Source of the DNA: Candidatus Babeliales bacterium
GTDB lineage: Bacteria; Babelota; Babeliae; Babelales; JBFXEV01
DNA: 64,000 nucleotides
Direction of reading: 5' to 3'
Assembly: GCA_050179755.1 (NCBI GenBank)
Contig: JBFXEV010000001.1
Span: 937,994-1,001,993 of the forward strand
Shown here: positions 1 through 64,000 of the stretch, in pieces
How positions within the stretch are numbered: position 1 is the stretch's first letter
Layout: the number at the start of each line of letters is the position of its first letter
Made by a program: the position numbers and the translations under genes
The notes under the pieces: generated by a model
Told to the model about the DNA's origin: nothing
Databases searched by the model: none
Seen by the model: only the letters and a program-made list of their open reading frames with translations

Positions 1-1369
1 GTGTCAATAAATATGCAGCATTGATAAAGAATGCAGTGCCTGCTGGTACAGGTAGACTACCTTGAAAGAAGCTATTGAAAGTATCAATCTCTTTTACTAA
101 AATAGCCGGTGCTAATATGGGAACTAATTCAAAATCTAAACCATGTACTGGAGGCAATATACAATTACGCGTTTCAGGTTCTAGGCTCATAAATCCATCC
201 ATTTCTAAGAAGTTACTCGATAAAAAGAATGGAGATGCAGGGCCATCAGATATGGGTTCGGGGAACTTGTTTGTTCCATAATAAATTTGGCCGAAAATAT
301 GATCACATACATTTTTACCCACACCTGGTAAGTCATGGCGCAACTGTACTGGTTCAGGGGTGGTTGCAGCTAAAACGTCTGCTGGCCCAATGCCTGACTG
401 CATGAGTATTTTAGGGCTATTTACCACACCACCACAGATAATAACTTCTTTTCGTGCAAATATTTTGCGGCTTATGCCATTAACGATATATTCTACACCC
501 GTAGCTTTCTTGTTTTTATCAAGAAGTATACGAGTTACGAATGACCCAACTTTAACTTTAAGGTTTTTGCGTGTAGCAATAAATGGTCGTACGTATGCAT
601 CATATGCGCTTACACGAGTTCTAAGTTCTGTTACGGTATTTTGACCCCAAGCAAATCCTGGTTCTGTTGCAAATTGAATATCACTAAATGTTGCAAGGCC
701 TAGCCCGCCATCACTCAGACTGGCGCGCGAAAAATCTAAAAATTCGTTATGTATTGGTTTTTGTATATTAGTTTCACGCACAGGGATTGGCCCTTCAAAT
801 CCGCGACAGTCACTGGGTTCTTGGCCATCTAATAAGCCAAAGACATGTTCAGCTTTTTGTAAAAAAGGCAAGATTTCTTGATATCCCCATTGAGTTAATC
901 CCAAGTTATTTTTCCAATTGTCGTAGACAAATTTACTTCCCCAGCTCCATTGAACTGCATAGTGATTGGTGCTTCCACCAAGCATTTTACCACGCGGCCA
1001 TGCAAACAAACGTGATACTGCAGTTTCATTGGGATTAGTATTTTCAAGAGGCTTTGTCCAGAAGGACCAATCGTGTTCGGCATTGAAATAAAGGTTTGTC
1101 CAAAAAACAGGAAAAGGTATCAAAGGGTCTTTTGCGTCTTGACCAGCTTCAAGCAAACAAACAGAAAAATTGGGGTTTTCAGTTAAACGGCCTGCAAGTA
1201 CACAACCCCCAATGCCTGCACCAACTATCACAAAATCAGCTGATTCTTTGCAACATAAATTTTGTTTGCAGCTTCGTGTTTCTTGTGGCTCAGTAAAGGT
1301 GAAGGGTGAAATTAATAAACTAGTGATCATTAGTGAAAATGTCAGTTGTTTTAGAAATGCGGTGTTCAT
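1..1369 (-). CDS. GMC-family FAD oxidoreductase (choline dehydrogenase-like) with N-terminal signal peptide; 3' end runs off the window
   Basis: Not in ORF track (no stop in window). Manual translation from ATG 1369: hydrophobic leader, then DFVIVGAGIGGCVLAGRLTENPNFSVCLLEAG, GKMLGGSTNHY, NSPKILMQSGIGP, DLPGVGKNVCDH, all GMC motifs. Confidence 0.9.
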   Translation of the reverse strand, partial: MNTAFLKQLTFSLMITSLLISPFTFTEPQETRSCKQNLCCKESADFVIVGAGIGGCVLAGRLTENPNFSVCLLEAGQDAKDPLIPFPVFWTNLYFNAEHDWSFWTKPLENTNPNETAVSRLFAWPRGKMLGGSTNHYAVQWSWGSKFVYDNWKNNLGLTQWGYQEILPFLQKAEHVFGLLDGQEPSDCRGFEGPIPVRETNIQKPIHNEFLDFSRASLSDGGLGLATFSDIQFATEPGFAWGQNTVTELRTRVSAYDAYVRPFIATRKNLKVKVGSFVTRILLDKNKKATGVEYIVNGISRKIFARKEVIICGGVVNSPKILMQSGIGPADVLAATTPEPVQLRHDLPGVGKNVCDHIFGQIYYGTNKFPEPISDGPASPFFLSSNFLEMDGFMSLEPETRNCILPPVHGLDFELVPILAPAILVKEIDTFNSFFQGSLPVPAGTAFFINAAYLLT

Positions 1370-1498
1370 GACTTGCTTCCTTATTTTGTTATTTTAGTTA
1401 TTTCTATCTCACACCAATAGCCTGCTAGAAATTTTTTTTTAGTCAAATAATTTGGAAAATCATTGTGTGGGTGTTCTTAGATTTCTTTTCAGACTAAG

Positions 1499-3745
1499 TT
1501 ACATACGTTCTAAGAACGTAGCTTTTACCATTTTAAGGCCAGATTTAAATTGAGCGGAAACAAATACATCATCGCCGCGCTGCTCAATCTCTTTGACTAA
1601 TCCTACACCAAACTTAGCATGTTTGACCAATTGATTTACTTTCAGCGCGCCAGAACTAGGTTTAGGCTTTTGTGTAAAAGAAGCTACTGTTGTTGTTACT
1701 TTTTGTTGCGGCGTTGCAGTGCCAAACGTCATAACTGATGAGATAGTGTTAATACCAAGCCATTCAGCAAAGTATTGTTTAAATTGTAACGTGTTCCAGG
1801 GTGCACAATCAGTCATGCCTACCAAGTGCGTGGGCAATTCACGTATAAAGCGTGAAGGTGATTGCTCGAGCATTTGGCCATAGGTAGTGCGATAGCGCGA
1901 GTGAGATAGTAACAATCGCTCTTTAGCGCGCGTAATGCCAACATACAGCAATCTGCGTTCTTCTTCCATGTTTTCAGGCTCAAGCGTTGATCGTGTGCTG
2001 GGGAACACGCCTTCCTCCAAGCCTGGTAACATTACGGCATCAAATTCAAGCCCTTTTGCAGCATGGAGCGTCATCAGTTGTACCACTGATTCTTCTTCAG
2101 TATCTTTCGCTTGTGCTTTTTCTTGCATTAATGCAATTTCATGTAAAAAATCGCGAATAGAAGTAACACCTGTTTGTTCAAAGAAGGCGCTTGCGCGTAT
2201 AAGTTCTTTTACGTTCTCGGTACGGCTTTCTGCTTCTTTTGGATCATTAGTATCTTGCAAATAGGGCAAATAGCGTGTGGTATCAACTATTTTTTGTATT
2301 GCTTTGCTTGGAGCATCATCGGGGCTTAAGCCTTTTAAAATGCTTACAAATTGCATAAGAGTTTCAGCCTTTTTGCCTTTGACTAAACCTTCTTTAATCA
2401 TATGTTGTGCAACTTCAGCATAGACAAATAATGGTTCATGCTCCCAAATGGCATGGAACTCTTCTACAAATTTATCACCAAGACCCCGTGCTGGCGTGTT
2501 GATAGCGCGAATAAATGATACGCGGTCAAAGGGATTGGTTACCAAGCGTAAGTATGCCAAAATATCCTTAATTTCTTTACGTTCATAAAATTGTATGCCG
2601 CCAATAATTTTATACGGAATATTGTGGCGAATAAGTGCTTCTTCAAGCGAGCGTGATTGATAATGTGCGCGATACAGCACGGCAACGGTATTATTTTTAT
2701 CTTTCTTGCGCAGAGTCTCTACAAAGTTTGCAAGAATTTCACCTTCTTGATAGGCAGACATGCAGCGCAATGCGCGCACGCGGTCATTTGCTTTTCTATC
2801 AGATACTAACTTTTTAGGGTGCCGTGTGCTGTTATGAGAAATTACGGTATTGGCAGTCTGCAAAATGGGTTGCACTGAGCGATAGTTTGTTTCTATAGTA
2901 ATAGTCTCAGTTTTTTTAAAATCTTTTTTAAAATTCATAATGTTGGCAACGGTAGCGCCACGCCATGAATAGATAGATTGATCTTCATCGCCAACCGCGC
3001 ATAATGAATCGATGGCAAATGTACTTTCATCAAGCGCCATATGTTTAAGCAGTGCGTGCTGCACCAAATTAGTATCTTGATATTCATCAACGAGCAAATG
3101 ACGCACTTGATTTTGCTGTGTATATCTAAATTCTTTATTCTTGGAAAATAAATAATGCACTTTTAATAATAGATCATCAAAATCTATACATTTGCTTGCT
3201 TCTTTTTCTTTTTCATATGCTTGATAGAGCTGATAAATAAAAGGGTCTATATGGCCAATGTTTTGAGGATCTAATGCCACATGATTTTTAATGTTTGATA
3301 TTTGGTAGCCAAGTGATTTTGCTGTTAATCTTTTTTCTAAAAATGCACGTTTAATAATGCCTTGGAGCATATGTGTTTGATCATCAGCATCGAGTATAGA
3401 AAACGTGGGTAAGTCAACTAAATGCGCATAGCGGCGCAACAAAAATAAACAATACGAATGGAACGTGCCAATGAATGGTTTATCGGCACCTTTGCCAATA
3501 AACTTAATGATACGTTCTTGCATTTCCTTTGCAGCCTTATTGGTAAACGTTAGCGCAACAATTTCATGTGGAGAAACATTATGATGCACGAGCAAGTTAA
3601 CAATGCGTGCGGTGATAACTCGTGTTTTGCCAGAACCTGCGCCAGCAATAACTAAAAGCGGCCCATTCACGTGCTGGACCGCTTTTTTTTGCGCTGCGTT
3701 TAATTGTTGTTCAATAAATTGATCAAATGCTAATTTTTTTTCCAT
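1499..3745 (-). CDS. pcrA: ATP-dependent DNA helicase PcrA/UvrD
   Basis: VIAGAGSGKT, TFTNKAA, VDEYQDTN, VGDEDQSIYSWRGA, MTLHAAKGLEF, C-terminal HAKFGVG; start taken at MEKK. Confidence 0.95.
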   Translation of the reverse strand: MEKKLAFDQFIEQQLNAAQKKAVQHVNGPLLVIAGAGSGKTRVITARIVNLLVHHNVSPHEIVALTFTNKAAKEMQERIIKFIGKGADKPFIGTFHSYCLFLLRRYAHLVDLPTFSILDADDQTHMLQGIIKRAFLEKRLTAKSLGYQISNIKNHVALDPQNIGHIDPFIYQLYQAYEKEKEASKCIDFDDLLLKVHYLFSKNKEFRYTQQNQVRHLLVDEYQDTNLVQHALLKHMALDESTFAIDSLCAVGDEDQSIYSWRGATVANIMNFKKDFKKTETITIETNYRSVQPILQTANTVISHNSTRHPKKLVSDRKANDRVRALRCMSAYQEGEILANFVETLRKKDKNNTVAVLYRAHYQSRSLEEALIRHNIPYKIIGGIQFYERKEIKDILAYLRLVTNPFDRVSFIRAINTPARGLGDKFVEEFHAIWEHEPLFVYAEVAQHMIKEGLVKGKKAETLMQFVSILKGLSPDDAPSKAIQKIVDTTRYLPYLQDTNDPKEAESRTENVKELIRASAFFEQTGVTSIRDFLHEIALMQEKAQAKDTEEESVVQLMTLHAAKGLEFDAVMLPGLEEGVFPSTRSTLEPENMEEERRLLYVGITRAKERLLLSHSRYRTTYGQMLEQSPSRFIRELPTHLVGMTDCAPWNTLQFKQYFAEWLGINTISSVMTFGTATPQQKVTTTVASFTQKPKPSSGALKVNQLVKHAKFGVGLVKEIEQRGDDVFVSAQFKSGLKMVKATFLERM

Positions 3746-3820
3746 GCTGTGCAATTTTTTAGAATGTAAAATAGTTATTATGCTCAGTGTACACAATTGC
3801 CAGTCATTTGAATATTATTT

Positions 3821-4408
3821 TTAGAAGACTTCGCGTTCGTCAATGACTGTTTGATCAGCAGACGTATTATTTGCTTCAGGGCAATTGTTTAAAGTTGTAA
3901 GTAAATTAATTTGGTGTTCAATAGCGGTTTGTTCGTCTTTGTGCTCGGTAAGCGCTTGCTCTCTATCTTGTATTATTTCTGCTAATTGTGCTGCTTTTTT
4001 AGCATCTGTAAGAGCAATAGTGCGCATGGTAGGAATTGCTTTTTCAAGCGCAAGAATTTTTTTTGTTGTTTGTTTAAGTGCAGCATGCAATCCATCTAAT
4101 GTTTTTTGTTTTGACTTTCCGTATTGTTGCATTAAGAGATTGCGTTGTGCACACAGACTTTTAGCTGAATTTAATGTTTCAAGATCATGATTACCGCTTG
4201 TCAAAAATATTTCAATTTGTCGATCGAGACTTATGATTTGGGATTCAAGGGTACTTGGCGTTTGTGGTGCCTTTCGATCGGCAATAGGCTTTTCTTGAAT
4301 CATAAGTATGCTTGTATCCACTTGATCCATTGCGTTATTCAAAAAGCTTGCTAAAAATAAAAATGAAATCCATGTTAAAACTAATAAAGTATTAGAGCTG
4401 TATTTCAT
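3821..4408 (-). CDS. secreted coiled-coil hypothetical protein (signal peptide|MDQ)
   Basis: GGGAG SD before ATG 4408; hydrophobic leader ending NNA-MDQ; heptad-rich. Confidence 0.75.
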   Translation of the reverse strand: MKYSSNTLLVLTWISFLFLASFLNNAMDQVDTSILMIQEKPIADRKAPQTPSTLESQIISLDRQIEIFLTSGNHDLETLNSAKSLCAQRNLLMQQYGKSKQKTLDGLHAALKQTTKKILALEKAIPTMRTIALTDAKKAAQLAEIIQDREQALTEHKDEQTAIEHQINLLTTLNNCPEANNTSADQTVIDEREVF

Positions 4409-4443
4409 TTGATTTCTCCCTACATGTGGTAGCTCATTAAAAA

Positions 4444-4464
4444 GGGGTATGAACATCATACCCC
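4444..4464 (-). terminator. hairpin/intrinsic terminator between orphan genes
   Basis: GGGGTATG...CATACCCC stem followed by a U-tract on the minus strand. Confidence 0.5.
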
Positions 4465-4508
4465 ACTCACTATTCTTTGGTTACTATAGTCTATTTTTAA
4501 ATTATTTG

Positions 4509-5516
4509 CTACTTAAACCAGCCACGAGCTGCTTGGATTCCTTTTGCTCTAGCAAGTGCTTGATCCATTTCTTCAATTGCATTTTGCAAGGTAGTAATAT
4601 CTCGCTCTTTTTGTAGAAGTTGTGTTCTTAAATCAATTTTTATTTTTGAATCTTTTTCTTCTGGAATGGTTGCGCGAATGGCTGCAGCTTCATCAGTTAA
4701 TGTTTGTTTTTCACGTTCTTTGGCTGTGCGGCGTGCATCTAATTCCGCAATTAAAATCTCTTTTTCACGTTCTATGAGTGATCTTGTTTTAGTAACTTCT
4801 TGCATTTGTTGTTGAAGTTCACTAAGTGAATCTTTGGTTTGAGCATCTGCAGTTTGCAATGCTTCTTGATCTTTTATGAAAGGGCTAATTTCACCATTTA
4901 ATTTTGCCAAAGCTTCTTTTTTTTCTTGTGCTTCTTGTGCTCTTTTTGTTCGTTCTGCGGCAACTTTAGCAACAAGAGGAGGTTCAAGTTCTTCTCGTGA
5001 GAGATTGGCGAGTGCTGGCTCGTGCATGGCAAATTCCACAATTGCCTCATGTACGCGAGCGGCAGCAATTTTTTTACCTTTACACTTGAAGCCCTCGGTA
5101 ACTAGCGCAGTTTGTTCTTGTTGGAGCGCTTTCATTCTTGCAGTAAGAGGGTCTGTTTTTGTAGCCAATGCAAGGAGTGCAGCTGTGTGCCTTTGGCGTT
5201 CTGCTGTGAGTGTGGCTTCTTGCGCCAGTAATGGTCCAAGAATGGTTGTTTGTTCTTGTATTCTTTTTGTGCAGCCCAGTATACGGTCTGCAAGAGCCAT
5301 AGGTGTGAACGTGTGGCTCCTTACTTCTGTAAGCCATTGTTCTTCTAGAGATTTTATAGCTAGAGCTTCTTGAGCTTCCTTCCGCTGAGTTACTTTTGCG
5401 GCTATTTGCGCTGCAAAGGAGGTAGATAATTTTTTGTTGTCTTGGTCCATACTCTTTGTATGTGTTATAACTGAACCGAGCAGGATTAATGCACTATACT
5501 GTTTAAAAGAAAGCAT
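4509..5516 (-). CDS. secreted coiled-coil hypothetical protein (signal peptide|MDQ), paralog of 5581..6804
   Basis: 335 aa ORF, AAGGAG SD, hydrophobic leader, A/E/K/Q/L-rich heptads. Confidence 0.8.
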   Translation of the reverse strand: MLSFKQYSALILLGSVITHTKSMDQDNKKLSTSFAAQIAAKVTQRKEAQEALAIKSLEEQWLTEVRSHTFTPMALADRILGCTKRIQEQTTILGPLLAQEATLTAERQRHTAALLALATKTDPLTARMKALQQEQTALVTEGFKCKGKKIAAARVHEAIVEFAMHEPALANLSREELEPPLVAKVAAERTKRAQEAQEKKEALAKLNGEISPFIKDQEALQTADAQTKDSLSELQQQMQEVTKTRSLIEREKEILIAELDARRTAKEREKQTLTDEAAAIRATIPEEKDSKIKIDLRTQLLQKERDITTLQNAIEEMDQALARAKGIQAARGWFK

Positions 5517-5537
5517 GGTTAAGCTCCTTTTTTAAAA

Positions 5538-5561
5538 GAGGCCATGAGCAATCATGGCCTC
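5538..5561 (-). terminator. hairpin/intrinsic terminator
   Basis: GAGGCCATGA-4 nt-TCATGGCCTC followed by TTTT on the minus strand. Confidence 0.55.
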
Positions 5562-5580
5562 AAGTTAGCAATCTACTCTT

Positions 5581-6804
5581 CTATTTAGCACCAGAATAAT
5601 AACCAGCAAGCCATTTTGCAGTACCATAGGTCATATCTGCTTGTGCACGTGCTGTTCTAAGATTTGATATGGATTGTATTACTTGGGCAAGTTGTGCCTC
5701 GGTTGTTTTTTTGCTTTCAAGCAATGTAATCTTTGTTTCGGCATCTTTTTCAGTAGAAATTTCAGTTGTAAGATTGGCAACATCTTTTTTAAATGTTTCT
5801 CGTTGTGCTACTGCTAATTCAATAGATTGATCAAGCGCTAACAGTAATTTTTCACGGTCAGTTTGAGCAAGAATTTGTGCATTTTTTGCTTTTTCAAGTA
5901 ATTGTTCTAGTTCTGCTTGTTTTGCTTTTGTTTCTTGTTGTGCAGTTTCTACTTCTTTAAGTTGCGCAATAACAGGATTCAGCTTTTGTTCATGCGCTTG
6001 TTTTGCAACTGCAAGTACGCCAAGTTGAGTGGCAAGGGTTGCTTTTTTTCCAATTAATTTTGAAGCATAATTTGGCACTAATTCTTCACGTGTTACATCA
6101 GCAAGCGTTTGTTCATGCAGCTTTACATATTTCATTGTAGTATCCACACAACGATTGAGTGCTGCTTCTTGTTCGGCAAATTGAGCTTCTTGCGCTTGTA
6201 AATCTGCTTCATCTTGTGCAAGTTTTATAGCCTGTTCATCGAGAGGGCCTTTTACGGTCAACAAAGCAGCATGTTGTGTAGAAAGTGCTTCTTCTTTAGC
6301 TTTTAATGTAGCTTTTGCAGCGTCACGAGTTTTTTGAGTAGTTGTCTGTGCTTGGATATGGCGATCACGGCGGTGTACGCGAGCCACAATTTGATTTAAT
6401 CTGATAACTTCATCAGTAGTTTCTACTTCATCTTCAGTGCCAGATAAGTAGTCTGCTTCTAAATTTGCGTCTACTTTATCGGCGGCTGCTGTTGCTGAGT
6501 ATCTTGCCCATAATGCTTTGCGATCTGCTATTTTGCTTTTTGTCCGCGCAAGTGGATTTTCATCAGTTTCAAGAACGATTGAAGCATTACACGCTTCTAA
6601 AAGTTGTGCGCGTGTAGCTTCTGTAGGTAACCATGCTATGGTTCCTTGATGCTGTGCAACTTCAACGTTGCTTAATCTTGGTTGTAATGAGGCATATTTA
6701 TCTACAACTTCTGCAACTGGTGCAGCACCTTCAATTGGTTCCATTGCTTTTACACCAGAAACTGCTGTCGATAATAACAGAAGTGACATATAACGCTTAT
6801 TCAT
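5581..6804 (-). CDS. secreted coiled-coil hypothetical protein (signal peptide|MEP)
   Basis: 407 aa ORF, GAGGAG SD, leader ending VKA-MEP, long coiled coil. Confidence 0.8.
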   Translation of the reverse strand: MNKRYMSLLLLSTAVSGVKAMEPIEGAAPVAEVVDKYASLQPRLSNVEVAQHQGTIAWLPTEATRAQLLEACNASIVLETDENPLARTKSKIADRKALWARYSATAAADKVDANLEADYLSGTEDEVETTDEVIRLNQIVARVHRRDRHIQAQTTTQKTRDAAKATLKAKEEALSTQHAALLTVKGPLDEQAIKLAQDEADLQAQEAQFAEQEAALNRCVDTTMKYVKLHEQTLADVTREELVPNYASKLIGKKATLATQLGVLAVAKQAHEQKLNPVIAQLKEVETAQQETKAKQAELEQLLEKAKNAQILAQTDREKLLLALDQSIELAVAQRETFKKDVANLTTEISTEKDAETKITLLESKKTTEAQLAQVIQSISNLRTARAQADMTYGTAKWLAGYYSGAK

Positions 6805-7086
6805 AATAAGCTCCTCTCTTTGTAATTCTTGTACACACGGGTGTCTATAAGAATTAGGGATTTATAAGAACGGTAAGAAATCAGATCCTCCTGATCGTGA
6901 CTCCATTACTATTGTTATACTCCTTCTTTTAGAAAAAAGAAAAGGGTTGTTGGGGATTTTTCTTGTATGAATATAAGAAAGACTAATAAATGCGCCATTT
7001 TTATTGAGAAAAATTTTTTGAGTACGTGTGGATCCTTATTATGCAGGGATACGAGAGGCTTTTTTAATGGCCTCTCATGAGATTTT

Positions 7087-8193
7087 TTAATGTGCATGCC
7101 ATTTTAAGAGCGCATCACGTAATGGCTTCAGGCCTTCTTTAGTAAGGGTAGAACTTATGACATGTGGTTGATAGCTAAAAAGTTGTGCATGCAGTTCATC
7201 GGTCATTTCCACTTTGTCAGCTTTATTGAATACATAGAGTGTTTCTTTATCGATTTCAAGATCACGTAAAATGTTATGCACTATTTCTGCGTGTGATTGC
7301 CATAACGGATCAGAAAGATCTATAACGTGGAGCAGCAAGTCGGCATGTTCAAGCTCAGAAAGCGTTGATTTAAAAGCATCTATTAATTGTGGTGGTAACA
7401 TTTGAATAAAACCAACCGTGTCAGAAATTACGCCAACCTCTATGCCATTAATATTAAGCGTGCGCGTGGTAGTATCTAGCGTTGCAAACAGCTTATCTTC
7501 AGAAAGTACATCTGATTTGGTGAGCGAATTGAGCAAGCTTGATTTGCCGGCGTTGGTATAGCCAATTAAGCAAAGCTGGGGCACGCGGTTTTCAATGCGG
7601 CGTTTGCGCTGCGTGGCTCTGGTAGTTTGAATTTTTATAAGCTCTTCTTTGAGTTTTAATATTCGTTTATCAATAAGCCGTGCTTGGCGCTCTTTTAAGG
7701 TTTCTCCAGCACCGCTGCGCACGCCAATATTACCTTTTTGTTGTTCAAGCTCGTGCCCTTTACCTGCCAGGCGGGATTTTTCATGCTTAAGGCGTGCAAC
7801 CTCTACTTGTGTTTTGCCCTCGGCGGTAATTGCCGATTGCTCAAAAATATCCAAAATAAGTCGCGTGCGGTCGATCACATCAACATCGAGGATATCGGCA
7901 ATATTACGCTCTTGGAGCGCATTGAGTGGTTCCGAAATAATAATTTGTTCTATGCCCAGTTCTTCAACTTTTTGTAAAATTTCTTCAAGCTTACCTTTAG
8001 TAAAAAAGGTGGCAGAGTCGACTTCTCTTAATTTAATATAGAGCACGTCTTCATAAGGAACGCCTAACGTACGGACTAAATGGAGAAATTCTTCATAATA
8101 AGCGCCAATGTCAGGAGTTCTATTATAAGGAGCGTGTACTCCAACAAGGAGTGTGGTTGAATAGGGGCTAACTTGTTCTGCTATACGTACCAT
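7087..8193 (-). CDS. hflX: GTPase HflX
   Basis: DRTRLILDIF, GYTNAGKSSLLN, LFATLDTT, DTVGFI, NKAD. Confidence 0.95.
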   Translation of the reverse strand: MVRIAEQVSPYSTTLLVGVHAPYNRTPDIGAYYEEFLHLVRTLGVPYEDVLYIKLREVDSATFFTKGKLEEILQKVEELGIEQIIISEPLNALQERNIADILDVDVIDRTRLILDIFEQSAITAEGKTQVEVARLKHEKSRLAGKGHELEQQKGNIGVRSGAGETLKERQARLIDKRILKLKEELIKIQTTRATQRKRRIENRVPQLCLIGYTNAGKSSLLNSLTKSDVLSEDKLFATLDTTTRTLNINGIEVGVISDTVGFIQMLPPQLIDAFKSTLSELEHADLLLHVIDLSDPLWQSHAEIVHNILRDLEIDKETLYVFNKADKVEMTDELHAQLFSYQPHVISSTLTKEGLKPLRDALLKWHAH

Positions 8194-8317
8194 AGTTATT
8201 TACTTACAATCATTTTGTGATAAAAAAGCACTTTTTTAAGATGAGGGTCTTTAAATTTGTGGTATACTTGTGATGTTAGTATACACTATTTGTGATGTTT
8301 TCCTAAGGAAAAAAAGT

Positions 8318-9625
8318 ATGTTTGATTTTCTCACGAGCAAGTTTTCTTCTATTTTTCAGAAAATTACTGGTGATAGTAGGCTTACCGAAAAAAATATTGA
8401 TGGCGCACTCCAAAGCGTTCATGATGCCTTGCTAGAAGCAGATGTTCCATTTGAAGTTACCAAAGCCTTTATACAAGAACTTAAAGAAGCTGCTGTGGGG
8501 CAAAAGGTGTGGGCTGCCATGAAGCCGCATGAGCAGTTTATTAAAATTGCGCATGCCACGGTAACGCGCTTTTTGGGTGGTGTTTCTGATGAAAAACATT
8601 TTATATTTGGGCGAAACTCGCAGGTTATGGTCATGGGTCTACAAGGATCTGGTAAAACAACCACGTTGGGTAAATTGGCACATATGGTAAAATCACAGGG
8701 CTCATCTAAAATTTTACTTGCTTCAGTGGACTTTTATAGGCCAGCTGCCGTTGATCAATTGGAAATTATAAGCAAACAGGCAGGGGTTTGGTTTTACCGT
8801 GCGCGTTCAACAGATCCAGTAGAAGCTGCGCGAGAAATAGTAAAATATAAGCAAGAGAATAGATTTGACGTGTTGTTCCTTGATACTGCAGGGCGTTTGC
8901 ATGTAGATAACACTATGCTTCACGAGCTTCAAGAGATTGATCAGTTGGTTAAGCCTACGCATAAATTATTGGTGCTTGATGCTATGACTGGCCAAGAATC
9001 ATTACTGGTTGCAAAGGCGTTTGATCAGGCAGTGGGCTTTGATTCTTGTATTTTGACCAAGCTTGATAGTGATACGCGCGGTGGTGCTGCATTTGCTTTT
9101 AAGTATACTTTGGGCAAACCAGTACAATTTGTAGGGACCGGCGAGAAAGTAGAGGATCTTGAGCCTTTCAGAAGTGAACGCTTTGCCGATCGCATTTTGG
9201 GCATGGGTGACTTGCTTTCACTTGTTGAAAAAGCCAATCAAAAAATTAAAAAAGAAGAGCAGGAGCGTATGGAACGCTCATTCAAGGGGGGGCATATGAC
9301 CCTTGATGATTTTAAAGATCAGCTTGAAATGGTGAGCCGCATGGGGTCATTGACACGTCTTGCATCGTATATTCCTGGCATGGGAGCTGCTAAAATACCT
9401 CAAGAGCAGCTTGAACAAGGCGAGCGGGAAATGAAGAAATTTAAGGCTATTATTAGCTCTATGACCCGCAAAGAACGGGTGAATCATAAGATTTTACAGG
9501 GAACACGTAAAGAGCGGATTGCAAAAGGTGCTGGGGTAAGGGTGGCTGATGTAAATCAACTATTGGCTAGATTTGATCAATTGCAGCAATTTGCTAAACT
9601 AATGAAGAGGCATAAAGGTTTTTAA
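8318..9625 (+). CDS. ffh: signal recognition particle protein Ffh
   Basis: ALLEADV, GLQGSGKTT, DTAGR, TKLDSDTRGGAA, RILGMGD, M domain; start taken at MFDFL. Confidence 0.97.
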   Translation: MFDFLTSKFSSIFQKITGDSRLTEKNIDGALQSVHDALLEADVPFEVTKAFIQELKEAAVGQKVWAAMKPHEQFIKIAHATVTRFLGGVSDEKHFIFGRNSQVMVMGLQGSGKTTTLGKLAHMVKSQGSSKILLASVDFYRPAAVDQLEIISKQAGVWFYRARSTDPVEAAREIVKYKQENRFDVLFLDTAGRLHVDNTMLHELQEIDQLVKPTHKLLVLDAMTGQESLLVAKAFDQAVGFDSCILTKLDSDTRGGAAFAFKYTLGKPVQFVGTGEKVEDLEPFRSERFADRILGMGDLLSLVEKANQKIKKEEQERMERSFKGGHMTLDDFKDQLEMVSRMGSLTRLASYIPGMGAAKIPQEQLEQGEREMKKFKAIISSMTRKERVNHKILQGTRKERIAKGAGVRVADVNQLLARFDQLQQFAKLMKRHKGF

Positions 9626-9645
9626 TACTATTTTAAGGGAATTAT

Positions 9646-9894
9646 ATGGCAGTTAAGATTAGATTATCTCGTATTGGCAAAATACACGCTCCAGTGTATC
9701 GTATCGTAGCAGCTGATCAGCGCTCTAAGCGTGATGGCAAGTTTTTGGAAATTTTGGGTACTTATAACCCGCTTAAACATGAAATTGTTAAATTTGACCA
9801 AGAACGTATTAATTATTGGGTTTCTCAGGGTGCTCAATTGACTGATACTGTAAAACGTCTTCAAAAAATCAACAAATCACAAGTCGCTTCTTAA
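9646..9894 (+). CDS. rpsP: 30S ribosomal protein S16
   Basis: [11 protein letters not shown]...[14 protein letters not shown]. Confidence 0.97.
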
Positions 9895-9916
9895 TCATTA
9901 ACATAGCTGATAGATA

Positions 9917-10150
9917 ATGGTAAATAAACTTATACTCCATATTGTTAAAAGCATTGTTGTTGAACAAGATAAAGTTCGCGTTGAAGATCAAACAAATGGT
10001 TCAACCTATATTGTGAACATTTGGGTGGCTCAAGACGACATGAAGCGTATTATTGGTAAAGAAGGCCGTGTTATAAAAGCAATTCGTGCGCTTATCAATG
10101 CTTTATCATCAGCTGAGCAGGTTGACGTGGTGCTTGATAGTCAGGCATGA
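9917..10150 (+). CDS. khpA: KH-domain RNA-binding protein KhpA
   Basis: DMKRIIGKEGRVIKAIR; conserved position after rpsP. Confidence 0.85.
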   Translation: MVNKLILHIVKSIVVEQDKVRVEDQTNGSTYIVNIWVAQDDMKRIIGKEGRVIKAIRALINALSSAEQVDVVLDSQA

Positions 10151-11448
10151 AGATTTCAATTGTTTCATTATTTCCAGAATTGTATAAGCCGTTTTTAAGC
10201 ACTAGTTTGCTTGAACGTGCATCTGATAATAAGTTGGTTGATATACAGATTACCAGCTTATTTTCTTTTTCTGCGGCTAAAGTACGCGTAGATGGCCCCG
10301 CCTTTGGGCATGGCGCTGGTATGGTACTTAAGCCAGAAGTGATAGAACGAGCTGTTGAGGACACACAAAAAGAGCGTGGTAAAGCGTTTAAAGTTTTCTT
10401 TTCTCCTCATGGTACTAAACTTGATCAAAATGTGCTTGCTACCATTAAAGACAAAGTACAAGCTTCTGATAATCATCTCATGCTTATACCGGCGCGTTAT
10501 GAGGGTATAGATGCTCGCGCAGAAGCGGAATACGCCGATATGATTATTTCTATTGGTGATTACGTGCTTATGGGCGGCGACGTGCCTGCGATGGTGCTTC
10601 TTGAAGGGTTGCTCAGGCTTATTCCAGGTGTTGTGGGTAAACAAGAATCAGTGGAGTATGAATCTTTTTCAGGTCCGTTTGTGGATTGGCCAGCTTACAC
10701 GGCACCAGTTGAATGGCATGGCAACATAGTGCCTGAAGTGTTGCGATCAGGAAATCATAAGGCTATTGAAGAATGGCGCACGCAAGAAGCTGCCAAGAGA
10801 ACGATGATTGGCCATTTTGATTGGCTGCGCACGCAAAAACTTACTGACGTGCAGAAAAAAATTGCGTATAAGCAAATTCCATCACACTATGTTGCTCTCA
10901 TGCACACTGATGTGCGTTTGCCGCATGACCAGGTGGGTACTTCGTCAGTTACTACCTATGACATTCATGATATTGCGCGCTCCTCGCGTACCTATGACCT
11001 TAAAAATTATTTTATAGTTACCCCGCTTATTGATCAGCAAAAAATCGTGCAAAAACTGCTTGATTTTTGGTCCAGTGATATTGGGATAGATTATAATCCG
11101 CAGCGCCATGGAGCAGTATCGCGAGTTAAGTTAGTTCCTGAGCTTACTGATGCTATTGAGGCTATTGAGGCTCAAGAAGGCAAAAAGCCATTGGTGATTG
11201 GCACTTCTGCACGCAAGCAAGATGCCGTTGGTAAACAGATTAGTTTTCATGATCAGGGTTATGTATGGTCTCAGGATAGACCAGTATTATTGCTATTGGG
11301 CACTGCACAGGGTTTAAGCCAAGAAATTATAGATCGCTGCGATTATGTGCTCAGCCCAATTGATGGATTTTCAGATTTTAACCATTTATCGGTTCGTTCC
11401 GCTGCGGCTATCATTTTTGATCGATGGTTGGGATTGAACCCAAAATAA
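10147..11448 (+). CDS. trmD: tRNA (guanine37-N1)-methyltransferase TrmD fused to a C-terminal Tm1570-like SPOUT methyltransferase
   Basis: N-half GHGAGMVLKPE, RYEGID, SIGDYVLMGG, VPEVLRSGNH; C-half YVALMH, DIHDIARSSRTY, LLLGTAQGL, FNHLSVRSAAAIIFDR. Confidence 0.92.
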   Translation: MKISIVSLFPELYKPFLSTSLLERASDNKLVDIQITSLFSFSAAKVRVDGPAFGHGAGMVLKPEVIERAVEDTQKERGKAFKVFFSPHGTKLDQNVLATIKDKVQASDNHLMLIPARYEGIDARAEAEYADMIISIGDYVLMGGDVPAMVLLEGLLRLIPGVVGKQESVEYESFSGPFVDWPAYTAPVEWHGNIVPEVLRSGNHKAIEEWRTQEAAKRTMIGHFDWLRTQKLTDVQKKIAYKQIPSHYVALMHTDVRLPHDQVGTSSVTTYDIHDIARSSRTYDLKNYFIVTPLIDQQKIVQKLLDFWSSDIGIDYNPQRHGAVSRVKLVPELTDAIEAIEAQEGKKPLVIGTSARKQDAVGKQISFHDQGYVWSQDRPVLLLLGTAQGLSQEIIDRCDYVLSPIDGFSDFNHLSVRSAAAIIFDRWLGLNPK

Positions 11449-11507
11449 GGCAAAAGGCGTGTACAAATAGCTATTTTTGGGTTATAGTAGAATATTATAG
11501 ATTATTT

Positions 11508-11548
11508 CGTTCGTTCTTGATCTGGCCAAAGCTGGAGGGGATACGAAC
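11508..11548. repeat. degenerate intergenic palindromic element (GTTCGT...ATACGAAC)
   Basis: Inverted ends; 3' part AAAGCTGGAGGGGATACGAAC resembles AAGGCTGGAAGGGATACGAGC near 53108-53128. Confidence 0.45.
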
Positions 11549-11577
11549 ATCCCTAGTAAATTTAATAAGGATTCTCC

Positions 11578-12012
11578 ATGAGCAAGGCACAAGGTTATAC
11601 AAACGAAACAATAAAGCACTTGGGTGTAGCAAAGCGTACGCTACCTTTCTTTGGCATAGGTGACACTATTGTGGTGCATCAACGCATTAAAGAAGGTGGT
11701 AAAGAGCGTATTCAAACATTCCAAGGTGATGTTATTTGTATTCACCAAAATGGTAATGGCGCATCAGCTACGTTTACCGTGCGTAAACTTGGTGCTAACG
11801 CTGTATCGGTGGAACGTATTTTCCCTTATCACACGCCAATTATCTCTAAAATTGAATTAGTGAAACGTGGTAAAGTTCGTAGAGCTAAATTGTATTATTT
11901 ACGTGATCGCGTAGGTAGAGCAGCTCGTGTGACTGAAGACCGTGTAAATAAAGATTATGAAGGTCGTACTACTGGTGAAGTTGAAATTGTTGAAGAAACA
12001 GCAGCTGAGTAA
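11578..12012 (+). CDS. rplS: 50S ribosomal protein L19
   Basis: [34 protein letters not shown]. Confidence 0.97.
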
Positions 12013-12016
12013 TCCA

Positions 12017-12436
12017 GTGAATTACCGTCTTACAATTTTTGTTGCCATAGCGTGCATTTTTGCAGGTTGTGGCAACAAGTCTTTAAAGCAAGAGCAGCGC
12101 CATGCTTGGCAACAGGAACAAGCTCGTCTGTATGATATCCCGGTGCCAATTATGGCAGAACCTGATTTTGAATATACGTGGTCAGATGAACACGGCAGTA
12201 GAGTCTTGGGGTTTTTGGTGACTGCTGATAGCACGCAAGAACTGGTTGATTTTTATCGCGCTAACATGGTGCGCCATGGCTGGAGTGAGCGAGTTCTTAT
12301 TCGTGGCCGAGAAGTACTGATTGAATTTGAAAAACCAGAAAAGTTGTGCTGTGTTTCAGTGCGGCCTGAAGGGCAAGAAAAAATGAGATTAGTTCTTTCG
12401 GTAGGTTGCAAAGATATAGACGTGTTATATACATAA
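12017..12436 (+). CDS. putative lipoprotein
   Basis: GTG start; leader with lipobox IFAG-C. Confidence 0.65.
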   Translation: MNYRLTIFVAIACIFAGCGNKSLKQEQRHAWQQEQARLYDIPVPIMAEPDFEYTWSDEHGSRVLGFLVTADSTQELVDFYRANMVRHGWSERVLIRGREVLIEFEKPEKLCCVSVRPEGQEKMRLVLSVGCKDIDVLYT

Positions 12437-12469
12437 AAAAAGCCCCGCAATAGAGCGGGGCTTTTTTTT
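12435..12469. terminator. bidirectional intrinsic terminator
   Basis: AAAAAAAGCCCCGC-loop-GCGGGGCTTTTTTT between convergent genes. Confidence 0.9.
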
Positions 12470-12485
12470 AATAATTAATTCTGAT

Positions 12486-13031
12486 TTAATACTGTTCTTT
12501 TTCAGTGAATTCAATGTTGCGAACGCCTGGTGTACCAGTTTTCTTAATAGGGCACACTTGCGAGTTGCACGCATGACCTGTTGTTACTACTGTAGTCACC
12601 TTTGTTGTCTTGAGCATCTTAACTTCAGCTTCTAATTTTTCATTTAAAGAAGCTAAGTAGTCATTTGTGCGTTCAGAGCGAGCAAGATTTGCGCGCAATT
12701 GAGCGTTTTCTGCTTCAAGTGACTTACGCATGCTGCGTTCACGAGCAAGTTGTTCTTGAGCAACATGTAAGTCTCGTTTTAAATACGGACATTCAACCGT
12801 GATAGTGCGAGGAGGTTCTTGAATGTATACCGTTTCACGTTCAATGTAACGATTATCATAACCACAATCATAACTAGAACAGTTGTTTGATGCAGCTGCT
12901 TGACCTAACATAAAGCCTGCAATGCCGCTTCCAATACCTATAGCAGCACTTTTTGCACCACCAGCTTGTATATTTAAAGCAGGGGTCATTAAGAGTGTTG
13001 CTGCAATGATTGTTTTGAGAGTACGGTTCAT
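12486..13031 (-). CDS. secreted hypothetical protein with glycine-rich hydrophobic segment and coiled coil
   Basis: Signal peptide ending IQA; AAIGIGSGIAGFMLG; heptads. Confidence 0.7.
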   Translation of the reverse strand: MNRTLKTIIAATLLMTPALNIQAGGAKSAAIGIGSGIAGFMLGQAAASNNCSSYDCGYDNRYIERETVYIQEPPRTITVECPYLKRDLHVAQEQLARERSMRKSLEAENAQLRANLARSERTNDYLASLNEKLEAEVKMLKTTKVTTVVTTGHACNSQVCPIKKTGTPGVRNIEFTEKEQY

Positions 13032-13143
13032 AGTGGTTCCTTTCTCTTTGAAATGTAATCTACGCCATTATTGTATCATTAATTTCTTAATTAATCAATA
13101 CTATTGCAGATAGAAAACTATTCCTTGTTTGCCAGATGTAGAG

Positions 13144-14535
13144 CTACGCTTGGCCCAGGTAATGAACTAATTTATTTATTTTGCCTGCTCCCTGCAATAA
13201 AATGAGATCATCAGAAGCAATGGTGGGAATAAGCGCTTTTTTGATTGAAGCAAAATCATCTTCTAAAGGTGCATAGATAACCTTAAAATTTGGATTGCGC
13301 TGGAGGAGCGCTTTCGTAAGATTTAAGCCCGTTACTTCGGGGATCGGGTGCTCAGAAGCCGGGTAAATATCGGTAATAATAAGCGTATCAATTGCACTAT
13401 GTAAGAACATATCTACAAATTGATCCCATAGGGCGTGGGTTCGTGTAAATCTATGTGGTTGAAACACCACCGTAAGATTGTTTTTGGACCTTTTACGAGC
13501 CACTAATAAGGTATTTTGAATTTCAACTGGATGATGGCCATAATCGTCAAATAGTTCAGCGCCTTTAAAAAGTCCTTGATAACTAAATCTACGCTCAACT
13601 CCTTTAAAGCTGGAAAGAGCTTGAGTGATACGCTCAAAAGGAATGTCAAGGTCACGCGTTACAGCAATGGCTGCAAGAGCGTTAAGCACATTATGCTTGC
13701 CGGGCATGTTAAGAGTAATGTGCCCTAATTCTATAATGCTTTTTTCATACACCGTAAACTGAGAATTGTCAGCATGTAAAGTAATATCACGTGCCATAAT
13801 GTCTGCTGCATGCTCAATGCCATACGTAATAGTTTTTAAATGGGGCATAGGTAGTAATGAGCGGATTTGCGCATCATCAATGCATATAAATGCTTTGCCA
13901 TAAAAAGGAAGATTATTTAAGAATTGTTTAAACGTATCTTTAATATCATCAATGTCTTTATAAGTTTCCAAGTGTTCAAGATCTATATTGGTAACAACGG
14001 CTAATGTTGCTTGCAAATGAATGAGCGATCTATCACTTTCATCTGCCTCTGCAACCAAAAAATCACCATTGCCAAACTGTGCATTGGTAGAAATTGTTTT
14101 TAGATGGCCACCGATAATTACCGTGGGGTCAATGCCCGCTTCGAGCAAGATATGAGAAATAAGAGAGGTTGTGGTTGTTTTACCATGAGAGCCAGCAATA
14201 GCAATGCTATATTTAGTGCGCATGAGCTCTGCAAGCATGAGTGCGCGAGTAATTGTTGGAATGCCGCGCTTTTGCGCCGCAACAATTTCAGCATTATCCT
14301 TTTTTAAAGCAGAGGAATATACCAGGATTTCTATGCTTTGATCTTGGCAACCGGGTCCGTTGTTGCCTTTATAAATAGTGCAGCCAAGATCTTGTAGGTC
14401 TTTGATGTTTTCTTTATCACAGGTAAGATCACATCCAGAAATGGTATAGCCTTGTGATGCTAATATTTTGGCAATGCCAGACATGCCAATGCCACCGATT
14501 CCTACAAAATGAACATGCGCTTTTTTTCTATACAT
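13144..14535 (-). CDS. murC: UDP-N-acetylmuramate--L-alanine ligase
   Basis: HFVGIGGIGMSG, AGSHGKTTT, EADESD, DDYGHHP, FQPHRF. Confidence 0.97.
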   Translation of the reverse strand: MYRKKAHVHFVGIGGIGMSGIAKILASQGYTISGCDLTCDKENIKDLQDLGCTIYKGNNGPGCQDQSIEILVYSSALKKDNAEIVAAQKRGIPTITRALMLAELMRTKYSIAIAGSHGKTTTTSLISHILLEAGIDPTVIIGGHLKTISTNAQFGNGDFLVAEADESDRSLIHLQATLAVVTNIDLEHLETYKDIDDIKDTFKQFLNNLPFYGKAFICIDDAQIRSLLPMPHLKTITYGIEHAADIMARDITLHADNSQFTVYEKSIIELGHITLNMPGKHNVLNALAAIAVTRDLDIPFERITQALSSFKGVERRFSYQGLFKGAELFDDYGHHPVEIQNTLLVARKRSKNNLTVVFQPHRFTRTHALWDQFVDMFLHSAIDTLIITDIYPASEHPIPEVTGLNLTKALLQRNPNFKVIYAPLEDDFASIKKALIPTIASDDLILLQGAGKINKLVHYLGQA

Positions 14536-14614
14536 AATTTTTAAAATCCGGTTCTACAAGTGATTATTGAGACTTTGAGTCATCATCATAACATAGAAAC
14601 AGAGGTTAACAAAA

Positions 14615-15004
14615 TTATAACAGCTCTCTCAGCGTCATGAGTTGTTTTTGTAATAGCGTAAGTTTCTTGCGCAGGGAATCAGGTATGATTACGTTGTTTT
14701 CAGTGGCTTTTGGTTGTTTGGTGAGCTCTGGCTCAAGAGTTGTTTTTTGTGACGCCAAATAAGGATCTTTTGTTTTAGTGATTAAAAATTTTTTGGCTCC
14801 TGCAATAGTAAAGCCTCGTTCATACAGTAATTGTTTAATAAGTTTAAACGTATCAAGGTCTTTTTGAATATAAAAGCGTTGCCCGCCAGAGGAGCGATGT
14901 GAGCTGAGCCCAAACTCTTTTTCCCAAAAACGGATAACAAATCGTTCCACGCTGAGTTCCTTTGCCAATTGCCCTATACGGAAATGGCGTTCTTCCATGT
15001 GCAT
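14615..15004 (-). CDS. MerR-family HTH regulator
   Basis: FRIGQLAKEL...IRFWEKEF...GGQRFY...LLYERGFTIAGAK. Confidence 0.88.
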   Translation of the reverse strand: MHMEERHFRIGQLAKELSVERFVIRFWEKEFGLSSHRSSGGQRFYIQKDLDTFKLIKQLLYERGFTIAGAKKFLITKTKDPYLASQKTTLEPELTKQPKATENNVIIPDSLRKKLTLLQKQLMTLRELL

Positions 15005-15146
15005 ACTATCTCCTTTTTTTGAAAGTCCACTACGTTACTACTTTACGAAAAAGAATCACTCATTGCAAGAGCTTGCACCTGGTAGAAACTGTTCTCCTGT
15101 GGTATTCTAAAGGATATTATTTTTAAAACATAAAGGATTTGCCCCT

Positions 15147-16706
15147 ATGAACATTAAAATACAGGATTTATTGTTGCCTTTTGCCTTGGCATTACTAACT
15201 ATGTGGGCAGTCAACTATTTTTGGGATAATAAACAACAAACTGCAGAAGATGTTGCAGGCCGCAGAATAGAAGCACCGGCACTTGCGCAAAGATATGAAG
15301 CACCAAATCTAGAAATAGATTTTTATGATAATGAGAAAAAAAATGAAGAACTAGTAACCGTGTTAGAAAATGAACATGCGCGGTATCAATTTACCAATCA
15401 TGGCGCTGCGTTACAACACGTTACGTTTATACGTTGCGAATCGGGGCAAATGCAGCATATTTCAGTGCTTGATGCGCCAACGGAAGAATCACGTGAAAAT
15501 CGTGCATACTTAGTAGCTTTGAATAGACAAACTCCGTATTACTTTGATTTAATAAAGCAAGATCAAGATGAGACAGCGCACTATTTGACCTATAGAGCCG
15601 ATTTTGGTGATGGAATACTTGAAAAGAAATTTACGATTTATAAAGATACGTTCAAAATTAGTTTAAATATTACGGTAACACCAAAAGCTGATGTTGAACC
15701 AGTACGCTTGCGTATATTCTTTAGTGCACCACGTATAAAAGATTTAGGAGCAAAAGATACCTTGGCTGCGTTTGTGGACGAATCAGGCAAATTGTTAACA
15801 TATGCGCGTCCTCTTGCAGCAACTGGCGCCTATTGGGAAGCGCCAACAGTACAAGGCTTAAACGACCGTTATTTTGTTGATGCATTTGTTAATGATGCTA
15901 ATAACTTTGTGCAACGGGGTTATTTTAAGCCAGTATCATTATCTAACGAGCATATGAGCTTGCAGGGCATATTAGAAAGTAAACCAGTAAGCACTCAAAC
16001 GTCTTGGAATGTTTCGTTCTATTTTGGACCTAAAACAGCAGACGCTATGAACGCAGTGGATCCACGGCTTGAGCAAACGATTGATTATGGTTTTTTTGCA
16101 GCTGTTTCTCGCCCTATTTCAAAGCTTCTTTTGAAATTGCTTAATGGCATTTATGGATACGTGCATAACTATGGTTGGGCAATTGTCATATTAACGCTTC
16201 TTATGCGTTTATTAATGCTGCCATTTACGTTGCAAGCGCAAAATGCCGGCAAAAAGAATGAAGAATTCCAAAAGCGTTTAAAGCATATTCAAATGCGTTA
16301 TAAAGATGACCCAGAAGCGCTTAATCAAGCACGCATGGAGTTGATAAGAAAGCATGGTATCATGCCTGGTGCAAGCGGTTGTTTGCCATTACTTGCGCAA
16401 TTACCGTTGTTTTGGGGTCTACATGTGGTTCTTGCCAATTCAATAGAGCTTTATAACGCACCGTTTTTATGGATTAATGATTTATCATCAGCAGATCCTT
16501 ATTATATCTTGCCGGTACTTACTGGTATTGGTATGATGCTTGCAACTCCTACAACAAGTGATCCTAAGCAACGTATTATGTCTATTGGTATGGGGTTGTT
16601 CTTTATGGCAATTGCTACTAACTTTTCAGCAGGGCTTGCGCTCTTTATGGCAGTTAGTATGCTTGCAGCGGCATTACAACTTGCGCTTACTCGTGGGATT
16701 AAATAA
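15147..16706 (+). CDS. yidC: membrane protein insertase YidC
   Basis: N-terminal TM, periplasmic domain, YFGPK, NYGWAIVILT, GCLPLLAQLP, WINDLSSADPYYILP. Confidence 0.93.
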   Translation: MNIKIQDLLLPFALALLTMWAVNYFWDNKQQTAEDVAGRRIEAPALAQRYEAPNLEIDFYDNEKKNEELVTVLENEHARYQFTNHGAALQHVTFIRCESGQMQHISVLDAPTEESRENRAYLVALNRQTPYYFDLIKQDQDETAHYLTYRADFGDGILEKKFTIYKDTFKISLNITVTPKADVEPVRLRIFFSAPRIKDLGAKDTLAAFVDESGKLLTYARPLAATGAYWEAPTVQGLNDRYFVDAFVNDANNFVQRGYFKPVSLSNEHMSLQGILESKPVSTQTSWNVSFYFGPKTADAMNAVDPRLEQTIDYGFFAAVSRPISKLLLKLLNGIYGYVHNYGWAIVILTLLMRLLMLPFTLQAQNAGKKNEEFQKRLKHIQMRYKDDPEALNQARMELIRKHGIMPGASGCLPLLAQLPLFWGLHVVLANSIELYNAPFLWINDLSSADPYYILPVLTGIGMMLATPTTSDPKQRIMSIGMGLFFMAIATNFSAGLALFMAVSMLAAALQLALTRGIK

Positions 16707-17308
16707 TGATTGATAAGTTGCCAACGCTTGCTCGTTTAGTTCAGCAGTTGCAACAGATGCCTTATTTGGCATCAAAGAATCTCTATCGATTCACTAATCA
16801 CGTGCTCACCATGGATGAGAGTAGAGTAAAGCAATTGTGTGATACTATTTTGCAAGCAAAACAAAGTATTATTCCGTGTTCCACGTGTTATGCATGGCAA
16901 GAAAAAGCCCAGCCTTGTTTGTTTTGTGGATCAACAAAACGTGATCAAACGCTTGTGTGTGTAGTGCAAACGTGGCAAGATCTTGTGGCAATTGAACAAA
17001 CAAGCGGTTATCATGGCGTGTATCATGTGCTTGGTGGTGTTATTTATCCACTTGAAGGGGTAGGGCCAGAAGACCTTACGATCGAACCACTTATTGCTCG
17101 TGTGCAAACTAGTAATATTACAGAGATTATTTTAGCAACTAATCAAACACCAGAAGGTGAAGCTACGGCTGCGTATATTGCGCGCAAGTTAAAACCATCT
17201 GGTGTTAAAGTGTCATGCTTGGCTCGTGGCGTGCCGGTAGGTTCTTCACTTGAGTATATGGATCGTTTGACCGTTATGAAGGCACTTTCTGAAAGAAGGA
17301 TTTTTTAA
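16706..17308 (+). CDS. recR: recombination mediator RecR
   Basis: CSTC..CLFC zinc finger, YHGVYHVLGG, TPEGEATA TOPRIM. Confidence 0.95.
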   Translation: MIDKLPTLARLVQQLQQMPYLASKNLYRFTNHVLTMDESRVKQLCDTILQAKQSIIPCSTCYAWQEKAQPCLFCGSTKRDQTLVCVVQTWQDLVAIEQTSGYHGVYHVLGGVIYPLEGVGPEDLTIEPLIARVQTSNITEIILATNQTPEGEATAAYIARKLKPSGVKVSCLARGVPVGSSLEYMDRLTVMKALSERRIF

Positions 17309-18600
17309 TGCCATTAATTGAACAAATTCCCATGCAAATTTACATTGATCGTAGAAAAGAATTAGTTGATCGAATAAAAAAACAACATAATGCAACCACG
17401 GGCATTGTTGTGCTCATAGCTGATTTTGAAGGTGAATGCAAACGCTTTCGTCAAGACCCGTCATTTTATTATTACACGGGTATAGAAGAGCCTGCGTGTA
17501 TGCTTATTATTGATGTAGGATCAGGAAAATCAACACTCTATACTCCAAATTTTGGTGATGAACGCAAAAAATGGGTAGTATCTCAAACGCAACCAGGCAA
17601 TCATGCAGCACTAGGTGTGGATGCTATTGAATATACTGGCAAGCCTTGTGTGGGATATCAATGTTATCCTTTTTTTACTGATAATGAATATGCACATGTT
17701 ATTGAATTATTTAAACATTGCATTAGTGCTAGAATTCCCGTGTATACGCTTGCGCCAACAGTTGCGCATTCGTACATTGATCAACGGTTTGTTTTATTAC
17801 GATTAGGTCAGATGATTGATGGCTTTCACCAATCAATTGTTGATGTATCGCCAATTGTTGCAACGATGCGTCGCAAAAAAAGTCATAGAGAACTTGAATT
17901 GTTGTATAAAGCGATCTTGATCACTGAAGATGCGCATGATGCGTTTGCGCGAGTGCTTGAGCCTGGCAAAGTTGAATATGAGTTGCAAGCAACTATTGAG
18001 TATATGTTTACTTTTCAAGGTGCTTCGCAAGCATTTCCTTCTATAGTTGCTACAGGGAAAAACGGTACCGTGTTACATTACATGCAAAATAATACGCCGG
18101 TAAAAGCTGGTGATTTGGTTGTTGTAGATATTGGTGCAGATTACAATTATTATTGCGCGGACATCACGAGAACGTATCCAGTTTCAGGTAAATTTACCGA
18201 CCGACAAAAAGAAATATATAATTTGGTTTTGGAAACGCAAGAATATATTGCAAGCATTGCAAAGCCAGGACTTTGGTTATCCAATAAAAATGAGCCAGAG
18301 CAATCACTTAATCATTTGGCAAAAGCCTATTTAAAAGAACGTGGGTATGATCAATATTTTCTTCATGGTATTGGCCATTTTTTGGGTATAGACGTGCATG
18401 ATGTTGGTGATTATTCCATACCGTTAATGCCGGGTGACGTGATTACTATTGAACCGGGTATTTATATTGCTGATGAAGGCATTGGTGTGCGCATTGAGGA
18501 TGATTATTGGGTGGTGGAGGATGGCGTTGAATGCTTAAGCCGTGACTTGCCAAAAGACATTCCAGCAATTGAAGATATGGTAAACTCTTCTATCGAATAA
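17308..18600 (+). CDS. pepP: Xaa-Pro aminopeptidase (M24B)
   Basis: FRQDPSFYYYTG, LHY, DIGA..YCADITRT, HGIGHFLGIDVHD, TIEPGIY, GVRIEDD. Confidence 0.92.
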   Translation: MPLIEQIPMQIYIDRRKELVDRIKKQHNATTGIVVLIADFEGECKRFRQDPSFYYYTGIEEPACMLIIDVGSGKSTLYTPNFGDERKKWVVSQTQPGNHAALGVDAIEYTGKPCVGYQCYPFFTDNEYAHVIELFKHCISARIPVYTLAPTVAHSYIDQRFVLLRLGQMIDGFHQSIVDVSPIVATMRRKKSHRELELLYKAILITEDAHDAFARVLEPGKVEYELQATIEYMFTFQGASQAFPSIVATGKNGTVLHYMQNNTPVKAGDLVVVDIGADYNYYCADITRTYPVSGKFTDRQKEIYNLVLETQEYIASIAKPGLWLSNKNEPEQSLNHLAKAYLKERGYDQYFLHGIGHFLGIDVHDVGDYSIPLMPGDVITIEPGIYIADEGIGVRIEDDYWVVEDGVECLSRDLPKDIPAIEDMVNSSIE

Positions 18601-18629
18601 TTGTATTCATATTGAATACAAATTATTCG
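18595..18629. repeat. AT-rich near-perfect palindrome at the pepP stop
   Basis: CGAATAATTGTATTCA-TAT-TGAATACAAATTATTCG. Confidence 0.55.
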
Positions 18630-18738
18630 AGAATGATGAAGTTGTAAAAGTAAACTAAGCCCTGCTGCTATAATTAACAGTAGGGCATTTTTTATTGTTA
18701 TATGAAAATTAGTTACTGTATCGGTCAGACAAATAAAA

Positions 18739-18764
18739 CCCTTCGAAGCTTTAGCGTAGTAGGG
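18739..18764. repeat. REP-like palindrome (GAAG-CTTTAGC-GTAG core)
   Basis: CCCTTCGAAGCTTTAGCGTAGTAGGG; same core as 41857, 53090 and 55002. Confidence 0.65.
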
Positions 18765-20345
18765 TTATTTTAATTTCTTGTTGGCTAGGTATAACAAAAG
18801 CAGAGCAAGTAGCAATCCTACCGATAATGAGCACGCAATATTAAACCAGAATGGTTGCGTTGCAAGTAATCCAGCAATTAAGAATGAAACACATGTGCCA
18901 AATATAACTGGTAATGCATAATAAATTTGTGTATGAACATGATCAGACAAATAACAACTTGCGCTAGCAGCAGACATTAAGGTTGTGCTTGCAATGGGCG
19001 AAACGTGATCGCCGGCTACAGCGCCTGCAAAAATTGCAGCTATAAGTGGATATAATAAAGGCACTGATTCTGGTGTTAGTGGTGGAGTGAGTGGCGAGAA
19101 TTGCGCAAGCATGGGTACTGCTAAAGGAATCATAATTGCAATAGTGCCCCAAGAAGATCCGATTGCCACACACGTAATCAAAGTAATGATAAAAAATAAA
19201 CAAGGTAACAATGCAACTGAAAATGATTGCATAACAAGTTGTGCAAGGTAGGCACCCGTATGTAATTCTGTGCGCAGTAAACTGCCAAACGTCCACGCAA
19301 GAAAAAGTACGGCAATAGATGGTGCCATAGAGTCATATCCTTCTTTTATAATGTGCGGGATTGTAGCAATTGTTATGGTATTTCTTAGAAGTGAAAATAG
19401 CAAGCTTGCACTAAAGGCGAGTAATCCGCCAAGGAAAAGGCCTATAAAAATATCTGTGTTTTGGAATGCCTCAATCAGTGTGTTGTTGCCACCAAATACA
19501 TTAAAATTACCTAAATAGAGTAGCGTAATAAATACGCTTGTAAAAAGTGATAAAAATGGAAAAAGAAAATCAATAAATGCACCTTTTGTATGGACATGCG
19601 TGAGTGGCAGTGTCAAATCCTGTTTGCCGCCAACTAAATTTCCTGTTGTTGCTGCAATGTGTTCATGCTTGTGCATTGGTCCGAATGAGATCCCGCATTG
19701 CACAATGTAAATCACTGCACACAACGTAATGAATGAATAAAAAATAAAAGGTATTGAAGCAATATACGTGGCAAAAGGATCGGCCAGTATAAGGGGATTG
19801 TTATGTGTATTGGCACTAATTCCTGATTGCTCAAGCTGTGCAAGAAGCATGGCAATCCAACTGCTGATTGGTATGAGAATAACAAGCGGTGAAGCAAGCG
19901 CATCAATTAGATAGGCAAGTTTTGCGTGTGCAATATGATATTTGTCGGTGAGTGGCCGCATAATAGAACCAACGGTAATGCTGCTAAAAAAATCATCGAT
20001 CATAAAACAAAGAGAGAGGCCAATTGATCCTAGTTCAGCTTGCTTTTTACTTTTCAAACGCCGTTGCACCAAGTTTGCATATGCTTGTGTGCCGCCGGTG
20101 CGCTCAAGGAGTGCAATTAACGAGCCAAGTGTTATTAAAAACGCAAACGTGTAAATGTTATCTTGATTAACTTGTTGCCAGGCATTATGTGCAATAAGTT
20201 TGAATGCCCCAATAAAGGAAAGATTGCTTGCAATACAAGCTGCCGTAATGATGCCTGCAATAAGCGCAGGTATTACTCGTTTGGTTGCAATGGCAAGAGT
20301 AAGCACCAAAAGGGGGGGTACAAGTGAAAGCCAGCCAAGCTGCAT
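18765..20345 (-). CDS. NhaC-family Na+/H+ antiporter-like transporter (substrate uncertain, may be an amino acid)
   Basis: WLSLVPPL, IDDFFS, KLAYLID, PISSW, GSSWGT, GAVAGDHVSPI; many TM helices. Confidence 0.85.
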   Translation of the reverse strand: MQLGWLSLVPPLLVLTLAIATKRVIPALIAGIITAACIASNLSFIGAFKLIAHNAWQQVNQDNIYTFAFLITLGSLIALLERTGGTQAYANLVQRRLKSKKQAELGSIGLSLCFMIDDFFSSITVGSIMRPLTDKYHIAHAKLAYLIDALASPLVILIPISSWIAMLLAQLEQSGISANTHNNPLILADPFATYIASIPFIFYSFITLCAVIYIVQCGISFGPMHKHEHIAATTGNLVGGKQDLTLPLTHVHTKGAFIDFLFPFLSLFTSVFITLLYLGNFNVFGGNNTLIEAFQNTDIFIGLFLGGLLAFSASLLFSLLRNTITIATIPHIIKEGYDSMAPSIAVLFLAWTFGSLLRTELHTGAYLAQLVMQSFSVALLPCLFFIITLITCVAIGSSWGTIAIMIPLAVPMLAQFSPLTPPLTPESVPLLYPLIAAIFAGAVAGDHVSPIASTTLMSAASASCYLSDHVHTQIYYALPVIFGTCVSFLIAGLLATQPFWFNIACSLSVGLLLALLLLYLANKKLK

Positions 20346-20527
20346 AAATGTCCTTTATTGTTAAAGTAGTATTTTTTGTATTTCATTAGTGTAATATGAG
20401 ATCTTAGCTCTGTATAGGGATTTCTTGAGGATAAAGAGATTGACCAGGAGGGGAATTTGCCGTAATATAGAGACTATACCCCCGTTCAAATAGTATATAA
20501 AAAGCTCTCACGAGGATACAACAAATT

Positions 20528-20968
20528 ATGGATATGAACAAAGCTTTCTTCTTGAAAAAAGAAGATGAAAAACCAAATTGGGTCGTTATTGACGCAAAAG
20601 ACCAGGTTTTAGGCCGTTTGGCAACACGAGTTGCTGATATACTTAGGGGCAAGAATCGTCCTCAATATACGCCTCATGCAGATGCTGGTGACTATGTTGT
20701 TATTATCAATGCACAAGATATTGTCTTAACGGGTAATAAGTGGAATGATAAAATGTATGTTACCTATTCAGGGTACTTTGGCGGTAAAAAAGAAACTTCT
20801 GCACGAGACCTTAATGCAAAACATCCAACGCGAGTCATTGAGCTTGCTGTTGAGCGTATGCTTCCTAAAAATCGTCTTTCTCGCCAATTAATGAGAAAGC
20901 TTCGTATTTATACTGGTAGCGAACATCCTCATGAAGCGCAAGTTAGCACAAGCGCAAAAGCTGCATAA
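20528..20968 (+). CDS. rplM: 50S ribosomal protein L13
   Basis: WVVIDAKDQVLGRLA, YTPHADAGDYVVIINA, MLPKNRL, HPHEAQ. Confidence 0.97.
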   Translation: MDMNKAFFLKKEDEKPNWVVIDAKDQVLGRLATRVADILRGKNRPQYTPHADAGDYVVIINAQDIVLTGNKWNDKMYVTYSGYFGGKKETSARDLNAKHPTRVIELAVERMLPKNRLSRQLMRKLRIYTGSEHPHEAQVSTSAKAA

Positions 20969-20991
20969 AAACAGTTTCTGAATCAAAAATT

Positions 20992-21018
20992 AAAGCCCCT
21001 TGAAAAAGGGGCTTTTTT
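20992..21018. terminator. intrinsic terminator after rplM
   Basis: AAAGCCCCTT-loop-AAGGGGCTTTTTT. Confidence 0.85.
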
Positions 21019-21049
21019 GTGTATTAAACTTTAGGTATAGGTCGTAAGA

Positions 21050-22159
21050 TTAGCCAAAGATCATGCGCCATACGTCTTGAATGCTCATTGCTACAATGAG
21101 AATCAAAAGCAAAATCCAGCAGGCAATGTGAATATATTCACGTACTTTAACCGGCAATGGACGCCCAATAATAGCTTCTATGGTATAAAAGAGCACTTGG
21201 CCACCATCAAAGATAGGCAGTGGGAATACGTTAAGTACGGCAAGATTCACGCTAATAAATGCAAGCAGCAATAAGAAAATTGCCAAGCCTGATTGTGCGC
21301 TTTTAATGGTCATCGAGACAATCATTAAAGGCCCGCCCATTTGTTTAAAGTCACGTTTGGTGAATAATTGTGCCATAGATCTTAAAATTTCAAAAATCCA
21401 TTCATTAACGGCGGCAAACCCTACTTTCAGTGCGCCTACAAGTGAGCGCGCAGGCATTGCAAGTTCCACACCGAGTGATCCTGCTTTAATGTCGCCAATT
21501 TCTTGTTCACCTAACGTTACAGGTAAGGTCACCTGAGTGCCATTACGTTCAATGTTAAGTTCTACAGGCTTGCCTGGATTTTCTTTGATGTATTTAAGGA
21601 ATTGAACGGGATTTTCCGTAATTGGCGTGTCATTATATGCAATAATCTTATCTCCTACTTGAAGATCAGCAAGTTGCGCGGCAGATTGTTCTGCTACTCC
21701 TTCAATGGTAGCTGTTGCAAAACGTGGGTATAAAAGAGGCATTTTAGGAGCGCCAAAATAAAATACTGCCGATACAGCAGCATAAGCAAACATAAGATTA
21801 AAGAATATGCCACCTAATAATACAAGCAGCTGTTGGTAGTATGGTTTTTGCCCAAACGATTGTTCATCGGCACGATCAGCTTCTTTTTGATCGCCTTGGC
21901 CTACTTCGCGTGCACCAGCAATCTCAACATAGCCACCTATGGGTAAGAGTGAAAGCGTAAAATCGGTATCCCAGATTTTTTTAGAGAAAAGTCGAGGTCC
22001 CATGCCAATTGAGAATGAAGGTGTTCTTATGCCAAATAATTTGCAAAATAGAAAATGACCTAATTCATGAAAGCCAATCAGAAAACCGATGCCACAGAGA
22101 CCAACGATAATAAAGAATAGACTTTTAATTATGCCCAGAAGACTTACAAGAGCTACCAT
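21050..22159 (-). CDS. rseP: RIP metalloprotease RseP (M50, PDZ)
   Basis: HELGH, FSIGMGP, LPIGGYV, PDZ, NVFPLPIFDGG. Confidence 0.95.
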   Translation of the reverse strand: MVALVSLLGIIKSLFFIIVGLCGIGFLIGFHELGHFLFCKLFGIRTPSFSIGMGPRLFSKKIWDTDFTLSLLPIGGYVEIAGAREVGQGDQKEADRADEQSFGQKPYYQQLLVLLGGIFFNLMFAYAAVSAVFYFGAPKMPLLYPRFATATIEGVAEQSAAQLADLQVGDKIIAYNDTPITENPVQFLKYIKENPGKPVELNIERNGTQVTLPVTLGEQEIGDIKAGSLGVELAMPARSLVGALKVGFAAVNEWIFEILRSMAQLFTKRDFKQMGGPLMIVSMTIKSAQSGLAIFLLLLAFISVNLAVLNVFPLPIFDGGQVLFYTIEAIIGRPLPVKVREYIHIACWILLLILIVAMSIQDVWRMIFG

Positions 22160-22205
22160 AAATAATTTCCTTGAGGAAAAAGTGAATGCATTATTTTTTA
22201 ACTTG

Positions 22206-22234
22206 TTTACAATTTTTTTAAATTAGCGTAGCAT
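22206..22234 (+). promoter_or_regulatory. sigma70-type promoter
   Basis: TTTACA-17 bp-TAGCAT. Confidence 0.55.
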
Positions 22235-22240
22235 TAACTG

Positions 22241-22380
22241 GTTGAGAAGTCTATGGTAATTCAATAAAGAGAATAACGATCAGTCTTTAGCTCTCCCTGT
22301 AAAGCAGGTTGAGAGTATCAATTTAAAGCCAGCTTAGCTTTTTAAAGTCCAGGTTCTTTAAGAAGATTAGGCTTGCCAGA
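22241..22380 (+). ncRNA. putative structured ncRNA, rod-like, possibly 6S RNA
   Basis: Follows a promoter; manual pairing AAGUCUA/UAGGCUU, UAAAGAG/UUCUUUA and apical CUCUC-CCUG..CAGG-GAGAG with central bubbles; no ORF in track. Confidence 0.3.
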
Positions 22381-22469
22381 TTGTATTTCTGATAGGGGTG
22401 TTATCATGGGCTTAGGCGCCGAAAGTAGCGTCAGGTAAGGCTCTGGAAGAGCGGAAGCTGAGTTTTAAC

Positions 22470-22497
22470 TTGAAAAAACCAATGAAAAGGTTATAAT
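22470..22497 (+). promoter_or_regulatory. sigma70 promoter of the str operon
   Basis: TTGAAA-16 bp-TATAAT about 95 bp upstream of rpsL. Confidence 0.65.
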
Positions 22498-22590
22498 ATA
22501 AAGGTCCCTTACCCGTTTTCTCAATAAAAATTACGGCTCAAAACGGATTTAAAAGTATATACTTTCTGTAACGTTTAGGAATGGTAGCAT

Positions 22591-22968
22591 ATGCCTACGA
22601 TTAATCAAATGACGCGCACCAAGCGCACAAAAATTAAGGATAAAACAAAGTCTCCAGCGCTTGCGGGTGGTCCCCAGGCACGAGGCGTTTGTACTCGAGT
22701 ATTCACTATGGCTCCTCGTAAACCGAACTCGGCTTTACGTAAAGTAGCTCGTGTAAAGCTTTCAACAGGATTTGAAGTTTCAGCTTATATTCCTGGGGAA
22801 GGTCATAATTTACAGGAACATAGTGTGGTGCTCATTCGTGGTGGTAAGGTTAAAGATTTACCTGGTGTTCGGTATCACATTATTCGTGGCACACTTGACT
22901 GTGCCGGTGTAGAGGGCAGAAAAGACAGTCGTTCTCTTTACGGTGCAAAACGCCCAAAAGCAGCATAA
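22591..22968 (+). CDS. rpsL: 30S ribosomal protein S12
   Basis: [26 protein letters not shown]. Confidence 0.99.
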
Positions 22969-22987
22969 CTTAGTTAAGGAATATTAG

Positions 22988-23470
22988 ATGGCACGGCGTA
23001 AAAAAGTATCTTTTGTCAGAGAAATAGGCGGTGATTACCGCTTTGATTCTGAGCTTGTACAGAAGTTCATTAATGTAGTTATGTGGCGGGGCAAGAAAAA
23101 CGTTGCCCGTCGTATTGTGTATGAAGCTATCGACTCATTGATTAAAAAAGCTGGTAATGATGAAAAGAAGGGTCTTGAGTTATTCCATCAAGCATTTGAT
23201 CAGGTTATTCCAAAAATTGAGGTGCGTGCTCGCCGTGTTGGTGGTAGCGTGTATCAGATCCCAGTGCAAGTAAGGCCAACTCGTGCGCGAGCTCTTGCTA
23301 TTAGATGGGTTATTGCTGCGGCAAAATCTCGCCCTGATAAAACAATGGGTAGACGTCTTGCAAATGAGCTTATTGAAGCTGTTGATGGGCGTGGTCAAGC
23401 GGTTAAGAAGAAAATTGATGTACATAAAATGGCAGAAGCTAACAGAGCTTTCTCTCATTATGCATGGTAG
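22988..23470 (+). CDS. rpsG: 30S ribosomal protein S7
   Basis: RRVGGSVYQIP, HKMAEANRAFSHY. Confidence 0.98.
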   Translation: MARRKKVSFVREIGGDYRFDSELVQKFINVVMWRGKKNVARRIVYEAIDSLIKKAGNDEKKGLELFHQAFDQVIPKIEVRARRVGGSVYQIPVQVRPTRARALAIRWVIAAAKSRPDKTMGRRLANELIEAVDGRGQAVKKKIDVHKMAEANRAFSHYAW

Positions 23471-23483
23471 TAAGTAATAAGTC

Positions 23484-25547
23484 ATGAGTAAAAAACTACA
23501 AAATCTAAGAAATATTGGTATCGCAGCCCATATTGACGCGGGTAAAACCACGGTAACCGAGCGTATTTTGTTTTATACCGGTGTAAGTCATAAGATCGGT
23601 GAAGTCCATGAGGGCGCAGCCACTATGGACTGGATGGAGCAAGAGCGCGAGCGTGGTATTACCATTACTTCTGCGGCCACTACGTGTTCATGGAAAGATC
23701 ATACTATTAATATTATTGATACTCCTGGCCACGTTGACTTTACTATTGAAGTAGAGCGCTCATTGCGTGTGCTTGATGGTATGGTGGGTGTGTTCTGTGG
23801 TGTTGCGGGTGTGCAGCCTCAGTCTGAAACCGTATGGCGACAAGCTGCGCGATATAAAGTGCCAAGTATTATTTTTGTAAATAAACTTGACCGTATTGGC
23901 GCGGATTATGCTCGTGTAGTTAAAGGCGTGAGTGAAAAGCTAAAAGTAAATGCGTTGCCGATGCAAATTCAGGTAGGTTTTTCAGAAAACTTTACATCTA
24001 TTATTGACGTGTTAACTGAAAAAATGGCTACATTTTCTGGAGACATGGGTATTGATGTTACCTGGTCAGATGTTCCAGAAGAGTATAAAGATCAAGTTGC
24101 CGAGCAACGTAATTTAATTATTGAAGCTGCAAGTGATTTTGATGAAAATCTTGCAGATAAATATTTAAATGGCGAAGCTGTTTCAATTGAACAGGTAAAA
24201 GCAGCGTTGCGTAAAGGTGTTCTTGCACGTAAAGTGATGCCTGCATTCTGTGGTACTGCTTTTAAAAATAAAGGCGTACAATTGATGCTTGATGCAGTTG
24301 TTGAATATTTGCCATCGCCGCTTGATGTGCCGCCAGTTGAAGGTGTGGTGCCGGGTTCTAATAAAAAAGAAACTCGTGAAGCCGATCCTAAAGCTCCATT
24401 TTGTGCGCTTGCATTTAAAATTATGACTGACCCCTTTGTGGGCGTGCTTACGTTTATTCGTGTGTATTCAGGAACGTTAACCTCTGGTTCTTACGTATTG
24501 AATGCAAGTACGGATAAAAAAGAACGCGTAAGCCGTTTGGTAAAAATGCACGCTAATAAGCGTGAAGAAATTGATCAAGTGAGTGCAGGGGACATTGCAG
24601 CAGTGGTGGGTATGAAAGACGTAGTCACCGGACATACGCTCTGCGCTGAAGGCCATCCAATCTTGCTTGAAACTATTAACGTTCCTCGTCCAGTTATCTC
24701 TACATCTGTTGAGCCTAAAAACAAAGCAGATCATGAAAAAATGGTAATTGGATTACGTAAGATTATGCAAGAAGATCCGTCATTCTTCTTGTCCTACGAC
24801 AATGAAACTGCACAAACAGTTATTGCTGGGCAAGGTGAATTGCATTTGGAAATTGTAGTTGATCGCTTAAAGCGAGAGCACAAAGTAGAAATTGCACAAG
24901 GTCCATTGCAAGTTGCTTACAAAGAAACTATTCAAAAGCCTGTTGAGCAAGAAGGTAAATATATCAAACAGTCTGGTGGTAAAGGCCAGTACGGACACGT
25001 TTGGATTAAAATTGAGCCTCTTGATCGCGGTGTTGGAGAACAGTTTGAAAATAAAATTGTGGGTGGTACAGTTCCAAGAGAATATATTCCTGGGATTGAA
25101 AAAGGTATTAAAGAGGCGACAACTTCAGGTGTTCTTGGAGGATATCCAGTTGTTGACGTGAAAACGACGCTTTATGATGGCTCGTATCACGATGTTGACT
25201 CAAATGAAATGGCGTTCAAGATTGCAGCCTCAATGGCGTTTAAATCTGGTATGCAAAAAGCATCTCCAGTGCTTCTTGAGCCTGTTATGAAAGTTGAAGT
25301 TGATACCCCTGAAGAGCACATGGGTGACGTTATGGGCGATATTAATTCTCGCCGTGGACGTATTTTGGGTATGGAAGCTAACGGGCCAAGCCAGATTATT
25401 ACGGCTGAAGTGCCACTTGCTCAAATGCTTGGGTATGCTACAACCTTACGTTCAATGACCAAGGGTCGCGCAAATTACAGTATGGAATTTGAGTGTTACC
25501 GTGAAGTCCCTAAAAATGTGCAAGAAGAAGTTGTTTCAAAGAAATAG
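23484..25547 (+). CDS. fusA: elongation factor G
   Basis: [39 protein letters not shown]. Confidence 0.99.
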
Positions 25548-25583
25548 TTTATGTTTAACGTGTAATCTGTAGGAGAATACACA

Positions 25584-26774
25584 ATGGCAAAAGAGATTTT
25601 TGAGCGTAAGAAGCCCCATGTCAATATTGGTACTATTGGTCACGTTGACCATGGTAAAACTACGTTGACTGCGGCTATTACAAACGTACAAGCATCGCAA
25701 GGTCTTGCAAAAGCAAAAGCATTCGATGCAATTGATAACGCCCCAGAAGAAAAGGCGCGTGGTATTACTATTGCTACATCACACGTAGAATATGAAACAC
25801 CAAAACGCCACTATGCGCACGTTGACTGTCCAGGTCACGCTGACTATGTTAAAAACATGATCACGGGTGCTGCTCAAATGGATGGCGGTATTCTTGTAGT
25901 TTCAGCAAATGATGGTGCAATGCCTCAAACTCGTGAGCATATTTTGCTTGCAAAGAACGTGGGTGTTCCGTCACTTGTTGTATTCTTGAATAAAGTTGAT
26001 ATGGTTGAAGATCCAGAAATGGTTGATATGGTTGAAGAAGAAATTCGCGACTTGTTAACTAAGTATGGATTCCCTGGTAAAGAAATACCTGTAATTCGCG
26101 GTTCAGCACTTAAAGCGCTTGAAGGTGATAAAGGTGAACTTGGTGCACAAGCCATCCAAAAATTAATGGATGCGTGTGATAACTACATTCCAGAACCAGC
26201 TCGTGAAATTGATAAGCCGTTCTTAATGGCAGTTGAAGGTGTTTTCTCGATTCCGGGACGTGGTACCGTTGCAACTGGTCGTATTGAACGTGGCAAAGTA
26301 AAAGTTGGTGAAGAAGTTGAAATTGTTGGTTTTGGTGAAAAAATCAAAACTATTGTTACTGGCGTTGAAATGTTCCGCAAAGAACTGAGTGAAGGTCTTG
26401 CTGGGGATAACGTTGGATTGCTTCTTCGCGGCGTTAAGAAAGAAGATATTGAGCGTGGTATGGTTATCTGTAAAACAGGTACCGTAAAACCACACAAGAA
26501 GTTTAAATGCCAAGTGTACGTACTATCTAAGGATGAAGGTGGCCGTCATAGCCCGTTCTTTACAGGATATCGTCCTCAGTTTTATTTCCGTACAACGGAT
26601 GTAACTGGCATAGTAACATTGCCTGCTGGCCGTGAAATGGTTATGCCAGGTGATGATGTGGAATTATCAGCAGAACTTATTTCACCAATTGCAATGGAGA
26701 AAGATCAACACTTCTCATTGCGTGAAGGTGGTAGAACTGTTGGTTCTGGTGTAGTAACTGAAATTACGGATTAA
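25584..26774 (+). CDS. tuf: elongation factor Tu
   Basis: [35 protein letters not shown]. Confidence 0.99.
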
Positions 26775-26802
26775 CGCTGCAATCAGCATTGATGGAACTT
26801 CT

Positions 26803-27108
26803 ATGAAAAAACAAAAGATACGCTTAAGTTTAAAGTCGTATGACCATCAACTGCTCGATAAAGCCGTGAAACAAATTGTGATGACTGCAAAACGTACAGG
26901 CTCAGATATAATGGGGCCTGTACCTTTGCCTAATAAGCAGAGAGTCTTCACTGTCTTACGTTCACCCCATGTGGATAAGACGTCACGGGAGCAGTTTGAG
27001 TTAACTACGCACAAACGCATATTGGACATTGTTTCTCCTTCAGATCAAACTATGGATGCGCTCATGAAGTTGAACATATCCTCTGGTGTTGATGTTGAAA
27101 TTAAATAA
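26803..27108 (+). CDS. rpsJ: 30S ribosomal protein S10
   Basis: [20 protein letters not shown]. Confidence 0.98.
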
Positions 27109-27117
27109 CACGAGGAT

Positions 27118-27759
27118 ATGAAAACAATGTTACAAGGTGTTTGGGGTAAAAAAATCGGTATGACGCAGGTCTTCAACGAGAAAGACGTTGTTGTTCCTGT
27201 TACCGTGATTGACGTAGCCCGTTGGGTTGTCACTCAAATTAAGACCATTGAAAAAGATGGTTATAATGCACTTCAGCTTGGTACGGTGCGCCCTCGTTAT
27301 GTAGGCAAGCCTTTCTCAGCTGAATGGCTTAAGAAATTGAATACATATTTTGCGTTTGTTCGTGAAGTAAAAATAGCTGATACATCAGCAACATTTGAAA
27401 TTGGTCAAGAAATTGATCCAAATGCAGTGTTTGCCGATGGTGTATTTGTTGATGTGTTTGGTACTTCTAAAGGTAAAGGTTTTCAAGGCGGTGTGAAACG
27501 CCATGGCTTTGCTGGTGGTCGTGCTTCTCACGGACAAAAATTAGGTCGTAGACCCGGCTCATTGAGCTTTATGCGTGCTCGCGGACGTGTAATGAAAAAT
27601 AAAAGATTGCCTGGCCATATGGGTGACGCAGCACGAGTGAGCCAACAGTTGCAAGTAGTAAAAGTTGATAACCGCGCTGGCTTGATTCTTGTTAAAGGAT
27701 CAGTAGTCGGTGGTCCAGGATCGCTTGTCTATGTACAAAAAGTTCAAGGTGACCTATGA
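27118..27759 (+). CDS. rplC: 50S ribosomal protein L3
   Basis: GKKIGMTQ, DGYNALQ, SKGKGFQG. Confidence 0.97.
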   Translation: MKTMLQGVWGKKIGMTQVFNEKDVVVPVTVIDVARWVVTQIKTIEKDGYNALQLGTVRPRYVGKPFSAEWLKKLNTYFAFVREVKIADTSATFEIGQEIDPNAVFADGVFVDVFGTSKGKGFQGGVKRHGFAGGRASHGQKLGRRPGSLSFMRARGRVMKNKRLPGHMGDAARVSQQLQVVKVDNRAGLILVKGSVVGGPGSLVYVQKVQGDL

Positions 27760-28409
27760 GCGCACAGAAGAAAAAGCAATCAGAAAAAAATGCTGTCGCT
27801 TTGCAGATAATTACTGCAGCGGATATTGGTAGAGATGAGGCGAAAGCCCAGCCATATGGCAAAGAACTTGCATTGGTGGTTCGCGAATTGCGTTTAAATG
27901 GTCGCCAAGGAACCGTTGGTTGTAAAGACCGTTCTGAAGTTAATCGAACCAATAAAAAGCCATTTAAGCAAAAAGGTACAGGTCGTGCTCGTGCGGGTAC
28001 TGCTCGTTCTCCATTGTGGCGTGGTGGTGGTGTTATATTTGGACCACAATTACGTACACGTGAAATTGGTGTGCCAAAGCAAGTACGCAGAATGGCTTTT
28101 GGCAACATGCTCAATGACTTTTTGATTAGTAAGCAGTTAGTTGCACTTGATTGGCAATTGCCTTCAGATGCGCCTAAAACAGCACTTGCAAGAGAAGCAT
28201 TGCGTGCAGCACAGCTTGATAAAGGCAAAGTGACGCTCTTTTTGGCGTTTGATGATATTGTGCATCATCGTGCGTTTGCCAATATTCCATCGGTCTCAAT
28301 TGTTTCATTTGATGCGCCAAATGCACTTCATTTAGCACAAGGTAGACACTGGGTGGTCTTAAAGAAAGATATTGACCAGTTTACAGATATGGTGGCGCAA
28401 TGGCATTAA
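27756..28409 (+). CDS. rplD: 50S ribosomal protein L4
   Basis: KKPFKQKGTGRARAG, SPLWRGGGVIFGP. Confidence 0.96.
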   Translation: MSAQKKKQSEKNAVALQIITAADIGRDEAKAQPYGKELALVVRELRLNGRQGTVGCKDRSEVNRTNKKPFKQKGTGRARAGTARSPLWRGGGVIFGPQLRTREIGVPKQVRRMAFGNMLNDFLISKQLVALDWQLPSDAPKTALAREALRAAQLDKGKVTLFLAFDDIVHHRAFANIPSVSIVSFDAPNALHLAQGRHWVVLKKDIDQFTDMVAQWH

Positions 28410-28735
28410 AACTTGGCATTTTTGATATTATTCAGGGAGCTGTTACCACGGGTAAAGCTACTGAACAAATGCATAAACTTAAGAAAATTACCTTAACAGT
28501 ACATCTTGAAGCCAATAAATCAATGGTTAAGGAAGCTGTGGAAAAAGCATTTAATGTTAAAGTAAAAGACATTAATATACTTATTAAAAAAGGTAAAATA
28601 CGTAAATTTAAACGGGTTGAATCTCGCGGCAAAGACACTAAACGAGCAATCGTTACCTTGTCGCCTGGCTACTCAATTGGCTTGTTCGATCAACAAGCAA
28701 TGGGTGCTGGGGTAGAGCAATCGCCTGAACAGTAA
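28400..28735 (+). CDS. rplW: 50S ribosomal protein L23
   Basis: ANKSMVKEAVEKAFNVKV, KRAIVTL; operon position. Confidence 0.93.
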   Translation: MALKLGIFDIIQGAVTTGKATEQMHKLKKITLTVHLEANKSMVKEAVEKAFNVKVKDINILIKKGKIRKFKRVESRGKDTKRAIVTLSPGYSIGLFDQQAMGAGVEQSPEQ

Positions 28736-28757
28736 GTGAGGAATATAAGGATTTGCA

Positions 28758-29576
28758 ATGGCAATACGTAAACGCAAGCCAACTACAGCATCAAACCGAT
28801 CTCAAACTTTTTTGGAATCGGGTGACATTACCGCTAAACGACCGGAAAAAAGCTTAACGGTTGGCCTTAAAAAGAAAGGCGGTCGCAATGCCTACGGACG
28901 AATTACTTGTCGTCACAAAGGCGGCGGCGCTATGCGTAAATATCGTGAAATCGATTTTGTTCGCAGTATTAAAGATGTTGAAGGCACCGTAAGAACGGTT
29001 GAATATGATCCAAATCGCAATGTTCGCATTGGATTGGTATTTTATAAAAATGGCGCTAAAAAATATATGCTTCTTCCTGAAGGCTTACAAGTAGGTGCTT
29101 CAGTTATGTCAAGTAATACTGCCGAAGCAAAAGTTGGCTCTAGTTTGCCATTGCGTAATATCCCTATAGGATTTACGTTGCATAACGTAGAAGTGCGACC
29201 TGGATCAGGCGGAACTTTTGCACGTAGTGCAGGTACCTCAGTACAATTGATGGCCAAAAAAGATGATCTTGCAACGCTAAAAATGCCTTCATCTGAAGTT
29301 CGTTTAGTGCATCTTGATTGTTGGGCAACTATCGGAACTTTAGGTAACGCTGATTACCAAAATATTACTTGGGGTAAAGCGGGACGTAGTAGACATCTTG
29401 GTATTCGACCAACAGTTCGTGGTATGGCTATGAACCCTGTTGATCACCCACATGGTGGTGGTGAAGGTCGTTCTAAGTCAGGTTCACATCCGCGTAGCCC
29501 TTGGGGTAAAGGATGTAAAGGTACACGAACTCGACTTAAACCAAACCCTATGCTTGTGCGTAGACGTGGTAAGTAA
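28758..29576 (+). CDS. rplB: 50S ribosomal protein L2
   Basis: EYDPNR, RPTVRGMAMNPVDHPHGGGEG. Confidence 0.99.
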   Translation: MAIRKRKPTTASNRSQTFLESGDITAKRPEKSLTVGLKKKGGRNAYGRITCRHKGGGAMRKYREIDFVRSIKDVEGTVRTVEYDPNRNVRIGLVFYKNGAKKYMLLPEGLQVGASVMSSNTAEAKVGSSLPLRNIPIGFTLHNVEVRPGSGGTFARSAGTSVQLMAKKDDLATLKMPSSEVRLVHLDCWATIGTLGNADYQNITWGKAGRSRHLGIRPTVRGMAMNPVDHPHGGGEGRSKSGSHPRSPWGKGCKGTRTRLKPNPMLVRRRGK

Positions 29577-29609
29577 GAGTAAACTGATGACTATAAAGGT
29601 TAATTAATT

Positions 29610-29897
29610 ATGGCACGTTCAACGAAAAAGGGCCCTTTTGTAGATGAGTCTTTGATCAAAAAGATTGAAGCTGCAAAATCAGGCAGTAAACGCGAAGTTA
29701 TTAAAACATGGTCACGGCGAAGCATGGTTCTTCCAGATTTTGTCGGTTTGACTATTGCTGTACACAATGGTAAGAAATTTGTTTCAGTATATGTTACTGA
29801 AAACATGGTAGGACATCGCCTTGGTGAATTTTCTCCTAGCCGTACGTTCCGTTTACATAGCGGTCAACGTCAGGCTGGAGCGGCTGCCAAGAAATAG
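29610..29897 (+). CDS. rpsS: 30S ribosomal protein S19
   Basis: [26 protein letters not shown]. Confidence 0.98.
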
Positions 29898-29924
29898 TTG
29901 CGATAAACTGGTAAGGACATAGAA

Positions 29925-30290
29925 ATGCAGTTTTGCGCTAAAGCCCGTTTTATTAAATTTTCACCCTACAAATTGCGGCCGCTTGCAGATGTCATTCGTG
30001 GCAAAAATGCACAGTTTGCTCTCAATTGGTTGGCGACTCATGAGTCGCAGCGAACTATACCTGTTGCAAAAGTATTGAAATCTGCCGTTGCTAATGCTAT
30101 ACAGCAAGGTAAATATGAATCAACACAATTGGTTATTTCTGATTTGCGTGTTGATCAAGGACCAATATTCCGTTATTTTAAACCCGGCGCTATGGGTCGA
30201 TCAACAATATTGCGTAAAAGATTTAGTCATATACATGTAGTGGTGGAACCGGCAAAACCGGCTAACAAAAAGATTAAAGAGGTATTATAA
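29925..30290 (+). CDS. rplV: 50S ribosomal protein L22
   Basis: SPYKLR..ADVIRGK, SAVANA, VDQGP, SHI. Confidence 0.96.
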   Translation: MQFCAKARFIKFSPYKLRPLADVIRGKNAQFALNWLATHESQRTIPVAKVLKSAVANAIQQGKYESTQLVISDLRVDQGPIFRYFKPGAMGRSTILRKRFSHIHVVVEPAKPANKKIKEVL

Positions 30291-30291
30291 C

Positions 30292-30927
30292 GTGGGACAA
30301 AAGGTTCATCCGAAGGGATTTCGCTTAGGCATCTACCTTGATTGGGATGCGCGATGGTTTGCTCGCAAATCTTATTCGGATTATTTATTAAACGATATTA
30401 AAATCAGACGCTATTTGACAGAAAAGTTGGATCGTGCTGAAGTTTCTCGTATTGAAATTGAGCGTGCTGGTGAAAATGTAAAAGTTATTTTACATTCAGG
30501 CCGTCCTGGTTTTGTTATTGGGAAAAAGGGTCAAGAAATTGATACTTTGCGTCGTGATCTTGTAAAATTAGTAGGTTCGCCAAGTGTTGAAATTTCAGTG
30601 ACTGAAGTAAAGCGTCCTGAATTAGATGCAACCCTTGTTGCACGTAATATTGCCGAGCAGCTTGAGCGTAGAGCAAGTTATAAGCAAGCAATGAAACGTG
30701 CTGCAGCCAATACTATGCGTAGTGGTGCACAAGGTATTAAAATATGTTGTGCTGGCCGACTTGCTGGTGCAGAAATTGCTCGTACAGAATGGCTGCGTGA
30801 AGGCAGAACACCACTTCATACCTTACGTTCTGATATTGATTATGGTTTTGCCGAAGCGTTAACAACGTATGGTAAAATCGGTGTGAAAGTGTGGATTTGT
30901 CGCGGTGAATATCAAATCGCTAAATAG
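30292..30927 (+). CDS. rpsC: 30S ribosomal protein S3
   Basis: MGQKVHPKGFRLG, GRLAGAEIAR, PLHTLRSDIDY. Confidence 0.98.
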   Translation: MGQKVHPKGFRLGIYLDWDARWFARKSYSDYLLNDIKIRRYLTEKLDRAEVSRIEIERAGENVKVILHSGRPGFVIGKKGQEIDTLRRDLVKLVGSPSVEISVTEVKRPELDATLVARNIAEQLERRASYKQAMKRAAANTMRSGAQGIKICCAGRLAGAEIARTEWLREGRTPLHTLRSDIDYGFAEALTTYGKIGVKVWICRGEYQIAK

Positions 30928-30958
30928 TGGATTGATACAAGGTACAGGAAATTAAACC

Positions 30959-31381
30959 ATGTTAATGCCCAAAAAAGTAAAATGGCGTAAACAGCAACGT
31001 GGGTCTATGAAAGGACTCTCCAAAGGAGCGCGCACTGTTGCGTTTGGCGAATTTGGATTACAGGCTGTTGAGCCTGCATGGATCACCGCACAGCAAATAG
31101 AAGCAGTGCGTGTGACGTTGTCACGTAAATTGAAAAAAGTTGGCCGCTTATGGTTGCGGCTGTTTCCACAAAAACCAATTACTGCAAAACCAGCCGAAAC
31201 TCGTATGGGTAAAGGTAAAGGTAACATTGATGCCTGGGTTGCCGTGGTAAAACGTGGAAGAGTTCTTTTTGAAATCGATGGATTACCAGAGGATGAGGCA
31301 AAAAAAGTGTTGCGACTTGCAGCATATAAATTGCCAATTAAAACTCGTATGGTTAAAAGGCTAGAAACAGATGTTGAATAA
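30959..31381 (+). CDS. rplP: 50S ribosomal protein L16
   Basis: [22 protein letters not shown]. Confidence 0.98.
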
Positions 31382-31574
31382 AGATAAAAGCGAATTACGC
31401 AACTTAAGCGTTGCTGAACTTCAGCAAGGCATACAAGAGTTAAAACAACAGCTACTTGCTCTAAAACTTGATGTAGCAACATCACATGTTAAAGACTATT
31501 CGTTGTTTAAGAAATTGCGCAGAAATATTGCTCAGTTATCTACGTTTGTAAGACAAAAAGAACTGTCTTTCTAG
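31371..31574 (+). CDS. rpmC: 50S ribosomal protein L29
   Basis: [10 protein letters not shown]...LRRNIAQ; operon position. Confidence 0.92.
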
Positions 31575-31599
31575 AGAATTAGATTTATAAGGTGCTTAT

Positions 31600-31872
31600 A
31601 TGAGCGAAGAAACAAATAAAATAAAACGAACGCTTATTGGCGAAGTTGTCTCCGATAAAATGGATAAGACAATTGTTGTCGAAGTAAAACGTACGTTTCA
31701 GGATCCACGTGTACATAAAGTTGTGCGTGTATCTAAAAAGTATAAAGTACATGATGAAAACGAGCTTGCAAATGTAGGCGACGTGGTGGAAATTTATGAG
31801 GGACGGCCAGTCTCCAAGACAAAGCACATGTACTTGTCACAAGTGGTCACCTCAGCGACGGCTAAGGGGTAA
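31600..31872 (+). CDS. rpsQ: 30S ribosomal protein S17
   Basis: [28 protein letters not shown]. Confidence 0.97.
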
Positions 31873-31877
31873 TCGAC

Positions 31878-32246
31878 ATGTTACAAAAATTTTCTCGATT
31901 AAAAGTTGCTGATAATTCAGGTGCCAAAGAAGTAATGGTGATCGGAATTGTGGGTAGTACTCGTAAACGCTATGCATATCTTGGTGATAGAATCAAGTGT
32001 TCAGTAAAGAGTGCAATTCCTGGTGCAACAGTAAAAAAAGGTGACGTAATTGATGCGGTTGTTGTTCGTACGGCTAAAGAATATCGACGTCCGGATGGCA
32101 CCTATATTCGTTTTGATGAAAATGCTGCGGTAATCTTAGCAAAAGAAAACGAGCCAGTGGGCACACGTATTTTTGGACCAATTGCCCGTGAACTTAAAGA
32201 TCTTGGCTATTCGACTATCGTTTCGCGTGCGCCGGAAGTGTTATAA
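31878..32246 (+). CDS. rplN: 50S ribosomal protein L14
   Basis: [27 protein letters not shown]. Confidence 0.98.
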
Positions 32247-32255
32247 AGGAAAATT

Positions 32256-32567
32256 ATGGTTTCAATCAAGAAAAATGATACCGTCCAAGTAATTTCTGGT
32301 AAAGATGCTGGAAAACAGGGAACTATCCTTGCCATTTCACGCAAAAAAGGTAAAGTATTGGTTAAGGGAGTTGCCCTTGCCACAAAGCATGCTAAACCTA
32401 GAAGACAAGGTGAAATTGGCAGCATTAAGGTTCGAGAAAGTTTTATAGATATATCAAAAGTACAACCGGTGTGTAATTCGTGCAGCAAGCCAACTCGTAT
32501 TGGCACAAAAACCGTAGAAGGTGGAAAGTCAGCACGCGTATGTATCCGTTGTGAGGAACTGCTGTAA
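32256..32567 (+). CDS. rplX: 50S ribosomal protein L24
   Basis: IKKNDTVQVISGKDAGKQG. Confidence 0.96.
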   Translation: MVSIKKNDTVQVISGKDAGKQGTILAISRKKGKVLVKGVALATKHAKPRRQGEIGSIKVRESFIDISKVQPVCNSCSKPTRIGTKTVEGGKSARVCIRCEELL

Positions 32568-32590
32568 CGGTAGGATAAGGATTACAAGAG

Positions 32591-33136
32591 ATGGCAAAAG
32601 CTCGTTTAGAAGAATTATATACAAAATCCATTCGCCCCTCGCTTCAAAAAAAGCTGGGTAAAAAAAATATTATGCAAGTACCAAAACTTGATAAAATTGT
32701 GGTGAATATTGGAGTAAAAGAAGCGGTGAGTGATTCACGTATTTTACAAAAAGTTGTAGATACGGTGCAACGTATTACAGGGCAATTGCCAGTTAAAACA
32801 GTTGCAAAGAAATCTATCGCAGGTTTTAAACTACGCGAAGGTATGCCTCTTGGTGTTAAAGTAACCTTACGACGTCAAAAAATGTATGAGTTTTTAGATA
32901 AAACCGTCAATTTGGCGTTACCTAAAGTGCGTGACTTCCAAGGTGTTGGCACAAAACTCGATGGTCGCGGTAATTATAATCTTGGTATCAAAGAGTGGAG
33001 TGTATTCCCAGAAGCTGATACCACTAATCAGGAACTCGTATTGGGTATGAATATTACCTTTCATATGAATGCAGCTTCTGATCAAGATGGACGAGCATTA
33101 CTTGAGGCATTTGGTATGCCTTTTAAGAAATCGTAA
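32591..33136 (+). CDS. rplE: 50S ribosomal protein L5
   Basis: [27 protein letters not shown]. Confidence 0.98.
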
Positions 33137-33155
33137 GGATATAAAGGCAAACGAA

Positions 33156-33341
33156 ATGGCCAAAAAAGCATTAATTGAAAAAGCTAAATTAGAACCAAAG
33201 TTCTCCACACGTGGCTACAATCGTTGCCAATTGTGTGGTAGACCTCGTGCATTTATGCGTATGTTTAAAATGTGTCGTATGTGTTTCCGTAAACATGCGC
33301 TGGAAGGTCAACTTCCAGGGGTCAAAAAGACTAGTTGGTAG
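33156..33341 (+). CDS. rpsN: 30S ribosomal protein S14, type Z (zinc-binding)
   Basis: MAKKAL...NRCQLCGRP...CRMCFR...GVKKTSW; start at ATG 33156. Confidence 0.96.
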
Positions 33342-33350
33342 GAGAATATT

Positions 33351-33746
33351 GTGTCTATAGACGTTATTGGAAATTTTTTAACTACTATTCGTAATGGTTT
33401 AATGCGGTCACAACCGCATGTAGTAGTGCCGTATTCCCGCCATCTTTTTGAAATTGCGGGTGTTTTAGAGCAAGAAGGTTTTATCAAAGGGATAACCGTT
33501 GATGAATCTGATGCTGTAAAGAAAACGATGAAAATTGTTTTAAAATATGTTGATGGTCAATCGGTTATACACGAACTTACGCGTACAAGTAAGCCGGGTC
33601 GCCGTGTCTATCAAAAAACTACAAAGCTTGCTCCAGTTATTGGCAATCTTGGCGTGTCTATCCTTTCTACAAGTAAAGGTATTATGACAAATAAAAAAGC
33701 CAAAGAATTGCGTGCTGGTGGCGAAGTTCTTTGCACAGTATGGTAA
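33351..33746 (+). CDS. rpsH: 30S ribosomal protein S8
   Basis: LTTIRN, SKPGRRVY, ILSTSKGIMT, GGEVLC. Confidence 0.97.
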   Translation: MSIDVIGNFLTTIRNGLMRSQPHVVVPYSRHLFEIAGVLEQEGFIKGITVDESDAVKKTMKIVLKYVDGQSVIHELTRTSKPGRRVYQKTTKLAPVIGNLGVSILSTSKGIMTNKKAKELRAGGEVLCTVW

Positions 33747-33755
33747 GGGAACAGA

Positions 33756-34298
33756 ATGTCAAAGATTGGTAGACGGCCGATAGGCGTTAAAGACGTCCAA
33801 ATCACCATCGATGGTCAAAATGTATCTTACAAAGGTAAGCTAGATACGGGTACGTATATGTTACCTGCGGGTTTATCAGCGGAACTTTTGGATGGTGACA
33901 AGATTAAATTAAATTGCTCGCTTGATCCAAAAGAAGGCAACCGTATCTGGGGATTACACCGTGCATTGCTTGCCAACAGACTTATTGGTGCATCAACAGG
34001 TTTTGTGCAAGATGTAAAAATTGTGGGATTAGGGTTTAAAGGCGTACTCAAAGGCAAATCTGTTGATTTTTCTTTAGGATATAGTCACAAAATTGACTTT
34101 GAAATTCCTAAAGGTATTGCTATTGAAATTGATAAAACTGGTCAAATACTTACCGTTAAAGGTAGTAACAAAGAACTGGTTGGTTCAGTGTGCGCGGAAA
34201 TACGCGAAATGCGACCACCGGAACCTTATAAGGGTACTGGTGTGCGTGTTGGCGATGAAGTGATCTTGCGTAAAGCTGGAAAAACTAAATCTTCATAG
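33756..34298 (+). CDS. rplF: 50S ribosomal protein L6
   Basis: MSKIGR, LGYSH, RPPEPYKGTG. Confidence 0.97.
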   Translation: MSKIGRRPIGVKDVQITIDGQNVSYKGKLDTGTYMLPAGLSAELLDGDKIKLNCSLDPKEGNRIWGLHRALLANRLIGASTGFVQDVKIVGLGFKGVLKGKSVDFSLGYSHKIDFEIPKGIAIEIDKTGQILTVKGSNKELVGSVCAEIREMRPPEPYKGTGVRVGDEVILRKAGKTKSS

Positions 34299-34323
34299 AT
34301 TATAAGCACAATAAGGAATTAAC

Positions 34324-34677
34324 GTGTCGGTTAGAAGTAAATTAAATCTGCAACGTAAAAAACGTTCAGTGCGTGTAAGAGCTAAGCTCAGCAAGGGCTC
34401 ATTGCCACGAGTGTCTGTGTTTAGAAGTCTTAAGCATATGTATGCTCAAGTTATTGATGATTCAACAAGTACTACCATTGCCCATGCGTCAACGCAAACA
34501 CTTGAAAATCTCTCTGGAGATAAAAAAGATTTCGCAAAAGCGGTGGGTGTTGAACTTGCAAAACAAGCCCGTGCAAAAGGTATTGAGCGTGTAAGCTTTG
34601 ATCGCGGTGCGTATCGCTACCATGGTCGTGTTGCCGCACTTGCTCTTGGGTTACGCGAAGGTGGCCTTGAGGTCTAA
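34324..34677 (+). CDS. rplR: 50S ribosomal protein L18
   Basis: PRVSVFRS..HMYAQVIDD, FDRGAYRYHGRV. Confidence 0.97.
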   Translation: MSVRSKLNLQRKKRSVRVRAKLSKGSLPRVSVFRSLKHMYAQVIDDSTSTTIAHASTQTLENLSGDKKDFAKAVGVELAKQARAKGIERVSFDRGAYRYHGRVAALALGLREGGLEV

Positions 34678-34702
34678 TTGCTTGAATATGACAGGAATGT
34701 AA

Positions 34703-35224
34703 ATGTCTGAAAAAAGAAACGAAAAAGAATTTGTAGATTTTGTCGTGAGCGTAAAGCGAGTGACTAAAGTTACCAAAGGTGGTAAAAGGTTTTCCTTTTC
34801 AGCTTTTGTAGTGAGTGGTGATAAACAAGGTAGCATAGGTATGGCGCTTGGTAAAAGTAAAGATGTTTCATCTGCTATTGCCAAAGCTACGCTGAGAGCT
34901 CGTAAAGGATTAATTAAAGTTCCTTTACGTAATACCACAATTGCCTATAATGTTGAAGGCCGTCATGGCGCAAGCCGTGTGGTTATTCGCTCAGCATATA
35001 AAGGTACTGGTGTAATTGCTGGTGGTGCTGTTCGATCGATTATGAATGCGCTTGGCGTGCAAGACGTTTTGACCAAATCGCTTGGCTCAAAAGCGTGCAA
35101 GCAAAACGTAGTTAAAGCAACGCTCAATGCTCTTGCTAAATTACGTACCTTGGGTGATATTGCTCACTTACGTGGCAAAACTACTGAAGAAATTATAAAG
35201 GGATGTCATGGCACAGCTCAATAA
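34703..35224 (+). CDS. rpsE: 30S ribosomal protein S5
   Basis: RVTKVTKGGKRFSF, GTGVIAGGAVR. Confidence 0.98.
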   Translation: MSEKRNEKEFVDFVVSVKRVTKVTKGGKRFSFSAFVVSGDKQGSIGMALGKSKDVSSAIAKATLRARKGLIKVPLRNTTIAYNVEGRHGASRVVIRSAYKGTGVIAGGAVRSIMNALGVQDVLTKSLGSKACKQNVVKATLNALAKLRTLGDIAHLRGKTTEEIIKGCHGTAQ

Positions 35225-35654
35225 CTTACCAGGATTATGCAAAAAACGTAAACGCGTTGGCCGTGGCGGTGCTCGAGGCGGAAGTTCAGGTAGGGGAACT
35301 AAAGGGCAACGTGCGCGCTCAGGCGGTAAACGTGGTCTGATTGGTTTTGAAGGCGGACAAATGCCGTTATCTCGCCGATTACCAAAACGTGGCTTTAGCA
35401 ATACTCGTTTTGCAACAAAAGTTCAAATTGTGAACCTGGAAACACTTGAACGAGTGTTTAATGAGGGTGACGTAGTTTCTCAAGAAACATTGCGCGCAAA
35501 AGGCCTTGTAAAAGGTCAAGATCGTGTGCAAGTTAAAATTTTGGGTACGGGTCAAATTACAAAAAAGCTTATTATTACTGCTGATGCTGTAAGTGGATCA
35601 GCTCGTGCAGCAATTGAGCAATCAGGTGGTCAACTTCACTTAACTAAGGAGTAG
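35208..35654 (+). CDS. rplO: 50S ribosomal protein L15
   Basis: KRVGRG, GFEGGQMPL.RRLPKRGF. Confidence 0.98.
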   Translation: MAQLNNLPGLCKKRKRVGRGGARGGSSGRGTKGQRARSGGKRGLIGFEGGQMPLSRRLPKRGFSNTRFATKVQIVNLETLERVFNEGDVVSQETLRAKGLVKGQDRVQVKILGTGQITKKLIITADAVSGSARAAIEQSGGQLHLTKE

Positions 35655-35659
35655 AAGCA

Positions 35660-37009
35660 GTGGTTCTGTTGCGTAGTCTTAAAAACATTTTCTCTATTCC
35701 AGAGTTAACACGTAAAATACTCTTTACGTTAGGTGTCTTAATTGTATTTCGTCTTGGATCGAATATTCCAGTACTTGGAGTAGACGTAGAGGCGCTTGCT
35801 GAACTCATGAAACGAACCACCACACTAGGTGGTCTTTTAAAGTATCTTGATATTTTCTCAGGGGGATCGCTTGATAAAAGTACTATTTTTGCGCTAGGTA
35901 TTTCGCCGTATATTACGTCATCAATTATGATGCAGATGCTGAGCATGACCGTACCTACTTTTGAGGCGTTGGCCAAAGAAGGCGAATATGGTCGCAAGAT
36001 CATTAATCAGTATACGCGCTATCTGACTCTTGGTTTAAGTATAATGTATAGCTTTGCATACGCATTATTCCTTGAAAACCAAGGATTTGCATTAACGCCA
36101 GGCTGGGGATTCCGCATACCATTCATTTTAACATTAACCGTGGGCGCACTGTTTGTTATGTGGCTTGGTGAGCAGATTTCACTTTTTGGTCTTGGTAACG
36201 GTAGTTCAATGCTTATCTTTGCGGGTATTGTTTCACGGTTTCCTGAAAGTTTTATTAGAATTTGGACAGCAGTGTTTGATACACATAGTTTGCCAGGTTG
36301 GCAGGCATGGTTATTGCTTGCTATCATGATAGTGATCATTGCTTTGATCATTTATGTAGAAAAGGGTGAACGTAAAATTCCGGTGCAATACGCGCGGCGA
36401 GTAGTTGGTCAACGTGTGTATGGGGGTCAAAGTACCTATATACCATTTAAGATCAATACGTCTGGTGTGATGCCGGTAATTTTTGCTGGAGCTATGCTTA
36501 ATATTCCTATGGTTATTAGCACGTTGCTTTCTTATAAGTTTGAGTTTTTCAAGCGAGTTGCTACTGAATGGTTTAATCGAACGGGTGCTCTATTTAATGT
36601 TACTGAATTTCTACTTATTATTGGGTTTTCATTCTTTTATACGGCATTGATTTTCAATCCTGAAGAATTGGCTGAAAACATTAAGAAAAGTGGTGGTTTT
36701 ATTCCTGGTATTCGGCCAGGTAAACGTACTGCTGAATTCTTTAACTATATTTTGACTCGTGTAGGCCTTGTGGGTGCAATATATTTGGCTTGTCTTGCAA
36801 TAGCGCCAAATATAATAAGCGCTATCATGGGTTTGCAAAGTAAGCTTCAGGATGGTAGTGCTCAAGCATTATTGGGTGGCACATCGCTTTTGATTGTAGT
36901 TGGGGTGGCTTTAGAAATAGCTTCTCAAGTAGAGTCATATTTGATTGAGCACAGGTATGAAGGCTTTCTCAGTTCGGGTAGAATAAAGAATAACCCTCGA
37001 AAAATCTAG
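35660..37009 (+). CDS. secY: preprotein translocase SecY
   Basis: IFALGISPYITSSI, GLGNGSS, GVMPVIFA, FIPGIRPG, GGTSLLIVVGV. Confidence 0.98.
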   Translation: MVLLRSLKNIFSIPELTRKILFTLGVLIVFRLGSNIPVLGVDVEALAELMKRTTTLGGLLKYLDIFSGGSLDKSTIFALGISPYITSSIMMQMLSMTVPTFEALAKEGEYGRKIINQYTRYLTLGLSIMYSFAYALFLENQGFALTPGWGFRIPFILTLTVGALFVMWLGEQISLFGLGNGSSMLIFAGIVSRFPESFIRIWTAVFDTHSLPGWQAWLLLAIMIVIIALIIYVEKGERKIPVQYARRVVGQRVYGGQSTYIPFKINTSGVMPVIFAGAMLNIPMVISTLLSYKFEFFKRVATEWFNRTGALFNVTEFLLIIGFSFFYTALIFNPEELAENIKKSGGFIPGIRPGKRTAEFFNYILTRVGLVGAIYLACLAIAPNIISAIMGLQSKLQDGSAQALLGGTSLLIVVGVALEIASQVESYLIEHRYEGFLSSGRIKNNPRKI

Positions 37010-37018
37010 ACGCTCACA

Positions 37019-37705
37019 ATGCAACACTCTATATTTGTATTTATTGGGCCGCCAGGTTCGGGTAAGGGATCTCTTTCTCAGATGTGTGTAGAAACGCTTG
37101 GGTGGAAGCAACTTTCCACCGGGGCGCTCTGCCGAAAGCATATTGCAGAAGGCACTTTGGTAGGCAAGCAGATAGATTTAGCTATAAAATCTGGTAAACT
37201 TATTGATGACAACCTTGTCCTTGATATGGTCAGTCAGTGGCTTAATTCATTGGGGGGTGGGCAGGAAAATATCATTCTTGATGGTTTTCCGCGCACACGG
37301 CCTCAGGCTTTAGCTCTTATGAATTTGCTTAATGAACAGTTTAAAGAGTGTAACCTAAAAGTTATAGAATTCTTTATTTCTGATGAAGAAGCTGCCAGAA
37401 GACTTGCTGCTCGTTACGTATGCACTGATAAAAAGTGCGAAGCCATTTATTCAGAGCGTTCAAGTGAGCTTGCTCCACTGAATAATAAGGCTTGCGATCG
37501 TTGCGGTAATGCTTTAGAGCGGCGTTCTGATGATCAACCGGATACAGTAAAGCAGCGATTGGCAACATATCATAAACATGCCGATCCGCTTCTTGCTTTT
37601 TATCGGGAGGCAGGGCAACCAATAGTGAGAGTAGATGTAGAAAAGCCGCTTGAAGCGGTATATAAAGAGTTTTTAGCGCTAGTAACTAAAGATAAGCTAA
37701 ACTGA
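37019..37705 (+). CDS. adk: adenylate kinase with Cys-containing LID
   Basis: GPPGSGKG, LSTG, LDGFPRT, RSDD. Confidence 0.95.
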   Translation: MQHSIFVFIGPPGSGKGSLSQMCVETLGWKQLSTGALCRKHIAEGTLVGKQIDLAIKSGKLIDDNLVLDMVSQWLNSLGGGQENIILDGFPRTRPQALALMNLLNEQFKECNLKVIEFFISDEEAARRLAARYVCTDKKCEAIYSERSSELAPLNNKACDRCGNALERRSDDQPDTVKQRLATYHKHADPLLAFYREAGQPIVRVDVEKPLEAVYKEFLALVTKDKLN

Positions 37706-38469
37706 TGATAACTATTAAAAATAAGGCATCCATTGCAAAAATGCATACCGCAGGTCAACTGCTGTCTGGCATAATGCATGATGTTTCTACTAGTTTGATT
37801 CGGCCGGGTGTGAGCACAGCGCAGATAGATGCATTTATAGCTGAGTCTCTTAAAAAGCATGAACTTGTTTCTTGCACAAAAGGGTACCACGGCTATAAGC
37901 ACGTATGCTGCGTTTCAGTTAATGACGAAGTGGTACATGGTGTTCCCTCAGATACTACCGTGCTCAAAGCAGGTGACTTAGTGAAAGTGGATATTTGTGC
38001 ATCATACAAGGGATATTGCGCAGATATGGCGCGGTGTTTTGTGGTAGGAAAGCCTACTGATGCGCAAGCAAAATTGGTTCGAGTTGCACAGCAAGCCCTT
38101 GATAAAGGTATTGAACAAGCACGAGCAGGAAATCGATTAACCGATATTTCTGCTGCTATTCAAGCCGAAGTGGAACAGCATGGTTACGGCGTAGTTCGTG
38201 ATTTTGCAGGTCACGGCATAGGTAAGCAAATGCATGAAGAGCCAGAGATTTTAAATTATGGCAAACCTGGTCGTGGACCAGTATTGCGTGTTGGTATGTC
38301 ATTTGCTATTGAGCCAATGATTACTGATGGAAAATTTGATGTATATGTGACCAAGGATGGTTGGACGGTAAAAACTGTTGATAAAAGTTTGGCAGCACAC
38401 GTAGAAGACACTATTGTCATTACCGAAGATGGGCCAGAGATATTAACAAGAAACGTGGAACATCGATAA
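37705..38469 (+). CDS. map: methionine aminopeptidase type I
   Basis: [36 protein letters not shown]. Confidence 0.97.
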
Positions 38470-38471
38470 AG

Positions 38472-38741
38472 GTGAGCATGAAAAGCAAAAAAGATGACGT
38501 TATTCGTGTAGAAGGTGTTGTTAAAGAAACATTGCCAAATGCTATGTTTAAAGTTGAAATTGAAGGTGGCCATACGGTTTTAGGGCATGTTTCAGGTAAA
38601 ATGCGTATGCATTTTATTAGAATATTGCCTGGTGACAAAGTGGCGATCGAGTTATCACCGTACGATTTAACCCGTGGGCGCATAGTTCTTCGTCATAAAG
38701 GGGAAGTGCCTCCAGCAGGTAATTCTTCGCGAAACCAGTAA
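38472..38741 (+). CDS. infA: translation initiation factor IF-1
   Basis: [33 protein letters not shown]. Confidence 0.97.
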
Positions 38742-38759
38742 ACAGCTTGAAAGATTATT

Positions 38760-38876
38760 ATGAAGGTAAGAACATCAGTAAAATTAATGTGTATAAGTTG
38801 TCGTATTGTGCGTAGAAACAGAGTTGTTCGCGTTATTTGTGAACGCACTCCAAAGCATAAGCAACGACAAGGCTAA
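38760..38876 (+). CDS. rpmJ: 50S ribosomal protein L36
   Basis: Below ORF-track cutoff; manual translation [38 protein letters not shown]. Confidence 0.96.
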
Positions 38877-38905
38877 AAATTAATAAGTTGGGATAAAGGA
38901 ACTTT

Positions 38906-39295
38906 ATGGCACGAATTTCTGGGGTTAATTTGCCAGCTAACAAACGCGTTGAATATGGTTTAACGTATGTGTATGGTATTGGCCTAAAAACTTCACGTGA
39001 TATTTTAAATGCGACAAAAATTAATTTTGATACGCGCGTAAAAGATTTAACTGACCAAGAAGTTTCCGCAATTCAAAATGAAGTAACTAAAGGTTACATG
39101 ACCGAAGGTGATTTGCGTAAACGCATCACTAATGATTTGCGGCGCTTAATGGAAATTGGCTCATACCGTGGCTCACGTCATAAACGTGGTTTGCCAGCAC
39201 GTGGCCAGCGTACAAAAACTAATGCTCGTACGCGCAAAGGTCCACGCAAACAAGGTGGCCAAATTGCATTGAAGAGTAAAGTTACAAAGAAATAA
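38906..39295 (+). CDS. rpsM: 30S ribosomal protein S13
   Basis: [29 protein letters not shown]. Confidence 0.98.
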
Positions 39296-39321
39296 TTAAT
39301 TAACTAGGTGTAAGTGATACG

Positions 39322-39705
39322 ATGACGTATAAACGGAAATCCAAAAAAACGAAACGACAAGTAGATTCTGCTGTCGCACACGTGAGATCTTCTTTTAATA
39401 ATACCATAGTAACCATTTCTACTCGTGATGGCGAAGTATTGTTATCATGTAGTTCCGGTAAACTTGGCTATAAAGGTTCACGAAAAAGCACGCCGTTTGC
39501 AGCAACGCAAATTGGTTCTACGCTTGCAAAAGATATGCAAGCTATCGGTGTAAAGGATGTAGAAGTGAATTTGCAGGGGCCAGGATCAGGGCGAGATTCA
39601 GTGGTTCGAGCTATTCAAGCATCCGGAATTCGCGTTTCCGTTTTGCGTGATGTAACACCACTTCCACATAACGGCTGTCGTCCGCCAAAAAAACGCCGTG
39701 TATAG
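39322..39705 (+). CDS. rpsK: 30S ribosomal protein S11
   Basis: [30 protein letters not shown]. Confidence 0.98.
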
Positions 39706-39717
39706 AGGGTATAACCT

Positions 39718-40365
39718 ATGAATAATCAAGAAACAACACAACGTGACGGCAAGAAGTCTGAAAATCGTTATGGTCAAAACCGTGGTGGTGGTAAACCTGG
39801 CGCTGGACGCCCTGGTGCAAAAGGTTCAGACGACCAAAAGCCAGATGAAAAAGATAAACAACGCCGAGCACGTAAAGTGTCGGAATATGGTAAACAGCTT
39901 GAAGAAAAACAAAAAGTTAAACATTCATACGGTATGCGTGAAAAACAGTTCCGTAGATTTTTTGACTTAGCGTTTAGATCAGAAGCTGCAACAGGTGAAA
40001 AGCTATTAAGTTTGCTCGAGCGCCGCATTGATAACGTGTTATATCGTTTAAAATTTGCAGTAACACGTGCTCAAGCGCGTCAAGTTATTGTGCATGGGCA
40101 TGTTGCAATTAATGGCAGAAGAGTGTCATCTCCTTCCGCACTTGTTGGCGTGGGTGATACTATATCCTTCTTACCTCAAGTTGGTAAAAAACAGGCATTT
40201 GTAGAGCAAGTAATTGAAAAGCGCCTTAATATTGGTATTAAAGTCCCTGAGTGGCTTGAGTTGAATAAAGACGCACGCACTGGCAAAGTATTACGCGAGC
40301 CAGTACGTACTGATATTCAAAATCCAATTGAAGAGCATTTAATTGTTGAATTATATTCTAAGTAA
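39718..40365 (+). CDS. rpsD: 30S ribosomal protein S4 with atypical N-terminus
   Basis: SEYGKQLEEKQK, LLERRIDNV, ARQVIVHGH, LIVELYSK. Confidence 0.96.
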   Translation: MNNQETTQRDGKKSENRYGQNRGGGKPGAGRPGAKGSDDQKPDEKDKQRRARKVSEYGKQLEEKQKVKHSYGMREKQFRRFFDLAFRSEAATGEKLLSLLERRIDNVLYRLKFAVTRAQARQVIVHGHVAINGRRVSSPSALVGVGDTISFLPQVGKKQAFVEQVIEKRLNIGIKVPEWLELNKDARTGKVLREPVRTDIQNPIEEHLIVELYSK

Positions 40366-40411
40366 TTTCAACGCATTGCAATATGCGTGAATTGAGATAT
40401 TGAGGAACTTT

Positions 40412-41458
40412 ATGGACACTAGGGAGTACAGACCGCTTACCATCCCAAATTTACAGTGGGATAACAAAACATTAACTGAATCATTTGGTCAGTTAATTGC
40501 CCAACCGCTTGAGCCCGGCTTCGGGATCACGCTTGGTAATGCCATTAGACGTATTTTGTTAGGTGGTATTGAAGGGTCAGCGGTGACCTCCGTCATAATC
40601 AAGGGGGTTAATAACGAATTTTCACCTTTACCGGGTGTTGTTGAAGATACTATGCAAGTAGTGCTCAATATAAAAGATATCGTTGTTCGCAATAAAACAG
40701 GCAAACCAGGCACTATGCGTGTGGTTGCAAAGGGTGAGAAGACCGTTCGCGTAAAAGACATTGAAGCGGATGAACATCTTGAGTTGATTAATAAAGAGCA
40801 TATTATTGCTCATGTGGCTCCTGGTGGATCACTTGATATTGAATTTTTTGTTGAAGCTGGGCGTGGGTATCAATCAGCGCAATGGCCAGAAGGCAAATTA
40901 TTGCAACCAGATGATCGTATGTACCTTGATGCTATGTTTGCACCGGTGCGTAAAGTAACCTTTGATGTTGAAAAAACACGTGTTGGTGAAAATATTGATT
41001 ATGATAAATTAATACTCAGTATTCATACTGATGCATCTGAAACACCAGTTGAAGTGTTGCATTATGCCGTTTCAGTACTTAGAACGCAATTGCAAAATTT
41101 TCTAAAAGATACAGAAATACCGTTTAATGATATATCTAAGGTTCCTCAAAATGAAGAACTGGAAGAGTTGCCATATCATGTGCCAGAGTTGACTATTAAA
41201 GGCATTCCTGTGAGTGTTCTAGTCAAACCAATTGAAGAGCTTGATCTTTCAGTGCGTGCACATAACTGTCTTCTTAATGAAGGTATTAAACGTGTGTTGG
41301 ACTTGGTAAATTTGAGTGAAGACCAAGTAATTAAAATGAAGAATTTTGGACGAAAATCGCTCAATGAAGTTAAAGAAGCACTTAAGGTTCATGGTCTTGC
41401 TCTTGGGCTTGATATTCCTGAATCTGAGTTGCGTCAACTCATTAAAAGCAATCAGTAG
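40412..41458 (+). CDS. rpoA: RNA polymerase subunit alpha
   Basis: PLEPGFGITLGNAIRR, GVVED, LSVRAHNCL, NFGRKSLNEV; GAGGA SD before ATG 40412. Confidence 0.98.
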   Translation: MDTREYRPLTIPNLQWDNKTLTESFGQLIAQPLEPGFGITLGNAIRRILLGGIEGSAVTSVIIKGVNNEFSPLPGVVEDTMQVVLNIKDIVVRNKTGKPGTMRVVAKGEKTVRVKDIEADEHLELINKEHIIAHVAPGGSLDIEFFVEAGRGYQSAQWPEGKLLQPDDRMYLDAMFAPVRKVTFDVEKTRVGENIDYDKLILSIHTDASETPVEVLHYAVSVLRTQLQNFLKDTEIPFNDISKVPQNEELEELPYHVPELTIKGIPVSVLVKPIEELDLSVRAHNCLLNEGIKRVLDLVNLSEDQVIKMKNFGRKSLNEVKEALKVHGLALGLDIPESELRQLIKSNQ

Positions 41459-41474
41459 TTCTTAAAGGTGCCGC

Positions 41475-41831
41475 ATGAAACATCAAATTGATAGAAGTAA
41501 ATTAAATTTAAAAGCGCCTCACCGCAGAGCTATGCTTCGTAACCAAGTGATTCATCTTATTGAGAATGGTCATTTGATAACTACAAAAGCTCGTATCAAA
41601 GAAGTGCGTCGCATGGCAGAAAAATTGGTTACTTTGGCTCGCCAAGGGAATACGTTCAGCGTTCGCCGCAAAGCTAAGATGGTATTGCCATACAAAGATA
41701 CAGCGCTTGATAAGTTGTTCAAAGAAATTGCTCCGCAATACACTGAACGACCAGGTGGGTATACAAGAATTATTCCTCTTGGCAAGCGTGTGAGCGATAC
41801 TGCGACAATCGCAAGATTGGAATGGGTGTAA
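41475..41831 (+). CDS. rplQ: 50S ribosomal protein L17
   Basis: HRRAMLRN, AEKLVT, RPGGYTRI. Confidence 0.97.
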   Translation: MKHQIDRSKLNLKAPHRRAMLRNQVIHLIENGHLITTKARIKEVRRMAEKLVTLARQGNTFSVRRKAKMVLPYKDTALDKLFKEIAPQYTERPGGYTRIIPLGKRVSDTATIARLEWV

Positions 41832-41856
41832 AATAACCTGCATATCGACGCAGCAG

Positions 41857-41883
41857 CCCGGCGTAGCTTTTAGCGAAGACGGG
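41857..41883. repeat. REP-like palindrome
   Basis: CCCGGCGTAGCTTTTAGCGAAGACGGG. Confidence 0.65.
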
Positions 41884-41917
41884 AGCGTTTTTAAGCCGGT
41901 TATTAAGATTAAAAATT

Positions 41918-41973
41918 TAGGCATTTAGAGATTTCCTGTAGTGAGGGTTTTCTCTAGGTGCCTATTTTTTTTT
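41918..41973 (+). terminator. intrinsic terminator ending the alpha operon
   Basis: TAGGCATTTAGAGA...TCTCTAGGTGCCTA followed by T9. Confidence 0.8.
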
Positions 41974-42108
41974 GGTCTTTTCGTTTAAATATCTGGGCAG
42001 CAGGTTCGCCAACCTGAAGCAATGCTCTTATTAAAAATTGGACCAAATACCAATAAAAGAGTATTACCCCCCCCCGGCCCCTGTTAATAATACACATAGA
42101 AATTATTC

Positions 42109-42136
42109 TTGACAAAAATAACCCGATCTATAAACT
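42109..42136 (+). promoter_or_regulatory. sigma70 promoter of the orphan gene cluster
   Basis: TTGACA-16 bp-TAAACT. Confidence 0.55.
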
Positions 42137-42214
42137 AATATTATACAGTTACGCAAAGCTGGTCTTTCCCTGTAAGACGGGGTAAAAGACTACAAACTGG
42201 GAGGTTACAAAACT

Positions 42215-42562
42215 ATGCGTATTTTAATTAATTCACTATTAAAATTAACGTTATTGGCACTCATTATATCTGTGGGCAGTGTTACTGCTATGGAATATGG
42301 GGATTTGCCTCAAAGTAATGCAGCGCCAACTATTGGCTCATGGGCATATGCTTTTATGCAGCCCTCAACTCCTGCAAAATCAGTAAAAGCAACAAATAAG
42401 GCACTGTATGCAGCTCCCGTAGCTGCTGCCGCGCCCGCATTATTATCTAAAAAAACTATGCTCATATTGGCAGGCGGATTGCTTACGCTATGGGCAGTTA
42501 AAAAAGTATACAATTGGATGTATAGTAAACCGAAGAATGGAGAAGTAACATGTTATCAATAA
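42215..42562 (+). CDS. secreted orphan (signal peptide|MEY) with C-terminal TM anchor
   Basis: GGAGG SD; leader ending VTA-ME; KK-TMLILAGGLLTLWAV-KK. Confidence 0.75.
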   Translation: MRILINSLLKLTLLALIISVGSVTAMEYGDLPQSNAAPTIGSWAYAFMQPSTPAKSVKATNKALYAAPVAAAAPALLSKKTMLILAGGLLTLWAVKKVYNWMYSKPKNGEVTCYQ

Positions 42563-43518
42563 AAAAACAATTATTAGTGCTCGCACTTACGGCAAGCGTT
42601 GCAGCACCAGTTTGCGCAATGGACCAGCAAGATTCATCAAGCTTGATCAATTGGAAAACCGGAGCAGTAGCTGCTACCGCGCTTGTTATAGGATTAGGCT
42701 GTGCTGCAAGATGGCTAACTTTTGGTACACCAGTAAAACAATTAGATACACTTGAGCAGTCAACTAAGGTTGCCGGTCAAGCAGATCAAGGCCAGGCTGC
42801 GCAACAACCTTTGCAAGAAGATAAATCGCAAGCACTTCAACAAGATAAAACTCAAGATGCACAAGCGCAAAAGCCGGTTCAAGATGTAGATGCTCAAAAT
42901 CAGCAGCCATCAGCAACGGCAATAAAGCGTCGCCCAGCGGGTCAAGCCGGCAGAAGGTTGCCTACAAGAAAGCCTGTAAAAACGCAGGATGAGCTTAATT
43001 TGGATGTAGAGGCTCCTGTTCAAGATGAACCAGCAGTTGAACCAAACGCAGCTCAACCAGCCGCTCCTGCGACCCAAAAACCTTTAAATGGAAAAGGTTA
43101 CGGAGTGAATCTTGGTGATCTTACAGCAACTAAATTAAAGAAAACAGTAAAAACTACCGCTACAGTTCCAGCAAAAGCTGCACAACCTAAGCCGCTTCCA
43201 CAAGTGCCAACGGCAAAAGAAGTGGTTGTTGAACAACCTACTGCAGATATGCTTGAACAATTTGCTCAAGAAATAGAGGATTTTAAAGCAATATCCCTTG
43301 CAAATCAAAAAAGCGAATTAGCAGCTACTGTGCAAGCATATGTTACACAACCAATACAAGATACTCAAAATCTTCTTAAAGTGTACGTGCAAATATATGG
43401 TGAGCGTGTAAAATCAAATGCGTTGGCCATTGCAATGACTAAGTTGTTTGCAACAAAAACGCCAGCACAAAGAAGTGCAGAATTCAATAACATTAAGCAA
43501 ATTCTTGGTGTGCGGTAA
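42550..43518 (+). CDS. secreted orphan (signal peptide|MDQ) with signal anchor, low-complexity linker and C-terminal helical domain; candidate effector
   Basis: Leader ending VCA-MD; WKTGAVAATALVIGLG; C-terminal domain shared with 44011..44610. Confidence 0.8.
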   Translation: MLSIKKQLLVLALTASVAAPVCAMDQQDSSSLINWKTGAVAATALVIGLGCAARWLTFGTPVKQLDTLEQSTKVAGQADQGQAAQQPLQEDKSQALQQDKTQDAQAQKPVQDVDAQNQQPSATAIKRRPAGQAGRRLPTRKPVKTQDELNLDVEAPVQDEPAVEPNAAQPAAPATQKPLNGKGYGVNLGDLTATKLKKTVKTTATVPAKAAQPKPLPQVPTAKEVVVEQPTADMLEQFAQEIEDFKAISLANQKSELAATVQAYVTQPIQDTQNLLKVYVQIYGERVKSNALAIAMTKLFATKTPAQRSAEFNNIKQILGVR

Positions 43519-43533
43519 CAGAGAAATATTGAG

Positions 43534-43565
43534 ACATGCCACTCGCTGAGAGTGGCATGTTTTTT
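43534..43565 (+). terminator. intrinsic terminator
   Basis: ACATGCCACTC-loop-GAGTGGCATGT followed by T-tract. Confidence 0.75.
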
Positions 43566-43589
43566 AATGACACAGAGGTTTATAACATT

Positions 43590-44009
43590 ATGCTTACTTC
43601 AATAATAAAAAAAATAGTAATGTTTGCTTTTATTATGGGGATTGTGGCTCCTATTACAGCAATGGATTCTCATCAAGATTCGCGCTGGTTTGGATGGAAG
43701 TCAGCAACAGGGGCTACCGCATTAGTGGTAGGTCTTGGAGCTTGGTGGTTGTATACTCATTGGAATAAGTCGGTATCAAAGCGAAATAGTACTACAAAAA
43801 GTACTCGTGCAGCAACAAAGCCATCAAAGCGCCAAGTTTCGCCCAACGCCAAAACTCAATCAGTCCAAGATTCCTCTCCTATGGTGACCACTGCGCAAGC
43901 GCCAATAATGGCATATGAAGATATAACAGATGAATATCTTGATAGAGAAATAGCTCAACTAGAACGTGAAATCGCTGAGGATAAAGCTAGAGAAAACAAA
44001 GGGAAATAA
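43590..44009 (+). CDS. secreted orphan (signal peptide|MDS) with signal anchor
   Basis: GAGG SD; leader ending ITA-MD; FGWKSATGATALVVGLGAWWLY then basic tract. Confidence 0.75.
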   Translation: MLTSIIKKIVMFAFIMGIVAPITAMDSHQDSRWFGWKSATGATALVVGLGAWWLYTHWNKSVSKRNSTTKSTRAATKPSKRQVSPNAKTQSVQDSSPMVTTAQAPIMAYEDITDEYLDREIAQLEREIAEDKARENKGK

Positions 44010-44010
44010 C

Positions 44011-44610
44011 ATGGTATCACTATATAAAAAATTACTTATGTTTGCACTTATCGCAAGCATTGTCGCTCCTCTTTCTGCAATGGATTCACAAGAAACTACG
44101 TCATCTGGATTTGGATGGAAAGCTGGCTTAGGTTTAACTGCCGCCGTGGCAGGAACCGGGTTGGCAGCATATTTGGCTTATTCTTCGTGGAACAGGCCAG
44201 CAACTAAGCCTGTTGGATGTGTGCGCCAAAAGTCGTCAGTGCGTTGGGCTACGCCCACAGCAGCGGATATTGCTCAAATGGAACAAGAAGAGCGTGCAGC
44301 ACAGGATGCTGCATTACAAGAGTTAGAAGGGCAAGCTGCATCGCAAGAATCGATGATTCTAGAAGATTTTAGAAGCGCTAATGCCCAGACACAAAAGATA
44401 GAGATTGCAAAACAAGCATTTCAATATATTGATTCTCCAGAACAAGAAACTGAAGATCTGATAAGGCAGTATGTTCAAATCTATAGTCACCGATTAAAAT
44501 CACCAGATCTCGATATTGCAATGAATCGCTTATTTGCGGCAAAGGATAAAGCGGCAAAGACTATTGAATTAACCAAGATCAAGCAAATGCTTGGCTTAGT
44601 TTATTACTAA
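44011..44610 (+). CDS. secreted orphan (signal peptide|MDS) with signal anchor; paralog of 42550..43518
   Basis: Leader ending LSA-MD; FGWKAGLGLTAAVAGTGLAAYLAY; YVQIY..R.KS..L.IAM..LFA.K shared. Confidence 0.8.
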   Translation: MVSLYKKLLMFALIASIVAPLSAMDSQETTSSGFGWKAGLGLTAAVAGTGLAAYLAYSSWNRPATKPVGCVRQKSSVRWATPTAADIAQMEQEERAAQDAALQELEGQAASQESMILEDFRSANAQTQKIEIAKQAFQYIDSPEQETEDLIRQYVQIYSHRLKSPDLDIAMNRLFAAKDKAAKTIELTKIKQMLGLVYY

Positions 44611-44630
44611 TTTAACGAGTATATAGTATT

Positions 44631-44666
44631 AAAAACGTGCCACTGGTCAAAAGGTGGCACGTTTTT
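44631..44666 (+). terminator. intrinsic terminator, similar to 43534
   Basis: AAAAACGTGCCACT...GGTGGCACGTTTTT. Confidence 0.8.
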
Positions 44667-44765
44667 ATTTTATACTATTACAAATAGAAAAGCTTGTGTG
44701 GTATGCTAAAAGTAGAATGAGCTGTTCTGTTGCTCTTAGATGGAAACATTAATGATGGAGGTAGT

Positions 44766-45278
44766 ATGAAGAATATCGTTATGTCTATGGCAGTTGTAGT
44801 TGGGTTTAGCTTTGTAGCTTTAAGGGTGCAAGCAGCCACAGAAAAAATGGTCGATAATGAAGTTACTTTTGAGCTCTATAATAAAAGTAAAGCAGCATTC
44901 AAGACAAATCCTACCATAAAAGTATATGGGGGGCGCATACTCAAAGGCGATATAGGTTCAGCAGATAAAAAGACTGAGCCGCTTTATGCCAACGTGTCTC
45001 GCGCACAAATACGAGTTGATGATGCCAGTAAATTTTTAATCTATCTAGAGATTCTGCATCCACGCGGCACGTATACATATACCATTCGTCCAGGCCATAA
45101 CAAAGTGTTAATTTCATTTGATCCGGAAAAATCTCCTGCAGTATATCCACAAACGGGGCCACTTAAAGGATTGCTTGGCAAAACTGAGTCTGGTCTATCA
45201 TTAAAAAATAATGTGTCTGCTGCACAAATTACAGAAGGTGATCTGCGTAGTGCTCTTCAAAAAATAGGTATTGGCTAA
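44766..45278 (+). CDS. secreted hypothetical protein
   Basis: GGAGG SD before ATG 44766; signal peptide ending VQA. Confidence 0.7.
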   Translation: MKNIVMSMAVVVGFSFVALRVQAATEKMVDNEVTFELYNKSKAAFKTNPTIKVYGGRILKGDIGSADKKTEPLYANVSRAQIRVDDASKFLIYLEILHPRGTYTYTIRPGHNKVLISFDPEKSPAVYPQTGPLKGLLGKTESGLSLKNNVSAAQITEGDLRSALQKIGIG

Positions 45279-45286
45279 AATGAGTA

Positions 45287-48004
45287 CTAGCCCTGTTCAA
45301 GAATTGTAACAGTGCTTCCTTGTGGTCCTTTATCCACTATAAAGTGAACCGGAAACTGTTCTTTCATGCTGGGCAAATGAGAAACAATAATAATTTTACA
45401 AAAGTTATCTTGAATAGCATAAATGGCCTCCATAAGTCTATGGAGGCCTTCATCATCCTGAGAGCCAAACCCTTCGTCAATAATAAGTGTTTGGAGTGAA
45501 GTTCCCGCTCTTCGTGCAAGCAGCTTTGATATGGCAATGCGTAATGCAAAATCAATGCGGAACGCTTCACCGCCAGAAAACATTTCATAGGGGCGAATGC
45601 CTTGCGTATCAGAAATATTAATATCAAGTGTTTCCTTGGCGCCACCCTTTTTAAGGTCTTTGAGTGATTCAATCATAATATGCGCTTGATTGTCCGTGAG
45701 TGCACCAAGTAATGCATTGGTTTCCTGCTCTATTTCGGGAATAGTTTCTTCTATTAAAAGCGCTTGTATGCCATCTTTGCCAAGAGCCGTGGCAATGGCG
45801 CCATATTCAAAAGAACCTGCATCAAGCATGGTAATACGTTTTTGCTCTTCCTCAAGTTCTTTGGCCATCAACTCAAGCTGCTTGCGTTCGTGTTCTAGGC
45901 TGCCTTGTTCTCGCGAGAGCGATTCTTTTTCTTTTTGGAGGGTAGTGAAGGCCGCTAATAATTCTTTTTCGTCCACGGTCAATTTTTGCATGCTTTCTAG
46001 AGCAGGTTGTAATTGCTTACACTGTTCACTCACTTCTTTTAATTGCCTTTTGATTGTTTTGAGTGAAGCAAATAAAGCAAGGCATGCTTGCTTACGATCA
46101 GTTTGTTCTTTGCGCGCTTGTTCAAGTGATGCATATTGGAGTAACTTTGTTTCAATTTCTTCAATGTTTTTTTTATCACGTTGATGCTGCTCGGCATTAT
46201 ACCCCAATTCTTTACTTTTAATTTCAAGCTTATCAAGTTGTTGGGTAATGAGTTGTAATGGTTGGTGTTCAGAGAGCATTTTCTCTTGGGTAGTCGTGAG
46301 CTCTTTAAGTTGTGCATATGTTTTAGTGAGCGCAGCGTTAATTGCTGAAAGTTCTTTGGCAAGCAGTGCGTGTTGCTTTTCATTCTCTTGGGTGAGTTTT
46401 AATAATGCTTCATGTTCTTTTTGTATATGGCATATATGTACACGTTGTCGCTCGAGTTCGTGCGCCAGTTTTTGTGCTTCTTCAAAGTGAGCATGTTCTG
46501 CCAAGAGGGTTTGTTTGAGCGGTGTAAGTATTGTTTTAAGGCGGTGCAAACGCGCGCTAATAAACTGTTCGCGGTGCATAAGCTTGGTATGAATAAAACG
46601 TTTTCTACTGAGCGATAAGTTTTGCTCACACAGTGGGCAGCTTGGATCATCTTGTTCAAGGGATAATTGTTTTTTTTGGGTTAAATCAGTTTGCTCTTTA
46701 ATGAGCTGTTGTGCCTGTGCCACCCACGCATGATAATAATTTTTTTTCTTTTCAAAGCGTGGGCGCAATTTTTCTTGCGCAGCAATGCTTTTTTCAAGTC
46801 GTTCAAGGTCTATTTTGCCTTGCGTAATCTCTTTGAGCGTGTGTGCGATATGTTTGTTAGTTTGTTCTTGCGTTGCAGTAAGTATCGCTAATTTAGTGCT
46901 TGTTTCTTTAACGAGCATCTCTTGGTGTGCTGCATTAAGCTGCTGTGTGTGTAGCTCTTTATCATGCTGAACTTTTAACTGTTGTAGCACTAGAGCAAAC
47001 TGCTCTTTTAGTTGTAACGTTTGCTCTTTAAAGCCAAGTTGTTTCTCAAGCGCTGTTTGGTGCTGCGCAATGGCGGCATTCATGAGAGTGCGCTTTGCTT
47101 CAAGCTCGTTTTTCTGCGAACCTGTATGTTGGGCACTATGCACTCTATGCCATTGTTGCCATAGTGCGTTGAGTTGTTCTTCTTCGCGCGATTTTCTAAG
47201 AAGTAATTCTTCTTCTTGTTTTAAGAGAATATTGCGCTGTTCTATTTTTGCGGTGAGTTCTTGCTTGGTTTGCGCAATTTTTTTTTGTGTAAGTTCGTAG
47301 TGTTCTGTTGTTGTTGAGAGAACTTGCAGTCTATCGCCAACAACTTGTGCAAGAGCGATGACTTCGTTTAAACGTTCAAGTTGTACTTTAACTTTTTGGC
47401 TGTGTTCAACACTATATTTTTTTTGATTGCCAAGATCTTTTGCTTTATACAGTGCACGTTGCTTGAGTGCTTCAAACTGATTAAGGCCTAAAATTGCAGA
47501 CAATATTTGTTTGCGCTCTTTGGCCGACTTTTTAGAAAATTCATTTGAGCTGCCTTGCCGTAAAAAGGCTGAATTAATAAACGTGTCATAATCAAGGCCA
47601 ATGGTAGCGATTATTTTTTCTTGGGTAGCCCTAATGGTTTTATCGGTTAATGCGCGTATAGTTTTTGAAGATGTGTCGTAGATGCCAAAATCAAGAGATG
47701 CATAGGGCTTTGCATATGTTTTTGCATATTCTCGTTTAATGCGATATGTATGCGTATTGAATTCGAACTCAAAAATTACCGTCATGAAGGTCTGGCCAAT
47801 GCGCAATAGATTATCGTCTGGCTTACTTGCGCCCGCGGTCTTGCGCGCTTGCCCCCATATTGCCCATGTCATGGCATCAAGCAGTGCTGATTTACCATGG
47901 CCATTTTTGCCGCTTAAACAAATAAGCGGATAGCCTGCAAATTCAATTATTTGCCGCTTGCCGTAACTTAAAAAATTTTCTATTTCAAGTCGTATGGGTA
48001 TCAT
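45287..48004 (-). CDS. sbcC: SbcC/Rad50-type SMC ATPase
   Basis: NFLSY, Walker A GKNGHGKS, central CPLC zinc hook, FSGGE signature, IIDEGFG Walker B. Confidence 0.92.
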   Translation of the reverse strand: MIPIRLEIENFLSYGKRQIIEFAGYPLICLSGKNGHGKSALLDAMTWAIWGQARKTAGASKPDDNLLRIGQTFMTVIFEFEFNTHTYRIKREYAKTYAKPYASLDFGIYDTSSKTIRALTDKTIRATQEKIIATIGLDYDTFINSAFLRQGSSNEFSKKSAKERKQILSAILGLNQFEALKQRALYKAKDLGNQKKYSVEHSQKVKVQLERLNEVIALAQVVGDRLQVLSTTTEHYELTQKKIAQTKQELTAKIEQRNILLKQEEELLLRKSREEEQLNALWQQWHRVHSAQHTGSQKNELEAKRTLMNAAIAQHQTALEKQLGFKEQTLQLKEQFALVLQQLKVQHDKELHTQQLNAAHQEMLVKETSTKLAILTATQEQTNKHIAHTLKEITQGKIDLERLEKSIAAQEKLRPRFEKKKNYYHAWVAQAQQLIKEQTDLTQKKQLSLEQDDPSCPLCEQNLSLSRKRFIHTKLMHREQFISARLHRLKTILTPLKQTLLAEHAHFEEAQKLAHELERQRVHICHIQKEHEALLKLTQENEKQHALLAKELSAINAALTKTYAQLKELTTTQEKMLSEHQPLQLITQQLDKLEIKSKELGYNAEQHQRDKKNIEEIETKLLQYASLEQARKEQTDRKQACLALFASLKTIKRQLKEVSEQCKQLQPALESMQKLTVDEKELLAAFTTLQKEKESLSREQGSLEHERKQLELMAKELEEEQKRITMLDAGSFEYGAIATALGKDGIQALLIEETIPEIEQETNALLGALTDNQAHIMIESLKDLKKGGAKETLDINISDTQGIRPYEMFSGGEAFRIDFALRIAISKLLARRAGTSLQTLIIDEGFGSQDDEGLHRLMEAIYAIQDNFCKIIIVSHLPSMKEQFPVHFIVDKGPQGSTVTILEQG

Positions 48005-48029
48005 GTTAACGCTGTTGAGTTGTTTGTGC

Positions 48030-48091
48030 CTGTTCGTCTCTACCGAGCGCTCATCTTATTTAAAATGACGCGAGTGGAGTGATACGAACGG
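48030..48091. repeat. intergenic palindromic element (CTGTTCGT...ACGAACGG)
   Basis: Inverted termini with internal hairpin; shares the GATACGAAC end with the 11508 element. Confidence 0.5.
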
Positions 48092-48168
48092 AATCCAGTT
48101 GTTTCAATTTTTTTACCTACTATACTTAGCATATACCATTTCGAGTAAATCTAATATCAAGGGAAAGT

Positions 48169-49566
48169 ATGCAAGATCATATTTTTAGATTATACGATAT
48201 TCGCGGCAAAGTAGGTTCTGAAATGCCAATCGATCACGTAGAAGCTCTCACGCATGCCATTGCCTATTATTTTAAACAGAATAAACCTGAAGTTAGAACT
48301 ATTGCAGTAGGTGCCGATGGTAGAACACACTCACCGGCAATTAAAGAACGCGTTTGTAAAGCATTACAAGATGCAGGATTACATGTTATTTTTGTGGGGA
48401 CGTGTCCTTCTCCCGTGCTTTATTTTTCTCTTTATAATTTACCTGTCGATGCGGGCATAATGATCACTGCGTCACATAATGGCCCGGAATATAATGGATT
48501 AAAAATTTGTTTGGGCACTGAATCGGTTTGGGGCACACAAATTCAAGAGATTAAAACTTTTTATCAGCAAGGTGTAAAGTTGTCATGTGATGGTCGTGGC
48601 GGCTATCAAGAACAAGACGTTATAGCATTATATATTTCTTGGTTAAAAAATAACTTTCAGCATTTAGTAGGATGTTCGTTGAAAGCAGTGGTTGATTGTG
48701 GCAATGGCGCTGGTGGCACCGTAATGCCAAAATTAGTACAAGCCTTTCAATGGCGAAATGTAACGTTGTTATATGCAGAAGTTGATGGTACGTATCCTAA
48801 TCACGAAGCAGATCCTACCGTTGAAGAAAATATGCAAGACGTAAAATCGATGTTGGCGGCATCTGATCTTGCATGCGGCATTGGTCTTGATGGTGATTGT
48901 GATCGCATGGCCGCTATGACTAAATCAGGTGAGTTGGTGCAAGGTGATAAACTGCTTGCAGTCTTTGCGTGCGAATTAGTTAAAACACACCCTGGCGCAT
49001 CAATTGTATTTGATATCAAATGTTCTTCTGGGCTTTCAGAATTATTAATGGCGTGGCATGCAAGACCAGTAATGTCACCTTCTGGTCACTCAATTATTAA
49101 AGGCGCTATGAAGCGTGAGCATGCGCTGCTTGGTGGTGAACTAAGTTGCCATTTTTTCTTTAAAGATAAATATTACGGCTATGATGATGCTTTTTATGCA
49201 ATGCTCAGGTTATTTGAATTACTAAAAGATGGTACGTCGCTTGAGGCGTTACTTGCTTGTTTTCCGCACAAAGTAAGCACCAGAGAATATCGTATTGCTT
49301 GTGATCAAGATAAAATGGCGCGTATTGTGCATGCGGTGCAAGATACGTTCATGCGCAAACCTGGCATGGAATTGGTTACGATTGATGGTATTCGTGTGAG
49401 CATGCAACATGGTTGGGGTATGCTCAGAGCGTCTAATACGCAACCGGTGCTGTGTTTGCGTTTTGAAGCAAATACTAATGAACAAGTTTCAGATATTAAA
49501 GAACAGTTTATTGATGCGTTAATGCCGTTTTATGATAAAGCATATTTAATTAAAAATTTGGCGTAA
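48169..49566 (+). CDS. phosphomannomutase/phosphoglucomutase (AlgC-like)
   Basis: FRLYDIRG, ITASHN, DGDCDR, GGELSCH, RASNTQP. Confidence 0.95.
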   Translation: MQDHIFRLYDIRGKVGSEMPIDHVEALTHAIAYYFKQNKPEVRTIAVGADGRTHSPAIKERVCKALQDAGLHVIFVGTCPSPVLYFSLYNLPVDAGIMITASHNGPEYNGLKICLGTESVWGTQIQEIKTFYQQGVKLSCDGRGGYQEQDVIALYISWLKNNFQHLVGCSLKAVVDCGNGAGGTVMPKLVQAFQWRNVTLLYAEVDGTYPNHEADPTVEENMQDVKSMLAASDLACGIGLDGDCDRMAAMTKSGELVQGDKLLAVFACELVKTHPGASIVFDIKCSSGLSELLMAWHARPVMSPSGHSIIKGAMKREHALLGGELSCHFFFKDKYYGYDDAFYAMLRLFELLKDGTSLEALLACFPHKVSTREYRIACDQDKMARIVHAVQDTFMRKPGMELVTIDGIRVSMQHGWGMLRASNTQPVLCLRFEANTNEQVSDIKEQFIDALMPFYDKAYLIKNLA

Positions 49567-49584
49567 TACGAAAGAGGAGGTATC

Positions 49585-50403
49585 ATGCGTACCGTTGGCC
49601 TCCATTTGCGCATAGATCGCTCTCTGACGCATACGGCACAATTTGCGCAAGCAATGGGCATGCGCAGTTTTCAATGCTTTATTTCGTTGCATGCCTCTGG
49701 TAAATCTTTTTTGCCTGATTATGAGGATATACATGCATTTAATCAGATGCGCTCACAATTTGATAATCTCTTTTTGCATGCATCTTACTTTATAAATCCT
49801 GCAAGTTGCACGCGCACGTATCATCCTATCTTAGAGCAAGAAATTCACATAGCGCGCCAATTGAATATTCCCTACCTTATTTTGCATCCAGGTATGGCAC
49901 TGCATAAAGATCAGATCAATGACGGCATTGATGCCTTGGCTCGCGTGATTGATACGATTCATAATGCGCAGGACCAAGTATCTATTGTTATAGAAAATAC
50001 TGCGCAAGATGCACGAGCTGTTGGCAGTAAATTTGAACATTTAAAGTTATTGCTTGAACGATTAGATGATCCTGATCGCGTGCGCTTTTGCATTGATACG
50101 GCACATGCCTATGCGTATGGGTATGACATTAGTAATCCGCAAGCGCATGAAGCGTTGCTTGATTTATTAGATGCCACTATTGGTATTGACCGCATAGTGG
50201 TTATTCATTTGAATGATACATTAAAGCCGCTTGCAAGTTTTATTGATGAGCATACCAATTTAGGTGATGGTCTTATTGGCTTGCAAGCGCTTCAAGCATT
50301 TGTAAATAATAAACGCCTTTCTCATATTCCACTTATTTTAGAGTTGCCGGTACTTTCTGATGTTGAATATCGTGGAATTCTAAAGTTGGTAAATAACTGG
50401 TAG
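49585..50403 (+). CDS. nfo: endonuclease IV (AP endonuclease family 2)
   Basis: HASYFIN, HPG, IENTA, CIDTAH, HLND, DEH, ILE. Confidence 0.9.
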   Translation: MRTVGLHLRIDRSLTHTAQFAQAMGMRSFQCFISLHASGKSFLPDYEDIHAFNQMRSQFDNLFLHASYFINPASCTRTYHPILEQEIHIARQLNIPYLILHPGMALHKDQINDGIDALARVIDTIHNAQDQVSIVIENTAQDARAVGSKFEHLKLLLERLDDPDRVRFCIDTAHAYAYGYDISNPQAHEALLDLLDATIGIDRIVVIHLNDTLKPLASFIDEHTNLGDGLIGLQALQAFVNNKRLSHIPLILELPVLSDVEYRGILKLVNNW

Positions 50404-50511
50404 TGATTGCGTAATGTTCTTTTAACGTGCAGGGCATTGACAATAGAAGCATCTTTTTAGTATTTCTTAAATAAGTAAGTGATACGTTTGGTTTTTAAAT
50501 GGGGAATTACT

Positions 50512-51600
50512 ATGACCAAATATATACTTTTTGTCAGTTTACTCATAACCACGTATGCATTACCTGCGCATGACGAAAAAAAAGGGTCTCACATGAACGT
50601 AGCAATAAATGGGTTTGGCAGAATTGGCAGAAATTTTTTACGTTGCGTGCTGGAGGATTCTGCTGCGTGCAAAAAAATTAAGATAGTTGCTATTAATTTG
50701 GGGCCCATGAATTTAGATGCAGCAGCGCATCTTTTTAAGCATGACACGTTACTGGGCACGTGGCCTGGTAATGTTGAATTGAAAGGTGATAATCTGATAA
50801 TTGATGGCCATGAGATTTTACTTTCAACCGAATGCGATCCTTGTGCGTGCCCTTGGAAAAAGCTTAACATTGATTGGGTTGTGGAATCATCAGGGCGATT
50901 TACCGATCACGATGGTGCAAGTGGGCATCTAAAAGCAGGCGCACGTCATGTGCTCGTCACCGCTCCTATGAAAGGTGATGACACATCTATTGTTCCGGGA
51001 GTTAATTTACATGATTATGATGCCAAGCGAGATAGCATTGTTTCTCTTGGCAGTTGTACTACTAATGCATTAATGCCGCTTTTAAAAGTGCTGCTAGAGC
51101 AATGCGGCATGCAAGCAGGTTATATGTCTACCATTCATGCTTATACAAATGATCAAGTAATACTTGATGTTGGCCATAAAGATTTGCGCAGGGCACGAGC
51201 TGCCGCCGTTAATATTGTGCCTACTACTACGGGTGCTGCTACTATGATAGCAAAATTATTCCCGCAATTAAAAGATAAGGTACCATGCACGTCAATACGC
51301 GTGCCAGTTCCCAAAGTATCGCTTCTTGATGTGTCATTTACGGCAGATAAAGCAATGTCTGTAGAATTGATTAACAAAGCGCTGCTTAAAGCATCGCAAG
51401 ATGATTTGCAATCTATAATGGGTTACTCAGATGAACCGCTTGTTTCATCTGATTACAATAAAAATAATAATTCAGTAACCATTGATAGCTTAATGACGCA
51501 AGCGTGTGGTAAAACAGGCAGAGTCTTTGGTTGGTATGATAACGAATGGGGTTATAGTGAACGGCTCAAAGACTTTCTTATATATATAGCAGATCACTAA
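50512..51600 (+). CDS. gap: type I glyceraldehyde-3-phosphate dehydrogenase with N-terminal signal-peptide-like extension (alternative start 50593)
   Basis: AINGFGRIGR, SCTTN, HAYTNDQ, RRARAAAVNIVPTTTGAA, WYDNEWGYS. Confidence 0.93.
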   Translation: MTKYILFVSLLITTYALPAHDEKKGSHMNVAINGFGRIGRNFLRCVLEDSAACKKIKIVAINLGPMNLDAAAHLFKHDTLLGTWPGNVELKGDNLIIDGHEILLSTECDPCACPWKKLNIDWVVESSGRFTDHDGASGHLKAGARHVLVTAPMKGDDTSIVPGVNLHDYDAKRDSIVSLGSCTTNALMPLLKVLLEQCGMQAGYMSTIHAYTNDQVILDVGHKDLRRARAAAVNIVPTTTGAATMIAKLFPQLKDKVPCTSIRVPVPKVSLLDVSFTADKAMSVELINKALLKASQDDLQSIMGYSDEPLVSSDYNKNNNSVTIDSLMTQACGKTGRVFGWYDNEWGYSERLKDFLIYIADH

Positions 51601-52058
51601 TTATTGTTGATATTAAGAGCGCCTACTAGATCTTTAGCTTCTTTAGCAATTGCCGATAAGGTACGTGCGGTGCCTTGCTTTACGTCATCTTTTTTGGGGT
51701 AATATTTATAATTACCATTTTTTAAGATTACAAGCTTGGGGCTAAGAGATAAGGGACTAATATCTACATGGAGCGCATACGTGCTTTCATCCTGAGAAGT
51801 TCGAGGTACCGCAGCGATGCCCATTGATTTTACTGGTATGAGCACTTTTGATTGAACCCAAGTTATTTTTTTTACTGGTTGTAGACCAGAATTAAGTGTT
51901 TGAGGGGCGTTGTTATCAACAATGCGCGAACCTACGCCTTCTCCTTTATCATTAAAAAGAGTAACGATCACTGAGTCGTTTGAGCTGTTTTGTACTTTAA
52001 GCGTAGCGCTATAAAGCGTTTGTGCGCAGATGAGTGAAACTAATAGCAACTTTTTCAT
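51597..52058 (-). CDS. secreted hypothetical protein
   Basis: GAGG SD; MKKLLLVSLICAQTLYS leader. Confidence 0.7.
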   Translation of the reverse strand: MKKLLLVSLICAQTLYSATLKVQNSSNDSVIVTLFNDKGEGVGSRIVDNNAPQTLNSGLQPVKKITWVQSKVLIPVKSMGIAAVPRTSQDESTYALHVDISPLSLSPKLVILKNGNYKYYPKKDDVKQGTARTLSAIAKEAKDLVGALNINNN

Positions 52059-52198
52059 TTTGCCCTCATTTTAATTTTTGATATAATATTTAATTTCTAC
52101 TATCATTTTATCTGAAATTGAACCTTCAAATCAATATATGGCTCGATTTAGTTACTTCACAAAGGTAATAATTTAGGTTACTATGTAAGAGCTCTGGA

Positions 52199-52275
52199 GG
52201 GCCCATAGCTCAGTCGGTTAGAGCAATCGGCTCATAACCGAGAGGTCCCAGGTTCGAGTCCTGGTGGGCCCACCA
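52199..52275 (+). tRNA. tRNA with CAT anticodon, probably tRNA-Ile2 (lysidine) rather than Met
   Basis: Cloverleaf with GGGCCCA/TGGGCCC acceptor, CTCATAA loop, GGTTCGAGTCC, CCA; no fMet C1:A72 mismatch or GGG/CCC anticodon stem. Confidence 0.9.
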
Positions 52276-52335
52276 TTCACTACAAAATAAGGGGTGTACA
52301 GCATGAATGTTCAGCCAGTAGAAAAAGGTGTTTTC

Positions 52336-53037
52336 GTGAACGAGTCCCCATTGCAAAAGCTCATTGAGCTTGTGAAGTTTGACCAAAAAATCTTAGTTCT
52401 TGAGCATTCGCTCAATTCTCTTGAAAACGAAGTTGCTCAGCATGAGCAAGAAATTTCCCAGATTCAGCATCATCTTGACGTTGCAAAGCAGCATATGCGT
52501 GCAACACGTAAAATTGTTGATGAAAAAGAGCTACGTATGAAAGAGCTTGATCAGATGGAAAAAGACGCCAAAAAGCGTTTAGAGCTCGTGCAGGGTCAAC
52601 GGGAATATGAGTCGGGCATGAAGCAGATTAAGTCGATTCAGAAAGAACAACAAGATTTTGAAGAGCAATTGCTTGAAAGCTGGAAACAGTTTGAGCATGC
52701 ACAAGCGCAATATACTGATAAGTTGCAATTTGTGAATGATAAAACAAAAGAACTGAACGATTTAGTGAGTTCACAATCTATAAAAATAGAAGAATTAAAA
52801 AAAGAAATTGCACTACAAAGCAAAGATAGGCCAGTTATGGAGCTGTCTATTCCCGAAGATTTGATTGCAAAGTACCAGGTGATGCGCAAACGCGTGAAAG
52901 ATCCGGTAGTGCCATTAGAGCATGGTAGTTGCAGTGCTTGTTTTTATCATGTTTTGCAGCAAGATCTTATATCTATCCAACGTGGCGCGCTTAAGCAGTG
53001 CCATAATTGCTTTAGATTTCTCTATTATCCAAAATAA
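52336..53037 (+). CDS. coiled-coil C4 zinc-ribbon protein (DUF164/CT398-like)
   Basis: Long coiled coil then CSAC...CHNCFRFLY; adjacent to RNase H. Confidence 0.85.
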   Translation: MNESPLQKLIELVKFDQKILVLEHSLNSLENEVAQHEQEISQIQHHLDVAKQHMRATRKIVDEKELRMKELDQMEKDAKKRLELVQGQREYESGMKQIKSIQKEQQDFEEQLLESWKQFEHAQAQYTDKLQFVNDKTKELNDLVSSQSIKIEELKKEIALQSKDRPVMELSIPEDLIAKYQVMRKRVKDPVVPLEHGSCSACFYHVLQQDLISIQRGALKQCHNCFRFLYYPK

Positions 53038-53041
53038 CATG

Positions 53042-53128
53042 ATCCTTCGACAAGCTCAGGATGATCGGGATGAAAACATAAGTTACTTGTCCGCTGTAGC
53101 TTTAGCGAAGGCTGGAAGGGATACGAGC
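53042..53128. repeat. composite intergenic repeat: ATCCTTCGACAAGCTCAGGAT hairpin plus REP-like GTAGCTTTAGCGAAG
   Basis: Two palindromes; the second core matches other copies in the window. Confidence 0.65.
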
Positions 53129-53161
53129 TTTACGATACAAATAATTTTTTGAAAGAAATAT

Positions 53162-53677
53162 ATGTCTCAGTTGAAACTATTCAACTCATGCCATCCTACG
53201 CCACCAGAACCAAAAGTTGGCGGTAGTAGATGGACACTTTTTATCGATGGTGCATCACGTAAAAATCCGGGTATTGCAGGAGCCGGCGTTTATTTACTCA
53301 AAGATGATATGCCTAATTTTCAGAAAGGTTTTTATTTAGGGCATAAAACAAATAATCAGGCAGAATATTTGGCTCTTCTCTTGGGCATATTCCACGCAAA
53401 AGAACATTTAAAAAAAGTTGATGCGCTCTATATTATTTCGGATTCAGAGCTTTTGATCAAGCAAATGAAGGGTGAGTATAAAGTTAAAAATCAGCCGCTT
53501 AAAGAATTATTTGATATAGCACATCTTTTATTAAAAGATGTCAGCTATACGTTATGCCATGTTCGAAGAGAAAAAAATATTGAAGCAGATGAGCTTGCCA
53601 ATGTTGGCATTGATAAAAAGGGAAAAGTCCCAGAATCTTTTATAGCGCTGCTGAAATCTCATGGTCTTTCGCTGTAA
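53162..53677 (+). CDS. rnhA: ribonuclease HI
   Basis: FIDGASRKNPG, TNNQAEY, SDSELL, HVRREKN..ADELAN. Confidence 0.92.
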   Translation: MSQLKLFNSCHPTPPEPKVGGSRWTLFIDGASRKNPGIAGAGVYLLKDDMPNFQKGFYLGHKTNNQAEYLALLLGIFHAKEHLKKVDALYIISDSELLIKQMKGEYKVKNQPLKELFDIAHLLLKDVSYTLCHVRREKNIEADELANVGIDKKGKVPESFIALLKSHGLSL

Positions 53678-54980
53678 TATTTTTTTCATGTTTGTTATAA
53701 CTTTGTTCGTGAACGCTTTTGGCGCGAGCACCCGTGACTATGAAAGCGGTGTATCGCTTATCTATCGAGCAGCAGTTATTCGAGCAAATTACCAAAAATT
53801 ACCCTATCGCAAGCGGCCGCGCTGGCAAGCCTATTATCTTGCAGCATTATATCCGCTCGGTGCACATGTGCATGCCAGGCTTGCACAAGACACAAACAAT
53901 GCTGATCAATTTACGTATCAGGTACGCGTATTGCTTCATGAAATTGATCAGAAAGAAGCTGGCAGCTGGAAGCTATCTTCGCCGCAAGGAGTGATAGTTA
54001 AAAATTTTAAAGTGGGCGAGTGGGCGCAATTCCCTCATATGGTGACAGTTGAGTATCGTAATGGAGCGCTGTTTATTAATAAACATAAATCTGCGTCAGA
54101 GCAAATTTGGATAGAGCCTGTCAGTGGCTTTTTGCATTTAAATGGTAATGATTATGCAGGGACAATGCTTTTTGTGAAAGATAAAAAAAAGGGCTATTGT
54201 ATTAGCCAGCTTGATATAGAAGCATATATTGGTTCCGTGCTACGTTGCGAAAGTTGGCCAGGTTGGCCAATTGAGGTTAATAAGGCGTTTGCCATTGCAT
54301 GTAGAAGTTATTTAGTTTCCAAAATAGCAGTGGCCACCCAACGGGGTTTGCCGTTCCATATTAAAAATACTAACATTCATCAAACTTATAACGGCGTGCA
54401 TACCAGCGCTGAGCTTTTGCAGGCAGTTAATGAAACGAAGGGTATTATTTTAGCACATAATAAAAAACCTATAGAAGCAATGTTTGATAGTTGTTGCGGG
54501 GGCGTAATTCCCGCGCATATTGAAGGCGTTGACTTTGCCAAGGCTCCCTATCTTGCACGAACTTCTCTTTGCACCTATTGTAAGCCGTGCAAGATATATA
54601 ATTGGCATGCAGAATATCCGCTCAGTGATGTAGCGCATCGCATGCGTAAAGCTGGCATTAAGGTTAACGCCGTGGATTCAATGGAAATTACCAAACTTGA
54701 TAAAGCGGGCCTTGTAAAAGAAGTGATAGTTAAAGATGGTAAAAAAAGGTATAAATTAAATGGCAAGCAGTGTTATGCTTTGTTTGATAAAGTTAATAGT
54801 TTTTGTTATTCAATAAAAAAAGAGAATAAATCTTTAGTGCTTGCAGGGCGCGGCTATGGGCATCATTTGGGCATTTGCCAATGGGGTGCTCGTAGAATGC
54901 TTGACCACGGTAAGACGTATAGAGACATTTTAGAGTTTTATTATCCTGGTGTTGAGTTTATGAAATTGACAAGTGCTTAA
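53661..54980 (+). CDS. SpoIID/LytB-family peptidoglycan lytic transglycosylase
   Basis: EAYIGSVL..E, KAFAIACRSY, SCCGG, APYL, GRGYGHHLGICQWGA, ILEFYYPG. Confidence 0.88.
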   Translation: MVFRCNIFFMFVITLFVNAFGASTRDYESGVSLIYRAAVIRANYQKLPYRKRPRWQAYYLAALYPLGAHVHARLAQDTNNADQFTYQVRVLLHEIDQKEAGSWKLSSPQGVIVKNFKVGEWAQFPHMVTVEYRNGALFINKHKSASEQIWIEPVSGFLHLNGNDYAGTMLFVKDKKKGYCISQLDIEAYIGSVLRCESWPGWPIEVNKAFAIACRSYLVSKIAVATQRGLPFHIKNTNIHQTYNGVHTSAELLQAVNETKGIILAHNKKPIEAMFDSCCGGVIPAHIEGVDFAKAPYLARTSLCTYCKPCKIYNWHAEYPLSDVAHRMRKAGIKVNAVDSMEITKLDKAGLVKEVIVKDGKKRYKLNGKQCYALFDKVNSFCYSIKKENKSLVLAGRGYGHHLGICQWGARRMLDHGKTYRDILEFYYPGVEFMKLTSA

Positions 54981-54983
54981 ATG

Positions 54984-55067
54984 GCCTGTCCGCCGGCCTG
55001 TGCGCCGTAACTTTTTAGTGAAGGCGTGAGCTTGCCGAGCCTGAAGGCCCGGATAAGCGAAGGAGGA
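54984..55067. repeat. nested degenerate REP-like elements
   Basis: GCCTGTCCGCCG...GCGAAGGAGGA enclosing GCGCCGTAACTTTTTAGTGAAGGCGT. Confidence 0.55.
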
Positions 55068-55153
55068 AGTTTATGAAATTAACCTCAGCACAAGCGTAGC
55101 CTATTCACTTGGGGTGAGCCGGTGAAGCAAATAAATCGTGGGAGGTATGAAGC

Positions 55154-55615
55154 ATGCCAAATTATAAAAGTCACTTAACCGGTGGATTAGTAGCGGCCGG
55201 GATCTTGTTATATTTTATGAGCTGGTGGTTATCCGTAAGTGCTGCACTTGCCGTGCAACTTGTGCTGTGCGCATTATTTGGGAGCTTGTTTCCTGATATT
55301 GATACCAAAAGCCAAGGGCAATTGCTCTCATATCGTTTTCTTGGCATTGTACTCATTGTTCTGATACTTCAACAACGCGTGGTCTTGGCTCTTGCTTGTA
55401 GTGCTGTGGGGATTTTGCCACTCATCGTGCATCACAGAGGACTATTTCATAGAGCATGGTTTATTGCTGCAGTGTGCATAGGCATAGTTACCTATGCCTA
55501 TCTTTATCAGTCAGCCTATCTATCTCTAGTTGTATTGCACGCAGTATTTTTCTTTGTTGGTGCACTCTCACACATTTGGCTTGATGTAGGTATTAAGAGA
55601 ATGTTTAGGGTATAA
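55154..55615 (+). CDS. membrane metal-dependent hydrolase (YdjM-like)
   Basis: YKSH, GSLFPDIDT, HRGLFH, SHIWLD; several TM helices. Confidence 0.85.
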   Translation: MPNYKSHLTGGLVAAGILLYFMSWWLSVSAALAVQLVLCALFGSLFPDIDTKSQGQLLSYRFLGIVLIVLILQQRVVLALACSAVGILPLIVHHRGLFHRAWFIAAVCIGIVTYAYLYQSAYLSLVVLHAVFFFVGALSHIWLDVGIKRMFRV

Positions 55616-55638
55616 AAGTACTTACGTACTTTGGATGT

Positions 55639-56670
55639 TTATTCATCCTTTTCTTTTTTTATCTTGTCTGATGCGTGTCCAGCTTCATGTAACTTTTTTA
55701 ACCGATCTTGTGCTTTAAGTACTGTATAAAATCGTAGAGCATATAAATTTAAGCTTTCAGGAACTTCATTATTCGTTAAAGCAGTTGAAGCACTTCTTAT
55801 GTTTATCTCAGCTGTAAATGGTGAAGGTGAGCTGTGCTGCACGGTGGCTAAAATATGTTTGGCAGTACCGGCAAGTTCAATAGCCTTTTTATCGGCTTTC
55901 GTTTCGCTTGATATTTGGCAACTTTCGTTTCGTACAAAATGCAGTAAAGCTAGACAGGGAAAAAATGGTAGAACAATAAGAGGATTTAAAAGTAGCGCGA
56001 CTGCCGTAGCACCCAGAACTCCTCCTGCCGATTGTGTATTTATTTTAAATTGCTGAACGAGGCCATCATCATTTCTGGAATATGCCATGGAAATACGGGC
56101 AATTTCGCGTTCAATCATGCCAAGAAGTATATGTGTATGCTTGTTTTGAGTGGGAGTGGTTTGTGCTTCATGTTTTTCTTGTTTTGCAAGTTCATACGTT
56201 GTGCTGGGTAGCGCAATTGCGTGGCAAATATAGCCATCTATAAAATGAGTAACCGAAGCAGCCGTAAGCGCATCAAGATGCACGTTGCGACGATCGTTAG
56301 GACTTTGCTTATAAAGGCAGAGCCAGTTAGCTTTGCTTTCTGGGCTATTTAGTTTTGCTTTTTGGGCTACTGTAGTAAGGTGTTCATCTTGTTCAAGTTC
56401 GGTTAACCGTTCATCTTCAATACTTATTCCTTGTTGTGCAAATAGCGTTTGAACTGTAGCATATCTTTCACTTTCAAAAGGCATAAATCTTTGCTTTCCT
56501 AGACAAGTGCTTACAATAGTTCTTTCCAAATTGCCACTAAGCAATAACCCGCTTAATCTGCTTGCACAGGAAGTTGTAGGTTGAGGCATGAGTGCCTGAG
56601 GCTCCATAGTATAATTTGACATGCTTATTATTAAGCTAAGGAATGAAATTGTGTGTAGTGCTTTGTTCAT
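55639..56670 (-). CDS. secreted orphan (signal peptide|MEP), possible inactive M48-like peptidase
   Basis: GGAG SD; leader ending NYT-MEP; REIAR, TM segment, ETKADKKA. Confidence 0.7.
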   Translation of the reverse strand: MNKALHTISFLSLIISMSNYTMEPQALMPQPTTSCASRLSGLLLSGNLERTIVSTCLGKQRFMPFESERYATVQTLFAQQGISIEDERLTELEQDEHLTTVAQKAKLNSPESKANWLCLYKQSPNDRRNVHLDALTAASVTHFIDGYICHAIALPSTTYELAKQEKHEAQTTPTQNKHTHILLGMIEREIARISMAYSRNDDGLVQQFKINTQSAGGVLGATAVALLLNPLIVLPFFPCLALLHFVRNESCQISSETKADKKAIELAGTAKHILATVQHSSPSPFTAEINIRSASTALTNNEVPESLNLYALRFYTVLKAQDRLKKLHEAGHASDKIKKEKDE

Positions 56671-57485
56671 TGAAAATTCTCCAAGTTAAAGAGGTTTTGG
56701 GCCGTTTGCGTAGTAGTTTTGGCTACTTGGTTAAAAGATATATCTCTGAGTTCAGCCAAATACTGTGCAATAGCTTTAATATATTTAGGGTGGTTTGGTT
56801 TGCCCCGCATTTCCTGGATGGGTAAATAGGGGGCATCCGTTTCCAAAACTATTTTTTCTAAAGGTAGTGTAGCAAAAATTTCACGCAAAATACTATTTTT
56901 GGGATAAGTCAGTGGCCCACCAATGCCCAAAACAAAGCCTAGATCAACTGAAAATTGTGCAAAAGCTTGGTCGCCAGAAAAGCAGTGTATAATGCCTTTA
57001 AGATTTTCATGCTTAAACTTTTCAAGTACCAGTGCTGTTTCGTCAAGCGCGTCCCGCGTGTGTACCACTATGGGCAGATTATGCTCGAGTGCCAATTCTA
57101 TGTGAGCATTAAAAGCATCTATTTGACGTGGTAGATCTGTATCGGGGTAATGGCGGTCAAGGCCACATTCTCCTATGCCGACAATTCGGTTAGATTCTTT
57201 ATCTTTTACCAGTTTTTCTATTTCTTTAAAATCTCTCAGCCATTCTTTGGTACAGTCATTGGGGTGAATGCCAACTACCGCATAAATTTCATCATATTTT
57301 TTGGCCAGTTCAACGCAGTTTTGGCTTTCTATAAGGCTTGTTCCAACATTAATAAATTGAGTTACCCCTTCTTGTGCGCATTCTTTAAGGATATTTGATG
57401 CATCCGCTATTTCACTCGGTGTTAATGGTACGTCAAATTTCTTTTTGACCATAATATTAAGATGGGCATGTGTGTCTATGAGCAT
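56667..57485 (-). CDS. tatD: TatD-family DNase
   Basis: LIDTHAH, GIHP, IGECGLD, HTRDA, HCFSG, ETDAPYL. Confidence 0.95.
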   Translation of the reverse strand: MLIDTHAHLNIMVKKKFDVPLTPSEIADASNILKECAQEGVTQFINVGTSLIESQNCVELAKKYDEIYAVVGIHPNDCTKEWLRDFKEIEKLVKDKESNRIVGIGECGLDRHYPDTDLPRQIDAFNAHIELALEHNLPIVVHTRDALDETALVLEKFKHENLKGIIHCFSGDQAFAQFSVDLGFVLGIGGPLTYPKNSILREIFATLPLEKIVLETDAPYLPIQEMRGKPNHPKYIKAIAQYLAELRDISFNQVAKTTTQTAQNLFNLENFQ

Positions 57486-57692
57486 GGAAAATCCTAGCAA
57501 CTTTATGAAATTCTTACTTATTCGATCTGGAGATCGTTTTTGATAAGTCTATAGAAATCGCAAAAAAAATTTACAAAAAGTTGACAAAATTAGAAAAATA
57601 CATATCTTGGAATTATCACAGGAATAAATTGGAGAAAAGTGAGTTTGAAGCAAAGCAGTGTTTAATCTTCTAACTATATAAGGAGTTCTCTC

Positions 57693-57971
57693 ATGAATAA
57701 AAGTGAACTTATTGATTCACTCAGCGAAGAAACAGCTTTTAGCAAAAAAGATGTTGCTCGCGTAATGGATAGTTTTTCTCGCATTGTACAACGTACACTT
57801 AAAAAAGGTGATCGCGTACAATGGGCTGGATTTGGTACGTTCTTAGTATCACGTCGCCCAGCTCGTAAAGGGATTAACCCAGCCACTAAACAACGAATTG
57901 ATCTTCCTGCGATTAACGTACCTCGTTTTAAACCAGGTAAAAATCTTAGAGAGACAGTTCGTTCAGTGTAG
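57693..57971 (+). CDS. hup: DNA-binding protein HU
   Basis: MNKSELI, GFGTF, RKGINPAT, PRFKPGK. Confidence 0.95.
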   Translation: MNKSELIDSLSEETAFSKKDVARVMDSFSRIVQRTLKKGDRVQWAGFGTFLVSRRPARKGINPATKQRIDLPAINVPRFKPGKNLRETVRSV

Positions 57972-58001
57972 TTTAACTACGAATAAAGCTTTTTCTTGTA
58001 T

Positions 58002-58025
58002 AAGGCCGCATTATGCGGCCTTTTT
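58002..58025 (+). terminator. intrinsic terminator
   Basis: AAGGCCGCA-TTA-TGCGGCCTTTTT. Confidence 0.85.
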
Positions 58026-58097
58026 CTTTGCCTAATTTTCAATTTTCCGGTAAGGTAATTTAGTAATAGTATACGTAGAAACTTACCTGGTATTCTC

Positions 58098-59342
58098 ATG
58101 ATAGATTTACATCGCCTTCGCACACAGCCCAAAGAAACTATAGCACTCCTTCTTAAAAAAGAACCTTCATTTGATGGGCAAAAACTTTTTGATTTAGATG
58201 TTCAAGTACGCCAAATACGCTCTGATGTGGAAACTTTGCGTGCTACTAAAAATGATTTAGCTTCCAAAGCAAAAGGTGGCGTAACTGCTGAGTTGCGTGA
58301 GCAATCAATCCAAATAGGCAAGCAGTTAAAAGAGCTTGAGCAAAAATTGATAGAGATGGAAGAGCAGTTTAATCATATATATTTACGAGCGCCAAATTTA
58401 ATTTTTGATGAAGTTCCTGCGGGTAACAAAGAATCAAATAAAGTTATGAGGATGGTGGGAGAAAAAGCGAAATTTGATTTTGAGCCAAAGCATCATCTTG
58501 AAATTGGCACCAAGCTTGGTTGGTTTGATTTTGAAACAGCCGCAACGCTTGCAGGTAGCCAATTTGTGCTGTATAAAGGGCAAGGTGTTGAAGTGATGTA
58601 TGCGCTGTGCATGTTTATGTTAGGCCACAATAGATCACGCGGCTATCAGATGATCTTGCCGCCATACGTAGTAAACGAAAAATCTCTTCAAATTGCAAGT
58701 AACTTTCCTAAATTTGTAGACCAAGTCTATAAAGTGCAAGAAGATGATCTGTATTTAATTCCTACATCAGAAGTTAGTTTGACCAATATGTATCGTGAGG
58801 CAATATTTACGATAGAAGAATTGCCAAAGCGCATGACGTCATGGACCAGCTGTTTCCGGCGCGAAGCAGGTGGCTATGGTGCTACTGAGCGTGGTTTAAT
58901 TCGCATGCACGAATTTGAAAAAGTTGAATTATATACGTTTTGTGAACCGGAAAACAGTAGTGCAGAGCAAGAAAAAATGCTTGAGTGCGCAACAGCAATT
59001 CTTGATAAATTAGGTTTGCATTATAGAGTCTCATTGCTTGCAGCACAAGATTGCTCGTTCCCTTCAGCAAAAACATATGATATAGAAGTATGGATGCCGG
59101 GCCAACAAGCGTATTACGAAGTTTCTTCTATAAGTAATTGTACTGATTATCAATCACGCCGTGGTGCAATACGATATCGCAAAACTGCTGGCGGAAAAAC
59201 TGAGCTTGTTCATACTTTAAACGGCTCCTCACTTGCATTGTCGCGTTTAATGGTTGCTTTAATTGAAACGTATCAGCAAAAAGATGGTTCAGTAAAATTA
59301 CCTGACTTTTTGAGTCAGTTTGGTGTGCCTGATATTAAATAA
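58098..59342 (+). CDS. serS: serine--tRNA ligase
   Basis: YLIPTSEV, CFRREAG, GLIRMHEFEKVE, KTYDIEVW, HTLNGS. Confidence 0.97.
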   Translation: MIDLHRLRTQPKETIALLLKKEPSFDGQKLFDLDVQVRQIRSDVETLRATKNDLASKAKGGVTAELREQSIQIGKQLKELEQKLIEMEEQFNHIYLRAPNLIFDEVPAGNKESNKVMRMVGEKAKFDFEPKHHLEIGTKLGWFDFETAATLAGSQFVLYKGQGVEVMYALCMFMLGHNRSRGYQMILPPYVVNEKSLQIASNFPKFVDQVYKVQEDDLYLIPTSEVSLTNMYREAIFTIEELPKRMTSWTSCFRREAGGYGATERGLIRMHEFEKVELYTFCEPENSSAEQEKMLECATAILDKLGLHYRVSLLAAQDCSFPSAKTYDIEVWMPGQQAYYEVSSISNCTDYQSRRGAIRYRKTAGGKTELVHTLNGSSLALSRLMVALIETYQQKDGSVKLPDFLSQFGVPDIK

Positions 59343-59357
59343 ATTTATATAAATGTT

Positions 59358-59445
59358 TTCCTGACCTTCGATACACCGCTCATCCCGAGTGTTTTACAAA
59401 GCGTTAGCCAAGTAGAATGTATCGAGGCAAGGGTGAGCACAGGAA
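59358..59445. repeat. intergenic palindromic element
   Basis: CCTTCGATACA...TGTATCGAGG and GCTCATCC...GGGTGAGC inverted pairs within TTCCTG...CAGGAA. Confidence 0.5.
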
Positions 59446-59461
59446 GTGACAGTAGATTTTT

Positions 59462-60358
59462 ATGTTAGCAAAAGAAATCATAGAACGCATAAAGCATATA
59501 CAGATTCGTACCAAACGTTTGCTTGGTGGCACGCGCGCTGGCGATCACGTGACGCGTCAAAAGGGATTTGGTCTCGATTTTGATCAAATTCGTGAATATC
59601 AGCAGGGTGACGATGTGCGCTATATTGATTGGAAAAGCTCTGCGCGTTCTGGCAAAATGCTTGTCAAGCAATATTATCAAGAACACAGTAGAACTATCAT
59701 GCTGGTGGTAGATTGTTCACGGTCGCTTTTCTTTGGGTCTGGTAAAGAAACAAAATATCACGTTGCAGCTACGGTGGCTAGCATTCTTGCATTAGTGGGG
59801 CAGCAAAGTAAAGATCGTGTGAGCTTGGTGCTATTCGATGATGATATAGAGCTGTATATTCCGCCGCGTTCGGGCTATGGGCACGTACAAAAAATTATGC
59901 ATACATTATTTGATTTTTCCCGTACATCCCGAGCGAGCGGTGTAACCCGAGTTGCGGGATTAAAAACTAACTACGCTCAAATGTTGCGCTTTGTAGGTTC
60001 CAAAAAAACCAATGATTCAGTAATATTTTTATTATCTGATTTTATAGATTTTGATGATGAATCGCTCTTGAGTTCTTTAGCGCGCAAAAGTGAATTAGTG
60101 GCTGTGCGTTGCCTTGATCCTTTGGAGCGCGCATTGCCAGGTGTGGGTTTGCTTGCGTTGCAAGACATAGAAACGGGTGAGCGTATAGAAATTAATGCTG
60201 CTTTATCGCAGCTTAAAGAAGTTTCACATCTATTATCTGCGCGTTTGTTTGATCAAAACGCATTGTTTGCGCGTTATGGTGTTGATGTATTTGATGCAAC
60301 ATCCTGTGATGACATGATAAAAGGGTTAATACGTTTCTTTCGTAAACGAGCAAATTAA
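59462..60358 (+). CDS. DUF58 vWA-like protein (MoxR-associated)
   Basis: GLDFDQIREYQQGDDVRYIDWKSSAR, VDCSRS, LSDF. Confidence 0.9.
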   Translation: MLAKEIIERIKHIQIRTKRLLGGTRAGDHVTRQKGFGLDFDQIREYQQGDDVRYIDWKSSARSGKMLVKQYYQEHSRTIMLVVDCSRSLFFGSGKETKYHVAATVASILALVGQQSKDRVSLVLFDDDIELYIPPRSGYGHVQKIMHTLFDFSRTSRASGVTRVAGLKTNYAQMLRFVGSKKTNDSVIFLLSDFIDFDDESLLSSLARKSELVAVRCLDPLERALPGVGLLALQDIETGERIEINAALSQLKEVSHLLSARLFDQNALFARYGVDVFDATSCDDMIKGLIRFFRKRAN

Positions 60359-60373
60359 AGAGGCTTTAGATCT

Positions 60374-60871
60374 ATGGACGAATTAGAAGTATATGAGCTT
60401 TATGACGTGTGGTATAAGCCGTGGTGGCAAAGCACCCCTGCAAAAATTATACTGGCGTGTAGTGTAATTTTTATAGTACTGCTATTTATACGTTTTATTA
60501 TGCGTTATATTTCTGCACGCAAAGCGATTCCTTTTTGGCAGCGAGCATTAGATCAGTGCGTGCAACTTAAAAAAAATAGCGATACGCTTGCACTGCCCAT
60601 TTTGTATGCGCAGGTAACTGCGTTATTAAAAGACTATCTTGAAAAGAGATACAATGAACAGTTCAAGCAACTAACCGATCAAGAACTGCGAGAAAAAATC
60701 GAGGCGCTTCCTTTGAGCCAGTTGCAAAAAGAACGAGTTACAGAGTTGCTTACTTATGCGGTACCTGCAAAGTTTGATGCAGACCAACACACTATTGCAG
60801 ATCCCGTGATTCATATTGCTTATCTTGAAACATTAATTAAAGAAACGCACCAGCAACCCACCCCCCCTTGA
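60374..60871 (+). CDS. membrane protein of DUF58/Bat-type operons
   Basis: N-terminal TM, LKDYLEKRY...TDQE, AKF; follows DUF58. Confidence 0.6.
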   Translation: MDELEVYELYDVWYKPWWQSTPAKIILACSVIFIVLLFIRFIMRYISARKAIPFWQRALDQCVQLKKNSDTLALPILYAQVTALLKDYLEKRYNEQFKQLTDQELREKIEALPLSQLQKERVTELLTYAVPAKFDADQHTIADPVIHIAYLETLIKETHQQPTPP

Positions 60872-60968
60872 CACGCGTGGTACACTATTACAATAGGGCT
60901 TTTTTTTAGGTGGGCGAGTGCCCACATTTTTTTGTTGAATACAAGTTTAACTATAAAGGTATAAAGAC

Positions 60969-61427
60969 ATGGCAAAACACGTTGGTGTAAAACTTCCTGA
61001 AGATTTAATAAATATCCTTAAAAAAGGTACTGTGGGCATTCTTGCAACTTTTTCTGAATCTGGTTTGCCGCATACCACACCGATACAGTGTATTTACCCT
61101 AAAGGCCAAGAGAGTATTTTGATTTCAATTCATAAAGATCATACTGGTTACTTGAACATGGTATGGCAAAAGAAGGTGATGATGTGCTTTCTGGATGAAG
61201 GTAACGTTGCCTATAGCGTGTTAGGTCGTGCAGGCGTGGTGCGTGCTCCTTCTCAAGTGCACCCTTTGATGAATATTGTGCGTATTGATATTATTGATAT
61301 TAAAAGTGATCGTTCAGTATTAACCCGCGTTGATGCTGGTGTAAAGTGGAGTTATACTTCTCCTGAAGCAGAGGAATTGACTGAAAACTTGCTTAAAGAG
61401 TTGCGATCACTAGCTAAAACGTTGTAA
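60969..61427 (+). CDS. pyridoxamine 5'-phosphate oxidase-like split-barrel protein
   Basis: GILATFSESGLPHTTP motif; 152 aa. Confidence 0.7.
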   Translation: MAKHVGVKLPEDLINILKKGTVGILATFSESGLPHTTPIQCIYPKGQESILISIHKDHTGYLNMVWQKKVMMCFLDEGNVAYSVLGRAGVVRAPSQVHPLMNIVRIDIIDIKSDRSVLTRVDAGVKWSYTSPEAEELTENLLKELRSLAKTL

Positions 61428-61454
61428 GAAACACATTCATTTTTGAGGCATAGT

Positions 61455-63008
61455 ATGAAAAAAAATAGGTTATTATTATTAGTAAGTTTAACCGCAGCAA
61501 TGCCCAATATTGCTGCACAAGATGTAGAAGATCTTGTTGGGAATGAACAAGAAGTAACTAAGCAACAACTTGAACAGTTTTTGGCCGAACGACCAACAGA
61601 AAAAGTGGATGAATCGGTCGAGGAACAGGATGAATCTGATGATAGTTTGGCAATAGCAATGGCTGATGATGCTGATGAAACAGATGTAGAGCCGGAAGTG
61701 ACTCAAGAAAAGGCTGTGGCTGATGAGCAACCAACAGAAATTGAGTTGCCAGAAACGCCTGAGCCGTTTGGGCCTCCTGCTTCAGTAACCCAAGAAAAGA
61801 AAGAGCAAGAAGCTCCTGAGCCAGCTGCCGTAAGTCAAGCAGATGATCAAAGCGCTACTCAAGTAACCACAAAAGAATCAAAGCCTGTAGAGTCTGAGGC
61901 AAAGCCGGTAGAAGATGCGCAAAGCACATCAGAGCAAAAGCCTGAAGCAAGCGCCACGCCAACTGAAACTCCAAAGTCAGAAGAACCAGTGCAAAAATCA
62001 CTTGCACAACCACAGGTGACTGCAGCAAAAGAAGTTCCTGCTCCAGAAACAAAACCTGCACAAGCGCCCGTTGCAACCTCTGCACCAGCAGCGCAAGCTC
62101 AAGAATCGTTACTTGATACTATTGATATAGAAGAGGGTGGCAATTGGGTGCTTAAGCGCAAAGCATTGCAAGACACGGTACGAAAAATTGAAGACATCAA
62201 TGCGTTGTATGATGATATTCGCGATACCAACATTGTGTTTTTACAAGGCATTAATACCGTGGACGTGTTGTTTACACAATTTAGTTATGATGTTGGCTTA
62301 GATCTTGGTAAAGTCGATCAATTAGTGCAAGACGTATTGCATCATCTTGAATCTGAGCGTGAAGAAACTGGCGATTTAAGTGAAGCCGAACGTGATATTT
62401 TGCAAAAAGCCGAAGATCGTAAAAAAGAAGTTGAGCAATTGCGCACTAATATTCATGACATATGGCAAGCATATGCGCAACTTAAAGAAGCGCGCATGCT
62501 TAATGATGAACAAATTATTGAAGCAGATAGAATAAGGAAGCAAGCATGGCGGAATTTCCGCATGATCGAGCGTGTTTTAAACGAAGTAAAAGCGGAAGAG
62601 CTATACCATGAAACGGTACAATTATTTGAAGCACTGCAAACCAGTTATCGTTATCTGCAAACGCGTTTGATTCCGCATTTTGAACAGTCAATTAAAACGA
62701 TTCAAGAGAAAATGCAAATGGCCAAAAAGCAATCAGAAGAATTGCAAAGCCAGGGCGTACTCTTGAAAGAAGAAGCCATTATTGTGGATAAATTGGAAAA
62801 AGATCAGTCAGTAGATCAAGATCAGATGCAAGCTCCTGCGCCAACTGGCTGGCTTACGCGGATTAAGAATGTGCTTCTGTCCCCGTTCCATGCACTGGGT
62901 TCTCTTTGGGGTTGGATTACTGGATCATCAAGCGATATGAGGAAGTACTTGCCAGAAGAGCAAGAATTATCTGAAAATCATGAATCTAAGCAACCAGAAG
63001 AGCTTTAA
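61455..63008 (+). CDS. secreted acidic low-complexity/coiled-coil hypothetical protein
   Basis: GAGG SD; MKKNRLLLLVSLTAA leader; E/P/A/T-rich N-half; helical C-half. Confidence 0.8.
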   Translation: MKKNRLLLLVSLTAAMPNIAAQDVEDLVGNEQEVTKQQLEQFLAERPTEKVDESVEEQDESDDSLAIAMADDADETDVEPEVTQEKAVADEQPTEIELPETPEPFGPPASVTQEKKEQEAPEPAAVSQADDQSATQVTTKESKPVESEAKPVEDAQSTSEQKPEASATPTETPKSEEPVQKSLAQPQVTAAKEVPAPETKPAQAPVATSAPAAQAQESLLDTIDIEEGGNWVLKRKALQDTVRKIEDINALYDDIRDTNIVFLQGINTVDVLFTQFSYDVGLDLGKVDQLVQDVLHHLESEREETGDLSEAERDILQKAEDRKKEVEQLRTNIHDIWQAYAQLKEARMLNDEQIIEADRIRKQAWRNFRMIERVLNEVKAEELYHETVQLFEALQTSYRYLQTRLIPHFEQSIKTIQEKMQMAKKQSEELQSQGVLLKEEAIIVDKLEKDQSVDQDQMQAPAPTGWLTRIKNVLLSPFHALGSLWGWITGSSSDMRKYLPEEQELSENHESKQPEEL

Positions 63009-63045
63009 TCAAGTCACCTCTCTACACAAGCAACTACGTTTTTTA

Positions 63046-63096
63046 AAAAATTAAGAAGGGCATTCACTGTAAAAAGTATTGCCCTTCTTAATTTTT
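63046..63096. terminator. long inverted repeat/terminator
   Basis: AAAAATTAAGAAGGGCA...TGCCCTTCTTAATTTTT. Confidence 0.75.
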
Positions 63097-63143
63097 AGTT
63101 GAAAAAAGTCGATTGATATGCTACATTTGGTTGCATGTTACTT

Positions 63144-63229
63144 GCCGAGGTGGTGAAACTGGTAGACACGCAGCGTTAAGGGCGCTGTGAGGATTCCTCG
63201 TAGGGGTTCGAGTCCCCTCCTCGGCACCA
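63144..63229 (+). tRNA. tRNA-Leu with AAG anticodon
   Basis: GCCGAGG/CCTCGGC acceptor, anticodon arm CAGCG-TT AAG GG-CGCTG, long variable arm GAGG-ATT-CCTC, A73, CCA. Confidence 0.93.
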
Positions 63230-63339
63230 GTCTTTGCTCCTACGGAGCAAATTCTGGCAAGCCAGTCTCTTAAGTTTTCGTGGCAGGCTAAAATAAAAGT
63301 TCATTTGAGTAAGAAGTTTTCAACCTAAAAGGATTTATC

Positions 63340-64000
63340 ATGACGTCAACAATGCGTAACGTATTTTCACCATTTTGGGGTTGGGTAGCAGCAGCTATCG
63401 CAATTTGCATTTACTTATTTACTTTTAATGATAATTGGCGCCCTGTGTTGCGTGAAAACAAGGTAAATTTTGGTATTGATTTGGTTGGTGGCACCTATAT
63501 TCGTCTGAATGTAGAAACGGATAAAGCAGTTGAAGTTGAGTTAAACGATAAAGCACAACAAATTATTAACCGTTTGGAAGAAAAAGAACTTTCAGCGCCT
63601 GTTTCACGCAAAATTGAAAATAACGTAATTTCTTTTTCATTTGATTCATTAGATGCTGCGCAGCGAGCGCATGATCTTATTAAAGAACAAATGGCAGATG
63701 TAGTTGTAGCCCAAGATCAGCAGCAAGTTATTGTGCGTTTGCGCGATAGTCAGATTGAACGTATTAAAGCAGATGCAGTTACTGGCAATATAGAAGTGCT
63801 TCGTAATCGCCTTGATGCTATTGGGGTGGGTGAAATTACTATTGCTCAGCAAGGTGCACATGGCATTCTTATTGAACTACCAAACGTAGATGATCCGCAA
63901 AAAGCAAAAGCAATGATTGGCAAAACTGCGCAACTTGAATTTAAGTTGGTAGTGGCTGAAGCTGCTACTGAAGATCAAATACTAGATAAATATGATGGTG
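63340..64000 (+). CDS. secD: protein translocase subunit SecD, partial (runs off window)
   Basis: Not in ORF track; manual translation NFGIDLVGG, VLRNRLDAIGVGE, IELPNV, IGKTAQLEFKLV. Confidence 0.93.
   Translation, partial: MTSTMRNVFSPFWGWVAAAIAICIYLFTFNDNWRPVLRENKVNFGIDLVGGTYIRLNVETDKAVEVELNDKAQQIINRLEEKELSAPVSRKIENNVISFSFDSLDAAQRAHDLIKEQMADVVVAQDQQQVIVRLRDSQIERIKADAVTGNIEVLRNRLDAIGVGEITIAQQGAHGILIELPNVDDPQKAKAMIGKTAQLEFKLVVAEAATEDQILDKYDG

Follow-up and report, generated by a model that had tools for sequence, protein, structure and literature searches.

What does it mean that a series of otherwise dissimilar bacterial proteins carry a methionine and an acidic residue at the very point where a signal peptide should be removed? 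The question is raised by a stretch of 64,000 nucleotides (the window) from a Babeliales bacterium (Dependentiae/TM6), in which every relative found through Ffh belongs to the Dependentiae or to an unclassified MAG, with the locus L001 at the top (80% identity). The source is an amoeba-parasite-type bacterium of the phylum Dependentiae, and the motif is also present in its relatives. A sequence-only reading of the window had listed eight Sec-type leaders followed at once by Met-Asp or Met-Glu, as well as five other exported proteins (starts 1369, 13031, 44766, 52058, and 61455) that lack Met at this junction, and the translations agree on both counts. The features concerned are as follows, with a slash at the predicted cut and the basis of each protein assignment in parentheses.

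3821..4408, minus strand: o4408, orphan, coiled-coil-like; 26-residue leader, NNA/MDQ, +1 ATG at 4330-4328 (translation)
4444..4464, minus strand: terminator-like hairpin, 9-pair stem plus T run, between the o5516 stop and the o4408 start
4509..5516, minus strand: o5516, family A; 22-residue leader, TKS/MDQ, +1 ATG at 5450-5448 (SD, top-scoring site)
5581..6804, minus strand: o6804, family A; 20-residue leader, VKA/MEP, +1 ATG at 6744-6742 (SD, top-scoring site)
42109..42136, plus strand: promoter-like site 5' of the four-gene cluster 42215-44610, 10/12 consensus match (consensus only)
42215..42562, plus strand: o42215, small orphan; 25-residue leader, VTA/MEY, +1 ATG at 42290-42292 (SD, top-scoring site)
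42550..43518, plus strand: o42550, family B; VCA/MDQ, +1 ATG at 42619-42621 (translation, blastp, family alignment)
43590..44009, plus strand: o43590, short form of family B; ITA/MDS, +1 ATG at 43662-43664, second hydrophobic segment (SD, top-scoring site)
44011..44610, plus strand: o44011, family B; LSA/MDS, +1 ATG at 44080-44082 (SD, top-scoring site)
44630..44667, plus strand: strong terminator-like hairpin, 15-pair stem plus T run, just past the o44011 stop, which closes the four-gene cluster
55639..56670, minus strand: o56670, orphan; 21-residue leader, NYT/MEP, +1 ATG at 56607-56605 (translation, SD)

The shared pattern can tentatively be formulated as a Met-acid rule: an n-h-c signal peptide, a small residue at -1 (usually Ala), then Met, then Asp or Glu (rarely Gln). 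A conserved Met plus acidic residue at the expected cut point of many fast-evolving exported proteins has the look of a maturation or sorting mark that is specific to the lineage and not yet described.

Beyond the junction the proteins have little in common. The blastp comparison sorts them into five groups (o5516 with o6804 as family A; o42550, o43590, and o44011 as family B; and three single proteins), in line with the proposal of at least three unrelated families, and hhalign finds no relation between o4408 and family A (Prob 1.5%). The C-terminal part of o42215 consists of a hydrophobic segment and a basic tail. After its junction, o42550 has a Trp-Lys motif, then another hydrophobic segment and a linker rich in Gln and Pro, and it ends in a helical domain. 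A second hydrophobic segment is also present in o44011, with a helical bundle at the C-terminus, and the centre of o56670 holds a hydrophobic hairpin-like stretch. The AF2 model of o6804 (pLDDT 74) predicts long helices at residues 132-230, 245-351, and 355-389, and that of o44011 has a pLDDT of 75 overall and above 90 for residues of about 110-190; neither model matched a PDB entry at E<=1e-3. For o56670, an Atlas lead points to a Peptidase M48/HtpX-like protein (score 0.92, 158 shared features, TM 0.47) and is taken as a lead only; no HEXXH motif was found on reading the o56670 sequence. The orphan status claimed for all eight stands in part. None reaches the curated Pfam or NCBIfam cut-offs, and o42550 (word-indexed search) and o56670 match only themselves among 5.8 billion proteins, but the family A search returned three proteins from outside the window (P0005, P0006, and the L001 orthologue P0002). 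For o42550, a profile search found 23 proteins, and the family B homologues come without taxonomic label in the source library.

Whether the leaders are translated at all can be judged from their upstream sequences. An SD-like element (GGAG, GAGG, AGGA, or GGGA) lies 5 to 13 nt 5' of the leader ATG in 8/8 genes, compared with 0/8 for the internal ATG. In o4408, GGAGA is found 6 nt 5' of the ATG at 4408 and the ATG at 4330 is without an SD; because of this site, and because the hairpin at 4464-4444 lies inside the longer ORF, a start at 4408 rather than at the longest-ORF start of 4459 is supported. The mRNA between -20 and +20 folds with a mean energy of -3.1 kcal at 15 leader ATGs, compared with -2.75 at 27 housekeeping starts; at 15 +1 ATGs and at 420 other internal ATGs the mean is lower, -4.6 and -5.7 respectively. 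The energy of the +1 ATGs differs from that of true starts (P=0.006) and not from that of other internal ATGs (P=0.17). A manual count finds 6 synonymous changes, 6 conservative ones, and a frame-preserving 6-nt indel between the leader DNA of o6804 and that of its L001 counterpart, and the leaders of P0005 and P0006 are near-identical to that of o6804 despite an overall identity of 46-48%. These comparisons support the view that the leaders are real translated Sec-type signals read from the upstream ATG.

It is scarcely credible, then, that the internal Met is the sole real start and the leader an untranslated product of chance or ORF calling. Two public gene calls for these genes (P0004 and P0007) do begin inside the leader, and the UvrD ORF carries a TTG extension that creates a pseudo-leader 5' of its true Met-Glu start. 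Against such an artefact stand the SD sites, the openness of the mRNA, the synonymous changes, the family-wide conservation of the leaders, and an E. coli control with 0 in-register cases in 200 kb. The sequence-only reading had allowed for the internal Met being the real start; at the level of sequence, the SD counts and the mRNA openness speak against it. In a subtler version, the internal ATG has been conserved as a second start and yields a leaderless cytoplasmic short form besides the exported long form. Invariance of the Met would follow, since its single codon is the start codon, and 30/75 ORFs in this genome have no clear SD by our own scan. We regard this version as quite unlikely, because none of the eight internal ATGs has the SD present at every leader ATG, the mRNA is no more open at the +1 ATG than at ordinary internal ATGs, Asp or Glu at the second position is rare at true starts here (1/31), and the invariant Ala at -1 and the Pro at -4 would go unexplained.

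Read from the stated start codons, the leaders have the features of Sec/SPase I signals in 8/8 cases by our heuristic, with a basic n-region, an uncharged core, and a polar c-region in the first 15-35 residues. Cleavage sites were ranked by our own crude -3/-1 heuristic, not SignalP, and all sites are predicted ones; the same heuristic recovers the E. coli SurA, DegP, and BamA sites, which we take to be the published ones. The site right before Met is the best predicted one in 6/8 window proteins; in the other two it is allowed but not best. In o4408, LAS/FL outscores NNA/MD, which has Asn at -3, and in o56670, SMS/NY outscores NYT/ME, a weak site with Thr at -1 and Asn at -3. The -1 residue of the eight is Ala, Ser, or Thr; Thr at this position recurs in two relatives (L001 1-635 and L001 4976-6154), and the site before Met is weak in about 5 of the 20 motif proteins described below. 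None of the eight has a lipobox Cys at +1, which is Met throughout, and the script that found none did recognise true lipoboxes at other places in the window (the 11957-12436 ORF, within which the lipoprotein starts). No Arg-Arg of the Tat type occurs on reading in any of the eight leaders, and type IV pilin-like signals (a short charged leader cut after Gly, with Glu at +5 of the hydrophobic stretch that comes next) are not matched, as the hydrophobic stretch precedes the junction, the -1 residue is Ala, Ser, or Thr, and the Glu +5 pattern is absent.

A further hydrophobic segment is present in 4/8 window proteins (o42215, o42550, o43590, and o44011), flanked C-terminally by Lys or Arg in o42215, o43590, and o44011 and less clearly so in o42550. 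This segment with its basic flank predicts that o42215 and the family B proteins are membrane-anchored in the bacterium and not freely secreted. In these proteins, then, the leader might stay uncleaved, as the first helix of a hairpin or as a signal anchor, with Ala-Met-Asp serving as a membrane-interface or turn motif. The layout of family B agrees with this in 18/18 sequences, which run from the leader through a 12-15 residue loop and a Trp-x-x-Trp-Lys-like motif to the second hydrophobic segment, followed in most members by basic residues. The same junction is nevertheless found in the soluble coiled-coil family A and in o4408, neither of which has a second segment; the core spans only about 15-16 residues, Pro stands at -4, and the -1 and -3 residues are small, as is typical of cleaved signals; and in P0025 and P0026 the C-terminal domain of family B follows a leader of the usual kind, with neither the Met nor the second segment. 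An uncleaved leader, which would concern at least family B and o42215, is judged unlikely.

The alignments show the Met kept across orthologues. The L001 orthologue of o5516 (6243-7244) is 33% identical and retains Met-Asp behind a diverged leader, and the orthologues of o6804 (P0002, P0005, and P0006; 43-48% identity) retain Met-Asp/Glu behind a near-identical one. Across the six family A sequences, M21 is present in 6/6 and belongs to the 22 columns that show no variation. The family B alignment covers 18 sequences with a mean column identity of 19%, and just two of its columns are invariant, A23 (-1) and M24 (+1), with P20 (-4), D25 (+2), and W35 conserved in at least 90%; the 15 members from outside the window read Ala/Met-Asp in 14 cases and Ala/Met-Glu in one. 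By these alignments, the +1 Met is evidently under strong selection in families A and B, and the junction appears as the most conserved element of family B, the sole deeply alignable family. One possible orthologue pair has MD in one member and QE in the other, in an alignment confined to the leaders.

The preference also exceeds what chance would supply. In 195 kb of Dependentiae DNA, 59 proteins are signal-peptide-like. When their best site is chosen blind to the +1 residue, Met follows it more often than any other residue does (11/59, binomial P=1e-8; 16/59 at any allowed site), compared with 4/59 for Gln. The same code applied to 200 kb of E. coli K-12 gave +1 Met in 1/40, a false positive in the membrane protein NhaA. 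Beyond residue 40, the background frequency of Met-Asp/Glu is 0.00165 per position (83 in 50,386 residues). When the pair falls at index 12-60, it lies within 2-9 residues after an uncharged hydrophobic core in 20/36 cases, against 5/76 deeper in the proteins; out of register among those 20/36 are the UvrD ORF-extension artefact, L004 7076, and the second Met of L008 9268. By eye, 20 motif proteins were counted in 8 genomes (8 in the window, 5 in L001, 2 in L002, and one each in L003, L005, L006, L007, and L008), and both the enrichment and the recurrence in relatives, for which the sequence-only reading had proposed a test, were found. This count includes paralogues and orthologues, and collapses to about 14 unrelated families out of about 57 as a rough estimate. 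The +2 residue is Asp or Glu in 16/20, compared with 1/31 second residues at true housekeeping starts (P=1e-8). As had been expected, conserved exported housekeeping proteins of the same DNA (a SpoIID-like protein, a GMC oxidoreductase, a 13031-type protein, and lipoproteins) are without +1 Met. The Met-acid rule is not phylum-wide: +1 Met occurs in 0/7 signal-peptide-like proteins of the Vermiphilus locus (L004), and the heuristic finds 3/27 in L005-L008, with none in L006, where it missed the by-eye case.

Leader-like upstream extensions exist in this genome, in UvrD (the TTG extension) and in GAPDH, where a signal-peptide-like extension of 27 residues lies 8 residues 5' of the canonical start, and the +1 Met could in principle be a neutral relic, an old initiator persisting after a signal peptide was grafted on by 5' extension. 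A relic would hardly survive in orthologues of 33-48% identity and in 18/18 family B members, nor would it sit exactly at +1 instead of scattering around the site, and its second residue should not be so sharply unlike that of true starts; we consider this origin very unlikely. Because of the +1 Met enrichment, the spread over about 14 families, and the invariant -1 Ala and +1 Met of family B, the junction is best read as a selected motif, and not as chance, a start-codon relic, or a shared DNA cassette.

The explanation that we favour, at a probability of about 0.45 for the Met-acid rule and its interpretation jointly, is that a set of lineage-specific Babeliales proteins is exported by Sec, follows this rule, and undergoes a second recognition step. 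Signal peptidase I would cut before Met, and the mature protein would therefore begin with Met-Asp/Glu; this new N-terminus, or the junction itself, would then be the recognition element of a second step confined to a subset of exported proteins. That step may sort or retain the proteins once Sec has exported them, or it may protect or modify the new N-terminus, as is known for +1 Gln in Bacteroidetes. Motif bearers are a mix of soluble coiled-coil and membrane-anchored proteins that turn over fast, in islands beside housekeeping genes, a pattern that fits proteins of the host interface.

Two more specific ideas concern the host. In the first, bearers are delivered into the host with a eukaryote-like N-terminus that mimics NatB substrates, avoids N-degrons, and/or acts as a delivery code. 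Met-Asp, Met-Glu, Met-Asn, and Met-Gln termini are the NatB classes of eukaryotes, and Asp or Glu at position 2 blocks removal of Met, so the Met would be kept; by our own count, Asp, Glu, or Gln follows Met in 18/20 motif proteins, and 8/8 window proteins fall in the NatB class. NatB, however, acts mainly co-translationally on ribosomes, and since Ala, Ser, and Gly N-termini are equally stabilising, N-degron avoidance leaves the choice of Met unexplained. Relatives that bear the motif include proteins with host-directed-type domains (a C2H2 zinc finger, L008 9268-9597, and a PLD-like domain, L001 654-1847). Consistent with delivery, ankyrin proteins of Dependentiae bear signal peptides, with type II as the only secretion system, according to the portions available of two reports (PMC4378268, PMC6561590). 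The further membrane segment in half of the window proteins, basic-flanked in three of them, argues in the other direction, and we hold host delivery by such mimicry to be decidedly unlikely. In the second, more of a conjecture and doubtful as it stands, the Babeliales use Met-Asp/Glu at +1/+2 as a dedicated second-step code, which selects a host-interface sub-secretome after Sec export and cleavage for onward transport or insertion into a host-facing membrane, either through the Met-acid N-terminus or through a Pro-x-x-Ala/Met-Asp junction read by a specialised leader peptidase. If this were true, the host-directed repertoire of uncultured Dependentiae could be read straight from sequence, the motif would be a bacterial counterpart of PEXEL and the second phylum-level "+1 rule" after the Q-rule, and selection among exported proteins would operate in a phylum with only a type II system known.

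Returning to the Met-acid rule as such, several known systems resemble it in part. Chlamydial Inc proteins have a bilobed hydrophobic domain and use type III secretion with a non-hydrophobic N-terminal signal. Family B is similar in having two hydrophobic segments close to the N-terminus, joined by a short loop, and a C-terminal domain that varies, but its first segment looks like a Sec signal. For Dependentiae, type II is the sole secretion system reported in the available part of PMC4378268. The resemblance to NatB-type N-termini lies in the predicted first two mature residues (8/8 in the window, 18/20 overall, by a sequence criterion only); the eukaryotic substrates are made on host ribosomes, whereas Met-acid proteins are bacterial. 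In lipoprotein sorting, too, acidic residues directly after the cut decide destination, as the Lol-avoidance Asp at +2 does and, in Bacteroidetes, the acidic lipoprotein export signal. Both come after a lipidated +1 Cys and belong to the signal peptidase II pathway, whereas Met-acid proteins have +1 Met and no lipobox Cys. PEXEL of Plasmodium offers a two-step code: after an ER-type signal, processing exposes a mature N-terminus with Glu, Gln, or Asp as its second residue, which marks export into the host cell. This class of second residue is shared, but PEXEL is eukaryotic, its aspartic protease cuts after RxL at some distance from the signal peptide, and Met-acid proteins have no RxL.

By analogy, the closest precedent would be the Bacteroidetes Q-rule, in which the +1 Gln of SPase I substrates is cyclised to pyroglutamate, as described in the accessible portions of PMC5837995 and PMC10653852; that portion of PMC5837995 mentions neither Met nor TM6. 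The residue differs (Gln there, Met-Asp/Glu here), and Met-acid proteins are not members of the Q-rule. The Q-rule has a modifying enzyme, glutaminyl cyclase, with no counterpart known for Met-acid proteins, and it covers most SPase I substrates of its phylum, compared with a subset here (about half in this genus, few elsewhere). What the two have in common is a lineage-specific +1 residue preference in Sec/SPase I substrates that would concern the fate of the new N-terminus and not the cleavage.

All eight window proteins for which the sequence-only reading had claimed a leader followed directly by Met and an acidic residue (4408, 5516, 6804, 42215, 42550, 43590, 44011, and 56670, named here by start coordinate) were found to read so on translation, and the five exported proteins set beside them were confirmed to lack the Met. 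We refer to this arrangement, a signal-peptide-like leader and a predicted cleavage junction with Met at +1 and Asp or Glu (rarely Gln) at +2, as the Met-acid motif. The eight had been said to span at least three unrelated families, and blastp sorted them into five sets: family A (5516 and 6804), family B (42550, 43590, and 44011), and three singles. No link between 4408 and family A was detected by hhalign, and none of the eight (0/8) matched Pfam or NCBIfam at curated cutoffs. Family A matched three proteins outside the window (P0005, P0006, and P0002, the last being the orthologue at the related locus L001). A word-indexed search of 5.8 billion proteins returned only self-matches for 42550 and 56670, so an exhaustive profile search was required to find relatives of family B. 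The eight genes have a mean GC of 0.40 and GC3 of 0.26, versus 0.41 and 0.31 in 61 other open reading frames (ORFs), the window as a whole having a G+C content of ∼40%; recent horizontal transfer was rejected, as the composition of the eight genes is native and carries no sign of foreign origin. Four of the genes lie in a cluster (42215-44610) bounded by two predicted features:

42109-42136, promoter-like site at the upstream end of the cluster
44630-44667, strong terminator-like hairpin at the downstream end of the cluster

The housekeeping content of the window, identified by Pfam, includes UvrD, HflX, Ffh, S16, a TrmD fusion, L19, MurC, YidC, RecR, GAPDH, SerRS, and SecD. ORF order and sizes also indicate a long operon of ribosomal proteins, running from S12 to L17 and including adk, map, and infA, of which L17 was the member covered by the Pfam scan. 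A scan of the genome collection with Ffh as the query returned 8 bacterial loci (L001 to L008), all from Dependentiae or unclassified metagenome-assembled genomes. The closest Ffh, from another Candidatus Babeliales bacterium (L001, OY970310.1), is 80% identical, while that of Vermiphilus pyriformis (L004) is 56% identical. Three further window genes were recorded:

10147-11448 (+), 433-residue fusion of TrmD with another SAM-dependent RNA methyltransferase domain (Pfam Methyltrn_RNA_4), retained in L001, L002, and L004 to L008
52294-53037 (+), protein matched by Pfam (E=1.4e-8) to the CT398-like coiled-coil hairpin domain, whose family takes its name from a Chlamydia protein
61455-63008 (+), large exported protein without a family match; it has an ordinary leader (IAA|QD), its N-terminal half is long, acidic, low in complexity, and rich in Pro, Glu, and Ala, and its C-terminal half is helical

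Cleavage sites were predicted with our own −3/−1 rule, which is blind to the +1 residue. Lipoproteins and 24 listed ORFs (7 from the window and 17 from the related loci) were removed before counting; the latter were relatives of UvrD, MurC, YidC, an antiporter, RseP, YdjM, and SecD, recognized by Pfam or BLAST, together with a handful of ORFs that looked by eye like N-terminal membrane anchors. After this filtering, 195 kb yielded 59 signal-peptide-like proteins, and among them we found the excess over background that the sequence-only reading had anticipated. Met occupies +1 of the best predicted site more often than any other residue (11/59; P=1e-8) and occurs at +1 of any allowed site in 16 of the 59, and four cases recognized by eye were missed by the scorer (L001 654, L001 4976, L006 7113, and L002 1934). 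When the same code was applied to 200 kb of Escherichia coli K-12, +1 Met was found in 1 of 40 signal-peptide-like ORFs, the membrane protein NhaA, and the code recovered the published cleavage sites of SurA, DegP, and BamA. Past residue 40, the background frequency of M[DE] is 83 in 50,386 residues. The proportion of M[DE] lying 2 to 9 residues after a hydrophobic core is 20/36 at index 12 to 60 versus 5/76 deeper in the proteins; within the group of 20, three (the UvrD extension described below, L004 7076, and a second Met in L008 9268) do not fall in register. The acidic preference also separates the motif from initiation sites, with Asp or Glu at +2 in 16 of 20 motif proteins versus 1 of 31 true starts (P=1e-8).

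If the +1 Met were instead an alternative start, its ATG should resemble an initiation site. Shine-Dalgarno-like sequences (GGAG, GAGG, AGGA, or GGGA, 5 to 13 nt upstream) precede all eight leader ATGs and none of the eight internal ATGs. Mean mRNA folding over −20 to +20 is −3.1 kcal for leader ATGs (n=15), −2.75 for housekeeping starts (n=27), −4.6 for +1 ATGs (n=15), and −5.7 for other in-frame ATGs (n=420). The difference between +1 ATGs and true starts is significant (P=0.006), and that between +1 ATGs and ordinary internal ATGs is not (P=0.17). The start proposed earlier for 4408 is favored, since a terminator-like hairpin (4464-4444) falls within the longer ORF. The leaders also appear to be maintained as protein: that of 6804 differs from its L001 orthologue by synonymous and conservative changes and an in-frame 6-nt indel, and it is almost unchanged in P0005 and P0006, although the whole proteins are 46 to 48% identical. 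Chance or ORF extension is ruled out as a general explanation by the Shine-Dalgarno sites, the mRNA folding, the M[DE] statistics, and the E. coli control, although one genuine extension artifact was found upstream of UvrD. The longest UvrD ORF (1499-3796, minus strand) begins at a TTG, so that 17 partly hydrophobic residues precede the true Met-Glu start; the extension is missing from the L001 orthologue and offers a worked example of a pseudo-leader. GAPDH (50479-51600, plus strand) has an in-frame N-terminal extension resembling a signal peptide (leader-like part about 50509-50589), which stops 8 residues before the canonical start Met, and weak Shine-Dalgarno-like sites lie upstream of both ATGs; this is either an exported GAPDH or a start-calling artifact. 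Spread of the leaders as a shared DNA cassette was rejected by local alignment of 15 leader segments, in which the pairs scoring above the shuffled null, whose maximum was 13, came from sets already recognized as paralogues or orthologues (scores, 18 to 34), with one exception, 42215/43590, whose score of 14 is barely over that maximum.

In family A (6 sequences), the Met is among 22 invariant columns of 407. With family B as the query, the exhaustive search reached 23 proteins (E≤1e-3). The alignment combined the three window paralogues with 15 nonwindow members that have the N-terminal module; it excluded P0020, which is a fragment, P0025 and P0026, which share just the C-terminal domain, P0027, whose N terminus differs, and P0029, whose sequence was not retrieved. 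At a mean column identity of 19%, only Ala −1 and Met +1 are invariant, and conservation is 90% or higher at Pro −4, at Asp +2, and at a Trp located 11 residues after the Met. The family B C-terminal domain occurs in P0025 and P0026 behind ordinary leaders that lack the Met. Pfam found no domain in 16 family B homologues save an unrelated TSP3 repeat in P0027. A reading of the +1 Met as a neutral start-codon relic, like the alternative start, cassette, and artifact, fails at least one test.

The motif recurs in related genomes, as the sequence-only reading had proposed to look for. L001 contains five cases (1-635, 654-1847, 4976-6154, and the orthologues of 5516 and 6804), and L005 7028, L006 7113, and L003 42 provide one each. 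Variants were seen in L002 3702 (Met-Gly-Met-Glu), L002 1934 (Met-Arg), and L007 558 and L008 9268 (both Met-Gln), and the motif was not found in the Vermiphilus locus (scorer, 0/7). Identity to the L001 orthologue is 33% for 5516 and 43% for 6804, compared with 87 to 88% for HflX and UvrD. The surroundings of UvrD, to HflX on one side, form a hot spot of fast-changing motif genes (window 3821-6804, three genes; L001 1-8625, five genes) that share only these two orthologous pairs. Two proteins with a signal peptide and +1 Met carry recognizable domains, a C2H2 zinc finger above the Pfam cutoff (L008 9268-9597, plus strand) and a PLD-like domain (L001 654-1847, minus strand), which are eukaryote-like or effector-like domains on predicted exported proteins.

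The model of 6804 consists of long helices (pLDDT, 74) and that of 44011 has a confident C-terminal helical bundle. Neither matched the PDB at E≤1e-3; the coiled-coil and helical-bundle matches listed, including chains of pore-forming toxins, were not significant, and the ESM Atlas gave no usable feature match for 6804. Family B and 42215 have a further hydrophobic segment; basic residues flank it in 42215, 43590, and 44011, with 42550 showing this less clearly. P0025 and P0026 lack this segment, and P0025 appears to match the C-terminal helical domain twice. The ordinary signal peptides of these two proteins imply an extracytoplasmic location for that domain, which conflicts with the predicted family B topology. 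Protein 56670 (55639-56670, minus strand) has a central hydrophobic stretch, and its nearest ESM Atlas neighbors, a lead below threshold, are Peptidase M48/HtpX-like clusters (feature score, 0.92; structural TM, 0.47). No HEXXH motif is visible, and this protein is possibly a degenerate M48-like membrane protein.

Collectively, the predicted junction is a motif under selection, restricted in lineage and confined to a subset of Sec substrates; it is present in many unrelated fast-evolving families and absent from housekeeping exported proteins. Dependentiae are widespread, mostly uncultured parasites of protists, and signal peptides occur on a very large share of their genes. For Chromulinavorax, the accessible text gives 44% of coding sequences (PMC6561590), and type II is the only secretion system reported for Dependentiae in the accessible part of another study (PMC4378268). 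The Met-acid mark would be a simple sequence handle on how host-directed proteins are distinguished from ordinary periplasmic ones. The sequence-only reading proposed it as a second-step sorting code for host delivery and/or as a NatB-type N terminus that makes the mature protein look host-made and spares it N-degron decay; the NatB and N-degron ideas may hold but leave the choice of Met unexplained. Neither the literature on Dependentiae/TM6/Babeliales signal peptides, secretomes, and effectors nor that on NatB and bacterial effectors, as covered by our search (mostly outside subscription journals), yielded a description of such a rule. Among the lineage-specific +1 rules known for signal peptidase I substrates, it would be only the second, the nearest precedent being the Q-rule of Bacteroidetes, as described in the accessible portion of PMC5837995.

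Follow-up and report, generated by a model that had tools for sequence, protein, structure and literature searches.

A lineage-restricted family of putatively exported Dependentiae proteins carrying conserved WH2-like and SH3-ligand motifs in a disordered linker

Introduction

The MavH protein of Legionella combines a WH2-like helix, a capping-protein-interaction (CPI) motif and a membrane-binding domain, and is described as polymerising actin only on membranes (PMC10381072). WH2 elements are described as about 17-20 residues long, with a short amphiphilic helix followed by an extended LKKT (PMC5792643), and the published CPI consensus is LxHxTxxRPK(x)6P (PMC10381072, PMC5491179). On the host side, the tails of amoebal CARMIL proteins are reported to contain verprolin-like, acidic, PxxP (for myosin-I SH3) and CP-binding elements (PMC5491179).

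P0001, the protein described here, is encoded in a 64-kb stretch of DNA (the window) and would share with MavH, as the latter is described, an amoeba-associated bacterium as its source, a single WH2-type element with a second basic motif, disorder and a membrane-targeting part (PMC10381072). The order of parts is reversed in MavH (WH2-like, CPI, C-terminal PI(3)P-binding domain), and MavH is reported to have a true CPI motif with functional R73/K75 and no LKKT, whereas P0001 has LKKT and departs from the CPI consensus (PMC10381072). Delivery of MavH is through type IV secretion, whereas P0001 has a Sec-type signal-peptide-like segment and a hydrophobic segment, in a phylum for which the cited accounts report type II only. 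No sequence relationship to MavH was detected: an exhaustive phmmer search (1.84 billion representatives) gave the P0001 family only, and MavH was not compared directly.

The C-terminal tail of amoebal CARMIL (Acan125 / p116; PMC5491179) is a host-side template that P0001 could imitate. The order of elements differs between the two, and P0001 is without the LRR/PH body and the CPI consensus. A payload-profile search of longer proteins (E ≤ 10) returned only five known family members among 7999 candidates, with no CARMIL homologue and no eukaryotic donor or look-alike of the payload. Tarp (Chlamydia), VopL/VopF (Vibrio), BimA (Burkholderia) and ActA (Listeria) have disordered, host-mimicking actin-binding helices, often beside proline-rich segments, of the kind that P0001 would have, and Tarp is reported to bind via a partly preformed helix (PMC10381072, PMC5792643). 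As described, they reach the host as type III substrates or autotransporters or are anchored at the bacterial surface, and most of them have tandem WH2 elements or an oligomerisation domain. Unlike Tarp and MavH in these accounts, the P0001 family keeps a canonical LKKT.

Cultured Dependentiae are described as obligate intracellular parasites of protists (amoebae and flagellates), with putative host-directed proteins exported via signal peptides (PMC4378268, PMC6561590). In Babela, signal peptides are reported on 79 of 126 ankyrin proteins, and the sole secretion system described is type II (PMC4378268). In C. destructans 44% of CDS and, among ankyrin proteins, 78% are reported to have them, and vesicle budding is described in the course of infection (PMC6561590). 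These statements on secretion come from papers on other members of the phylum; the genome of P0001 itself was covered over the 64-kb window. A full-text search of PMC Creative Commons papers and bioRxiv found no joint mention of WH2 and Dependentiae.

Results

Organism and gene cluster

The RpoA protein encoded in the window shared 94% identity with its counterpart in a Candidatus Babeliales MAG and 59-70% with those of 79 other loci, most of them labelled Dependentiae, TM6 or Babeliales and the others 'bacterium' only or with other phylum names. By this comparison the window is from a Dependentiae (TM6/Babeliales) bacterium, an organism that fits the idea of eukaryote-directed motifs put forward in an earlier note on this DNA.

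The P0001 gene is the second in a four-gene cluster directly downstream of the rpsD-rpoA-rplQ operon (Table 1). The first cluster gene overlaps it by 13 nt and encodes a product 41% identical to that of 14463..14813 in the syntenic locus L001, while P0006 was 39% identical to the product of L001 15380..15946. A comparable TTGACA-containing stretch lies upstream of the L001 cluster. The C9 tract was the sole C/G run of at least 8 in the window (2 overlapping matches, 0.17 expected) and was absent from the syntenic site of L001. The signal-peptide-bearing ORFan, which has no counterpart in the L001 locus, is flanked by the cluster on one side and by sbcC, in convergent orientation, on the other. 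Pfam and NCBIfam searches with five cluster proteins gave no meaningful family; neither the first cluster product nor the ORFan had a match.

Table 1. Features of the P0001 gene cluster, in window coordinates
Feature	Coordinates	Strand	Basis or description
C9 homopolymer tract	42067..42075	+	precedes the -35 hexamer of the promoter-like site by about 34 bp; membership uncertain
Promoter-like site	42109..42136	+	TTGACA, 16 nt, TAAACT; 10/12 matches, consensus match only; precedes the four-gene cluster
First cluster gene, 115 aa	42215..42562	+	signal-peptide-like N-terminus ending VTA/ME; hydrophobic segment near C-terminus
Shine-Dalgarno-like sequence for P0001	42539-42543	+	GGAGA; sequence
Motif-bearing protein P0001, 322 aa	42550..43518	+	translated ORF
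P0001 residues 1-23, signal-peptide-like segment	42550..42618	+	KK n-region, hydrophobic core, P20..A23/M24 junction
P0001 residues 24-36, acidic/Ser-rich loop	42619..42657	+	M-D-x-Q-x-S-S-..-W-K; separates two hydrophobic segments
P0001 residues 37-55, Gly/Ala-rich second segment, putative membrane anchor	42658..42714	+	marginal hydrophobicity
P0001 residues 58-231, Q/P/A-rich disordered linker	42721..43242	+	AlphaFold2 pLDDT block means 36-69
Motif 1, RPAGQAGRRLPTRK, P0001 residues 128-141	42931..42972	+	translation
Acidic-hydrophobic mini-motif DELNLD, P0001 residues 147-152	42988..43005	+	recurs as DELNL or DEFQL in the family
Motif 2, whole element, P0001 residues 176-199	43075..43146	+	lead-in G-x-G-[YH]-G-[VI], short helix L188..A193, LKKT 196-199
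Motif 2 core, VNLGDLTATKLKKTV, P0001 residues 186-200	43105-43149	+	translation
Motif 3, KPLPQVP, P0001 residues 214-220	43189..43209	+	class I SH3-ligand pattern [RK]xxPxxP
P0001 residues 232-319, C-terminal helical-bundle domain	43243..43506	+	common to motif-less paralogues
Paralogue P0014, 139 aa	43590..44009	+	from Met at 43590, ORF opens 43536; same N-terminal module
Paralogue P0006, 199 aa	44011..44610	+	N-terminal module joined to the C-terminal domain by a short linker; motif block absent
Terminator-like hairpin	44630..44667	+	15-bp stem and T run; ends the four-gene cluster
Signal-peptide-bearing ORFan, 182 aa	44730..45278	+	likely start Met at residue 13; membership uncertain

Identity to L001 was 94% for L17 and 69% for SbcC, and 33-41% for the island genes, with gene gain and loss; of 81 syntenic loci, only those of two close genomes had the cluster. 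With its diverged genes between conserved flanks, the locus appears to evolve like a host-interaction island.

These data also bear on the possibility, which we consider unlikely, that P0001 works on the bacterial side, as an inner-membrane scaffold resembling ZipA or FtsN with a short periplasmic N-terminus, a cytoplasmic linker and a globular domain, its motifs docking bacterial partners such as FtsA or MreB, which have an actin fold, or other envelope and division factors. The position of the cluster next to a ribosomal protein and RNA polymerase operon speaks for such a role, as does the description of the division machinery of Dependentiae as unusual and reduced, with FtsA and FtsZ retained (PMC4378268). 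However, a housekeeping role ill fits both the restriction to two genomes and the divergence of the island genes beside their flanks.

Architecture of P0001 and its family

Set beside the features of Sec signal peptides (basic n-region, hydrophobic core, small residues at -1/-3 and a helix breaker near -4), the N-terminus of P0001 reads K5-K6, a hydrophobic core at 8-19, and P20-V-C-A23/M24. P20, A23 and M24 were conserved in 90-100% of family members, and signal-peptide cleavage after A23 is putative. W35 of the loop that follows was invariant in the family alignment, with D25 and S30 at 90% or more. The best 17-mer of the second segment had a summed apparent insertion energy of +1.5 kcal/mol and a Kyte-Doolittle mean of 1.84. 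AlphaFold2 modelled helices at residues 4-23 and 35-53 and gave pLDDT mostly below 50 across residues 38-164, in agreement with the earlier description of the linker as disordered. The C-terminal domain was modelled with confidence (pLDDT 92.6, pTM 0.83) as six helices. Foldseek against the PDB gave 0 matches at E ≤ 0.001 among 413 with E ≤ 10, the best of which were designed or generic helical bundles. A complex prediction with two copies of this domain (score 0.03, mark 0.42) weighed neither way.

The exhaustive phmmer search retrieved 13 family proteins, P0001 included, from the 1.84 billion representatives. A word-indexed search returned only P0001 itself among 8000 candidates, and a profile scan of genome contigs with family alignment A3 gave 505 pattern matches and 0 confirmed relatives. 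The family is small, fast-evolving and lineage-restricted, and is built on a common N-terminal module for putative export and anchoring.

The linker had been proposed to be a swappable payload, and the distribution of its motifs supports this. Of 19 family members, 6 have the motif block; five of these are complete and one is a fragment, and all belong to a single narrow lineage. Elsewhere in the family the N-terminal module is followed by different payloads, such as a GH1 glycosidase. GH1 was the only meaningful Pfam family among 11 relatives of P0001 and was found in the product of L001 12708..14243. The neighbouring paralogues were without the motifs, as had been noted: P0006 keeps the two terminal parts (44% identity to P0001 over 80 residues of the C-terminal domain), and P0014, with neither the motif block nor the C-terminal domain, has a linker that is basic and rich in Ser, Thr and Lys, and a short tail resembling a coiled coil. 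Seven of nine inner branches of the C-terminal-domain tree were unresolved, so the tree does not decide between a single gain and a swapping of the motif block.

Conservation of the linker motifs

Translation of the P0001 reading frame reproduced the three motifs that the earlier note had described as eukaryotic actin-regulatory motifs (Table 1). Conservation was scanned with alignment-free 10-mers of P0001 against four homologues (P0003, P0012, P0008 and P0009). Only three islands, at residues 125-143, 176-205 and 208-221, exceeded the linker background, with maxima of 32.75 for motif 1, 36.25 for motif 2 and 25.25 for motif 3, against a mean of 16.8 and a maximum of 21.5 for the rest of the linker. 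These maxima were reached by 0 of 1000 shuffles for motif 1, 0 of 1000 for motif 2 and 32 of 1000 for motif 3. The linker outside the islands was at shuffle level, in homologues 32-46% identical to P0001; the motifs are thus far better conserved than the linker that carries them, contrary to the conservation outcome that the earlier note had named as refuting its reading. Invariant columns in the six-sequence alignment were L188, L191, L196, K197, K198 and K214.

Short motifs are common, and the three could be chance resemblances in a low-complexity linker, without specific function. The 178-residue linker was shuffled 20,000 times with its composition kept. [RK]..P..P occurred in 21% of the shuffles, and among 1270 Dependentiae ORFs used as background it was present in 50. 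An ELM-style expression for WH2 matched 7.8% of shuffles and 575 of the 1270 background ORFs and is therefore uninformative by itself. Loose forms of all three patterns together were seen in 1 of the 20,000 shuffles (5e-5), a figure to be read with the patterns having been set post hoc. We consider chance very improbable because conservation is limited to the three islands, which are kept across five to six divergent homologues and stand out while the rest of the linker stays at the null level. For motifs 1 and 2 the shuffle test has effectively refuted it.

The acidic-hydrophobic patch DELNLD formed no island in the 10-mer scan against the four homologues. The pattern [DE][DE][LF].L was present in P0001, P0012, P0008, P0004, P0015 and P0016, with one loose match in P0018. 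Clathrin-box and LIR assignments of DELNLD/DEFQL fitted the family inconsistently by consensus pattern and were rejected or left as possible.

Motif 2 resembles a WH2 element

The strict pattern of a hydrophobic residue, two residues, a second hydrophobic residue, four or five residues and LKK[TSV] was present in all six motif-bearing proteins versus 6 of 1270 background Dependentiae ORFs. In each of the six, LKK[TS] lies four residues past the second conserved Leu, in disordered surroundings. The sole helix given to the linker by AlphaFold2 was at 188-193, just before LKKT 196-199, at low confidence (block pLDDT 56-58). By pattern and predicted anatomy only, motif 2 is plausibly WH2-like, and its binding of G-actin is putative.

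Profile methods gave no WH2 signal. Pfam WH2 (PF02205) matched 0 of 6 motif-bearing proteins at E ≤ 1 or E ≤ 10, with HMMER filters that penalise such short models. A PDB profile search with the payload alignment returned no WH2 chain and 1 irrelevant match (E 0.88), phmmer with P0007 and with the 32-residue element gave 0 matches each and no WH2 chain, and the ESM Atlas gave no usable feature match for residues 172-222, the structure rows being unrelated (TM ≤ 0.42).

This lack of a WH2 signal agrees with another reading, that P0001 is host-directed but that actin is not its target, the islands docking, for example, nuclear import receptors, kinases, trafficking adaptors or lipids, and LKKT being a coincidence. 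It is also in keeping with the peak of motif 2 conservation, which falls in the lead-in G-x-G-[YH]-G-[VI] (windows 180-182), outside the canonical WH2 description, with the basic, K/R-rich character of motif 1, and with the further acidic-hydrophobic mini-motifs in other family members. We nevertheless regard it as improbable: L188, L191, L196, K197 and K198, invariant in 6 of 6, are the positions that a WH2 element requires, the predicted helix is placed as a WH2 helix should be, and an adjacent class I PxxP motif together with the MavH and CARMIL precedents suits an actin context.

Motif 3 and motif 1

Class I SH3 ligands have the pattern [RK]xxPxxP. In the motif-bearing proteins KPLP..P was present at four sites in three of the six, namely P0001, P0003 (twice) and P0007, in the variants KPLPQVP, KPLPAAP, KPLPQAP and KPLPMAP, all in a disordered region and with hydrophobic phi positions. 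The narrower form [RK].[LVI]P..P was found in 4 of the 1270 background ORFs. At the sequence level motif 3 is a conserved class I SH3-ligand pattern, and its binding to SH3 domains is putative.

Motif 1 had been likened to the C-terminal half of CPI motifs, and this assignment fails on the consensus. Its family consensus, [RL]-P-x-G-x-x-[GS]-[RG]-[RK]-x-P-x-[RG]-[KN], was present in all five full-length motif-bearing proteins. LxHxT was absent from all five, with unrelated residues at those positions. RPK was present in two (P0003 and P0012), with RPA in two (P0001 included) and LPN in one, and the spacing to the closing Pro was 7 in 5 of 5, versus 6 in the CPI consensus. Neither the full CPI expression nor RPK.{6}P was found in any of the 19 family proteins. 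The proposal that P0001 uncaps filaments is therefore unfounded. Since the CPI motif 'tolerates significant divergence' (PMC6249002), a capping-protein function of motif 1 may still be considered. Tankyrase, amphiphysin or Gads-type SH3 and NLS assignments of motif 1 likewise fitted the family inconsistently by consensus pattern and were either rejected or left as possible.

Topology of the N-terminal module

The loop before the second segment had a net charge of -1 to -4 in 16 of 18 members (0 in P0014, +1 in P0012) and a length of 13-17 residues in 17 of 18 (6 in P0012). The 20-residue flank after the second segment was positive in 14 of 18 (+1 to +6), neutral in P0010 and negative in P0012, P0008 and P0018. 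With the second segment as a stop-transfer anchor, the linker and its motifs would be in the bacterial cytoplasm, and this conventional topology, away from the host, is predicted for most members.

The acidic loop and positive flank thus give, by the positive-inside rule, the N-out, C-in orientation that an inner-membrane scaffold docking bacterial partners would have, and the two modelled N-terminal helices are membrane-like. GH1 enzymes are usually cytoplasmic in bacteria, and the joining of GH1 to the same module in L001 points the same way. Against this, the second segment is marginally hydrophobic only (+1.3 to +5.6 kcal/mol summed, Kyte-Doolittle 0.9-2.0 among family members). A signal peptide without a credible second segment was seen in two proteins. 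One is P0012 (+9.2 kcal/mol), in which motifs 1 and 2 are present, and the other is the GH1 fusion P0018 (+5.6); for both, an extracytoplasmic payload is therefore expected. In addition, we know of no bacterial partner for LKKT or KPLPxxP. The term 'membrane-tethered', applied earlier to P0001, is plausible.

Chlamydial Inc proteins have two close N-terminal hydrophobic segments and, after these, a long tail that faces the cytosol and carries motifs for host binding. P0001 has a similar pair of segments, but its first, which starts at residue 7, resembles a cleavable signal peptide, its family has a conserved loop between the two, of 13-17 residues in most members, and the accounts cited report no type III system in Dependentiae. 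No sequence similarity between Inc proteins and P0001 was found among the 1.84 billion representatives searched with phmmer.

Discussion

The P0001 family combines short motifs, selective conservation, disorder, a predicted helix, modularity and an operon-like setting. The reading that we favour is that P0001 is an exported, membrane-associated linear-motif scaffold directed at the actin of its host, in analogy to MavH and to the CARMIL tail of amoebae, and we hold it to be about evenly balanced between right and wrong. Cleavage of the signal peptide, exposure of P0001 to the host and all of its binding partners are inferred.

As an actin-directed scaffold, P0001 would be exported by Sec, like the putative host-directed proteins of Dependentiae, and retained at a membrane surface, whether bacterial, vesicle or host-derived, with its motifs displayed to the cytosol of the protist host. 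The WH2-like element would bind G-actin, and dense WH2-like elements on a membrane could promote or organise actin assembly, as for Legionella MavH. The PxxP motif may recruit an SH3 protein, such as a class I myosin or an Abp1-type adaptor, and basic motif 1 would bind a third partner, for which capping protein, F-actin and acidic lipids are all candidates.

A single WH2 alone usually sequesters actin monomers. Each P0001 chain has one WH2-like element, and oligomerisation of P0001 is only conjectural. We know of no route by which a type II system would deliver membrane-anchored proteins to a host.

A wider proposal, which we regard as doubtful, is that Dependentiae, a phylum taken in it to be without type III or type IV secretion, have evolved a means of their own to place linear-motif scaffolds on a membrane facing the host. 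This would be a new, lineage-specific export-and-anchoring module (signal peptide, A/M-D junction, W-rich loop and Gly/Ala-rich helix) that carries exchangeable payloads (the WH2/PxxP/basic block, GH1 glycosidase, coiled coils and helical bundle). By convergent motif mimicry, the payload of P0001 would have rebuilt the CARMIL tail of amoebae, with its basic CP-type motif, acidic patch, verprolin/WH2 element and myosin-I PxxP, and the parasite could then build up or cage actin on its surface or around its vacuole.

Dependentiae are described as widespread and almost uncultured, and for their host-manipulation proteins the published accounts offer only lists of ankyrin-repeat proteins and ORFans (PMC6561590, PMC4378268). 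The P0001 family is a concrete and cheaply testable candidate, with three short peptides, point mutants at positions that do not vary, and paralogues naturally without the motifs that can serve as controls. The family could reveal how these bacteria touch the host cytoskeleton, and could tell whether parasites that depend on Sec and type II secretion display membrane-anchored motif scaffolds. If the actin-directed reading is true, P0001 would be an independent case of the MavH-style design of a WH2 plus a basic motif on a membrane.

Gene cluster and its surroundings

The window, part of a 1.53-Mb contig, is bacterial DNA with about 40% G+C and holds a long ribosomal-protein/rpoA operon, from whose end a 384-bp spacer separates a compact same-strand cluster of four genes. 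P0001, the motif-bearing protein of this cluster, is preceded by GGAGA 6 nt ahead of its ATG. Translation placed the three peptides quoted in an earlier note exactly where that note had them, at residues 128-141, 186-200 and 214-220 (motifs 1 to 3). RpoA was 94% identical to that of L001, a locus of a Candidatus Babeliales MAG, and 59-70% identical to those of 79 further loci, mostly with Dependentiae, TM6 or Babeliales titles (including Vermiphilus pyriformis), the rest being titled 'bacterium' or with other phylum names.

Features of the window and of L001 (A/M-D/E, alanine followed past the predicted cleavage site by Met-Asp or Met-Glu)
Feature	Position	Strand	Remark
335-aa protein	4509..5516	-	A/M-D/E ORFan
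407-aa protein	5581..6804	-	A/M-D/E ORFan
ORFan	3821..4459	-	A/M-D/E
ORFan	55639..56670	-	A/M-D/E
521-aa ORFan	61443..63008	+
rpsD (S4)	39718..40365	+	operon end
rpoA	40400..41458		operon end
rplQ	41475..41831		operon end
Fast-evolving island	41832..45286
C9 homopolymer	42067..42075
Promoter-like site	42109..42136	+	ahead of cluster
First cluster gene	42215..42562	+	115 aa; A/M-D/E
P0001	42550..43518	+	322 aa; motif-bearing
P0014	43536..44009	+	third cluster gene; from Met at 43590
P0006	44011..44610	+	last cluster gene
Terminator-like hairpin	44630..44667	+	strong; follows cluster
ORFan	44730..45278	+	signal-peptide-bearing; after hairpin, then convergent sbcC
Island in L001	11431..16023
A/M-D/E ORFans in L001	11739..15946
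P0018 (L001)	12708..14243	+	GH1 fusion
P0015 (L001)	14810..15229		short paralogue

The island evolved much faster than its flanks: between the window and L001, L17 was 94% and SbcC 69% identical, and the island genes were 33-41% identical and differed in number and kind. P0001 and the ORFan after the hairpin had no counterpart in L001, and a 283-aa protein and the GH1 fusion of L001 had none in the window.

Several side observations were made. The C9 homopolymer is the sole C/G run of at least 8 in the window, against an expectation of 0.17; it sits some 34 bp ahead of the promoter-like -35 hexamer of the cluster and is missing at the same site in L001. Either a slippage-prone switch or a sequencing or assembly feature could account for it. 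The conserved body of S4 is preceded by an unusual N-terminal stretch of about 50 low-complexity residues rich in Gly/Lys/Arg/Asp. Many signal-peptide-like ORFans of the lineage have Met-Asp or Met-Glu directly past the predicted cleavage site. By a crude scan, 9 of the 87 window ORFs with at least 100 aa have this junction (one of them, UvrD, false; three are family genes). The counts were 5 of 32 for L001 and only 21 of 2223 for the remaining 79 Dependentiae loci. The junction may serve as a lineage-specific sorting signature, or be the trace of a signal-peptide cassette fused ahead of former start codons. The adjoining signal-peptide-bearing proteins of 335 and 407 aa, with Ala/Glu/Gln/Lys-rich heptad-like sequence, are apparently long coiled coils. 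The 521-aa ORFan, with a signal-peptide-like start, an acidic Pro/Glu/Ala/Thr-rich segment of about 230 residues and a helical C-terminal part, is a candidate for another exported protein. None of these three had a Pfam match at E<=1e-5.

A family with one N-terminal module and differing payloads

None of five cluster proteins scored above any Pfam or NCBIfam cut-off, the best sub-threshold match having an E of 0.01. Exhaustive phmmer searching against 1.84 billion representatives yielded 13 proteins at E<=0.001, P0001 included; six more came from a search with an N-terminal-module profile, for a family of 19. The module, common to all members, consists of a signal-peptide-like segment (P20, A23 and M24 kept in 90-100%), a conserved acidic loop of the type M-D-x-Q-E-S-S-W-F-G-W-K, and a Gly/Ala-rich hydrophobic segment terminating in an aromatic Y..Y..W belt. 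Downstream the members are a mosaic: a C-terminal helical domain of about 90 residues in 12 (the 12 alignment rows), a coiled-coil-like tail in some, an entire GH1 glycosidase (PF00232 in Pfam, E 9e-76) in P0018 of L001, the closest relative, within its syntenic island between rplQ and sbcC, and the motif block in six (P0001, P0003, P0012, P0008, P0009 and the fragment P0007). The idea that the linker is a swappable payload was borne out at the family level. The C-domain tree was too poorly resolved to trace movement of the motif block. The C-terminal domain of P0001 was predicted as a confident fold of six helices (pLDDT 92.6), with no significant fold neighbour in the PDB.

When 6113 ORFs, drawn from the window and 80 Dependentiae rpoA loci with 10 kb on each side, were searched with a family profile, members turned up only in the window (three ORFs) and L001 (four ORFs), in both between rplQ and sbcC. 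P0012 (motif-bearing) and P0013 (motif-less) both list 20,629 bp as longest contig, so a second genome may also keep both kinds side by side.

Conservation of the motifs

In a single sequence each motif pattern is easily obtained: [RK]..P..P arose in 21% of linker shuffles, and an ELM-style WH2 expression in 7.8%; the latter also matched 575 of 1270 background ORFs. The three patterns, picked post hoc, occurred together in 1 of 20,000 shuffles. At the sequence level, the decisive evidence is motif conservation. Each 10-mer of P0001 was compared without gaps (BLOSUM62) with four homologues, and its best match in each was taken. Based on only four to five homologues of a single lineage, this alignment-free scan gave three conserved islands (residues 125-143, 176-205 and 208-221) and none in the rest of the linker. 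Their maxima of 32.75, 36.25 and 25.25 were reached by 0, 0 and 32 of 1000 shuffles, respectively; the other 127 linker windows had a mean of 16.8 and a maximum of 21.5, and the profile maximum of shuffled linkers averaged 21.9. The islands surpassed even the folded C-terminal domain. The motifs are therefore better conserved than the linker, a comparison that the earlier note had proposed, and a chance origin of the motifs is very improbable given this island-specific conservation and the maxima of motifs 1 and 2.

Resemblance to actin-regulatory elements

Motif 2 had been compared with a WH2 element. Across the family it reads G-x-G-[YH]-G-[VI]-x-L-x-x-L-x-x-x-x-L-K-K-[TS], with L188, L191, L196, K197 and K198 invariant in 6/6 motif-bearing members. 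A canonical WH2 is described as spanning about 17-20 residues, with a short amphiphilic helix ahead of an extended LKKT (PMC5792643). AlphaFold2 placed the sole linker helix at 188-193, with LKKT at 196-199, and the strict pattern was rare (6 of 1270 background ORFs). The layout and rarity agree with the comparison, but none of the profile methods tried recognised a WH2 in the motif-bearing proteins; the best-conserved piece is a Gly-rich lead-in, which descriptions of WH2 do not include. Motif 3, KPLPQVP, fits the class I SH3-ligand pattern, as had been proposed, and the family has four KPLP..P sites, spread over three members.

Motif 1, with the consensus [RL]-P-x-G-x-x-[GS]-[RG]-[RK]-x-P-x-[RG]-[KN] in 5/5 members, had been likened to the C-terminal half of capping-protein-interaction (CPI) motifs. 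The CPI consensus is given as LxHxTxxRPK(x)6P (PMC10381072, PMC5491179), and its R and K are reported to be functionally required in the Legionella effector MavH (PMC10381072). Motif 1 could not be classified as CPI: LxHxT was missing in 5/5, RPK was found in 2/5, and the spacing was 7 in 5/5. Since wide divergence is reportedly tolerated in CPI motifs (PMC6249002), motif 1 may still bind capping protein.

Six members have a fourth patch that recurs in the family, as DELNL or DEFQL. In the short paralogues (P0015, P0016 and the window's P0014), an acidic tract with DELNLD is followed by T-P-E-F-F-E-[KQ]-Q-R and a coiled-coil-like tail, with T-D-E-Y-L-D-R-E in place of the T-P-E-F-F stretch in P0014. 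The E-F-F core, a putative motif, resembles the CARMIL CSI consensus RxDEGxEEFFxKR (PMC5491179) and also FFAT-type motifs.

Topology and proposed function

The second hydrophobic segment is marginal: its best 17-mer has a summed apparent insertion energy between +1.3 and +5.6 kcal/mol, and the Kyte-Doolittle mean is 0.9-2.0. An acidic loop precedes it in 16/18 members and a net-positive flank follows in 14/18. A true stop-transfer helix would leave the linker in the bacterial cytoplasm, as expected if P0001 were a bacterial-side scaffold, and linker orientation is the main weakness of a host-directed reading. However, in P0012 motifs 1 and 2 follow a signal peptide without a credible second segment (+9.2), and the GH1 fusion has the weakest one (+5.6) and a following flank of net charge -1, so the payloads of both should be exported. 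Export followed by membrane association is therefore rated as more likely than a cytoplasmic location. A bacterial-side scaffold appears unlikely.

Published descriptions report that Babela massiliensis grows inside a vacuole in Acanthamoeba, with type II as its sole detected secretion system and signal peptides on 79 of 126 ankyrin proteins (PMC4378268); that in Chromulinavorax destructans 44% of CDS, and among ankyrin proteins 78%, have signal peptides, with vesicle budding early in infection (PMC6561590); and that TM6 core genes include type II secretion and the type IV pilus (PMC4776705). Given this profile of cultured Dependentiae, it is reasonable to regard a signal-peptide-bearing ORFan as host-directed.

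By analogy, the closest worked example is MavH, which is reported to combine a WH2-like helix with a CPI motif and a domain that binds PI(3)P, to inhibit actin polymerisation in solution and drive it on membranes, and to tune filament density by capping-protein recruitment (PMC10381072). Amoebal CARMIL tails are described as combining verprolin-like, acidic, PxxP (class I myosin SH3) and capping-protein-binding elements (PMC5491179). Parts of these kinds recur in P0001 in another order, with a putative N-terminal anchor instead of the lipid-binding domain of MavH, and neither the exhaustive phmmer search nor a payload-profile search detected homology outside its own family. Such similarity would be the pattern expected from convergent motif mimicry. 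A full-text search of PMC Creative Commons papers and bioRxiv found no publication on WH2 together with Dependentiae. A host-directed scaffold without an actin role seems doubtful. With middling confidence, we propose that P0001 would be exported and then associate with a membrane as a motif scaffold, on which the WH2-like element would bind host G-actin, KPLPxxP an SH3 protein, and the basic motif 1 a third partner.
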